From: Monocercomonoides exilis PA203
Lineage: Eukaryota > Protista > Preaxostyla
DNA: 64,000 nt
Direction: 5' to 3'
Assembly: GCA_001643675.2 (NCBI GenBank)
Contig: LSRY02000004.1
Coordinates: 1,488,001-1,552,000, forward strand
In this document: positions 1-64,000 of the stretch, one piece after another
Layout: every line of letters begins with the position of its first letter
Numbering within the stretch: the stretch's first letter is position 1
Notes under the pieces: generated by a model
Told to the model about the DNA's origin: nothing
The model's database searches: none
Seen by the model: only the letters and a program-made list of their open reading frames with translations
Translations under genes and position numbers: made by a program

Positions 1-3000
1 AGAACTGGGGGCTGAATGAATGAATGGATAAATAAATAAATAAATGGATGGATGAATGGATGGAAGAGAGGAAGGAAGAATTGTGGATGATATTTTTATA
101 ATTAAATAGAAAGAGAAGGAAAGTTAATATGAGGGCGAGAAAAAGAGAGTATAGAGAAAGAAATAATGATTACGAAAATTAAAAAGAAAGAAAGAAAGAA
201 AGAAAGAAAACATACGTGAGAAGTACATTGACTGTGATCGTCGTGAAAGCTTTGGAAATGGTTTGTGTGGTTTAGCTGAAGCATCATCACCAGCTCCATC
301 TGAAAGAGAGAGGGAGAAATTAGATGAACCAGAAGAAGAAGAGGAGGAAGAGGAGGAAGAGGAGGAAGAAGAAGAGGAAGAAGAAGAGGAAGAATTTGGA
401 GAAGAGGAAGAGTAAGAAGAAGAATTTAAGGAAGAAGAAGAAGCAGAAGAAGAGACGGAGTGAGAAGGGAAAGCAGAAGAGATCATATCGAGACGAAGAG
501 GAGGCAGGTTAAGTTTGCGAGGAAGAGAAGATTTTTGAGGGAGAGGAGAAGGAGAAGAGGAAGAAGAGGAAGAAGAGGAAGAAGAGGAAGAGGAAGAAGA
601 GGAAGAAGAAGAGGAAGAAGAGGAAGAGGAAGAAGAAGTGAAACCAATGTTTGATGAAGAAGAGCTTGCAGATGACGTATTTGACTGAAATGCTGAAGAG
701 GAGTTGGAAAGAGAAGCAGAAAAGGGAGGAGAAGGAGAAGGAGTAGGAGAAAGAGAAGGAGAAGGAGAAAGAGAAGGAGCAGGAGATTGCATAAGTGAAG
801 TAGACGAATCGAAAACAGAGTTTGAATCAACCATGTCATCATCATCATCATCTTTATCATCATCATCATCGCTGTCACTTTCAACAAAACGAGAAAGATC
901 TGGTTTGACTTCGTTTCCCTTTGGTAAAGATGAAATGGCATTGAAATTTGAAGTTCTTGTAATTTTCTTTGAAGCTTCATCATTTTTTCTATTTATTTTT
1001 GATGTTTCTTCTTTTGAACTTTTCACTTTATCATTTGAATCACTGAAGGATTGAACAGGAACTGTGCTATTTTCAATGCTAAAATTCTCCTTCTCTTCTT
1101 TCTCTTCCTCCTTCTCCTCAGTTTTCTTCCCCTTCTTCTTCTTCTTCTTCTTCCCTCTTTCTCCTTCCTCCTTCTCTTCTGCATTTGCATTCACACCTTT
1201 TTCCTCATCTTTTAATGTGATGCTCTTTCCAAACACAAACATTCCACTCTTCATCATTTCTGGTGTTATCAACATCTTTTGCATCTTTTGAATCTTTTGC
1301 TCTTTTTGCTCTTTTTGTATTTTCTGAGGCTTTTTCAGCTTTTCTTTCTGCTTTTGATGAGACTGTTGTGTTTCATTTGAGATGGAAACGGATTTCTGAT
1401 TGAGTGAAGGATTGGAGAGGGATAATGGTGCAAAGAGAGAAGCATAGGAGGGAGTGGAAGAAGAAGAAGAAGAAGAAGAAGAAGAAGAAGAAGAAGAAGA
1501 AGAAGAAGAAGAAGAAGAAGAAGAAGAAGAAGAAGAAGAAGAAGAAGAAGAAGAAGAAGAAGAAGAAGAAGAAGAAGAAGAAGAAGAAGAAGAAACAGAA
1601 GAAGTGAAAGAGGAAGAGGAAGAAGATGCTGAAGCATCACAATTCCGATTATCTTTTGATGCAACAGCAGCTGAATAAGAGCTGTCATCATAAGCAGAAG
1701 AAGGATACACATCAGAAGAAGGTCTTCTTTGATTCTGCATTCTTTGACATTCACATTCACCTTCACAGCTAATCTTAGTGGAATTGAGGTTGTTTTCTTG
1801 TTTCTCGTCTTTGAAATGGATTATTGCGTTTGCTTTGTTTTTTATTCCACTGTTATTATTATTGTTGTTACTGCTGGTGATGTCGTTATCTCCCCATGAA
1901 GAATCGTCATCATCATCAAATACATCTTCGTCTTCTTCATCTTCATCATTATCTTTATTTTTATTATTGTCATAAGTATCACAATTATTATCTTCATCTT
2001 CATCATCTTCTTCATCATCTTCTTCCACAAATGAACTAAGCTTCGCCTCAAGTTCAGGTGTTAGTTTGTTCAATGTGCTGTTTTTGGCAGAAGATGGATG
2101 AAAAGCAGAGGTGTTTATGCCTTTTTCATTTTCAATGGAAAATTTTTGTTCAGTTTTTGTTTCTTCTTCTTCTTCTTCTTCTTCTTTCTGAATGGGATTG
2201 CTTTCTTCTTTTTCTTTTGTTTTATCGAATGAAGATTCATCAATACCATCTTTCACATCCTCCTTTTCTGATTTTTTATTTTCATCTTCTTTGTTCTCTT
2301 TGGCCTCTTTCTTTTTCTCTGCCTCTCTTTGCATTTGAACAGATAGCGGATGGAATGAGTCAAATTTCATTGTCTTGTCAATTTTTTGTGGAGAAGAAGA
2401 AGAAGAAGAAGATGATGATGATGATGACGACGATGAAATTGCAAATGAGGAAAGCAAAGCTTCAGTTGCAGCAGACAATGAAGTGTTGCGCCGAGGTGGC
2501 AGAGAAGAAGCGTCTGGAACAGCTGATGCATTGCGGTCAGAAGAAGAAGAAGAAGAAGAAGCAGAAGAAGCAGAGGAAAGGGAAGAAAGCGTAGAACGAG
2601 AAGTTAATGTCGACAGAGAAGAAAGGGTGGAAAGTGTAGAAAGTGTAGAAAGGGTGGAAATAGTGGAGGAAGTTGAGTATGGAGTGAATGAGCGACGTGC
2701 AGAGAAAGGAGCAGAAGAGGTCAAATCTTGTGAGAGTGTGAGCGAATCAGCAGGAGACAAGTCTGATGGATGAAGTGTGGTGCTTTGTCTGTGTGAATAA
2801 CGGAGGGATGATGCGGGGCTGAGTGAGGAAGAGGGGGAAGGAGAATAAGAGGATGATGTAGATGATGATGATGATGATGAGGAAGAGGAAGAGGAAGATG
2901 ATGAAGGTGATAGAGGAGACGGAGAAGCAGCAAGTGTTGCTGCTGCTGCTGCTGTTGTTGTTGAAATCATTGTATTTTCATTCTGAAGAGCAGTTTGAGG

Positions 3001-4025
3001 GCGCGGACGGAACTTAGGCACGCTTCTTTTGAACAGAGAAGAATCAGCAGAAATGTGGGTGGATGCAGAAGGCGAGCAGCAGGGAGAGGAAAAAGTTGCG
3101 GAAAGGGGTGTTTTGTGTGTTTGGTAAGAGGGAAGTCGATGAAGTGCTTGAGGTGTTGATAAAGAAGAACTAGCTGAAGATAATGCCTTTGAAGCTGAAG
3201 AAGGAGTCTTTTCGATAAACACTTGTTGAGATGAAGCAGAAGATTGCAATGGAACGTTAGAACTTGAATCTGATTGAAGAGAAAGATGAGGAGAAGTTGT
3301 TAAACTTTCATTGGGCTTTTGTTTAACTTGATTAACGGAAGGAATAATTTCATTCGGGAAAGTCAATCTGATAATTTCAAGCTTCTGAGATTTTAATTCT
3401 TGTATCGATTCAGTTGAGGATAATGTTGCAATTTTCGTCTTAAAGTGCTGCGGAAGATCTGAAAAATTGAATTATCAAATAACATAACATTAAAAACGAA
3501 AAAGAAAAATACAACACAAACATGATTTCTTTGGTACAATCCGTTGAGTACGAATAATCCTGGGATCAACAATATCTATAATTTTCATTGGGCATTTATA
3601 TTAACAAAAGATAAACTGCATTCAAACCTGCTGTAATTGGAATAGATATGGTTTGCTTTTTGGTCTTGAGTTGTAAAGTCGATGACACTCTTCCTTCTTG
3701 CTTTGCTAAAAGCGTAACATCGATTTGTGCAATGTCTCCTAATTTTGGCTAAAGCGCATGAGCATTAAGAAGTCAGTATTTGAGTGAATAAAAAAACGAA
3801 AAATCAAACTTCAGAAAAAACAATGTATTGGTTTTTAGAAAGCATGACATCAACTATTTCCGTTTCCATTTTTCCATGTCTCATAGCTATAAGAAAAGGT
3901 TTCGTATATTTGCTGCCTGTTGACACTTGGCCAAATTCTATTATTGATGGAAAGCAAACAGCCCCACCAATTTGAGGTCGGGGAAGATATCTCTCCAAGC
4001 AAGATATCTGGGGTTGTGACATCAT
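1..4025 (-). CDS. Spliced gene: N-terminal ASH/PapD-like Ig-fold domain followed by a long Ser/Glu/Lys/Asp low-complexity region; 3' end lies outside the window
   Basis: ATG at 4025. In-frame exons 4025-3810, 3748-3628, 3575-3522 and 3458-216 are joined by GT-AG introns, followed by a probable intron 215-12. The N-terminus (FPSIIEFGQVSTGSKYTKPFLI...IDVTLLAKQEGRVSSTLQLKTKKQTISIPITA) has the beta-strand pattern of ASH-type Ig domains. Confidence 0.7.
1457..1594. repeat. (GAA)46 perfect microsatellite encoding poly-Ser on the minus strand
   Basis: Direct reading of the sequence. Confidence 0.95.
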
Positions 4026-4140
4026 ATGTCAAAATTCTACTGTGATATCCAGTTTATAATTCTCAAAATATCAAAATAAAAATTTGATCACACTCATAAT
4101 AAAACTTGATTTCAATCAATTCATTGTGAAATTACGTTTT

Positions 4141-5675
4141 ATGAAATATTATTTGATAAAATTTATAATCTTCATATCTTTATCATTATGCGTACCTCAT
4201 GAATCAAGTATTTTACGAAGAAAACTGCAGAAAAAGCAAAATTTGAATGGAGACAAAATAATTGATTTATCGATAGAAGAATTTAAAGAACTAGTCGTAT
4301 TTGGGCCAAGAGATTTTTATGCTTTTTGTTGTTTTGTAGGAGATTCAACTACTTGTCCTCATTGCAAGTTTGTCCTTTTTCGACAATATTAAAATTAATA
4401 TGTATTTTTCAGAGTTTTCGATCCTATGATAATGCTTATAGGTTCAAACTATTACTATAATTTTTTCTTTTATGAATTAAATGATACATATATATTTTTT
4501 GTCATATTTAGGAACTTCTGTTGCTCATTCAAACAGAATTGCAAATTCTTCTATTCCCGTTTTTCCAATTCGTGTTGTATTTAGTTCCCAAGTTGAAAAT
4601 ATCCAATTAATTGGAAAGGTTTGAATTTGATTATCCGCATTTTATGTTGTATTCTCCCATCTATTTCTTTAGATTGGGTTAACATCTCTTCCATCATTCG
4701 CAATCTTTCCTCCAACAGAGCGAGTTATTGGTTCGCTAAACGAAATTAGAGCCCTTCCAAAGAAATTTATATATCACTCAAAAACAGATGAATTTCAGCT
4801 TCCTCATTTTCGCCATTGGATTCAAAAGCGAACTGATATCCCGATTTTTCTTATTACCCCCTCATCAGAAGATGAAAATGGACTTGCAAGCAAATTTCGC
4901 GTCACACCTTTTATATTCATGGTTTTATTGATAATGGTTGGAGCTCTTGGGCTTATAGGCTGGGTTTTATGGCAGAGTTGGAAATGGGTTTCAATATTTT
5001 TCATCGGCTGCGTGGTATGCGAAAGGAAAGATAGAAAGAAAGAAATATATCTTTGTTCTTTGTTCTTTTTCTTTTTCTTTTTGATGCTTTTAAGACGTTT
5101 CTTTCGTGCATGTGCTTCAATGAAATAATTCTAATTCGATTTAATTTTCTGACAAATGATTATAATGATTTTTGATTCAATCTGATGATGTTAAAAATGC
5201 TTTATTATTTCTCAGATCATTTCATTGTACTCCCTTGGAGGAACTGCATATCACAGAATTACAGGCACTCCTTTTGTTATAGATAACGGAAGAAATGGAT
5301 ATTCATATTTTATCACAAAAATGGGAATTCATCAGCAACTAGGATCAGAAAGTATATTCATTGCATGTATATGTATGCTATAAATAGCTTATTGTTCATT
5401 TTTCATTCATTGACTTTATATTTCTTATTTCTATTTTTCCTTTCATTATTTTATTTAATTTTGTTTAACTATTTTTAATATTTCTTTGACAAATCAAATT
5501 CATAATTCTATCATTCTTTCTTCGTTATTAAATTTAACTTCATTCAGTTCTTTTCTTCGCACTCTCGTACGTGATGGATACTTCGACCGATCAAAAGTCA
5601 TTCACTCATTTTTTGTTAATTACAATTGAATTAAGTTGTGCCATTGTATTATTCGTGATGGAAATTATGAAATGA
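4141..5675 (+). CDS. OST3: Oligosaccharyltransferase OST3/OST6 (MAGT1/TUSC3) family subunit, spliced (6 exons)
   Basis: Signal peptide, then GPRDFY and a thioredoxin-like CPHC motif, then TM helices. Family-like segment SLGGTAYHRITGTPF...YFITKMGIHQQLGSES. Exons join in frame to TGA at 5673-5675. Confidence 0.8.
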
Positions 5676-5834
5676 ACAAAATATGATCATAAATTATATA
5701 CAATATATATTTTAAAACAAAATTCTCAAAAAATGTTGCTTTGTGAAATGTTTTGAGAATAAAAATATGAAAAAAAACTTGATCTGAAATGAAAATACAA
5801 AGATTTTGACTAATTTTTCAATAACCTTTTATTC

Positions 5835-6332
5835 TTAAATTGCAACATTTGGTTCATCTGCTTCTTTAAATTTCCTTTCAACTTTTGTTCCTTTGTTGAA
5901 ATTCACAGTAACTCTTCCTCCTGAATGATGAATATAAAAGTCGAGCCCTGCATTTCTAAATTGTTCAAGGATATAAGGTTTTATTTTTGGCTTTCCATCT
6001 TTTGCATGAAGACCTCTTCCAGGAATAAAGCATATATCGTTTTTCGGTTTTTGTGCAAAATACATTGGAAGAACAGATTCTGCTTCCTTCAGATACCATC
6101 CATGGAAATCAAGCTCTTCAGGAAGAGGAATGCTATTGTTCACAATTTGAGCAACTAAAGCTTCAATTTTTGAGCGATCATATGGCTCTTGTTCTTGTGT
6201 TTGAGATTGGGGTTGATTCTGAGATTGTTGTTGAGTTTGTTTTGAAGAAGAGTTCTGTCTTTGAGATGGTGCTTGAGACGAATTCCCAGTTGGTTCGCTT
6301 ACTTCCTGTTTTTTACCAAAACAACACCCCAT
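5835..6332 (-). CDS. Smr (small MutS-related) domain protein with N-terminal MGCC acylation motif
   Basis: ELDFHGWYLKEA (LDLHG motif), FIPGRGLHAKDGKPKIKP (TGxGxHS-like motif) and GGRVTV. N-terminus is MGCCFGKK. Intronless, 165 aa. Confidence 0.85.
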   Translation of the reverse strand: MGCCFGKKQEVSEPTGNSSQAPSQRQNSSSKQTQQQSQNQPQSQTQEQEPYDRSKIEALVAQIVNNSIPLPEELDFHGWYLKEAESVLPMYFAQKPKNDICFIPGRGLHAKDGKPKIKPYILEQFRNAGLDFYIHHSGGRVTVNFNKGTKVERKFKEADEPNVAI

Positions 6333-6514
6333 TTTTGTCTTTATCCCATTTTAAAAAATTGACATTCTCTGTTTCAAAATATATTGAAATCTTTCGATTT
6401 TTTGCTTTAATCAATAAATATGTTGAGAATATTACAGAAACAAAATTTATTGTTTAAATCATTTGATGAAGGGTCTCAGGATCATAGATTTTTTTCTCAA
6501 TTTCTTTCTAATCA

Positions 6515-9357
6515 ATGTACATTTTTGTGAAATGCACTTCAATTCCTCGACCAACAGAAATGTCATTTACTGACTTTTTTGTTTGTACAACTTCTGAACG
6601 TTTGCTATTCCAAGTTTATGATAATAATTTATTGTTTCTCTATTTTTCTATCGTAGAAAACGTAAATGAAACAACACGGATTAGAAACGAAATGTCGCGT
6701 ACATTGTCAGGGGACTTTACACAAATACAGAAAAAACTTTCCATTGAAAAGTATTTGCCGTACGTGTTTGCCCTTCAATCCTCAATAAAGACAGGAACCG
6801 TGTCTCTGAAAAAAGGCATATTATACAAGTGGACAAGCTTTCTTAATTCAGGGAAGCATGTGTTTGAAAATCCTCAAATCAATTTTGGTGTGTTTATGTT
6901 ATTCAAGTTATTGAAATTCAATTAATTTTTTGGATATTGTACTTATTTTTTCATCATTTAAAGAGGTTACTATGACATTAGCAGTTTGCATCACTTTCTG
7001 CTTTAAAATTTGAAAAGATAATTGTTTTCGTTTAAGGCATATGCATTCACTTTAGCTAATTGTGCCATTGCAACTGCGAATGAATTCTTTCAGACGGAAG
7101 TATTTAATTCTAATAATCGTTGAAATTTCATTCTCAAAAATATTTATAATAGGCGTATTCATCAAATCCTTTAACACCAGAAAAGATTTCAGAAAATGCC
7201 AAAGAATGCTCTCAATATTTTCGAAGAGCTGCAGGAGTTGTGGAGTATCTTCAAAATGCAGTAATTCCCCTTCTTTCTCCTGCTCATGGCCTTTTGTTTG
7301 CATATTTGCACATTTTATTTTATTTTATTTTATTTTTGATTGCTTATTGATTTTAATATGAAATCGTTGTTTATTTGAAAAAAAATGAATGATATTTTGT
7401 TATAGGCCAGTTGAATGCAGTGTTCATATGATGGGTGCGCTGAAAGAAATTTTCCTTGCACAAGCACAAGTGTTTGCTGTGATGCTGGGAGCGGACCAGG
7501 TGCGTATTGTGTTTATAAATATTTAGTTTTTTTTTCTTTTTCTTTTTCTTTCTTTTTTTTTGTATCAAACTTTTTTTCTTTTTCTTCTCCTACATCCCCC
7601 CCTCTGATGAATGTTCTTTGCATTATAAAACAAAAACCAGCAAAACAACCCCGTAACGCTTGCGCGACTTTGCATGGGAATTTCAAAGAGATTCGATAGA
7701 GGGCACCAGCTGATGAAGATTAACACTTCTGATTATAAAGGTTGCTCATTTTTGGAATTAATTTTTTGATTCATGAATTTTCTTTCTTTTTCTTTCTTTT
7801 TCTTTCTTTTTCTTTCTTTTTCTTTCTTTTTCTTTCTTTTTCTTTCTTTTTCTTTCTTTTTCTTTCTTTCTTTTTTTTAATGTAATATTTGATGTATGTC
7901 AATGTGACAACTATCAATAATCGCTTTATTTTATTTTTTCTTTTTCTTTTTGATTTTTTAACCATTGCATTGTGATATGCTTTTGTTCGACAACAGCTCT
8001 CCTTCCTTCGCTTCCAGTTCTTCTGGATCTTCTTCCTAAGCATTACGATTCACTCGCTTATCGACATTTAGCTGATAGCGAAATGAATAAAGAGTTTGAT
8101 TTTTTTTTCTGAATATAAAAAAAAAAGATAAATGCTCAACGCATTTGCAAAAATAAATTATCAATTTCTTTTTCTTTTTCTTTTTCTTTTTCTTTTTCTT
8201 TTTCTTTTTCTTTTTCTTTTTCTTTTTCTTTTTCTTTTTCTTTTTCTTTTTCTTTTTCTTTTTCTTTTTTCTTTTTCTTTTTTCTTTTTCTTTTTCTTTT
8301 TCTTTTTCTTTTTCTTTTTCTTTTTCTTTTTTCTTTTTCTTTTTCTTTTTCTTTTTCTTTTTCTTTTTCTTTTTCTTTTTCTTTTTCTTTTTCTTTTTCT
8401 TTTTCTTTTTCTTTTTCTTTTTCTTTTTCTTTTCTTTTTCTTTTTCTTTTTCTTTTTCTTTTTCTTTTTCTTTTTCTTTTTCTTTTTCTTTTTCTTTTTC
8501 TTTTTCTTTTTCTTTTTCTTTTTCTTTTTCTTTTTCTTTTTCTTTTTCTTTTTCTTTTTCTTTTTCTTTGTCTTTGTCTTTTTTTCCTTCTTTTCGTTCT
8601 TTTCATTTTTATTTTATTTATTCATTCATATTATTGTTATTATTATCAATCTCACATATTTTCTTTCTTTCTTTCTTTCTTCTTTTTTATTTCTTTCTCT
8701 TTCTCTTTCTTTTTTTTTTAATGATTGGTAATCATTTAATAATCTTCTTAGAGTGAAGGATTGTGGTGCTGCCTGCTGCTATGCACTGGAATCAATCAAA
8801 TTGAACGAAGCAATTCTTCCAATCAGAGTTTGCCTTGTTTATGTGATTATTGTTAATCTATAAATTTTTTTTTTCTTGCTTCTTATACATACACACATAT
8901 ATCTCTTTCTCTTTCTCTTTCTCTTTCTCTTTCTCTTTCTCTTTCTCTTTCTCTTTCTCTTTCTCTTTCTCTTGTATTGGAAATGCATTTGCTTGACATA
9001 ATTTTGCTGTTTTAATTATTTGTTGAAATTTAACCAATAAAAAAACAGACTCAAGATGAAGTTAAAAAAATAATCGAAAGAATTCATGACATGAACGCAA
9101 AACTCATTGAAAAGTATGCTTTATTTAAATTATCATTAATTTTCTCTGACTTTTTCTTTCTTTCTTTCTTTTTTGATTTATTTGATAATTTACAATTAAT
9201 CCCTTGTTCTTCTTTTTTTAGATTGAATTATGACAATCAGCATATTTATTTCCAGCCTGTACCAACATTTCCACCTTCTGCTTTACCTGATCCCGCAGAG
9301 ATCACAAAAGCAATTGAATTTGTTGTTCCTGATCCTGTTTACACAGAAATTAAATAG
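6515..9357 (+). CDS. BRO1-domain protein (BROX-like, ESCRT-associated), multi-exon
   Basis: Spliced segments include IEKYLPYV..., YKWTSFL, FRRAAGVVEYL, LAQAQ, LARLC and the C-terminal NYDNQHIYFQPVP...LP. These are typical of BRO1 domains; no V domain follows. Confidence 0.8.
8165..8568. repeat. (TTTTTC)n polypyrimidine satellite inside a BRO1 intron; related tracts at ~7779-7870 and (TCTCTT)n at ~8903-8972
   Basis: Direct reading; lies between the donor at ~8095 and the acceptor at ~8753. Confidence 0.9.
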
Positions 9358-9632
9358 TTTTCAAAAGCTAAATCTTCCTTTCTTTTGCTGTTGTTTCGAG
9401 AATTTTTCTTTTTTTGTTGTTTTTCATTTAATTATTGCTGAGTAAAGCGACTTAAGCTCTGATTTTTTTTGATTTCTTTTATATCATATATACATTTTTA
9501 TTATAACGTTTTGCATTAATTCTTTTTTGGGGTAAAAACACCTTGCCAAGATTTTAAAAGATTATTCATTTTTAATTCGTGGGATAGATCATAGAGTATT
9601 TCATCAATTTTTCTCCTTTGTAGGAAAGGTTG

Positions 9633-18290
<8,658 letters not shown>

Positions 18291-18502
18291 CCATAATTTA
18301 TCTTTTCACATCTCTACTTCGTTTTGTTTCTTCTTATTTATTAAATGCACCCAAAAGATTTGATTGATATACCTTCACCAATATCTTCAAATATAGAATA
18401 TTCAAAAAGAAAAAATGGAATTGAATGATGTGGAATTTGAAGATCGAAAAACAGGTTGTTTGAGGAAATTAGAAAATGCAGTCAAAGAATCGAGATGAAC
18501 AG

Positions 18503-18575
18503 CTCGATGTAGTCTAGTCGGTTAGGATTTAGGATTTTCACTCCTGAGACCCGGGTTCGATTCCCGGCATCGAGG
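18503..18575 (+). tRNA. tRNA-Glu(TTC)
   Basis: Acceptor stem CTCGATG/CATCGAG; anticodon arm TAGGA-TTTTCAC-TCCTG; T arm CCGGG-TTCGATT-CCCGG; downstream T-run (Pol III terminator). Confidence 0.95.
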
Positions 18576-19501
18576 AAGTTTTTTGTTCTTCATTTTCTTT
18601 TTTGTGAAGAAATTGGATATTTTGAAGAAATACAAGTATTTTCATATTGCTGATAGAAATTATTATATTGTGAATTTGGTGAAAATTTTTGAAAGTGTTT
18701 TGATGTTTCTATTGATTCACTTGAGTTATGAATTTTTCTGATGAGTTTTTTTGATTTATAATTTTTTGGTGTTTTATGTTGAAGTTACCAATGATGAATT
18801 GAATAAATGATTAAAAATATTAACAGTATAATTTAAGAAAATTGAAACATTCTTTTTTAAATCAATTGATGTGAGTTTCGAAGAAATAATTATGTGGGAA
18901 AGAAAATTTTTCGATTTTGGGAAAGTGGTTGTTTCTTTCAACATGTTCATGGAAATTATTGCAATATTTTTTTCAGATGAGCAAATACAATTTGTTACTG
19001 AAAATTCCTTTTGAAAATACGACTTGTTCACTCAGAAAGAAATGATATTTGTGAATTTTTGTGCAAACGTTTAGAATTAAGTAAAAAGTCAAAAAAATCA
19101 AAATGTGATTCGAAAAGGTCAGAAACTTTTATAGAAGTAATGAAATAAGAAGGCGCAAAAGATGAGATAAAGTAATAAAGGTTGGACAAAGAAGTTAATA
19201 AAAGAATTTTAAAATGAAAAATGAAGCATTTCATAAAAATTAAAATGTAAAAACATTGATGCCAGATAGACAAATTGAATATCGTGAAAATCATTTGTCT
19301 AAAAATATTAAAAATTAAAAAAGGCAGATATCCAGAAAAATTGATAATCGTTTGTTTGATAAAACGTGTGAAAAATGCCAAAACTGACAAAAATCAGTCA
19401 AACGCTGTAACAATTGTATATAGGAAAACAAAATAAACATTAAATATTTCAATTTTAAAAATAAGATGAAGCAGTCAAGTTTCAGTATTGCATAGTGAAG
19501 C

Positions 19502-20488
19502 TTAGAAAAAGATGCATCTCTTTTTTGGCTTTTCGATTGGTTCTTTTTCTTTTCTTATCTCTCTAACAAGTGTGTGGAATGCTTCAACCACGTTGAATCT
19601 TTCTTTTGCTGAAGTTTCGAGTAATGGACAGCCAAAGGATTTCGCCTGAAATAATTTTTTGTTTCATTTTTCATAAATAAAGATTTTCAAATTTTGAATA
19701 AATAAATAACGAGCAAATAGAAAAGTTAAAAAATAGTCTAACCATATCACGTCCTTCTTGGCTCGATACATGATGATAATTCATGGACAAATCTCTCTTA
19801 TTTGCACAAATTACAATTGGTACTTTGTCTTTTTCTTTCACTGTCAAAATTCTATCACGTAATTTTCTAATTTCATCAAAAGAAGGTTTGGAATCTACTG
19901 CGTAAACAAGCAAAAATCCATCACCCGATAGAATGTACTGAATTTAATTTTGAAAAGATTATTAAAATTGATTATAATCAAAATTATATTCATAAAGAAA
20001 AATATAAAGTCTCCAAATATGAAAAGCAAGTTAATACCTGATCCTGCATTGCTGAAAATTCTTCCTGTCCTGCTGTATCCAATATGTCAAGATAACAAGT
20101 CTTGTCATCAATTGTTGTTTGCATCCGATATTGATCCTCTGAAGGCAATAGATTGAAAAAATATGAGTAATTAAAAATGGAAAAGCAAATTTCAGAAAAT
20201 TTTGAGCAAACCGATTGTTGGATCATATTCGGAAACAAATTTTTTCTTTCATATAAAAATATCAACAAAGGTAAGCAATCAATTAATAATGCATAGAAAC
20301 AAATATAAAACGTTACAAATAAAAGAAGAAACCATAATGAACTGGATTGTCAGTGCTGATTTCCCAACTCCACCACCTCCAAGAACAACCTATTTTATTG
20401 TTGAATGGTAATGGTAATTCACAATCGTAATCCACAAAATATTTGTATAAAAATACAATATAAAAGGTCAAACAATTTTATATTCCAT
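19502..20488 (-). CDS. RAS: Ras-family small GTPase (Ras subfamily), 6 exons
   Basis: Spliced product: MEYKI|[19 protein letters not shown]|[11 protein letters not shown]|EDQY...[17 protein letters not shown]|[14 protein letters not shown]...NKRDL|...ETSAK...KPKKRCIFF* (polybasic region + CaaX). Confidence 0.95.
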
Positions 20489-20680
20489 AAAGCTTTGTGT
20501 GAAATGATGATCTGGTAAGAATGTAGCAGATACTGATCTTTCAGCCCTTACTGTATATTATTCAATAAATTATAAAGGGCAAAGTTTCATTGATTTTTGC
20601 TTTATTAAAGTGAGTTTTACTCTTTTTTAAACAAAGCACTTTCCAGTTTTCAAAAGAATTGTGAACTTTATTTGTGGAAT

Positions 20681-21331
20681 ATGTCATATAAGTGTCGTAT
20701 TTGCAGAAAAATTTTATTTACAGAAAAAGATGTTATTCCTCATGAACCAGCTGTAAAAGGAACAAAGGTAAATAACTTAATTATAAGTATTATTTGTTAT
20801 AGCTTTTGTTGAAATTTTTTATATTATATTAAGTGTTCTTCAATATTTATCGAAAAGCCAGAATGGCTTGTGTGTAACTTTCAATTTTCAGCGTAAACAG
20901 TAATTTCTGCTTATATTTGTTTTACAGGAAGATTTTTCTTCTGAAGAAAATCATTTATATTGCCCAAAATGCAAAAAGAAGATTGGATATTATCGTTGGT
21001 CAGGCGAACAATGCAACTGTGGGCATGCTTCAAATATGCTTATACTTTTTTTCAATTAAAATTTCTGAAGGAGATGGATAACACCATCGTTTCAAATAAC
21101 TAGAAACAAAGTTGATGAGCCAACTCAAATTGATTATCGCACTGTTATCCCTGTTGGTTTGGAGATATTTTATAATTTGTTTAACAAAATTAAAAAATTC
21201 ATAATTTAAAATTAGATTTTCAAAAAAATGATCTGAAAGATAAACCAAAAGATGAGGGGAAAAATGAATCAACAATTTCTTTTAATTCGGAAGACGTTTC
21301 ATCTGCAACTCCTGGACCAACGGAAAGCTGA
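20681..21331 (+). CDS. Stand-alone YVH1/DUSP12-type Cys-rich zinc-binding domain protein (no phosphatase domain), 5 exons
   Basis: Spliced product: MSYKCRICRKILF...PHE|CSSIFIEKPEWL|...LYCPKCKKKIGYYRWSGEQCNCG|RWITPSFQITRNKVDE. This matches the DUSP12/Yvh1 C-terminal domain. Not in the ORF track because the exons are short. Confidence 0.8.
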
Positions 21332-21803
21332 AATAGAACTGAGTGACTGTAATTGAAGTGTGCCTTGAAATTTTTTCTAATTGTCAGATTGTATTCATAC
21401 GACTTTCTTTTGTTTTGCTGATATTTTGATGATTTTTTTTGAGAATATTGGATGAACTACAACGGATACAATTATTGCAAAAAGAATTACAATTAAAACA
21501 GGAATACTTCAAAAGAAAGTGTTTAACCTGGAGCATAGCTCTCCAACAATTTTAGAGTTTTGCGTTATGGATTATTAATTATTTCGAAATTTAAAAAATT
21601 ATTTTAAACACATGATTTGCTGAATAACATATCTGGCCATTTATTACCGAGACGCATAAGAAAATAATTTCTTTAATGTTTATAAATCTTTATTTAAAAA
21701 AACTATTCTGTCCAGTTTTTCTTCCTGCATTCAATTGAAAGATTATTGAAGAAAATGATCATTATAACCATAGTTTATCAATTTGTTCTTTTTTACGGGC
21801 TTC

Positions 21804-24309
21804 ATGCTCTTTCCTTTTCTTCTTTGCATCAATTTACTTGAACCAGAGGTTGAAATAATACATTTTTATTGATAGCAATAACTCTGCTATTATATTTTGA
21901 ATTTTTTGTGAAAATGAATCAAACACAATTTTAGACTTATTTTTTTGAGCCCTTTGATGAGGATACACTTGGAACTCGCTGGATTCCTTCGAAATCAGCT
22001 CATTTTGATGGCACGTGGGCAATAGAGGAACGAAAAATCGAACTTTATTCTCTTGGAGCGAAAGGTATTAATTTTTGCTTTTCTAAAGTATTTTTTAATA
22101 AAATAATTATTCACTAAAAAGGTCTTGTTGCCAAAAATGCAAAAACTTATCATGGTGTAACTGCACATTTGAAAGGTGAATCGATAAACAAGAAATTTGT
22201 TGTTCAAGTTTGAGAGAATTGCGTTTTTTCTTCTAATTTTGTTGATACCGAATTTAGTTTGAGGTTAAAATTCAAGAAGAACCTTGGACATGTGGTGGTG
22301 CTTACTTAAAGATTTTTGGAAGCAATTTTGAGCAGGAATTATTTGATGAAAAAACTCGTTATATGATTATGTTCGGGCCAGATAAATGCTTTAAAATGAA
22401 TAAAGTTTCTTATCTTGATTTATTATCATATGCAATTCTATTATGACTTGAAATTTTATATCAGGTTCATTTAATTCTGCAAACCAGAAACCCCAAATCC
22501 GGTGAATGGTCGGAGCACGCGCTGGCAGACGCTCCAACAGGAAAATTTGACAATCTCACACATTTGTACACACTTGTTATTAATCCAGACGATACCTACA
22601 AAATAAAAGTGGATCAGAGAATCGTAAGTGAGGGGGATATGCACAAAAATGGGACATTTACACCTTCTTTTACGCCGAACAAGACTATTCCCGATGCAAG
22701 CGAGAGAAAGCCACGCTCGTGGGTAGATAATGAGGAGATCGACGATCCAGAAGATATAAAACCTGAGGATTGGAATGAAGAAAGCCCGCAATATTATCTG
22801 GACCCGTATGCAAAGCAGCCGGAAGGATGGCTTGAAGGAGAGCCAATATTGGTTATGGGGATGAAGCCAATGAATGTCACGGATATAGAAGAAGAAGAAG
22901 AAGAGAATGAAGGGAAAATCGAAGAGGAGGAAGAAGAAGAGGAAGAAGATGAAGACACTGAAGAAAATGAAGAAGACGAAGAAGAAGAGAGTAAAGAAGA
23001 AGAAAAAGATGAAGAATCTGATGAAGAAACTGAAAAAGAAAGCAAAGTCAAACACAAGAAAAACGATAAGAAATCTAAGGAGAACAAATCCAGCGACAAT
23101 AAGAATAGCAAGAAATCGACTTCGCAAAGGCAAAAATGGCGTCCGCCACCGCCTGATGACTGGGACGAAGAGAGAGACGGGGTGTGGCAGCCGCCTTTGG
23201 TGGTCAACCCGAAGTGCCTGAAAGGGCCCTGCGGAAGATGGCAGCCGCAGACCATTGCGAATCCAGCGTATCGAGGCAAGTATGTGCGCAAGAAGATTAA
23301 GAACCCGGCGTACAAAGGCGAGTGGAAGCCGCAGATGGTTCCGAACCCGTACTACTTTGTGCAGAAGCGGACGCTCTCGAATCTGGGGAGGATTTCTGGG
23401 GTTGGGTTCGACCTTCTGGTGGACACGGCAGATTTGATGTTTGACAACATCTACCTGGGTGACGATGAAGACGAAGCGAACGAGATTGCTGAGGAGTTCT
23501 GGCTGCCGCGGTATAAAAAGGAATATGCAGACTGGAGGCGAAGAGAAGAAATAAAGAAGGAAGCTGAGCGGTGGAAGAAATTCAAGAAGTCGTGGTTTCC
23601 GGGGAAAGCACGTGTGATTGAGGCGAAGGATTGGGAAGAGCGTATGCAGCGCTGGCCGGAAATGTCTGACTTCATTCTGAAGAGAGAGAAGGAGCTGTAT
23701 GAAGAGTGGAAAGCAGACATCACGTGGAAAGTGCGGTGGACGCGGCTCACCGACTTTCTGGACTCTTTTTCGTACAACCATCAGAGAGGGATGAAGATGA
23801 CTCTGATAATCCTTGGGGCGCTTACAGTTGTTCTGGTTGTGGTGCTGGTGATGATCATTATCCAAGAAATGAACGACAAGAAGGCGAGGAAAAAGAGGCA
23901 AGAAGACATTGAAAAGCTGAAGCAGGAGCAGGCTGAAAGGAACCGCAGGAGTCAGATGGAGAAGATGAGAAGGGAAAGAGCAGCAAAAGCAGAGCGAGAA
24001 AAAGAAAGAGAGAGGGAGAGGGAGAGGGAGATGCAGAGAGAGAGAAGAAAAATGGAAGCAGAAAAAGAAGATGAAAATGATAGTGATGTTGAGATCGTTG
24101 AGCGCGAACAGTTGGAAAAGGAGACAATGATTGAAAAGGAAAAAGAAAGAAAGGCAATTCAAAGAGAGATTAGAAAACGTATTCAAGAAAAAACTGGTAA
24201 ATCTGCTTCTGCTTCTTCCTCTTCCTCTTCTTCAACTGCTTCTTCTTCTATGTCTTCTTCATCAACAACTTCAACAAAGAAGAATATCAAAAAGGTCAAA
24301 AATGTGTGA
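21804..24309 (+). CDS. CANX: Calnexin (calreticulin family, type I ER membrane lectin); start approximate
   Basis: Spliced YFFEPFDE...RWIPS, CGGAYLK, IMFGPDKC and HLYTLVINPD. P-domain repeats IDDPEDIKPEDWNE / GEWKPQMVPNPYY, then FDNIYLG. TM segment MTLIILGALTVVLVVVLVMIII. C-terminal KVKNV is a KxKxx ER-retrieval signal. Confidence 0.92.
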
Positions 24310-24677
24310 TTTATTTATGCTATTGTTAAAGTGGCTGAATAAATTCGTCGATTTATTGCGTAATTTCACATCATTTTTATTTTAGCTGTTCAATTATCAA
24401 ATTTTTAATAATTGTTTGATTGTTTTTTAAATCACGTGCATTTCTAAGTCCATAAGAATTTTAAAAGAAAGGCTGATCCTTTTTGAAATCAAACTTTCGA
24501 TCGAGTTTTGATCAAAAATTTAATATCAATGGAATTTGTGTCAAATTTTGTTTTAACAATAGCGGTGTCATAAACAATAAGTGTTCCCTATTTCAACTCT
24601 TTTTTTTTCAAAATCCCATGTTGAACAAATTTTTGATCAAAACTCGAACGAAAGTACGTTTTCAAAAAGGATTTGCC

Positions 24678-24727
<50 letters not shown>

Positions 24728-24815
24728 AAAAAAAAATTAAAATTCAAAGAGGATAATTTTTTTATCCGGACATTTTTTTGATCCGGACAAATTTTAAAAA
24801 TTAACATATGTCTAA

Positions 24816-25059
24816 ATGGGCAATTATTTTTGTAAAGTCGCAAATGTTTAATTTTCAAACAAATCAAAAATTTCATATCTTGATCAAATTTCGGTTCTTG
24901 CTCATTCATCTTCACAAAAGCGGAGGATATTATTTGACAATGCTGTTAAACACATTCCTGTGAAGTTGCATGAGCAAGAACCGAAATTTGATCAAGATAT
25001 GAAATTTTTGATTTATTTGAAAATTAAACACTTGCGACTTTTCAAAAATAATTACCCAT
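24816..25059. mobile_element. MITE-like element A1 (~244 bp) with ~90-100 bp near-perfect TIRs, termini ATGGG...CCCAT
   Basis: Left arm 24816-24905 matches the reverse complement of 24971-25059 with ~4 mismatches; no coding capacity. Confidence 0.75.
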
Positions 25060-25642
25060 AATTTTTTGAAAAGTTCTTTTTTTTTAATTTTCAAATAAAG
25101 AAAAAATTTCATTTTTCGATCAAATTTCCATTCCCACTCACCAAATTTTGCTACCATTGAAACAAATCCTTGGCAATGTTATTTCATCCGTTAAGGCGTG
25201 ATTTCGTATGTGAAAACAGAAATTTGATCGAAATATGATATTTTTATTTTATTTAAAAAATTTAACAAAAAGAACTTAACAAAAAAATTTTGTCTTATGT
25301 AAACAAATATTCAATATGTATTCACTGCAATTTACACATCTGTGTATTAGCATATATTTCATTTATTCATATGGGGAAAAATATAGACTTTCAAGCTTTT
25401 AATACACAAAGCACAAAAAATTTCTTCACTCATGACTTCATTTCACTTTCTCAGATTTCAAAATATAGAGGATAATATAATATGTTAGCAGGAATCATTG
25501 AAAGAAATAACAATTAGCTTTGTGATTTTACATGAATGTCAAAAAATGGAACCAATTTTATTGTGTTTTTTAGTCTTATAAAGTCAATGAAAAGTGCATA
25601 ATATATAAATGAAAATGCTTGAAGCAAAATATTTTGTCCCAT
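25053..25642. repeat. Diverged MITE A copy (~25053-25297) plus unit B (25371-25642, ATGGGGAAAAAT...ATTTTGTCCCAT); composite repeated in inverted orientation at 53326-53845
   Basis: By-eye alignment gives shared CTTTCTCAGATTTCAAAATA, TGTCAAAAAATG(G)AACCA and ACAGAAATT...AACAAAA.GAACTT motifs at both loci. Confidence 0.7.
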
Positions 25643-26200
25643 TTGTTCCTCTCACTTTTTTTCAGTATTCCATTAAGAAAATAAAATATTTGATAAATTT
25701 TTTAACATAATTTTTTTTTTCAAAAATATTGATCTCAATACTCTCAAATGGAAAAAAATTTTCGAGATGATTTCAAAGATTTTATTTTTCATGCAAAAGA
25801 ACATTTCTGTTTTTCTTTAATCTCTTTGAATGTGCAAACACTCGAAGCTACACATTAACCCGTGCACTTGTCATTTTCTTTCGAAATACTCACACACATT
25901 CATATATGTGAAAGTTTCTTGTATTTTATTACACCAGATATTTTTATTCGTTCAAATTTTTAGTCCTTCACTTGAAAATGTCAAGTTTGCAGGATTTTGC
26001 ACAAGTGCGTGTTTGTGCTCAAACTTTCGAATGTTTTTTAACAAACAACTTCAATGCATTTTATTAAATTGATATCAAATTTTTATCATTTTGAAAAAAC
26101 TTTGCTCTTTTGCAGACCTCAAAAAAAGAAAGATAACGACAATAATAAACCAAAAGAAGCCAAATTTTTTGTAAAGTTTTTCTTGTTTCATTTAACTGTA

Positions 26201-27214
26201 TAGGGTCAACATTTTAATGGGACTTTTTCCCTTATTGGCACTTTTTTTGTTTTTGACTGCCAACTTTCAACAAACGTTGATTGGCTTTTTTCACTTTTAT
26301 GCAATGTTCTAACAACTTTTTAACAATTCATTACTAGTTTGTTTTATTATTTTTGTTTGTTTCTCACTGAGTTATGGCGTTTTTTTATATTTTTAAAAGT
26401 CACTTTTCACAGTGAACCAAACTTTTCCAAAAAATGTGAAATACAGTTTCATAAACTGTTAACGTTTATCTATTTGTATTTTAAATTTCAATTTCCACAT
26501 TTATTTATTTTGATACTTTTTTCTCATTTCATTTTTTCACAAACATGCAAGTATTCATATGAAAATTTCTTTGTTTTTAAAAATGAAGTCCTAAAATAAA
26601 AATATGCCACATAAAATAAACACTTTAATAATCGTTCCAACAAAAATTGGAACTTCATTATTCTCTCGTTGTCTCGAACAAGCAAATGTTACCAAAATTG
26701 AATGGTCTTTGATCAAATTTTTGTGAAGGAGACAAGTTTCAGACAACAAGAAAATTATGAAGTTCCAATTTTTGTTGGAACGATTATTAAAGTGTTTATT
26801 TTATGTGGCATATTTTTATTTTAGGACTTCATTTTTAAAAACAAAGAAATTTTCATATGAATACTTGCATGTTTGTGAAAAAATGAAATGAGAAAAAAGT
26901 ATCAAAATAAATAAATGTGGAAATTGAAATTTAAAATACAAATAGATAAACGTTAACAGTTTATGAAACTGTATTTCACATTTTTTGGAAAAGTTTGGTT
27001 CACTGTGAAAAGTGACTTTTAAAAATATAAAAAAACGCCATAACTCAGTGAGAAACAAACAAAAATAATAAAACAAACTAGTAATGAATTGTTAAAAAGT
27101 TGTTAGAACATTGCATAAAAGTGAAAAAAGCCAATCAACGTTTGTTGAAAGTTGGCAGTCAAAAACAAAAAAAGTGCCAATAAGGGAAAAAGTCCCATTA
27201 AAATGTTGACCCTA
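26201..27214. mobile_element. Foldback / long-TIR non-autonomous element: 458-bp inverted arms (26201-26658, 26757-27214), termini TA-GGGTCAAC...GTTGACCC-TA
   Basis: Arms are reverse complements (coordinates sum to 53415; the ORF track gives identical 86-aa translations on opposite strands). Imperfect extension to 26674/26741 leaves a ~66-bp unique spacer. Confidence 0.85.
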
Positions 27215-28867
27215 AATGAAAATCCCAAATAATGAATGATTTTCAGTTCCTACTCAAAACATTACACAGGAATGGATAATTAAGCAAATAGACATTTTCA
27301 TATCTTTGTTATTTCTTCTCTGGTAGAATTAAAAAGCTAGAATTAATATTTGAACAATAAACGTGAATTTCATTTTCGCAGGAAATATCAACAAATATTT
27401 TTGTTAAAGAAAAATTCTCCTTTTATTATTCGAAATCTGATAACTTTTATTCAAAATCGAAAATATTTTATTATGCATCGTAAATTCTTAATCATCAAAA
27501 ATTTTGAAAAAATTTTCAAAGTTCATACACTTTTCAGTTCATTTGATTTCAGTGAATGATCGGAGATATAAATATATTGCAATAATGAAAAAAAATTTTG
27601 GATGTTTGATTGTGTGCAATTGAGTGAATTAGAAAAAATTGAATGTTAATAAGCTCCACACATGAGCTCAGGAGATAACAAGAAAATTTTGCAAAAAAAT
27701 TGACAAAATAGGATTGCTTTTTATATTTTGTTTCATAATGGAAAAGATAGAAATTGATATCATTTATTAGAAACGAAATGTTTTTACAACGTAAGTTTAA
27801 TTTGAAACCTACAAAATAAAACATTTTCAATTTTCAAATTGAGAAAAGGATCAAAGTGTATCAATCTTTTCATAGAAAACAGTGGTTTGAAATTAAAGAA
27901 AAACATTCTCAATTAATTCACATTTGCTATTATCAACATTTATGTCATAAGAATTTCTTTTGTTTTCACTTGAAATGAAATTCTGAATTTATAAACTTCT
28001 TTTTGGATTTTGAATTAAACATCTTCGATTTCGAATTAAAGTTTTTCGAACTTGAAAAGTTTTTGGTGTATTCTTTTTGAATTGAAACCGATATGTTTAC
28101 ATTTTTTAATATCAGTTTGCGATTGAGAAGTTGAATGGCAAGTTCAAAGACATCCATAAGGATGACAAATGAGTTGATGTTGTTGAAAAGTCACAATTGG
28201 AAAATATTCGAATCGAATCATTCATTGAAGATCTTTAACGAAGCTTTCTGTTCAAAAAATCAAGTTTCGAAACAAAATAAATCATAATTCAATGATATTT
28301 CCCTCATCAATTGGTAAAAAAACACGGGCATTTTATAAACGGTCAGCTTTAATAATGTGATCATAAAAGCAAATCATTATCCAATCAGATAACGAAATAT
28401 TTGTAACCTTTGATATATAATTAACAATTAATGTTAGAAATTTATTGTTTTCTGAAGTGAATAATTGTTCATCCTCTTTGATTTTTGGGAAAAGAAGAAG
28501 AAGAAGAAGAAGAAGATGATGATGATGATGACGACGACGAAAAAGCAATAAAAAATATATATTTAATGTGTCACAAAAACTATTATTCGTTTCTGAAAAA
28601 TAGTTTCATTCCATTTTTTCTGTTGTTGCACGAATTGAAAAAAGAAGAATATCTGAATTTTCTGTCATCTGGAATTTTTTAAAATAAAATTGTATTCATT
28701 TTAAAAAATACTTTTCATCAACACTTATTCCATTGAATGGCATGACGTGCAAAAAAAATTAAATGCCTCGAATTATTAGTTTTCAAGAATTAAAACAAAA
28801 TAACTTTAGGAGTTATTCTTAATCTTGAAGTGTCACACTTCTTTCTTTTTTTTTTCGTTTCGAAATA

Positions 28868-31800
28868 TCAAGATGGAACATTCTGTTGGCCATTGTTTTT
28901 CTCTTTTTCATTGATCTTACAAATCAAACTATCATTTGTCTTATCTGATGTATTTTCAATGCAAATTGCATCAGACACAGTGAGCATCACAGCTCCCGGA
29001 GGAAAGAGCTGTATAAACTCTCTCTTCAAATGTAGAAGCGATGGACGCTCGTTCATCTTGCTCGAGAAACATATCTTTACAATTTCTTTAAGTGTTTGTT
29101 TTTGGATTGCTTCGATTTTTGGCCTCTCTCCATTCATAATCTTCTGCCCCGCCACCTCGGCCTCATACTCTCCAAACGGGATCTTCAGCGTCAAGCACTC
29201 CCACAGCATCATCCCAATTGAAAAGGCAACAGATTCCTTTGTTGCCCCCATCTTCTTGTTGATCAACAGCTCGGGCGCCTTCCACCTCAGGCATTCTTTT
29301 TTGTAATCATCCTCGTCCTCAAATGCTGAAGAGGGCAGAGAGTCATCATCATCGTCGTCGCTTGCAGATGTCACAACAGTTGATGAAGAGATAGATGATG
29401 AATCTGAATCATCAGAAGAGAAGTCGGAGCGCATGACGATGCAGATGACCATGTGCTCGGAGAACAACACAATGTGAGGACTCAGATTGGCAAGTGAAGA
29501 GAGAGGATTGTCCATCTCATCAAAGGAGTGGAGAGCAAGGTTGGCCACCCAGAACAGGATTTGGACAGCTGTATATTCTCTCTCCTGAAGCGTGCCAATT
29601 GCCATCTCTTTCTTCTCATTCCTTCCGTGAAGCAGCATGAACAATGAATCCCTCAAATCCACAATCAGTTTCTCATGAGGAGAAGAACATGCCATTGCAT
29701 CCACCAGATTCGACATCGATGAAGTGGTTGGACACAGATCCTCTCTCCGAACAAATGTGGATTCTGTGTCTGAAGTGTCTGTGGTTGAAGTGGTTGAAGT
29801 GGATGGTGATGGTGATCTCTTTCTTGTTTCCTCTTCCTCTTCCACCTTCTCCAATGCCCAATCAGGGATCTTGTCTGAATCTCTCCCCAAAATATATTCG
29901 GTGGAGCCACTTTCGGATAGAAGATGCTCTGATGACTCCGAATGTCCCAAGCTTTTCTCATACACCCTCTTCTTCATCCTCTCTTCATTCTTCTTCTCTG
30001 CTTCCCTCTCAGCTCTTCTCCACTGATCTTCTGGAGACATCTCCATCGTTACCATCTCAAATGCTTTTAGGTCCTTCTTCACTGTGTCTTCCACAATTAC
30101 CTCCAGCTCTTCTGTTCTTTTCTTTTGCTTTCTCCAACGGACAATAAATATAATCAATGCAATCAAAAGTAGTACAACAATTGCGATGCAAACAATAAAT
30201 GCCCACGAAGAGTTTGATCCTTTTTCTCCTTCAGCAAGGTTTTCATTTCCTTTTGGTTCAGATTCACTTGCATTCTTCAGAATGAATGAATTTGTAAAAG
30301 AAGGATTATCAGTAACTCCGAATAGGATATGCACACTCACTTCTATTTCATCTACACAACTACCGATTAGATTTTTTGCCACACTTCCTTCAGCTTCTCT
30401 TTCTGATAAGAATTTATTTGAATCAAAATCGTGTTTTTCAATCTCTTTCTCTTCTCCTTTCCTCTTCACAACTGAGAATGACAGATTGCATGGAACAAGA
30501 AGTATCCCTTTGAATGTCAGCTTCATTCGATCTGTCTCTTCTTTTGCTTCCACACTCTCCAGCACAGGAATAAAGAATGATGAATCCCTTTCTGAAACAA
30601 TCCCTTCAAAACTGCATCCATCATTCAGCATCCAAAATGAAGTATTATCCTTCAATCCATCTCCTCCTTTCAAACTCATCACATTCAATATTCCTGAATC
30701 TGAACAGATGATATTTCTTCTCAATGATAGATATCCTTCAATTGAGGGATTATTGTCAATGAACTCTCCTTTCTCAATTATCACATTTCCTCCACCCATT
30801 GTTATTCCACCTTCTGGTGAATTCCAGATTGTTGTGTCTTTCATCAAAACAGAACTCTTTACAACATCAACAAGAGATCCTGACCATCTGCACATCTCTT
30901 CTTCTTCATTCAAATTCTTTTCATTTCTTTCGTTTGAACTCCCATCATAAATGCAACTGTCCATTTTCACATCCGTGCAATCCTCCAATTTCATCAATTT
31001 CCCTTTTGTGGTCTTTGAGCTGACTCCGCCCATTGTGCAATTTGTCAATTGTATCGTCTTTTTCATTGACAGGCAAGATATCAAAGATTCTTCATTTCTT
31101 TTAACTGTGATATTTTCTGTATTGAAATCTTTAATTGTTAATTGATCACATTCGTTTATATCTATTAGAGAGCATTCTATTGTTGAATTGCAAATCGTTA
31201 ATGAATCAATTACTGATGAAAGCGAAGACGAAAGATGCAATGCAGATTTTTGAAGAATAAGATTTGATATTGTGCATCCATCAAGTTGTAATCCTCCTTT
31301 TTTCATATTAATGATGTGAAATGGAATGTTTGAAAAAGCAGTATTTCCTCCTTCCGTTAATTGTTTTGAGCCGAATGAACAATTCATCACTTCAAGAATC
31401 TCTCCCTCTGGTGTTACAAATGATTCATGTGAAGAGATGAAATTTGAATCAAACACAAAATTCGCTCTCAGCAATGAGACTGTTCCAGTTGTCGTTATCA
31501 ATGCCTCTCTTGTTCTTTCAATTCCTGGTTTCACTTCAACTTCACACATCTCTCTGCTCTTCGAACTCAAACTCATATCCTTCAGATTAACCTCTCCACT
31601 AATCACACTCTTTCCAACAACGAATATCAGACTCAGAATATCTGAGGTCAAATGAGCAAGGCCATGATCAATCGAGGCACATGGAAGTGTGTTTGTTCCA
31701 CACTGTTTTTCGTTTGATCCATTCACGCTGCTCACAATGATCGTGTCACTCTTATGAATCGTCACAAATCCAATAAGATCTGTGTCAACTGTATACTGGC

Positions 31801-34800
31801 ATTCATCAATTCCATATATTGCATTAATTCGTGAATAATGATTCTCTCGAAGATCAAATTGAAATTGGCTTTCATTGATCTGCGATGTGATGTTGTAGCA
31901 TTCAATGAAAATATCATTCCCCACTTTTGCTGTGTTAGCACTGAACTTCATCCCCACAAATGTGAAATCCAATTCTCCTCTTTCCTTTGCTGCTAAATAC
32001 ACTCCTCCTCCTTTTCCTGTGCTATTATTGCAGCTACAATGACTGATTGTTGAGTCAATCATCTTCATTGATCCAGATGCACAGAGCGTAAAGAATATTG
32101 CTCCTCCTTTTTCACTCGTTTCTGCTTTGTCTTCTGTGATGTTGTTCTCATTCACAACCAAACAAAAAATTTTCTCACTTTTTGACTCAAAAACGCTTGG
32201 TCCATTGTCACTTCTCTTCACTCCTGAAAATGATGATTTCTCAATCTCAATATTTGCACATTCTTCACCTCCTTCATTTATCTTTGTTGTTAATTCAGGT
32301 CCTTTGATCAGAAGAAGACATCCTTTGCTTTCATTTAACGACTCCACTCGAACATTCATCAAATGACAAGCAATCAAAGAATCGTGAACAACAAATATAC
32401 TATTTCCAACATTGCATGATTTCATTGACAAACCATTCACTTCCACACTTCCTTCAATAACATCCACAAATACACAATCAAATCCATTGTTCACTCCTGC
32501 TTCTGAATGGAATGAACATTCGCGTATCACCAAATCTCCTCCTTTGTTCGAAATTATTGTTTTGGCTGAGTTGTCAAATCCAGATGTCAGTTGCAGTTGG
32601 ATATTCCTCAATTCGAGGTGAATTTCATTTTCCATGAAATATTCCAGTTGACTTCCAATTGCTTTTTCAAAATTCAATTTGGCTTTAACATTCTCTTCTC
32701 CCACATTTACACTCTTTTTGATTAAATAATTGGACGTGTTGAACGAATCTCGAATTATTGTTGATCTTTCAATTTGAATTGTTTTCAATCCAGTCCCCAT
32801 TTCCATATTTTTAATCCCTTTCCACATTGTGAAACAAGGTTCTTCCTCACTTCCACATCTTGTAACATCAAATCCTTTTGATGAGATAAATATCTCAAAT
32901 GAGCTGTATGGTACGATGAATATGAACAAGTCTTTGTTTGAATGATGACTATCACTTCCAACAAACAAATTATTATCGCCTTTCATTGATGAATAATCAA
33001 ACTTGAATGACTCATTTGTCACAGAATTGTTGAAATCCTTTCCCAAAATGAACACATTCTTTCCAATAGATGCATTGTTGTTCGCAAATGAAACGTTTTC
33101 AAAGAGAAATGGCGTTTCATTCAAACAATTTTGACAATCCAAATACAAGAATCCTCCTTTTCCATTTGTTGTCAAAAGTGAACAAGATGATACATTTGTC
33201 GACTTGATCACTAATTCTTCATTCTCTTGAAATATCACTCTAACAACACCTCCTTCTTTGCTGCCTGTATTTTCAATGTGCGAAAAGTTGGTGTTTTCAA
33301 ACAAAAGAGAAGAAAATATCATCAATGGAGATACACCAAATGAATGCTCCACCAAAGTGCATCCTTGCATTGTGCAATTCAACAGTTTCACTTTGTATTC
33401 TCCTTCACTTTCTCCTTCATTCACATTTCCTGAGGAAAGTGAAAATAAAAATAATGAGACCGATGATTTCACATCTGAAATCGTGACAAAGTTTAATCCA
33501 ACCGTCTTCCCAGTCGATTTGATCAAGGAAAAACAAATTGTACTTTGCTTTCCTCCAACCACATTCATCGCGCAGTTCTTCATGTGCAACTCTCCATTTT
33601 GGGTGCTTGATTCGATCACTGATGTGATTGTTTTGCTAAAACTCGAAGGTACAACAATCCCAATGAACTTCATTTCTGTCGGTGATGTAGATTTCAGAAT
33701 ACATTCTTCAGATCCACTCACTTCTGTTTGGCATTCTAACTCCACAATTGTCTCAGTTCTTGCCTTCATGAACATTCCACCCACATTCACACACCCAGTT
33801 ATATTCGATTTTGAGCACAGAATTATCTCCTTTTTAACATTCAGCGTTCTCTTCAAACGCCCCATCCCATAATTCACATTCAAACATGGAGCCTTTTCCA
33901 GACCACAATACATCTTCTCTACTCCAATTACTCCATCAACAAATACAGAATCAGCTGTATATCCGTCCAAAAATATAAACAGGTCCACATACCAATTTCT
34001 AAACATTTGCGTTCTATCGCTCCCAAATACGGAGTTGTCTTTCTGAGTGATGCTTCTCATGAAGTCGAACAAGGGCTCTTTCACAGAAGCAACAAGGGAT
34101 TCGCACACAAAATACATATCTCTTCCGACACTGGCCTTGTTGCCTGAAAACACGATATTGGTGATGGAAAAGGAGGATTCTGACACTTGTGAGCCTTCAT
34201 TGAACTCGATCATGAGAGCACCGCCTCTTCCTCCAGAACTTGTATCCTCGCTCACAGAGCAGCTGGAGAAGGTGGAATCACTCACCGAAAATGCATTGTC
34301 AGAGGCAGATGAGGCGAATGAGATGCACCCGCCATTGGTGGGAGTCTGTTGGTGTTGTGGAACTGAGTCGATGCTAGTGATGGTGCAGTTGGTGAGGGAG
34401 AGGGAGAGGGCAGGGGAGGTGGAGGAGGAGAGGACACAGCTGGTGGGGGCTGCAGTGGAGGTGATGTCGGTGATGTTGGAGGAGTTGAGAGTGAGGGGTG
34501 CTGTGAGAGAGGTGAGGTGGAAGATGCTTTGGCTGTTGAGGGTGAGACTGGTGATTGCTGTGTGGTTGAGGGCGAGGGAGCCAGCAGTGAGGAAGAAGAG
34601 AGGTGTGGAGATTGATGATGAAGATGAGGTTGTTCCGGTGATAGTGGTTGTGTTGAGGCTGAGGGAAGGGGAGTTTTCAGAGAGGTGGAAGAGGATGGGG
34701 GTGATAAGATTTGTGGAGTTGTGGGCGATGGCGACTGCAGAGATTGCGAGGGAACCCTGAGTCTGTTGGAAGAGGGCAGACGAGGCAGATGGATCTGGTG

Positions 34801-37048
34801 AAGAAGATGTTGTTGATGATGATGAGGATGAAAATGATGATGCTGATTGTGATGACTGTGAATGTGAGTTTGATGGCTGGGGAATGCCATCAGAGGATAT
34901 GATGGTAGTAGTTGTTCCATTTCCAGTGATTTTTGTATCAGATGCGAAGAAAATGAGTGTTTGAATAGGGATGAAAGTGGAATCGAGGAGGTTGAGGGAG
35001 GCGTCTTGGAGTGGAATGAAGTAGCTGAGGGCATATTCGATGGTGGCACATGGGATCCGTCCTTGTCTACCACATGCATCGGTATCAACACCGCTGTTGG
35101 CTACAATTTTGTTCTGGTTAATGAGAGGTATCCAGCCATTATACACGGGATTATCAGCTGTATTTTTATTCCATACTCTGTTTATTGGGGTTGTTGAGCA
35201 GCATTGCTGGAACGGGGATTGGGTAATACTACTGCCACCGAAGAACACATCGTTTCCTCTGCCATTTGCTGCGCTATTACAATCAAAGTCACAAAATGAC
35301 ATAAATAAATTCCCATTCATCCAGGAATACGTCATTTCCATATATATTCCAGCTCCACCATAAGTTGTTGTTGATTTCAATTTATTGTTGATGAACTGGC
35401 ATTCTTCAATTAAAAACTGACTTAATTCACTTCCTGGAGGACGTGCAAAAGTAACAGCACCAGTTGAATCTCCTCCGGAATTTGCAATACACTCACATTT
35501 GGAAAATATGAATTTCGCACTAGATGGCATTTTACTGAACCAGAAATACCAGCCAATTCCACACCAACTTGTTATTTTGCAATGTTCAACTTTGTTTTCT
35601 GAAATACAATAAATAGAAAGCGATTGGGGATTAGAAATGCAAGTTGCTCCTCCATGTGCTGCTAGACATTTTGAAAAATTGGATTTTGTGATATTAATAT
35701 TTGATAAACTTTCAAAATATAATGCCCCACCATAAGCATTGTTTGAACAGTTATTGAATAAGCAAGAAGTGATTGTCAGATTCGCATTTGTGCAGTTTAC
35801 AAGAAGGGCACCTCCATTATCACTTCCACTATTTGAGTTATTCCATTCGCACCATTCAAAGCGATGGTTATTTACATCGAACGAAGTCAATCTTCCCGGG
35901 GTTTTTCTTTGGGTTTCAGTTCCCACATGAACCACAGGATCATTTGACAAAGAGCGTGTTTGGTGGAGGAAAGATGCATTGAAGGCAGAGAGAGAGGTGG
36001 AGGGGCTGTTGAGGTTTGGGAGAATGACACCATCGATGGGATTGTGGGTGTGGAGGAAGATGGTGGAGTGGATGGAAAGTGATGAGTGAAGAGAGAAGGA
36101 GGGGGTTGCATTGATGTTGGTGTTGGTGGTTGTAGAAGAAGTGGTTGAGGTGGTTGAGGTGAATGGGTTGAGTGAGTGTGAGGGAAGGGATGGAAGTGAT
36201 AGAGGGGATTGGGGAGATGAGATGTTGGAGAAGAGGGTGTTTGAGAGATGGAGATTGAGGTGGATTTGGAGGTGAGGATGGGATTGGTGATGGATATGGA
36301 GAGGGGAAGGGGAAGAGGAAATGGAAGGAGAAGGGGAAGAGGAAGGGGAAGGGGAAGAAAAAGAAGAGGAAGAGGATGGGGATGAGGATGAGAAAGATGA
36401 AGGAGAAGAGGAAAGGGAAGGAGAAGGAGAAGGAGAAGGGGAAGAGAGGGAAGAAGGAGAAAAAAGGAAAGGCTGGGTGAGGGAGATGAAAGAGGAGAAA
36501 GAGGAGTGGGAGATGGAGAAGGAGGCAGGGATTGGGGAGTGGACATTATGGAGGAGATTGTTTGGGGTGGAGAAGAGGGGGAAGGAAAAGATGGCAGGTT
36601 GAGGGGTGATGAGGGAGAAGTTTGTGAGGGCGAGGGAGGCATGGGCAGAGAGGAAAAGCGGAGATTTTGCTGCTGGATTGACATAGCAAGTGGAGGAGCA
36701 GATAGTGGCAGCGGAGTGGTATTGGGCAGCGAGGAGTTGACAACCAGTGAGAGGGATGATGTTGAGATGAGTCATACACAAGGAGGCGTTGATGAGGGCG
36801 AGGCTTGTCTGAACTCCACAGATGGGATCACCAGTGACTTTAATAGCTTTCTCTAACGGAATGCCAAAAATTTTGCTATACTTTCCAATTTCATTTTCAA
36901 TGTTAATTTTGCCTTTCTGAACCTCTTCGTTCATTTCTAGTTGAACTTGTCTTTCAGAAATGTTCATGCAATTACAGCAGTGAACAATAAGAAATAACAA
37001 TGCAGTAAAATTGTATGCTACCCTCGTATGTGCACAGAATCTCATCAT
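28868..37048 (-). CDS. Giant single-pass surface receptor-like protein: signal peptide, Pmp-like GGA/FxxN beta-helix modules capped by CGxxxxPC, TM segment, cytoplasmic TKL-like pseudokinase
   Basis: 2726-aa intronless ORF with GGALLV, GGALYF, GGAIFF, FSGNKA and FSANTA motifs and 4 CG-x4/5-PC motifs. TM segment WAFIVCIAIVVLLLIALIIFIV followed by RWRKQKK. Kinase C-lobe LRWKAPELL...FSIGMMLWECLTLKIPF...ERP...CFSSKMNERPS, without HRD or DFG. Confidence 0.85.
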   Translation of the reverse strand: MMRFCAHTRVAYNFTALLFLIVHCCNCMNISERQVQLEMNEEVQKGKINIENEIGKYSKIFGIPLEKAIKVTGDPICGVQTSLALINASLCMTHLNIIPLTGCQLLAAQYHSAATICSSTCYVNPAAKSPLFLSAHASLALTNFSLITPQPAIFSFPLFSTPNNLLHNVHSPIPASFSISHSSFSSFISLTQPFLFSPSSLSSPSPSPSPSLSSSPSSFSSSSPSSSSSFSSPSPSSSPSPSISSSPSPLHIHHQSHPHLQIHLNLHLSNTLFSNISSPQSPLSLPSLPSHSLNPFTSTTSTTSSTTTNTNINATPSFSLHSSLSIHSTIFLHTHNPIDGVILPNLNSPSTSLSAFNASFLHQTRSLSNDPVVHVGTETQRKTPGRLTSFDVNNHRFEWCEWNNSNSGSDNGGALLVNCTNANLTITSCLFNNCSNNAYGGALYFESLSNINITKSNFSKCLAAHGGATCISNPQSLSIYCISENKVEHCKITSWCGIGWYFWFSKMPSSAKFIFSKCECIANSGGDSTGAVTFARPPGSELSQFLIEECQFINNKLKSTTTYGGAGIYMEMTYSWMNGNLFMSFCDFDCNSAANGRGNDVFFGGSSITQSPFQQCCSTTPINRVWNKNTADNPVYNGWIPLINQNKIVANSGVDTDACGRQGRIPCATIEYALSYFIPLQDASLNLLDSTFIPIQTLIFFASDTKITGNGTTTTIISSDGIPQPSNSHSQSSQSASSFSSSSSSTTSSSPDPSASSALFQQTQGSLAISAVAIAHNSTNLITPILFHLSENSPSLSLNTTTITGTTSSSSSISTPLFFLTAGSLALNHTAITSLTLNSQSIFHLTSLTAPLTLNSSNITDITSTAAPTSCVLSSSTSPALSLSLTNCTITSIDSVPQHQQTPTNGGCISFASSASDNAFSVSDSTFSSCSVSEDTSSGGRGGALMIEFNEGSQVSESSFSITNIVFSGNKASVGRDMYFVCESLVASVKEPLFDFMRSITQKDNSVFGSDRTQMFRNWYVDLFIFLDGYTADSVFVDGVIGVEKMYCGLEKAPCLNVNYGMGRLKRTLNVKKEIILCSKSNITGCVNVGGMFMKARTETIVELECQTEVSGSEECILKSTSPTEMKFIGIVVPSSFSKTITSVIESSTQNGELHMKNCAMNVVGGKQSTICFSLIKSTGKTVGLNFVTISDVKSSVSLFLFSLSSGNVNEGESEGEYKVKLLNCTMQGCTLVEHSFGVSPLMIFSSLLFENTNFSHIENTGSKEGGVVRVIFQENEELVIKSTNVSSCSLLTTNGKGGFLYLDCQNCLNETPFLFENVSFANNNASIGKNVFILGKDFNNSVTNESFKFDYSSMKGDNNLFVGSDSHHSNKDLFIFIVPYSSFEIFISSKGFDVTRCGSEEEPCFTMWKGIKNMEMGTGLKTIQIERSTIIRDSFNTSNYLIKKSVNVGEENVKAKLNFEKAIGSQLEYFMENEIHLELRNIQLQLTSGFDNSAKTIISNKGGDLVIRECSFHSEAGVNNGFDCVFVDVIEGSVEVNGLSMKSCNVGNSIFVVHDSLIACHLMNVRVESLNESKGCLLLIKGPELTTKINEGGEECANIEIEKSSFSGVKRSDNGPSVFESKSEKIFCLVVNENNITEDKAETSEKGGAIFFTLCASGSMKMIDSTISHCSCNNSTGKGGGVYLAAKERGELDFTFVGMKFSANTAKVGNDIFIECYNITSQINESQFQFDLRENHYSRINAIYGIDECQYTVDTDLIGFVTIHKSDTIIVSSVNGSNEKQCGTNTLPCASIDHGLAHLTSDILSLIFVVGKSVISGEVNLKDMSLSSKSREMCEVEVKPGIERTREALITTTGTVSLLRANFVFDSNFISSHESFVTPEGEILEVMNCSFGSKQLTEGGNTAFSNIPFHIINMKKGGLQLDGCTISNLILQKSALHLSSSLSSVIDSLTICNSTIECSLIDINECDQLTIKDFNTENITVKRNEESLISCLSMKKTIQLTNCTMGGVSSKTTKGKLMKLEDCTDVKMDSCIYDGSSNERNEKNLNEEEEMCRWSGSLVDVVKSSVLMKDTTIWNSPEGGITMGGGNVIIEKGEFIDNNPSIEGYLSLRRNIICSDSGILNVMSLKGGDGLKDNTSFWMLNDGCSFEGIVSERDSSFFIPVLESVEAKEETDRMKLTFKGILLVPCNLSFSVVKRKGEEKEIEKHDFDSNKFLSEREAEGSVAKNLIGSCVDEIEVSVHILFGVTDNPSFTNSFILKNASESEPKGNENLAEGEKGSNSSWAFIVCIAIVVLLLIALIIFIVRWRKQKKRTEELEVIVEDTVKKDLKAFEMVTMEMSPEDQWRRAEREAEKKNEERMKKRVYEKSLGHSESSEHLLSESGSTEYILGRDSDKIPDWALEKVEEEEETRKRSPSPSTSTTSTTDTSDTESTFVRREDLCPTTSSMSNLVDAMACSSPHEKLIVDLRDSLFMLLHGRNEKKEMAIGTLQEREYTAVQILFWVANLALHSFDEMDNPLSSLANLSPHIVLFSEHMVICIVMRSDFSSDDSDSSSISSSTVVTSASDDDDDDSLPSSAFEDEDDYKKECLRWKAPELLINKKMGATKESVAFSIGMMLWECLTLKIPFGEYEAEVAGQKIMNGERPKIEAIQKQTLKEIVKICFSSKMNERPSLLHLKREFIQLFPPGAVMLTVSDAICIENTSDKTNDSLICKINEKEKNNGQQNVPS

Positions 37049-37532
37049 GGAAGTGGATGAAGTAAAAAAAGGATAAAGTTAAAAACTACCACGCACCCAT
37101 TTTATTAAAATCAAATTGTCATTTTTTTGATAGAATTGATTTGAAGCATTTTTTTTTTAAATGTTATTATATGTTTTGCATTCACATTGCATCTTTTTTA
37201 ATTATTATCACTTTGACAAAGTTTTTATTTTATTTTTTTTTTTTCGGAATTGATATTTCTTGAAACATTTTGAAATTACTGAAAAGATATACACAATAAA
37301 TTTGATTTAATATTTATCATTCCGTTGAGATAATGTAACTTATTTTTTCTTTCAATTAAAAAATCGAAAATTTACTGGAAGGATGATGAAAATGAATTTT
37401 ATAAAGAAAAGACTCAACTAATTTTTTGTTATTTTCATAATCGATTTGAAACGTTTAAGAAAAAATAAGAAAAAAAAATGTTTATTTAAAAATAGAACTT
37501 TTATATTAAAGAAAATTTTCTTTTTTTCAAAA

Positions 37533-37606
37533 GCCCACCTAGCTCAGTTTGGTAGAGCGTTCGGCTTTTAACCGAACGGTCAAGGGTTCGAGTCCCTTGG
37601 TGGGCG
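37533..37606 (+). tRNA. tRNA-Lys(TTT)
   Basis: Acceptor GCCCACC/GGTGGGC; D arm GCTC/GAGC; anticodon arm TTCGG-CTTTTAA-CCGAA; T arm AAGGG-TTCGAGT-CCCTT; T-run terminator. Confidence 0.97.
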
Positions 37607-38216
37607 TTAATTTTTTCTGAAACTTCAAAAAAGATCAAAATAATAAAAAAAAATTAATATAAAAAATATCATAATTACCAAAAAAGTCTTGATAAAATTT
37701 TCATGATGAATTAAATCATAAAAAAATATGAATAAATAATTGATATTATTAACTATTCGAAGATTATAAACTTTTCAACAATTTTCAAATCTTTCTGTAA
37801 TGATAAAACCATTGTCATTTGAATTAATGACAATCGTTGAATACACCACAATTTCAAAAAATTAAGGAGGTGGATTGTCATTCAATTAAAAAATCCTTTC
37901 TCGGATAAACAGTTTTGAACAATCAAAAGATGTGTTTTTTTCAAACAAAACGCAAAATAATTACTTTCTTTGATATCTTTGTTAATCTTGTGTAAAAACG
38001 TTGTATAACTTCAAGGTGTAAGTAATGTCAGCTTTCTTCCACTTTTGTCTTGAATTATTTTCTACCAATTACAAAAATCGATAAAGAATATTTTTTTTAG
38101 TAAATAAAAAACCTATGTCAAAAGAAAAGAAAAATTATCAATATTTAAAAAGGAAACAATTATTGAAGAAAGTTGTGTTTGAATCTTATTTCACATCGTC
38201 CCATATGTGATATTTT

Positions 38217-40319
38217 ATGATTGAAAAAGGGTTTTTTATCAATGAAAACGCATATTACGATGAAATTTATTCAACACATCCTTCAAAAATAACACTTTCA
38301 TTGTCGTCACTGAGTTTAGAAAATATTCCAATGGATATAGCCTCTATTAAGCTTTCTCCACGATCTGAAGTTGTTTTTAAAAAGCAAGGAATCACACTCA
38401 GCGACATTGCACCAAAAAGTAAGGAACAATTTATAAAAGCATATCCTTCTCTTCCTGATCAAGTTATAAACTCCAAAAAACGAAGACACGACAAAAGAAT
38501 TCAAAGTATCAAAATGATAATAATAACATAAATTTTATGATTTTCATAACATTTCAAAAAAATTTCCAGATTTAATTGATACATTGTTACAAGTTTACGA
38601 ACAGGAAACGGATCCGTTACCTCCTTCGACACCAATTCAATCATTTGCTCGAGTTGAAGCCAATAGATTAAAAATTGTATGTCGATTGATGTTTTTCATA
38701 ATGATTCTTTATTCGTATCAAAACAGGATGAAGAAAGATTACGTGAAATCCAAACCAGCCATCAGATTGAACTTGAAATTCAAACAGAGATAAAAAAAGA
38801 GCAAGAGGAATCAATACGCGAAGCTCAGATTAAAATTCAGGAAAAAGATATGAAAAGAAAAAAACAAACACAGGAAGCAAAGAAAAAACTGCTTTCTGAA
38901 ATTGAGGAAAAGAAGCAAAGGAACGATCAAAAACATAAAATGGTTGAAGTGTATTTTACTCAGCTCGAAACAGAAAAAAAACGTGCTTTAATTCAGCACA
39001 TTGAAACAGAAGAAGAAAAACTTCAAAGGAGAAAAGCAGAACTTGAATTGGAGCGGTCTGAAAGAGAAGAAGAAGAAAAAGATAAAAGAGAAGAAAGAGC
39101 ATTTTTAATTGAGCGTCAGAAGCGAATCACAGAGTATCAAGCGGAAGTGGAAAGACAGCGCCTGAAAGAGCTGAAAGAGAAAGAAGAAGAGCTGATACGA
39201 GAAAGGGCAAAAGTGGAGAAGGAAAAGCAAGAGGCTATGAAGCAGCAGGCGATTGCGAAGAAAGAGATGCAGGAGGCTGTTGAGAAATACAAGAGGACTG
39301 GAAAGTGGGTTGCACCGAAGTTTCTGCAGAACCAGAGCCGAGCGGCAAGCTTGATAGGAGCAGGCTGTGAGCAATTTGCGCGCTTTGGAAGATCGAGAAG
39401 ACTGATAAGGAGGATGAGTGTTGTTGCTGCAAATGCGGATGGAGCAGAAGAAACAAGAAGTTCGCCTGATAAAAGAGCTGATAAAGATGGATTTGAAGGC
39501 AAAGGCAGGGTTGAAAGATGGAAGAACATCGATGACGAAGCAGTGAAAGAGGAGAAGAAGTTGCTTGAGAAAGAAGAAAAGAGCAAAGCAGAGGAAATTG
39601 AATGCTCAAGCACAATTCCTTCTGAAACAGATGAAGAGAATACATATTTGACTCAAAATGTGACTCAACCAGAAGAAGAAAATGGAAAGAAGAAAGAAAC
39701 CAGCGATGCAGAGAAGAGTTCAGAAGCAATGGCGAACAAAGCGAAAAGGAAGATGAGCAAACTTTCGACTCGATCGCTCTCTTCGAATTCGCTCAATCTT
39801 CTTTCTACACCAAGAACAACACTCGGCTCTTTATCACCCAGGCTAATGCCACTTTCATCAACCTCCTCAACCTCCTCAACATCTTCACCTTCCTCTCTCT
39901 CTTCTTCTTTTTCATCGGATTCATCTTCCTCTTCTGCATCTCCTGCAGTTGCGTTTCTTTCTTCCTCGTATCCTTCAAGAACTCCTCTCTCTCATCTGTC
40001 TTCATCAGCTTCACTGACACCTCAGCCTCATTCGAGCTCTTTGCACTTAAAGAAACTTGACGTTAATCCAGTTCACCACAATCCTCTTGTTAGATCTCAT
40101 TCTTCTCTGTCGCATTGCTCGCATTGGAGAGAAGGTTTGATTTTTATTTTTTTTTTTAACCTCTTCGTTTAAGTGATTAAATTATTCATTTATTTTTCAA
40201 TTGTTTACTTCATGTTTGTATATTTGTGCGGAATTTTGCAAAATAAATTACCACAAATTATTGCTTCAGTATTAAAGGCGCCTCAACAATTAACTCCAAG
40301 ATTTTCACCGCTTCATTGA
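38217..40319 (+). CDS. Coiled-coil protein, possibly CCDC177/CCDC185-like N-terminus; spliced, start uncertain
   Basis: LSPRSEVVFKKQGITLSDIAPKSKEQF motif, then a long E/K/R/Q coiled coil and a Ser-rich tail. Final exon after an intron at ~40135 ends ...RFSPLH* at 40319. Confidence 0.6.
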
Positions 40320-40799
40320 TTTTTTTTCTTTTGTTATTATGTGATATCCTCGCTTTTCACATTTGCTTTGTTTCATGTATATCTTCGAATGTGTGTTATG
40401 TTTATTGTATTATTACTTTTCCTTTTTGTGTTATTGTGTTAATTTTTCATTTTCATCGTTAAACATTTATTATCTTTGATATGAATCCGTAATATTTATC
40501 GTTAATAAGTAATTTTATTTCCTTTTTTTTTTAACTTTTTGTTTTCTTTTGTTTTCCATAGTTTCATTGCGTTATGTCTTTCTTTCTTTCTCAATGAATG
40601 CGTTGAAATCCCATCAAGAGTTCAATGCACGTCAGCATTTACCGCGCATATTTGGGATTATGTAGTTATTTTCTTTTATTTTCTATTGTAAAGATATGAA
40701 TGTTCAATATTAATAGAAATCAAACACGAAAAGATTTGAAGCGATTGAAAGCAAAAACGTGAAGTGACTAAAAAATAACACTTATTCAAACAAAATGTT

Positions 40800-43700
40800 T
40801 CACATATGATATTTTGAAGGTGTGGAAAGTGATGAAGTGAATGAAGGAGAAGAGCTTCCAGCTGAAGTGGGGAACTGGGAAGGAGATTGAGAATAACGAG
40901 GAGGCTGAGAAGAAGTGACATTGCCAAGTGAAGAAGCAGACTGTGTTATTGGCGTTTCAGAAGGAATGCTATTAACTTTGGATTCTTCATTTGTTGCAGG
41001 CAGCTGCTCAGTCTGTTTGGTCTGCTTTAGCGCTTTCTTCTTCTTCTTCTTCTTTGGTGGATTTGTGGCTGCAGGCGATGCTGAGCTGAATATTGGCTCT
41101 GTGTGAATGAATGGCTGAGGAGAGAAATAAGGAGAAGACGACAAAGAGATCGCTGAAGTAGGCATTTGAAGTGGAGAAGGTGAATGTGCCCCAAAAGGCG
41201 TTGCATCTTTTGGATTGAGCAGATCCTGATCTGAAGCAGAATAAACAGGCAGTGATTCAAATTTCTGTGATGACGAAGACAATCCGTGACTTGAAGGAAG
41301 CATAGAAACAGGGATGGGCTGTTGCGATGCAGAGAACGGAAGCGAGCGAGTAGAGTAAGCGAACTGGGGTGTTGCACCGCTTGATGCAGCTGCAGCTGCT
41401 GAAGACAATGCCGAAGTTGATGCAGAAGCCAACGCAGATGCTGAAGCGATGCTTGGGTTGTAGTTGACACAGCCAGAAAGAAGATCGTCTGCTTGCTTGA
41501 ACTTGTACAGCTCAGTCACAAGCGTCTGGATCTCGTTCGTGCACTGCTCAATCTTGTTCTCCAGCTCCTTCTGGATTTCCTTCTCTTTCTCCACTTCAAG
41601 CTTCCGCTGGCGCTCCATTTCCTTCCGCTCTCTTTCTCGCGCTTCCTCGTTCTTCTCTTCGACTTCTCTGATTCTCTCCTTCATCCTCTCTTTCTCTCTT
41701 CGTGTTTCGATCATTTCTATCTTCTGCTGTGCAATTCGGCTGCGAAGGAAGCTAAACTGCGAAGAGACCGAATCAACAGCAGAGGAAACAGAAGACGAGA
41801 GAGTAGAAAGAGAAGGTGACGAAGCAGTGATGGAGTGCCGAAGAGGAGAAGACGGTTCATTCAAAACCATCGAAGAAGCAGGCGAGGTTGGAGACGAGGA
41901 AGAAGTTGACTGAGATAAACTTTGCGCTTTCATTGCAGAATCCAGCAGCAAATCGAGCTTATCTTTGGCTTCAGACAAATGATACATGCTGGACTCGACT
42001 TCGGTTCTGTACAGAATGTCCTTCTTTGCCATCTCCTCTTTCTCTTCCTGCATCTGTGCAATTATATTCGCTTTGTTGTCAAGCTGCTGATGAAGCGAAG
42101 AGACTTGCTCAGATATGAGCTCATGCACCGCTGTGAGTGTCTGATGAAGCGACTGCAGAAGTTGTGTGTTGGCAGAAGACAGAGGAGAAGCCAGGGAGGA
42201 AGAAGCAACTGGCCGTGATGATGTCAGCCCAGCTGCTGCTGATACAGATGAGGATGAAGTATAACCCAATGTCGGATCTTTGAAAGGAGAAGAACGAGTG
42301 GCAGATGCAGAAGCTGAGAGACGATTAGGATAATTTGGTGGAGAAGATGGTGAAGAGGACAGAACTTGGTAAGTGTATTCAATGTCCGATATCAATTGCT
42401 CAATTCCGTTGATGGCATCTTCACAGGCAAAGTGTGGTCGATGTGGAGATGATGACGACGACGATGAAGCAGAGGCAGAAGCAGAAGTTGAATTCAATCC
42501 ATTGGCAATACGAGAAGAGTAACCATATTGTTGTGGTGCATGCTGATCTTTGGTTAATTCGTTGATGTTGTATCCATCTCTTTGGCTTTCCTTCATTTCC
42601 TGCTTTGCTTGTGTGGACGGCAAAGTCATTCTCATCTTTTGTTTCAGTGCTTCATATGAACTATCACTGTCTAAATTGATCTCTTTGCCTTGCAAACTTT
42701 CCTCTTTCTTTTTCAATCCTTCCAATTCTGCTCGCAGTTTCTCGCCAAGTTTAATGCCTTCGCCCAGCTTCGCCTCAATTTCATTCTCAATTCTCGCTTC
42801 TTCGTCTCGTTCAGCCTTCGCCACTCTCAACAAGTCGAGTTTCTCTCCCAAATTGAACAGCGCTTGCTTCAGATCAGCCACATTCTTTATTGTCTCGTTC
42901 ATCTCTTCGTGTTCTTTAGCTCTTTCCTCCTTCATTTTCTCCAAGTTGTCTTCCAATTCTTCCATTTCCTTCTTCCTCTCACTTTCTTTTGCTTTTTCTT
43001 CCAACCTTCTTTGCAAGTGCTCTTTCAGTGATGCTTGCAATTCTTCGACCTGCTTTTGAAGCGATTCGTTCATATTCTTCATTTCATTTCTTCTTCTTTC
43101 CCTTTCTTCTTCTTCTATTTTTTCGCTTTCTTTTTTCTTTTCATCAGCAATTTTCCTTTCTTCCTCTTCTCTTTTCAACTCACTTTCCAGCTGAATAAGC
43201 TGAGCATTCATTTCTTCTCTCTCTTTCTTCCTCTCCTTCTCAATCTCCAACAGCCTTTCTTCAATCTTCTTCGCCTCTTCCACTTTCTCTTCCCATTCCC
43301 GCAGCTCTTCATCCAGCTCTGCTTTCTCTTTGTTGAGCGCTTCCAACTTCTCTTTGATTTCTTCATTCTCCTTCTCCACTTCCTCTTTCTCTCTTTTTGC
43401 TTCCTCGGCATCTGAGATAAGCTTACGCAGAAGCACATCTTTCTGCTCAATGACATTTGCTGTCTTTTCTCTTTCTTTCTTTTCTTCATTCATTTTCGCT
43501 TCTAATTCCATCAGCATTTGACTCAACTCTTCTTTCTCTCTTTCTCTTTCGCTCTTCTCTTTCTCCAATTTTTCATGTTCATTCGCATAATCAGCTTCTT
43601 TTGCATTAATTCTTTCCTGAAGAAGTGCGATTTCTTTCTTGAAACTTTCCTTTTCTTCTTCTTGTTTCCTTATCATTGCTTCTCTTTCTGCTTGCAGTCT

Positions 43701-46700
43701 CTTTTCCGCCTCTCTTCTTTTCCCTTCTTCTTCAATCTGCATTTGTCTGTCTTCTCTTTCCTTCTGCACCAAATCCATCACTTTCTTGATCTTCTCCTCT
43801 TTTTCGTTTAGTTCCATTCTTCTTCTCTCCAACTCCACCAACTTTCTCTTCACCATGTCACTTTCTTTCTCCCTTTCCTCTTGCTTCCTTTTCTGTTCTT
43901 CTTCTTTCTCCTTCTCCATCGCCTTTGCCTTCCTCTCCAGCTCAATCTTCATCTTTTCCACTTCCCTCACTCTGTTTTTCTCTCTTTCGCCCATCATTTT
44001 GAACTCTTCATCGACCCTTTCTTTCAATTCTTTGACTTTCTCCTCTTTCTCTTTGTCTTTCTTCTTCAGCATCATCAGCCCCATTGCCATTGCATCTCTT
44101 TCTTCTTTCATCTGCTTCACTTCTTCTTCCTTTTCTTCTCTTTCTCTGCTCATTTCTTCCTTCTCTCTTGCAAACTCTCTCTTTTCTTTCTCTCTTTTCT
44201 GCTTCAGAGATTCCAAATCTTCGTTTAATTTGCCCAGCAATTCCTCAAATTCCTTTGTTTGCTCTTCATATTCTCCTTTCGCCCTCTTTGATTCAACTTT
44301 CAACCGTCTTATTTCTTCTTCTTTTTCTTCTTTCTGCAAATTCAGCTCATCCACAACTTGTTGCAGCTCTGAATTTTTCATTCTTTCCTCTCTGAAAACT
44401 TTCTCCTTCTGTGAAATTTCTTTCTTCAGCTCAAGAACGTTTGCTTGGAACTCTTCCTCCCTCTTTTCTTCTTCTTCTTTCATCATCTTTATCTCTCTCT
44501 CAAACTCTGCCTGCTTCTTCTCTTTCTCTTCTTTCTCCTTTGCCAACCTCTTTCTCTCTCTCTCTTCCCTTTCCTCTTCTTCTCTCTTCTTCTCTTCTTC
44601 TCTTTCTCTTCGTTCTTCTTCAATTGTGCTCTGAAGCTGACCAACAACTCTTTCATTTTCCTTCCTCTCTTTCTCTCTTTCTTTCAATTCTCGTTCCCTC
44701 TCTTCCTTTCTCTCTTCTTCCTCTTTCTTTCTCTCTTCCTCTTCTCTTTCTTTCTCCTCCTCTCTGCTCTTCTGCTCTTTGATAATCTGTTCTCTTGCTT
44801 CTTGTATCATACTCAATAGATTCATCCTGCTTTCTTCGTCTTCTTTCTCTTTCTTCATTCTTTCGCTTTCCATTTCTTCAATGCTGTTCTTCAATATCTT
44901 AATATCTTCCTCTTTCTCTTTCAAGGAATTTTCAAGCTCCTCTTTTTCTCTTGTTAACTTGAACTGCATTTCCTCTTTGCTCATCCTTTCTTCATTCAAA
45001 GTCTGAGAAATCAATTCAATTTCTTCTTCTTTTCTTCTCTCTTCTTCCTTCCTTAACTTCTCTTTCTCTTCCTCTTCTTCTTTCCTTAATCTTTCCTTTT
45101 CTTCCTCTTCTATCCTCCTCTTCTCTTCTTCTTCCCTTCTTATCTTCTCTTCTTCTTCTTTCTCTCTGTTTCTCTCTTCTTCCCACTCTTTTTCTCTTCT
45201 CGTTCTTTCTTCCTCAAATTGGCTCATCAATTTCAATATCTTTTCTTGATTTTCCTGTTTAATTCCTTTGATTTCTTCTTCTTTTTCACTCATTTCTATC
45301 AAATGCTGCTCTTTTTCTTCTTGCTTCTCTTGTCTGCTGATTTCTCTCTCTTTCTCTCTTTCGTTCCGCTCTCTTTCAAGAACTGACTGAACTTTCGACA
45401 CATCTTCCTTCAACAAGTTGATTTGCTCTTCCAACTCCCTCTTTTCTCTTTCTCTTTCACACTTTTCTTTTGCTTCAGCTTCTTCTCTTTCTTCTCTTTC
45501 TTTTCTGTCGTTTTCTTCCTTTTCTTCTCTTTCCTTCTTTTCCTTCTCCATTTTCTCCTTCTCTTCCTCTATTTCTTGAGCAAGCTTCTTATTTTCTTCT
45601 TCCAAATCTTTGCATTTTTGATTGCTTTGTGTCAATTCATCCTTAATCATTGCAATCTCATCCTCCTTTTCCTTCATCTCTTTCTCTCTTTCAACAACAT
45701 TTCGTTCTATTTCTTCTTTTAATCTCCTTTCTACCTCTTCTCTCTCTTCACCCTTCTCCTTCATTGCTTTGTCGAGTTGCTCTTTCCATTCATTTTCTGT
45801 TCTGCTCAGTTCTGCTTTCTTGTCTTCTGCGTCTTTTTCCATTTTCTCTGTTAATTCATTCAACTTCTTGTTAGCCATTTCAATTTCTTCGTCTTTTTCT
45901 TTATTGCTTTGCATCAAGCTTCCTCTCTCATTTTCCATTTTCTCCGTTTCTGCTTTGTGTTCTTCGTCTTTTTCCTGCATTTGCCTTTTGACTTGTTCGT
46001 TGTCACTCTCAATCGCAGCAATGTTTCTTTCCATTTCTTCGTTTTTCTCTGTTAATTGATCTCTTTCTTCTCTGACTTTCTCCAAATCATTTTGCAATTC
46101 TTTCTGCTTGCTCTCATTCTCTCTTTCTTTTCTTTCCATTTCTTCTTCCTTCTCACGAATTGTCGCAGACAGCTCGCCAACTTCCTTTTGAAGAGAATCA
46201 ATTTGAGATTTTTGAAGTGCAATATCTTCCTCTTTCTTTGTCAATGCTTCATTAAGCTCCTTTTCTTTGTCTAGTTGTGCTAATTCTGTTGTTTTTGATG
46301 TGTTTTCAAACAATTTTCGCATTTCTTCCTTTTCGTTCTCCTTCTTCTCAATCTCCTTCTTCATTTCTTCCTTCTCTTTCTCAAACTCATTTTCTGTCTC
46401 CTTAAATTTCGATGCCATTTCTTCCATTTCCTTTTCTTTGTTCTGAAGCACTTCTCTCAGCTTCTCCTGCTCCTGCTTCGAATTCTCTATTTCTGCTCGG
46501 CTTTGTTCAAGATCATTCTTTGCCTTTGCTAATTCTTCATCAAGTTGCTTCACATTTGCCTGTTTTTCGTTTAATTCATTTGAAAGCTTATTGTTTTCTT
46601 CCTTTCTTCTTTCGCATTCTGCTTGCGTTTCCTGCAATTCCTGTTTCAATTTATTGTTTTCTTCTGTTTGTTTATTCTTCTCTTCTTCAAATTCTTCTCT

Positions 46701-49443
46701 TTCCTTGCTCTTTTCCTTCAAGTTACTCTCTTCTCTGGACTTCATCTCATTTTCCATCTTTGCAAGTGCTTCTTCTTTTGCCTTCAGCAATTCATTTTGC
46801 TCTGCTGTTTCAAACTGAAGCCGATTTATTTCGCTTTGTAATTCTTCCAAGCTTGCTTCTTCTTCCTCCAGTTTCTCCTTCATTTCACTGATTATTTCCT
46901 TCTGCTGTGCAATTTCATTCTCATTCGCATTCAACATGTCAACAACATAACACAACGCTTCTTCCTTGTGCATCGCTTCTTCCTCTCTCTTCTCATCCTG
47001 CTTTTCTTCCTCTTCCGCATTTGCATCGTCAGTTTCCTTTTTGATTCTCTCCATCTCCTCCACAATTATCCTCAGCCTCCGCACCTCTTTCTTCAGAATC
47101 GCCACTTTCTCTCTCTCCGTCTCTTCCCTCCTCTCCGCCTCCATCAGCTCCCTCACCTTCTGCTTCGTCTCGTCTTCCCAAAACTGCCCGTTCTGCCTCT
47201 CTTTCTCCATCGACCGCTCCCACTCCTTGTCAAACTCATCCATCTTCTCTGCCAGCTGAGCCGCAATGTCTTCTGTCTGCGCAATTTCTGCGTTTTTCTC
47301 TTCCAAAAGCTGCGAAAGCGTCGTGTTCACCATGTTTTCTGAGTGCAGCAGGTGGGAAAGCTGCCTGATGTGCGCTCCCAAGTTGCACAGGCGCTTCGAA
47401 AAGCCCTTGCACACAGCGTGGAAGTCCTCCTCTGCCGATGCGAGGATGGCTTGGTGCTGCGCAAGCGAGATGAATGAAGACGGGGAAGGCGAAATAGCAC
47501 GCTGCAGAAATGGATTGCGCGAGTTTGGAGAGAAACAGCCAGACGAAGTTAGAACTGAAGACGAGGTAGACGAAGGTGCAAGCTGGGAAGGCGAAGGCGG
47601 AGGCGGAGGAGAAGAACAAGGTGGAGAGACAGGAGGATAATTCATGTCGAATGCAGAAGATGCAGAAGGGCCAGATGAAGGAGAACGAGGAGAACCAGGT
47701 GACAGAGGAACAAACAGCGGGCCGCTGAGAGTGGAAGGCGGGAGCTGCTCTTGTGCGAAGCCAGAAGAGAATGAATCTGGTACGAGAGAGGACAGTTGCT
47801 GGCTGGGAGACAAAACTGTGGGTGATGTTGGCGTTTGAATGAAGAGTGCTTCTTTGAGCTCTTGCGGTGCAGTAGAAGAAAACGCAGATGAAGGAGACGA
47901 AGACAAAGAAGAAGATGTTGTTGAGAGAGATTTCAGCTGATTTTGCTCTTCTGTCGACAGCTGAGAAGCAAGCGAAGATGGTAGTGAAGTTGTTAGCTTG
48001 ACTGTCACTTTCCTTCCCGTCTTTGCCTCAGGTACCTCTTCTTTCACCTCTTTCTCTTCTTTCTCCTCCTCTTTCTCCTTTTTCTCACTTTTTCCCCTTC
48101 CTTCCTCGTCCTCTTGCTCGTCCTCTTGTTCTTCGTCGTCCTGCCCTTCTCTCGTGCGATATCTCCTGTTCTCTGCTAAATCTCGCTCATTCTTTATTCT
48201 GATTGCTTCTTCCTCCAGCCTCTCTCGAATGCTCTCCATCATCTCCACACCACTTGGCCCATCCACAAGAACTGCCTGTGTATGGCTCTGCTCTTTCGCT
48301 CCTTCTGCTGAGTCTGCTTCTTCTTCACTGTTCTTCTCTTCTTCCTTCCTTTTCATGTTTAACGCTTCGTGTTGTGTCAGTATCGGTAAAGTTTCTTCTT
48401 CTTCTTCTTTCATTTTTTCTTTTCCTTTCTTATTTTTTTTCTTTTTCTTTTTCTCTTCCATCTCCTTCTTTCTTTTAATTTCTCTTTCCCTCTTTTTCCG
48501 CAGCTGATCTACAATTCGATCTAATTCTCCAAATGGTCCGATCCAAAATTTTTCATCTTCAAATTCGTTATTATCGCCATATTTCTCCATTTTTTTCAAT
48601 ATTTGATCGATTTCATCTTCTTCTTCGGATTTATCACGCTTTTCATCTTCGATGTCCGAGTTAACATTACCTTTTAGTTCAAATCCAATTTTTTTATTTC
48701 CAGCTTTTTCATTAGATGTTCCACTATCTATCTCATGAGCCTCTTTTCTGACTTGATTTCCCGCCCAAACTCCGTGATACTTTGCAAGCTTTGCATCAAG
48801 CCCTGTGATAGTATCACGAAGATTTCTATTTTCTTCCATTTGTTGATTCAGTTGCTGTGATATTAATTCGAAATCTTGTAATTTTGTGCTAACTTTTAAA
48901 AATTTTTCGAAATCTTCAAGTGATATTGTTACGGTTTCTGGTTGCTCTTGATTTTCCGTAAGTTCACCATCTTTTTGTTCTTCTTTTTGTGCAGAAGTAT
49001 CAGATTCTTCAACTGAAGTTGGCGAAGAAATATCATCGTCCATAAGCACATTATCTTCGCCTTCCGCAGAAAGGCGAGCCCCACTAAATGATTCCACAAA
49101 TTCATTATGCATAGTGCTATCAGAATCTGTTGATGATTTTGAAATTTCTTGCTGTTGAAAAGAAGAATCATCTTCAACTGATAAGTTCTGAGTTTGTGGC
49201 TCTTCTGTGTTTAAAATAAATAACAAACAAGAGAATAATATTAGAAAATATTCATCAAATAGCGTAAATTGTATGTATTGCATTTTGAAAATTTCAGAAG
49301 AGAAAAATAAGTAAAAATCCCAAGCAAATTTTTGCATTAATTATAAATTAACAAATCATACCTATAGCTTCTTTGTCCAATTGATTAGATATTTTATCTT
49401 CTTCCTTGCCATTTAATATATTGTCTACGTGTTCAATAGACAT
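40800..49443 (-). CDS. Very large (~2800 aa) E/K/R-rich coiled-coil protein, probably cytoskeletal/structural; one 5' intron
   Basis: ATG at 49443 (MSIEHVDNILNGKEE...); intron 49361-49205 (GTATG...CAG) joins in frame to the long ORF. Roughly 1600 aa of heptad/charged helix flanked by Ser/Pro-rich segments. Confidence 0.8.
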
Positions 49444-49660
49444 TTCAATGAGGAAAAAAACACTTTTTTATGATCAGTTTAAAAGCTGACCATTATAAAT
49501 CATTTTTGGAGATGAATGAAAAAAAGAAATTTTTATTAACAATCATTTTTTTTCAAAACAATTGGATTTCAAAATTATTATTTTCAAAAATTTCTTTTAT
49601 CATGAAAATGTTTTCATATGTTGTTTCCCACAATTAATCTTAGAAATTGCCAAGAACAAA

Positions 49661-51986
49661 ATGGATGCAACTGAGCAACCGGTTGTGATGCAAACGCAGG
49701 CAATGGAGGAAGATAGCACGCAAAATGCTTCGAACGACAATGTGTGGGGATTGCTTCGCTCGAGTAATCCAAAACTGGGAAATGTGAACATTGAAAAAAG
49801 TGAAATAATTATTGGAAGGCATCGTCGTTGCGATATTGTTGTTGATGATCCAAGAATAAGTTCAAAGCATTGCAAAATATATCTTGCTCCAGGAGGAATT
49901 CATGGGGAGACTGCCTTTCTTTTAGATACTAGGTATCAATTCATTTTTATTTGTTTCAACTTATTAATAATTCTTTAGCACAAATGGAACTTATCTAAAT
50001 AAGAAAAGAGTTTGTGGTAAATTTGATATTTTATTTTAGCCTTAATGTATTCATTGCTAATTTATCTTGTATTCACAATAGATGGGGAAAGATGTTCAAC
50101 TAATTCTGAAAGAAGGGGATGTGATTGATCTTCTTGCTCCATCACTTCAAAAGAAAGAACAGTACCCTCTTGAATTGTATTTCATGTACAATGACAAGAC
50201 ATTTTTTCAGCGAAGAGTACTTACTCATCCAGGAGATATACGCTTTTCTGAGGAATATGAATTAAGTGACCCAATAGGTTCAGGAAATTTTGGATTGGTG
50301 AGGCTTGGAATCAGGAAATCAACTGGGCAAAAAGTTGCAGCAAAGTTGATTGATAGAAAGAAAATGGTTCATTCTCCTGATCCTTCGCGACAAAACAAAG
50401 TTCTTGAAGAATTTTCCATTATGAAGGCAGTAAAGCACCCTCATATTGTTGAGGTTATCGACGGATGGGAAGGCTCAACAGTCAATTATTTGATAATGGA
50501 GTAGTTTGCTTTGCTGTTTTTTTTTTTATTTATAATTTATGTTTGGCATGCAAAATCTTTTTACTACTTTTTCAGTGTGCCTGGAGGAGAGCTGTTTGAT
50601 GTTATTAGCAGGGGACCACTTTCTGAATCAATTGCGCTGAAATATTTCCGGCAAATGCTTTCAGCCGTGCAATATCTTCACAGGCTTGGCATCGTGCATC
50701 GTGATCTTAAACCAGAAAATATTCTTCTTGATGGCCCTATCGTTGGAGAAGCTTCTATCAAAATTACTGATTTTGGAGTTTCTCGAATGGTAGGAAGAGG
50801 AACATTCAATGCAACTTTATGCGGAACTCCAGAGTATCTTGCACCTGAAATGCTTATGAATCAGAATCGGATGCATGCAACAAAGCAGATTGATATGTGG
50901 AGCTTGGGCGTGTTGCTGTACATTATGCTTTCAGGCTCTCCGCCTTTTTCTTCGGAATATCATCAAAACAGGCGGCGCCACGAAGAACATAGAAGAGAGC
51001 AGATGCAAAATGCACAAAATCAAAAAGATGGAGAGAGGAGCGAGAAAAGGAACGCAGAAGGAAAAGAAGAATCTAAAGCGAAGGTTGAAGGACAAGCTGA
51101 ATACAGTTCATTTCAACCAGCTTGGGAAAGTGATGCTCCTGTTTCTTTGCCCGAGCAGATTTTGAGAGGAATGTATTCATTTCCTGCTTCGCAGTGGAGC
51201 GGAGTGAGTTCAGAAGCGGAGGATATGGTCAGACGCTTGCTGTGCGTTGATGCTTCAAAGAGAATAACTGCAGACGAAGCTGTTGAACATGAATGGATTA
51301 AAAGTGGGGAAGGAAAAGACGAAGTCACATTTCTGAAGAAAGATGATGTATTGGAACAGATCGTCGCAGATGAATTTGAAGAAGAAGGGAAAGAGAATGA
51401 AGAAGAAGAAGAAGAAGAAGAAGAAGAGGAAGGAGCTGAAGAGGAAGAAGCAAATAAGGAAGAGGAATCAAAAATGGATATTGAACCAAATAAAAAGAAT
51501 TCTGACAATAATCTGACAACAGATCATGATGGATGTGCACCAACGCCTCGACACAGAAGAATTGCATCAAAGAGAACTGGAAAAAAACAGAAAGAGAAAG
51601 AAAAGCCAGCAACCCCAACAGTTGCACAAAGAAAGATAGATCACGAGCAACATCCTCTTTTAATGATATTAGGAGATGAAGAAGCAAAGAGAGAGAAAGA
51701 GAATAATGAAAATAGAGAATCAGGATGCGTTAAAAGATTGATGAGCAGCTATCAGCAAAAGGAAGAAAAGAATCAGGATATTAATAATGATAAGAACGCT
51801 GAAAGTGAAGATGAACGCAAAGATGAAGAAGAGGAAAAAGAAACATGTTCAATTCAGCCGAGCGAATTTGCAAGCAAGCGTTTAAGAAAAGAAGATGAAA
51901 GTATCAATGAAATGAAATGCAAATGTTTGAATAACTCTTCAGATTTTATCAGAAATGAGCATGCGGTAAAATCAATTACATTATAA
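49661..51986 (+). CDS. CHK2: CHK2/Rad53/Cds1-like FHA-domain Ser/Thr kinase, 4 exons
   Basis: N-terminal TQ motifs. FHA domain: IIIGRHRRCD...ISSKHC...DT|STNGTYLN. Kinase: GSGNFG, VAAKLI, HRDLKPENILL, DFG, CGTPEYLAPE, DMWSLGVLLY. Confidence 0.88.
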
Positions 51987-52024
51987 GACTTTACAGAAAG
52001 AGATATAAATATTTTGTTTGAACA

Positions 52025-52117
52025 TCTTTTCTTTATGTTTTCTTTTCTTTTCTTTTTTCTTTTTTCTTTTTTCTTTTTTCTTTTTTTCTTTTTTTCTTTT
52101 TTCTTTTTTTCTTTTTT

Positions 52118-52151
<34 letters not shown>

Positions 52152-52178
52152 ATTTTTTTTTAATTTTTTTTTTTTTTG
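52025..52178. repeat. T-rich (TTTTTC)n / poly-T tract downstream of the kinase gene
   Basis: Direct reading. Confidence 0.85.
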
Positions 52179-52479
52179 TTGTGGAATATTTTTGACTAAA
52201 TAATTATATATTTGCTTTTGCTTTTTAGCATTAGCAAAAATCTTTTTGGAGTTGCTTTTACAACTCAAAGCTTTAGATTTTTTCGCTTCACAACATTTCT
52301 TCAATTAAGGAACATAATTAGAAATTGTTATTGCTTTATCTTTACACCAGTTATTATTATTCAAAATGAGAATTTTTGAATAATTTTAATTCAATTCAAT
52401 CATTTGTAATATCTTTTCGTAATTTATAAATTTTCATTCTCAACTTCTTTTTTCAAACAAAAGTTAAGTATGTGGAGTG

Positions 52480-54110
52480 GAATACATATGGGACAAAATT
52501 TTTTGATTTAAGAATTTTGTTCCATTCTTCTCTAACACATATTTTTCTCAGTTTTGAATTTTTCTGTATTTTTTTTGACATAGGAATGCAAGATTTCTCA
52601 TGATAAGGTTGTGAAAATAGTTTGGAACAAATAGTTGTTTTTTTCATAAGAGAGAAAAATTTGCCACGTATATTTAAGCTATTTTAATTTTTATTTTATT
52701 TTTATTTTTATTAAATTCAATTTTGTTTCATTATTTTTGCACAAAGCATTAAATCTTTGTTTCGCTCATTTCTTTATTAAACTTTCTCAGATTTCAAAAA
52801 TAATTTGGATTTTCATATGGGTGATTGTTTTTGAAATCATAACTTTTTTCGGAGTGAAGATTTTACAAACGTTGTTTGTCTTTTGGAAGAAGTTTTGAAT
52901 GCAAATGATATATTTTTTTTTGAAATACAGTTTTGATAAAATTGTTTCAGCTGAAATGAAGAAGAAGATGTTAATGTTAATCCTTTTAACTTTCACAGTG
53001 TTCATAAAGTTCCATTCTAGTGAAAAATTTGAACCAAAAAATGATGAATGAAAAAAATTGATTAAAAGGATCACACATATCTGCACATAAACTTCATTTT
53101 TCAAATAACAAAATGTTTTGTGACCTCACATATTTTACAAAAATAGATCCGATGTTTATTGAATTTATGTTTTCAAAATGTTCATACAGTGAAAATAGTT
53201 TTTCATTGAAAATGACTGAAGAGTACTGTTATTCCCCATGAAGGTGATTATTATTGATATTCAAACTTTTTTTTGAAATATTTCCTCTTCAAGGAAAAAA
53301 ACTTTGAAGAGGAATTATTTATTATATGGGGCACAATATTTCACTTCAGGCTTATTCATTGAAAAATTTTGCCCTTTTCATAGACTTTTTGAGATCGAAA
53401 AACACAAATAAAACTGGTTCATTTTTTGACAAATGCGGAATGCCACAAAACTTTATGTTTCAATTTCAATGATCTCTGTTTACGGATATGAAAATCAAAC
53501 TTATTTTGAAATCTGAGAAAGCGATATAAAGTTACAAGAGAATCAATTTTTCGATGCCAAGTGCAAAAAAAGATTGAAAGTCCGAATTTTCCTCCATATT
53601 GTCTAAATATTTTTTTAAAAGTTCCTTTTGTTTAATTTTCTAAATAAAATAAAAATTTCATTTTACAATTAATTTTCTGTTCCCATTCACAAAACTTCAC
53701 TAAAATAGTATTAATAACATTTTCAAGATTTTATTTTTTTGACAGGAAAATTTGATGAGTGGGAACAGAAATTGAATCAAAATGTGAAATTTTTATTTTT
53801 ATTGAATATTTAACAAAAGGAACTTTACAAAAAAATTGACATATTTAAAAAAAAAAAAAAAATATTATTTTAGTATTTTTTGCAATTACAGAAAATATCA
53901 TACAGTCAAAAGAAAAGCATTTTGTCATATGTGCTTAAAAAATTAAATATGGTGCGAAATTTTTGGCTATATGAATTGTATTCCCTTAAATACTAACTAA
54001 TGCTTTTCTTTATTTTTCTTTATTTTTTTTTATATTATTCAAAAAATATTTGGGTGATTATTTTTGAAATCATAACTTTTATCGGAGTGTTGAATCTGCA
54101 AATGTTCTTT
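52480..54110. repeat. Second field of diverged ATGGG...CCCAT MITE-like units (B copy 53326-53597, A copy ~53600-53845, further related starts at ~52816 and ~54050)
   Basis: Homology to 25053-25642 in inverted orientation; GGGTGATT.TTTTTGAAATCATAACTTTT.TCGGAGTG occurs at both ~52818 and ~54052. Confidence 0.65.
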
Positions 54111-54578
54111 TTATTTGGAGAGGAATTATTCATTTCGAAGAAAAAAGAATAATAATTGTTGAAAAACAAATGTTAGATATTTTTTTTAACGAAAAAATAT
54201 TATTGTTGAGAATTTTAACTTTTTCGTGTTCTTTTATTTATATTCGAAGTGAATGTTCAAATGGAAATTTTTTATTGTTAAAACTTTATTTCGAAAATTG
54301 TCACTTATTTTTAATATTGCATTATAACGAAAAAACTATAATGATATAAAAGTTGTTAAAATTTCGAACAAAATGTTGTTTTATTTTCTAATGCAAAAAT
54401 TATGCACCAAATGATATTTTTAAAATCAAAAATTTTCTATCCATATAAATTCGGCATTCCCAAAATATTAAATGTTTTCTTTTTTTAATCTATCTAGTAT
54501 AAATAATCTGTTCACTGATCGATTTATTGAAGAGGGGCAGGAATTGCACAAAAAACAGTCAAAAGCATTATTTCTTTC

Positions 54579-57500
54579 ATGTTTTCTTTCATTTTGCTTC
54601 TTGTTCTTTATGGAGCAATTTGTGCCTCGGATATCCCCGAAAAAAATGATGTGGATCAGAGAGAGTTATTTGTTTGTCACAGCTCAGAAATAAAATGCAA
54701 TCACAATTGCAAAAAAGTTTCTTCAAATCACTGTTTCACAAGCATTCTGGTGCACAAAGGCACAAGCCTGGCCACGTTTATTGTTGGGCAAAATGTTTCG
54801 GTGAACTTTTCTGAAATAACTTTTCAGCACATTGGCCAGAACTGTGCTCTTTCTTTAAAGCTTTCACACAGTTTTCTTTTGCACTGTAATTTATTCCTCC
54901 AAGAAAATACAAATGCGCCAGACTTGTCACTTCTAGAAAGCAGCCTTTCCATTAGAAACATTAGTTTAACTCCCATCAACAAAAAGATGGAAATTCCTCC
55001 ATTGGCCAGTGTTCTTCCATCGTTTGACTCCACATCATGCTCTTCACTCGAACTGTCGCATTCTTCCTTTTCATCATTTCCAATGCTTTCTTGTCCCTTT
55101 TTGTCTGCACCATTGCTATCATTTGTTCATGTGTGGGACTCTTCATTTGCAAACATTACAGCCAACTTCTCCAAATATCAATCGCAACATAATCCAGAAA
55201 AACAATCTTCCATCTTATGCAGCTGTTATTTTCACACGGTTGACAATGTGTTTGATGGGGGCATTGCCCAATCCATCAATGATCCTTCCCATTCGCTCAT
55301 TTCATGCAACAACACCTTAATTTCTTGCTTCCGCTCTGCCAATGACAATTACACAAACAATAAACAAATGGATCACATCAAAATAAAAGAAGGAGATCAC
55401 TTATTCAAAGATTGTGAGTGGCATTCCTCTGGTTCTGATTATACTGGTGGTGCAATTTCTTTTGAAAATCAGTTAACAAGTTCAATTGTTATTGATTGCT
55501 GTGTTTTTGAAAATTGTTTTTCTTTTGACAAAGGTGGGACCCTGTACACTGTTAATATAAAAAAACAAGTTATTAAAAATTCTCGAATTGAAAACTCAAC
55601 AAGTTGTTACGGAGGTGGAATTTTCTGTGGTCAAATAGCAAGTGCTATTTCGTTTTTTAACATTAGTAATTGTAAATGCAATGCAACAACAGGTGTTGGT
55701 GGAGGAATGAGTTGGAGATACGCAGGAAAACATGTGACCTTGGATAACGATTCACTCTCATTTGGTGCAATGTTATTCAACTATTCGTTCAATGGTTGTG
55801 ACTCAATTTGCACATATGGTGGTGGACTGTCGATATATGAGCCGATCAACGAATATCCGGTTCTTCGTGAATGTTTGTATCAAAAATGCAATTCACGGCA
55901 ATATGGAGGAGGATTGTATTACAATGTGCATCAATTGACGCCTGAAAATGCAACACTTTTGTTTTATTGCCTTTTTGTCAATAATGTGTCACCAAATGGG
56001 GATGATATCTATTTTGGTGATGGTTATTTCCGCCTTCAAGCAAATCCATTATGCGGATGCGCATCACAGACAAAATCTTCGACAAGGCTTGTCATATACA
56101 CAGATCAGCTGCGCCAACACTCTGAATGGCTCGAGACGCATGCAGGCATTTATACTGATGGAACCAAAGGGAACAACAGATCAGCAAGCTGTGGGGTATC
56201 TGAAGGCAATCCGTGCAGGACCATAGCATATTCTTTTGCCATGCTACTCCGCTACAATTCATCTTCAATTATTCTGTTGAACTCAACTTTTGACAGCGAG
56301 CCAGACACAATCAATGTTGGGACAAGCACCAGACAGATAACGGGAATCGGGCGAGAAGAAGTGATGCTTAGCTCTGCGCATCTTCCAAGCGCTCATCCGT
56401 TGTTCGCCGTTTCAACAGGTTCACTTACAGCTGCCAATTTCACTATTGTGCACGCTCCATCAAGTGGTAGTTCTGTTCTGTTTTTCTTGAGCTCAACAGG
56501 GACAATGACTCTTGATTCCATCAGTGTGAAACGATCGACAGCAGATGCTTTAGTACTTTTTCAGGCTGCCCTGCTTTGCTGCAGAAATGGAGGCGTAGCA
56601 ACAATTTGCAACACCAATATGGCTAACTTTTCGTTTTCTGGCTGTCCTGCAATACTCTGCGATCATTCGAGCATGACTTGTGCGAATTGCTCTCTCTCAA
56701 GCATGAAGTCGGAACGTGACAGCGGTGCTGGGATCAATATCTCTGTTGGTGCGCAAAACTCGTTTGTATCAAACAACACAACGCTAGTTGGGTGCGAGTG
56801 CTCGAAAGGCAACGGCGGAGGTATCTCAATAGTCCACCAAAGTGGAGGCAGAATCCGAGTCGAAGGTTTAGCAGGATTTGCCACTTTTTCAGCATGCACA
56901 GTTCCTAAAGACGAGGCATCCAAAGGAAAAGGTGGAGGGATTTTCATCCACACAAAAGAATATATCTGTGATGCGTGCCTATCCAAAGTATCATTTGCTG
57001 GTTGCGATGGCTGGAAAGGGAAATGTGTGTTTTACGATGCAGTCGAGCTCAGTGCTGTTGTGAAGAACACCACATTTGACTTCAATATGGATGAAATGAA
57101 TGACGACGATCTTATGGGGTTTGAGGCTGACTTCCGCGCACAGCCTGTTCCGTTAAAAGCTTATTTACTCCAAGAGGACGGATGTGGGTGCGTAGGAGGC
57201 TTAAACAAGAGAGATTTCAAAGGTTGTGGATCGTCTGTGTATCCTTGTGAAACAATCAGCTGGGTTGTGAACTTAAAGTTCCCATCCCAAAAGCGGGAAA
57301 TCCAACTTCATGACAGCTTTCGATGGACAGAACACATCACCATGGATCAGAGAGAATGGGACGTTAGATGCATTGAAAGAGGCGGAAAAATAAATGTGGA
57401 TCTCTCCCAAAATCAAAAGGCTGTGAGTATGATTGAGACAAAGAACCTCGTAAGCATATCCAACATGAGCTTTTTCGCAGCTTCTTCAATCGAAGGCATC

Positions 57501-60500
57501 ATTGAGTGCTTGATGCTGTGCACAGACAGTATTCTGACTGTTACGAATTGCTCGTTGAAAATGGAAAGCGGAAGCATTGGCACATCTTTTGCAGAGGTTG
57601 CAAAAGGAAAGCTATTTTGGTATCATTCGAAATTGCATCAGAGAGTATTAGCACTTCGCACCTTATTATTGTCTCTGGGAGCAATTCAAAAGCATTTGTG
57701 CAATGCTCAGAGTTTAAGGAGTTGAGAGGGACTGAAAGCAATGCGCTCATCTATGTTTGCATGGGTGGAACAGTTGAAATGGAGAACAACACAATGACTT
57801 CATGCGAAATGAAAAACTCGGCAATAGTTGAAAACGAGGAAGGAAACATCCTGCTTGCATCAAATGTGACATTTTCTGCAATCGAGCGCACAGAAGGAGA
57901 CGGAAGCTGTATCCATTGTTCATGCGTTGATGGGCAAGCGAGTGCTTCGACAATTAAAAAGTGCTTATTTGAGAATTGCTCAGTCAAGGAAACTAACAGT
58001 GGAGGAGGCGCACTGAAATGCGACTTGGGCGTCGGGGCAATACTGCTTGTTGAAGAATGTCAATTCGGGAATTGCTCTGCCCCAAGCTCTGATACAGTTG
58101 GTTACGGTGGAGGCACCTATCTAGACTTGCACGAAGCAGATATTGCATTCAAGATATTAGCACCATTGTTCAGTACATCTCTGCCAAACAGCGCATATTA
58201 CGGAGATGATGTATTTGTGCAATCACCAAACTTAACCACAAGCATTACAAACGAAACAATGCCATTTGCACACAGTTCAGGCACAGAAAAAGTCAACTCT
58301 TTGCAGGGCTTCGATGGAGAGAACAGAGTGAATGCAATTCCACTTATCTATTTCATTTGCGATGCTGGCAGCACTGTTCATGCAGATTCATCAAAGGGCC
58401 TGAATGTTGCTCCATGCGGTTTCACAGACTATCCGTGCCAGACTCTGAGTTACTCATTTTCAAAGCAGATGACAAAGGCAAAAGATGTCAGCCTTTCCGT
58501 TTCATTCGAGCTGCGTGAAGAATTGGTGCTTTCTGATCAATACGGAATTCACATAAGTGGCGTTGGCTCATGTTCCTTGTTTATTGTTCACGAATCTAAT
58601 TCTTCACAGCCCGGAGTGATAACAATGAGCGAAAATTGCCCAACTGCTGTGATGGCATTTATCAGGTTCAGACTGCCAGATAAGCTCCAAACACATTCCT
58701 CTTTTGCCTGCCAAAACTCACAAGGTGAATTAGTGCTACAAGATTCCATTTTTGAGACCCAAGATGAATCACCCCCTCTTTCTTATAATTTAATCTCAGC
58801 ATTGTCTGGGACCCTCACCATCAGCACAGTTGCAGCTGCAAACATTCCTCTGCGAGATGCTTCATTTCTTGTTGCAACAGGCTTTGCTTCAGTGCACATG
58901 AAATCAGCATCGTTGGTGGAAGTGGAAACCACGTCACAACATGGACTGATAAGCCTTTCATCGCAGAATGCTTCTCTTTTCATTGACGATTCTACACTAT
59001 TGTCGCAGCATGCCAGTCAAGATTTCACCTTAATTTTCTCTGATAACGCAAATGCGATCGATGTCTCAAACACATCAATGAAGGGATTTGCAAATAATAT
59101 GAAAAATGGCTCGGCCATATGTTGCACAGTGAATGACCAGCAAAGGTTAAGAATTGAAGGTGGCACGTTTGAGTCATGCAGAGCAGATGGGGGCACGGAG
59201 GAGGGATATATGTCCGAGGGAATTACGGAGGAAAAGTGACAATTGGTAATGCAACCAATGCACCCACGATGTTTGCCAAATGCACATCCACAGAAATTGG
59301 TTCCAGCGGAGGACTAGGCGGCGGAATATATTTGCACATGACTGATAGCTCAGCAGGAGTTATAATGAGCAGCATTTCGTTTGCTGAATGCAACGCGACA
59401 AGAGGAGGAAGTTGCGTGTTTGTGGAAGCGATAAATTTATCCTCCGCAATTACCAGCGAATCCCTGAATTTTGAGTTCGAGAAAAGCAGTAATTCATCTT
59501 TCGGCGAGTTAGCCGGCTTTGAAGGAGGCAATACAGCATTTGCCATCCCGCTGGTGCTATTCCTCCGAAATTTCACTTCACCAGCATTCATTAGCAACAC
59601 TGGCACAGACTACAGAATGTGTGGTTATAAAGATTATCCTTGTCAAACCATTAACTATGCTGGAACAGCAAGATATGGCAGCGCAAAAGGAAAGGTGAGG
59701 TTGGCAAAAGAATTCGAATTTTCCAATCGCATTGCGTTTACACAACAAGAGATGGAAATCGATGCTGAGGATGACTCGGAAAAATTAACTGTTCGAAGTG
59801 ACGGCCTTGGAGAAGGAAGTGGCTTAATTGAGGCTAGAGTTGATGTTTCGTTCACAGGAATATCGTTCAGCATTCCTTTGGCCTTCACTATCAGCCGCAA
59901 TTGCTTGCTATTGTGCAGCGGATCCGTGTTGACTGTGGCTGATTGCATAACGGAAGCCATCAGCTCAGGAGTGTCGTACTCGATTGCTTGTTGCACCAAT
60001 GGAAAACTTGTGCTGAACAATTTCACAGTTCTGAATATCGAATTTGCAACGGCAGCTGCCATCAAAGTCAGTGGCAGAGAAGCAGAAGCAGAGTTAATTT
60101 GTTTGAGCATCGACGGAGCAAAAACAGATGAAGTCTCTGGATTGATTGTCGCCAATAATGGAGGAGTGATAGGGCTTGAGGAATCTTTGATAAACTGCAC
60201 AACAACAATTTTCATGAATCATTCGATGCTATTTGTGGGCGAGTCGTCGTCGTTAACTGCAACCAATTCATCTTTTACAGGTGCAGCAAGAAGAAACGGG
60301 AACGGAGGTGCCATCTCAGGAACCATCTGCGATGAAGCTGCATGTACTGTGAGCGGGTGTAATTTTTCGTCAAATGCATGCATTGATGGCCATTCAAAAG
60401 GAGGAAGCATGATAGTGAATGTGAGAAAAGGAGGGAAATTATTGTTTGATTCAAACAAGGTGACGAACAGCAAAGTTGATGCAGAAAATGGCTTCGGTGG

Positions 60501-63500
60501 AGGGCTGCACTTGAGCTTTGAAGATTTGGAAGTAAATTACTCGATGATTGCTATTTCATTCTCGGGAAATCAGGCACGCTTGGGCTCTGACGTTTTTTTG
60601 ATCTGTCCTTCACCTCGGATAATGATCGATAAGAACAAGTGGGCCGGCTCTGCACAGCCAGGAGATGCTAATCTTAAAACAATGTGGGTCATCGACGACG
60701 AAAGCTATCCCTCAATTAATGTTAGCATGTTAAAATACTTGTTTGTGTCGAACGATGAAATTGTATTTGTCGATAGAGAAGAAAGCAGCAACAATGCTGG
60801 ATGTGGAAACAGCAACAATCCTTGTCAAGAATTGGCGTTTGGATTTTCTCAAATGAGCAGTATAAAAACAACACTGAGCATATTGAAGTCTGCTGATTTG
60901 AGTCAGCCAATTCATTGCGAAGACGATCCTTTGACTATCTGTGGTATTGAAGAAATCAACTCGGCTCTTAAAGTGATGAATAATGGCCGCATTACATTGC
61001 TGAAAGGCTCGCAAGCAACGTATCTGTCTGTTTCTTCTCTAAATATAACGCTTCAGACAACCGCAGAACAACTCCTGCATGATGTATTTATTGAAGCAGC
61101 TGTTGGAAAAGTGTATTTTGTCTCGTGCATCTTTGGTGATCCTGATGGCGTTGAAAAGCGCTGCTGCGTGTGGATAGTGAAAGGGAATGGAAGTTCCATT
61201 AGTTTTGGCAATGTTCTTGTCGCAAAGCTACTATTTCAGTCGAGCTGTGGGTTGGCATCTATAAACAGCGGTTCGCTAGTAATCGACAAATCTACTGTTG
61301 ACACAGTGTCTACCTCAAGTGATAGCCTGATTGTCTGCATTAACGAAGCGAGCTCACGGATAAATAATACAAATATTACAACATACAAAACAGCCAAAGG
61401 CTCATTCCATAAAGTCTCCGGTTCAGGGAGCAATGTAATATCTGGACATTGCATGCTAAGTGGATGCTCATCTGCAAATGGCAACGGAGGAGCTGTTAGC
61501 TGTAAGTTGAGCGAAAATGGCCAATTCTTGATAAATGGGGCTATCATAACATGCTGCAACGTAAACGAAGGCAATGGCAAAGGAGGAGGAGTATTCATGC
61601 ATTTGAAAGACCCATACGGGACTTTTTTATTCGAAGAGATCGATTTCAATCAAAACAACGGCTATGAGGGGCGTGATATGTTCGTTGATTGCAAAAGCTT
61701 AAATGAGAGCATTTATCCTTCAAACATCAAAGTTCCGTTTTACAACAGCGAGGGCATCGAAATTGTTGATATCAAGGGAAGCGACAGAACACACTTTTCT
61801 GATTCTGTGGATCTTGCCATGTTTTTGTATCAAAAGCAGGCAACCAGCATCTATGTATCTAAAACAGGGTACGACATGATCGGATGCGGAGCAGAAGAAT
61901 ATCCGTGCTTTTCATTCAAAAGAGGAGCAACAAATTTAAATGAGCAGTCTTTCGAAAAGGAGATATTGATTGGCACGGAAACATATATTCAAGAGCCTGT
62001 TGATGTTTCTTCTTTTTTGATATCTTCTTCAACAAGTTCAAAAGCAAGCATTTTGTTCAAGCCTGAAATAATCGGAAATAGCAGAAATGCAATTCTCGAA
62101 GCCACACACCAACTAGCCGTGATATTAATTTCGTTTCATATCCCTTCAGCATTTTCTTCAAATGTCGACTGCCTCATATTTGCATCAGACACCCAGCTCA
62201 GAATCGCAAATAGTTCCTTCATCCAGAACGGAACAGATCCACTCTTGTTTGCGCTAATTCGGACATCTGGAGGGTCCGTTGAAGTGAACTCCTGCAATAT
62301 TTCGGCGATAACTGCCAGATTTACTCCATTTGCCATTTCAGGTAACCTCTATCTTGCAGATGCGCAATTATCGCAACTAAAAGTACCAGAGTCCCTTAGA
62401 GGAGGGGCACTTGACGTTTGCCTCTCAGAAGATAATGCTGTTTCGCTGAAGACAAGCGATCTTTCGTTTTGTGAATGCTCTCGAAATGAAGGAAAAGGAG
62501 GATTTTTGTATCTGGACTGCACTCTGTCCGCTGCTTCTCAGCCTCTAAAAATTGATGCAATTACTGTTAGCAGTAATATGGCACATATTGGCAAAAACAT
62601 TTTTTTGGAAAGCAAAAATTTAAATGAGAGTGTGACGCTGAATTCTTTTGCATTTGATTATTACAAAATAATGAATGATAGCAATGCCTTTGCTGGGCAC
62701 GATTCAATTATTGGAGATGCTGATCTCTTCATGTTTGTTGTTGAGTACAGAAGCTCAAATATATATGTGGCACACACAGGCTTTGATGTGAGGAGATGCG
62801 GAAGTAAATTTGAGCCATGCAAAACGGCTTGGGCTGGCATGCAGCATTTGACTGGAGAGAACCAATTCCTCCAGTTGCTCATCACCAAGGAAACTATAAT
62901 TCAAGATGCTTATGACGTAAGCGGCTATATTTTGGAAGGATACTCACAAACATCCGAATTAACAAATCACACATTGTTTTTTTCGAAAAAAAATGAAGGT
63001 GAATCCGATCCGTTTCTTCTCAACTCTAGATATTTGACAATCAGAGATTTGCTTGTATTTGTTTCTTCGGATTTCGGAAACAGTAAAGGCGGAGTGATTA
63101 TGAACGAAAACGGAACCATCGAAGTTTTGCGGAGCGGCTTTTCTTCAGAAGCAACAATCGGAACTGAAAGTAATTGCTCATTTCTGTTGATGAAGCGAGG
63201 ATACCTCCGAGTGTCGCAATTTGTTGTGTCGTCGTGTAACGTTGGAAATAATATTTTTGCTGTTTCAAACAATAGCGAATGCACCTTTAATGAAATGACA
63301 ATATCGAACGTGAACATAACTGAAGCGTGCATATGTCTGGTTAATTACTCATCAGTGGCAAGCGTCAATGAGTTCGCTGCTGGAACAATAACTGTGGAAA
63401 ATTCTTCATTTACTAGCATTGCCAGAAGTGATAACGGCTCATGTATTATCGCATCTTCATCTGAAGGAGGAATTGTCAAGATCAGAAATTGTTCATTCAG

Positions 63501-64000
63501 AGAATGCAGGTCAAGAGATAGCGAAAGAGGTGGGATGGCATTTTTAAATCTTGGTGTAAATTCATCGTTCACATTTTTGTCGTCGTCGATAATTCAAAGC
63601 TTTTGCAGTGAAGAATATGGCAAAGGAGGAGGAACCTATCTTTTATTCGGCGAAGTTGGCGATCTGAATTTTCTTTTCCAAAACTCAACATTTAGTGGAA
63701 ATTCCGCGTTTATTGGGCGAGATATCTTTATTGAATGTTTTAGCCTTTCTTCTCAAATCAATGAAAGCCAGTTTAGATTGGATCTTCGGGAAAGTGAGTA
63801 TCACAGATCAAATGCCATTTACGGAATAGACAAGACAGACCATGCTTCAACACCTTTTGATTTAATGGAACTCATTACAATGTTCCAGAATGATCGTATT
63901 GTTGTTTCATCAAATTTTGAAGCAGGCGGAGATAATAGCAAACAATGTGGAAAGGTTAATTATCCTTGTTTGACAATCGATTATGGCCTGAAGCATGTGA
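54579..64000 (+). CDS. Second giant Pmp-like beta-helix surface protein (paralog of 28868-37048), interrupted by two 1-nt frameshifts (~57610, ~59190) and continuing beyond the window; pseudogene or sequencing errors
   Basis: Signal peptide and 8 CGxxxxPC modules across three frames. The third frame appears open from 59194 to the window end (no stop-terminated ORF is listed in that frame). It contains DIFIECFSLSSQINESQFRLDLRESEYHRSNAIYGID, matching DIFIECYNITSQINESQFQFDLRENHYSRINAIYGID of the paralog. Confidence 0.8.

Follow-up and report, generated by a model that had tools for sequence, protein, structure and literature searches.

Two giant genes of Monocercomonoides exilis PA203, here called A and B, lie in a 64,000-nucleotide stretch of contig LSRY02000004.1 (positions 1,488,001 to 1,552,000, referred to as the window), and the question that they raise is what kind of protein they encode. 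M. exilis, a flagellate, is the model eukaryote without mitochondria and a bacterivorous gut commensal. In two papers on its genome the largest gene family goes simply under the name 'protein tyrosine kinases' (332 genes, of which 320 are TKL) and is mentioned as a source of 'unclassified repeats'. No description of the ectodomain architecture was found in full-text searches of the literature. The family members that we tested are predicted to be giant surface proteins in which serial beta-helix domains stand on a kinase remnant. We consider it probable, at roughly 0.75, that these are oxymonad-specific serial beta-helix surface receptors with a dead-kinase tail and a distal part that binds ligands.

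The open reading frame of gene A is a 100% match to M. exilis MONOS_9012, and its features are listed with those of gene B in Table 1. A preliminary description of the window called it intronless, which holds for the open reading frame and not for the annotation, as the public MONOS_9012 model has 2133 aa, begins at residue 507 of the frame and has two in-frame stretches cut out as introns. Three other open reading frames in the window, at 40800-49337(-), 124-3366(-) and 9984-18290(+), were considered as further family members and rejected, with 0 of 3 matching the module HMM.

Table 1. Features of genes A and B and of the inverted repeat; numbers above 64000 are extended coordinates beyond the window.
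Feature	Position	Strand	Residues (aa)	Remarks
Gene A (MONOS_9012)	28868..37048	-	2726	Single ORF; signal-like N-terminus, Ser/Thr/Pro-rich stretches, N-terminal domain, 4 beta-helix modules (types K-L-E-T), transmembrane span, pseudokinase tail (predicted layout)
Gene A Ser/Thr/Pro-rich (>=60%) low-complexity stretch	36047..36544	-	169-334	Near distal end
Gene A N-terminal ('tip') domain	35075..35911	-	380-658	GG[AG] coil motifs ~26-28 aa apart
Gene A module 1	33908..35074	-	389 in length	Cap CGRQGRIPC, type K
Gene A second Ser/Thr/Pro-rich stretch			707-771	Within module 1
Gene A module 2	32858..33907	-	350 in length	Cap CGLEKAPC, type L
Gene A module 3	31703..32857	-	385 in length	Cap CGSEEEPC, constant penultimate type E; modelled beta-helix
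Gene A module 4 and membrane-proximal region	30215..31702	-	496 in length	Cap CGTNTLPC, constant last type T
Gene A transmembrane span (predicted)	30137..30205	-	~2282-2304	Then RWRKQKK
Gene A cytoplasmic tail (predicted)	28871..30136	-		Acidic and Ser-rich stretches, kinase C-lobe remnant
Gene A kinase C-lobe remnant	29018-29311	-	2580-2677
Gene B	54579..64000	+	~4075	Runs on to 66804, 2.8 kb past the window; signal peptide, N-domain, 8 modules, transmembrane span, tail (predicted layout)
Gene B module starts	56190, 57225, 58415, 59620, 60802, 61885, 62797, 63946	+
Gene B frame break 1	57614	+		T4 here vs T5 in inverted twin
Gene B frame break 2	59188	+		G5 here vs G6 in inverted twin
Inverted repeat (15.4 kb), left arm	54457-69851			In window: 54457..64000; 99.76% identity between arms
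Inverted repeat, right arm	70226-85620

Gene B had been taken as one open frame, and this did not hold: in this assembly it occupies three frames (54579-57722, 57506-59236 and 59173 onwards) separated by the two shifts in Table 1. At both breaks the difference is one base in a homopolymer, and the 99.76% identical inverted twin has neither break; the repeat has a spacer of 374 bp and two tail-to-tail copies of gene B within it. These breaks bear on whether the family is non-functional, a decaying swarm of duplicated 'unclassified repeats' with gene B a pseudogene. RepeatModeler repeats do overlap the family genes (PMC8767320), gene B is broken twice in the window and a few copies contain stops, but more than 100 scored loci lie in stop-free open frames of 2000-4300 aa and dN/dS values are 0.25-0.31. 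The gene B breaks are moreover of the one-base homopolymer type, missing from the twin arm, in an assembly that is nanopore-based (PMC8767320), and we find decay scarcely credible.

The building unit of both proteins is a module opened by a cap, CG-x4/5-PC-x-T/S-I/L. A regex scan of gene A returns CGRQGRIPC, CGLEKAPC, CGSEEEPC and CGTNTLPC at aa 659, 1048, 1398 and 1783, and of gene B CGVSEGNPC, CGSSVYPC, CGFTDYPC, CGYKDYPC, CGNSNNPC, CGAEEYPC, CGSKFEPC and CGKVNYPC, which are exactly the lists of four and eight CG-x4/5-PC caps given before; the chance expectation is 0.0275 caps per protein (shuffled protein A). The 'at least 8' caps ascribed to gene B can be replaced by exactly 8, with none further up to the gene end at 66804. 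One module has 304-394 aa, except that the last extends for ~500 aa up to the membrane, and in module 4 of gene A the module profile is matched by the first ~235 residues only. Modules are contiguous head to tail and homologous to each other (blastp; module HMM). The claim that the last two caps and their flanks are homologous between the paralogues agrees with blastp, which pairs module 4 of A with module 8 of B (35.5% identity, E 2e-88) and module 3 with module 7 (34.7%, E 2e-71); module 2 pairs with module 6 too (27%, E 6e-40). The N-terminal domains of A and B share 24% identity.

Module 3 of gene A (type E), modelled alone, is predicted to form a right-handed parallel beta-helix (pLDDT 83.1, pTM 0.84), in line with the beta-solenoid proposed earlier. 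VIA-align superposes this model (residues 1-380) on PfbA, PL6 lyases, polygalacturonase, AlgE4, tailspikes and Vag8 with Z scores of 20-23 and rmsd 3.4-4.0 A over 290-315 residues. The top Foldseek rows are of the same fold class, with weak E-values (>=4.5e-3), and in the ESM Atlas a beta-helix S-layer protein is matched at TM 0.74. For the types modelled, E alone and L + E as a pair, the predicted structures confirm a right-handed parallel beta-helix (pectin-lyase-like) fold. Both members of the pair adopt it in the model, with a junction pLDDT of 30-44 and a pTM of 0.53; their relative orientation is therefore given without confidence, and the model does not show the 'stalk' of the preliminary description. 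Sequence searches point to no relative of the ectodomain: Pfam and NCBIfam scans at E up to 10 with all parts of A and the pieces of B gave nothing significant, likewise for ten further diverse members, and PDB sequence searches with the ectodomain and the module profile gave a best E of 0.19, to a pentapeptide-repeat protein.

In structure the nearest neighbours of the module are PL6 alginate lyases, GH28 polygalacturonases, the AlgE4 epimerase and phage depolymerases, as might be expected of surface-anchored enzyme arrays in which every module acts as a lyase or hydrolase on glycans from bacteria or the diet. The invariant or near-invariant columns over 58 modules hold Cys, Gly, Pro, Leu, Phe, Asn, Ala, Ile and a single Asp, and this contains no shared acidic/basic catalytic set. 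There is no match to a CAZy-type Pfam family, and the adhesins PfbA and Vag8 score equal to the enzymes. We judge a catalytic role to be distinctly unlikely.

The motifs that had suggested kinship with chlamydial Pmp proteins are GGA[ILV] and FxxN. The first is found 4 times in the gene A ectodomain against 0.085 expected (0-2 per module), whereas FxxN shows no overall enrichment (11 vs 8.6 expected), one FxxN per module occupying a near-invariant column, F305/N308. True Pmp homologues of bacterial origin, subsequently fused to a eukaryotic tail, would account for the GGA[ILV] enrichment and for the single conserved FxxN-A-x2-G coil in each module, and such an origin has been proposed for trichomonad Pmp-like proteins. 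Faint matches occur at that coil. A single module gives E 4.3 with Chlam_PMP (PF02415), its 8.4 bits falling short of the cut-off of 20.6, and POMP_repeat (TIGR01376) reaches 11.5 bits where its cut-off is 15; neither model matches in the remaining modules, gene B or ten further members. Language-model neighbours carry Chlam_PMP, DUF1565 and Beta_helix, DUF1565 proteins being among these neighbours. Against this origin, both Pmp models stay under cut-off, there are one or two coils per 350-aa module where Pmps have tandem runs, and the Pmp middle domain and autotransporter barrel are missing: Pfam scans found no autotransporter families, and the C-terminus consists of one hydrophobic span and the kinase remnant. 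With the likeness confined to about two coils per module, we do not retain the Pmp kinship and regard a bacterial Pmp origin as very improbable. Only one family model is passed at all, DUF1565 (PF07602), and by one protein (G000 C2:990306-990782), which matches from its CGQQNSPC cap at 23.4 bits against a gathering cut-off of 20.3; this protein matches the module HMM at E 6e-38, and A, B and ten other members gave no DUF1565 hit in Pfam. The nearest sequence link of the modules would be to DUF1565, through this one member only.

Both N-termini are hydrophobic, clearly so in B (judged on hydrophobicity only), and each protein has one cluster of hydrophobic 21-mer windows (aa 2279-2306 of A, 2103-2130 of the third piece of B) followed by RWRKQKK. 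From these predictions, A and B have the signal sequence, single span and large ectodomain of a type I single-span membrane receptor. In gene A (161-257) and in members P0032, P0127 and P0137 the Pfam kinase match is limited to profile positions 156-258 of 258, and the best solved relative of the tail is ILK, over the C-lobe only (~86 residues, E 2e-5). Regex scans of the tails of A and B found no GxGxxG, VAIK, HRD or DFG, APE being retained. The conserved ~440-aa tail retains the C-lobe of a TKL-type kinase only and, since the catalytic motifs are gone, it should be unable to phosphorylate. An active protein kinase (PF00069/PF07714) was accordingly rejected as an assignment for the tail.

Genes A and B belong to a very large type I membrane protein family, oxymonad-specific among the matches listed. 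For gene A a search at E<=1e-3 gives 410 paralogues, 1500-4770 aa long, and all 120 listed are from M. exilis. First-look counts in the genome gave 4613 module and 1403 tail candidates; those scored (107 modules, 108 tails) are all strong, most in open frames of 2000-4300 aa, and we put the family at several hundred to about a thousand genes in M. exilis. The module profile matches 2403 clusters at 50% identity, including proteins of Blattamonas nauphoetae, the origins being those listed for matches with E below 1e-10 in a search that extended to 1e-3.

Module number varies among paralogues, as had been proposed: the 120 carry 2-9 modules, correlated with protein length (0.85), and members of 7.7-8.0 kaa carry up to 14, a maximum of at least 14, all counts from public gene models being lower bounds because such models are often cut at the N-terminus. 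A tree of 492 modules requires 33 position-label changes against ~292 (286-299) in shuffles, in agreement with the expected position-specific clades. Clade T comprises 122 of 122 last modules and clade E 121 of 122 penultimate modules, with module 7 of gene B standing alone. The middle modules are of ~10 types in a fixed order, each present or absent, giving architectures such as KLET, KLSET, KSET, MET, MYET, MGFySET and MGFyDaSET that all end in E-T and in which no type is repeated. Length therefore varies by cassette and not, as first described, by the copy number of one unit. As none of the three results on clades, module number and fold went against it (0/3), the preliminary description is supported in part.

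Pairwise identity climbs from tip to base, with medians of 22-24% at the tip and 73-78% at the base, in agreement with the fixed base and variable tip that had been suggested. Mean pairwise identity is 0.38 for the N-domain, 0.34 for the first module, 0.54 for r3, 0.78 for r2, 0.73 for r1 and 0.70 for the tail, the r1 and r2 values being inflated as the 120 paralogues were picked by similarity to the proximal modules of gene A. The ratio dN/dS is 0.25 at r2 and 0.31 at r1 (26 paralogues). Modules E and T, which lie next to the membrane, are nearly constant under purifying selection, as is the tail, and the distal modules diverge strongly. The ectodomains of A and B are 36-37% identical (pS 0.75) and their tails ~85-89% (85% with pS 0.28), with a sharp switch at the membrane span. 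The eight tails nearest to that of gene A among the tail matches scored are all on its own contig (8/8 on C36), and the nearest E modules among the module matches scored are mostly on other contigs. Ectodomain and tail, from these comparisons, differ in history, tails being most alike within a chromosome and ectodomain modules not.

Such a pattern might also be produced by a variant surface coat, in which cells in the host gut would change their antigens or surface by expressing one or few genes at once, as with Giardia VSPs. A coat of this type would fit with hundreds of paralogues that differ strongly in their outer part and hardly at all in span and tail, with inverted duplicates, and with a homogenisation of tails within chromosomes that points to frequent recombination. 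A conserved kinase-remnant tail of 440 aa, however, far exceeds the needs of an anchor, the constant proximal modules are under purifying selection, and M. exilis is described as a commensal (PMC6759080). We think a variant coat unlikely, and favour receptors that bind ligands with their distal part.

As such receptors, the proteins would be placed on the cell surface, where each module would add ~5 nm of rigid beta-helix. Ligand binding may be the task of the distal helices and tip, with glycans of gut bacteria taken as prey or of host mucus as the likeliest targets, because polysaccharide-binding proteins usually build on this fold and M. exilis feeds on bacteria. The dead-kinase tail could act as a docking platform for signalling or uptake. 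We infer a function in adhesion or recognition. More tentatively, the family may be a recognition repertoire of about a thousand genes driven by recombination, distal cassettes being swapped or dropped to give new specificities for gut bacteria or host glycans, with the tail kept uniform on each chromosome by gene conversion and feeding one signalling or uptake pathway; this is possible, though we hold it doubtful. If true, this protist would have its own equivalent of the diversified innate receptor families, with a fold and a dead-kinase tail not known in that role. Should the build hold family-wide, both the kinome count of M. exilis and the picture of its contact with its surroundings would change. 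With its cassette grammar, its gradient of conservation from tip to base and its tails that are uniform by chromosome, the family offers a tractable case for receptor diversification by domain loss, gain and gene conversion.

Several known systems share parts of this design. Bacterial and archaeal DUF1565 proteins, of the pectin-lyase-like clan, resemble the modules in having an N-terminal cap, G-x4-P-x-x-T-I, followed by a parallel beta-helix, but in M. exilis two cysteines flank the cap and the domains are arranged serially in a membrane protein of a eukaryote. Among pseudokinase scaffolds, ILK, which is catalytically inactive too, is like the M. exilis tail in the C-lobe; that tail has no recognisable N-lobe. 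Giardia VSPs, which are small CXXC proteins with a 5-residue tail, likewise have many paralogues, variable ectodomains and a near-invariant span and tail. The transmembrane kinases of Entamoeba (for example the EhTMKB1 family, PMC2880585; surveyed in PMC10463195) are a large protist-specific single-span family whose variable ectodomains carry Cys and whose kinase-type domain is cytoplasmic, but their ectodomains are CXXC-rich repeats, in contrast to beta-helix domains with a kinase C-lobe alone. Chlamydial Pmps act as adhesins (PMC10715098, PMC11166332) and share the right-handed beta-helix, GGA(I/L/V)/FxxN coils and polymorphic paralogues, although they are autotransporters that possess one long passenger helix together with a Pmp middle domain and a beta-barrel, and the M. 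exilis family lacks all of these. The trichomonad Pmp-like proteins (Handrich et al. 2019, PMC6701047) are matched by Chlam_PMP; their genes number from about two dozen to 48, and their short tails carry endocytic motifs. A role in adhesion has been proposed for them (PMC6701047). As in M. exilis, these are an expanded family of metamonad type I membrane proteins, with a beta-helix-type ectodomain containing GGA and FxxN and with one C-terminal transmembrane span in place of the bacterial anchor. The M. exilis family differs in having 2-14 or more capped domains of 304-394 aa, several hundred to about a thousand genes and a 440-aa kinase remnant, and it provides a eukaryotic parallel to the bacterial beta-helix adhesins and to the Pmp-like proteins of trichomonads.

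Genes A and B encode members of a family of giant proteins in which a variable chain of modules is carried on a constant base that ends in a dead kinase, bearing out the architecture proposed in the preliminary description. A regex scan recovered the same caps (the CG-x4/5-PC motif opening each module) as named there, four in gene A (residues 659, 1048, 1398, and 1783) and eight in gene B, against a chance rate of 0.0275 per protein in shuffled sequence. Gene A is identical (100%, protein search) to MONOS_9012. The public model of MONOS_9012 starts at an internal methionine (ORF residue 507) and excises two stretches, apparently bounded by GT...AG, as introns; the ORF reads through both and the second aligns with gene B, such that the introns are probably over-predicted and the start truncated.

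Searches used the 82-Mb assembly, in which the window is C36:1488001-1552000, and 30 kb of DNA past the window edge was added to read the end of gene B. No caps follow the eighth, only the transmembrane (TM) span and the tail (the cytoplasmic region beyond it), and gene B thus has exactly eight modules; the earlier count holds but is not open-ended. Gene B is not a single open frame, being split over three frames in the present assembly. It lies wholly within one arm of a 15.4-kb inverted repeat (genome G000, C36:1542457-1573620) that carries two gene B copies tail-to-tail. Ragged arm-end alignment aside, nearly all differences between the arms are one-base homopolymer lengths, the exceptions being a minor alteration where a T-run meets an A-run (62983-62986) and a single substitution further downstream. 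Because of these homopolymer differences, because arm 2 is in frame at both arm 1 breaks (with its own shifts elsewhere), and because the assembly is nanopore-based, with homopolymer errors mentioned by its authors (PMC8767320), the breaks are probably assembly errors rather than decay. Contig C44 contains an inverted paralogous pair ~11 kb apart and 86% identical to the gene B pair, suggesting that the palindrome is real and predates duplication of the locus.

Coordinates of genes, repeat arms, and paralogous features (extended coordinates continue the window numbering into downstream DNA)
Feature	Coordinates	Strand	Remarks
ORF	124-3366	-	1080 aa; 31% Ser, long poly-Ser runs
ORF	9984-18290	+	2768 aa; DENN and dDENN domains
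Gene A (MONOS_9012)	28868-37048	-	
Annotated intron, MONOS_9012	35273-35329	-	19 aa, in frame
Annotated intron, MONOS_9012	30353-30556	-	68 aa, in frame
ORF	40800-49337	-	2845 aa; 22% Glu, 12% Lys
ORF between genes A and B	50511-51986	+	Pkinase E 6.7e-52
Gene B	54579-66804 (extended)	+	~4075 codons; frame shifts at 57614 and 59188
Inverted repeat, arm 1	54457-69851 (extended)		Holds gene B
Inverted repeat, spacer			374 bp between arms
Inverted repeat, arm 2	70226-85620 (extended)		99.76% identical to arm 1
Paralogous pair, first copy	C44:485382-486379	+	Inverted orientation
Paralogous pair, second copy	C44:496598-497595	-	Inverted orientation
Nearest tails to that of gene A	C36: 937222, 1342499, 1248762, 1239420, 592651, 899077, 1553593		89-92% identity

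The cap-to-cap pieces of both genes are mutually homologous in all-against-all blastp comparisons, and the homology described for the last two modules is seen at 35.5% (A_m4/B_m8) and 34.7% (A_m3/B_m7) identity, with A_m2/B_m6 at 27%. An HMM of 58 aligned modules (alignment A1) shows that modules adjoin head to tail without linkers, with the match to the last module confined to approximately its first 235 positions. Three Gly-Gly or Gly positions, together with the cap C-G...P-C, are invariant in this alignment, and a single F..N.A motif is nearly so. Module number is not constant among paralogs, and 121 proteins split with the HMM have 2-9 modules, correlating with protein length (r=0.85).

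Modules form position-specific clades, as a FastTree phylogeny of 492 modules requires only 33 changes of the label 'rank from C-terminus', versus 286-299 in shuffles. All last modules (122/122) fall in a single clade (cap CGTNTLPC) and 121 penultimate modules of A-type members form another (cap CGSEEEPC), with gene B's penultimate module branching off singly. The middle modules sort into about ten types. Written as type strings, all architectures finish with E-T (the penultimate and last types), for example KLET (gene A), KLSET, KSET, MET, MYET, MGFySET, and MGFyDaSET. Because type order is constant and no type occurs twice, length variation reflects the presence or absence of distinct cassettes; the proposed length variation stands, although not as copy number of one unit. 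The middle modules of gene B are singletons in this sample, which places gene B in a divergent subfamily.

Module 3 of gene A, modeled with AlphaFold2 on alignment A1 (pLDDT 83.1, pTM 0.84), is all-beta with ~30 short strands and a short N-terminal helix immediately after the cap. Exhaustive comparison with known structures (Z 20-23 over 290-315 residues, rmsd 3.4-4.0 Å, residues 1-380 covered) matches it to right-handed parallel beta-helices, including the pneumococcal adhesin PfbA, PL6 alginate lyases, polygalacturonases, AlgE4, phage tailspikes, and the Vag8 passenger, in agreement with the beta-solenoid anticipated earlier. The top Foldseek rows are in the same fold class with weak E-values (at least 4.5e-3), and the ESM Atlas gives a TM-score of 0.74 to a beta-helix S-layer protein. 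Each module is thus predicted to be a complete capped beta-helix domain. Modules 2 and 3 modeled together form two such helices whose mutual orientation is unpredicted (junction pLDDT 30-44, pTM 0.53), and a rigid stalk of stacked modules is plausible. Action of the modules as enzymes is less likely because they share no polar catalytic set, although it is possible within single types.

In gene A and three other members the tail aligns with the Pfam kinase model (258 positions) solely at positions 156-258. The Gly-loop, VAIK, HRD, and DFG motifs are absent and APE is kept, and the closest solved relative is integrin-linked kinase (86 C-lobe residues); by its motifs the tail is a dead kinase. 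The ORF between genes A and B encodes most of a genuine kinase domain (profile positions 66-263) unrelated to these tails. The glutamate-rich ORF, with a coiled-coil-like middle and a Ser/Pro-rich end, has neither a Pfam family nor a module match and explains the pronounced skew, AT as well as GC, at 44-48 kb; the DENN and poly-Ser ORFs are outside the beta-helix family.

Among paralogs picked by likeness to gene A's proximal modules, mean (median) pairwise identities are 0.38 (0.24) for the divergent N-terminal domain, 0.34 (0.22) for the first module, 0.54 (0.51) for the third from last, 0.78 (0.78) for the penultimate, 0.73 (0.73) for the last, and 0.70 (0.70) for the tail. Since dN/dS is 0.25 and 0.31 in the penultimate and last modules of 26 paralogs, the loci appear to be working genes. 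Genes A and B share 36-37% identity in the ectodomain (synonymous difference 0.75) and 85% in the tail (89% by blastp; synonymous difference 0.28), with identity leaping to 95-100% right past the TM span. The eight tails nearest to gene A's, including gene B's, are all on C36 (best among matches listed) and the nearest penultimate modules are mostly on other contigs (among the matches listed), which argues for different tail and ectodomain histories. The simplest reading would be tail gene conversion within the chromosome, or ectodomain exchange, and the same-contig likeness may indicate that tails evolve in concert within each chromosome.

A word search identified 410 family proteins (1500-4770 aa, E<=1e-3), and all of the best 120 are from M. 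exilis. At first look, one module has 4613 candidate matches in the genome and the tail has 1403, and all those scored (107 and 108, respectively) are strong; most scored loci fall in stop-free open frames of 2000-4300 aa, whose lengths seem by eye to cluster near 2330, 2700, 3060, 3600-3800, and 4100-4300 aa. Searching 1.84 billion representatives with the module profile gave 2403 clusters at E<=1e-3 (305 at E<=1e-30), and those looked up comprise M. exilis proteins as long as 7986 aa together with proteins from a second oxymonad, Blattamonas nauphoetae. In the giant members, full module starts number 11-14 and the tails are short. UniRef names of the Blattamonas relatives P0245, P0159, and P0121 (4.3-6.6 kaa) include 'PPM-type phosphatase domain-containing' as well as 'Adhesin-like protein'; a real phosphatase domain would mean that these ectodomain modules are also coupled to cytoplasmic signaling domains of other kinds.

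Family proteins may be exposed on the cell surface, each module adding perhaps ~5 nm, with distal parts that could bind glycans or bacteria and a tail that might work as a scaffold for signaling or uptake. Two genome papers label the family 'the largest gene family ... protein tyrosine kinases', with 332 genes (320 TKL), and remark on its overlap with unclassified repeats (PMC6759080, PMC8767320); full-text literature searches found no published account of the ectodomain. The suggested kinship to chlamydial Pmp proteins is not sustained, with Chlam_PMP at E 4.3 and POMP_repeat at 11.5 bits (cut-off 15), both at the sole GGA coil of module 3, and no autotransporter found. DUF1565 is the only family model that any member passes (one paralog, 23.4 bits, cut-off 20.3), the match beginning exactly at a cap; language-model neighbors bearing DUF1565, Chlam_PMP, and Beta_helix provide a lead only. 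A G-x4-P-F-x-T-I cap is common where bacterial beta-helix proteins begin, and the family cap presumably resembles it. The closest eukaryotic analog is the trichomonad Pmp-like family, which likewise has a beta-helix ectodomain on a single C-terminal TM span, and expression of a trichomonad Pmp-like protein raises adhesion (PMC6701047).
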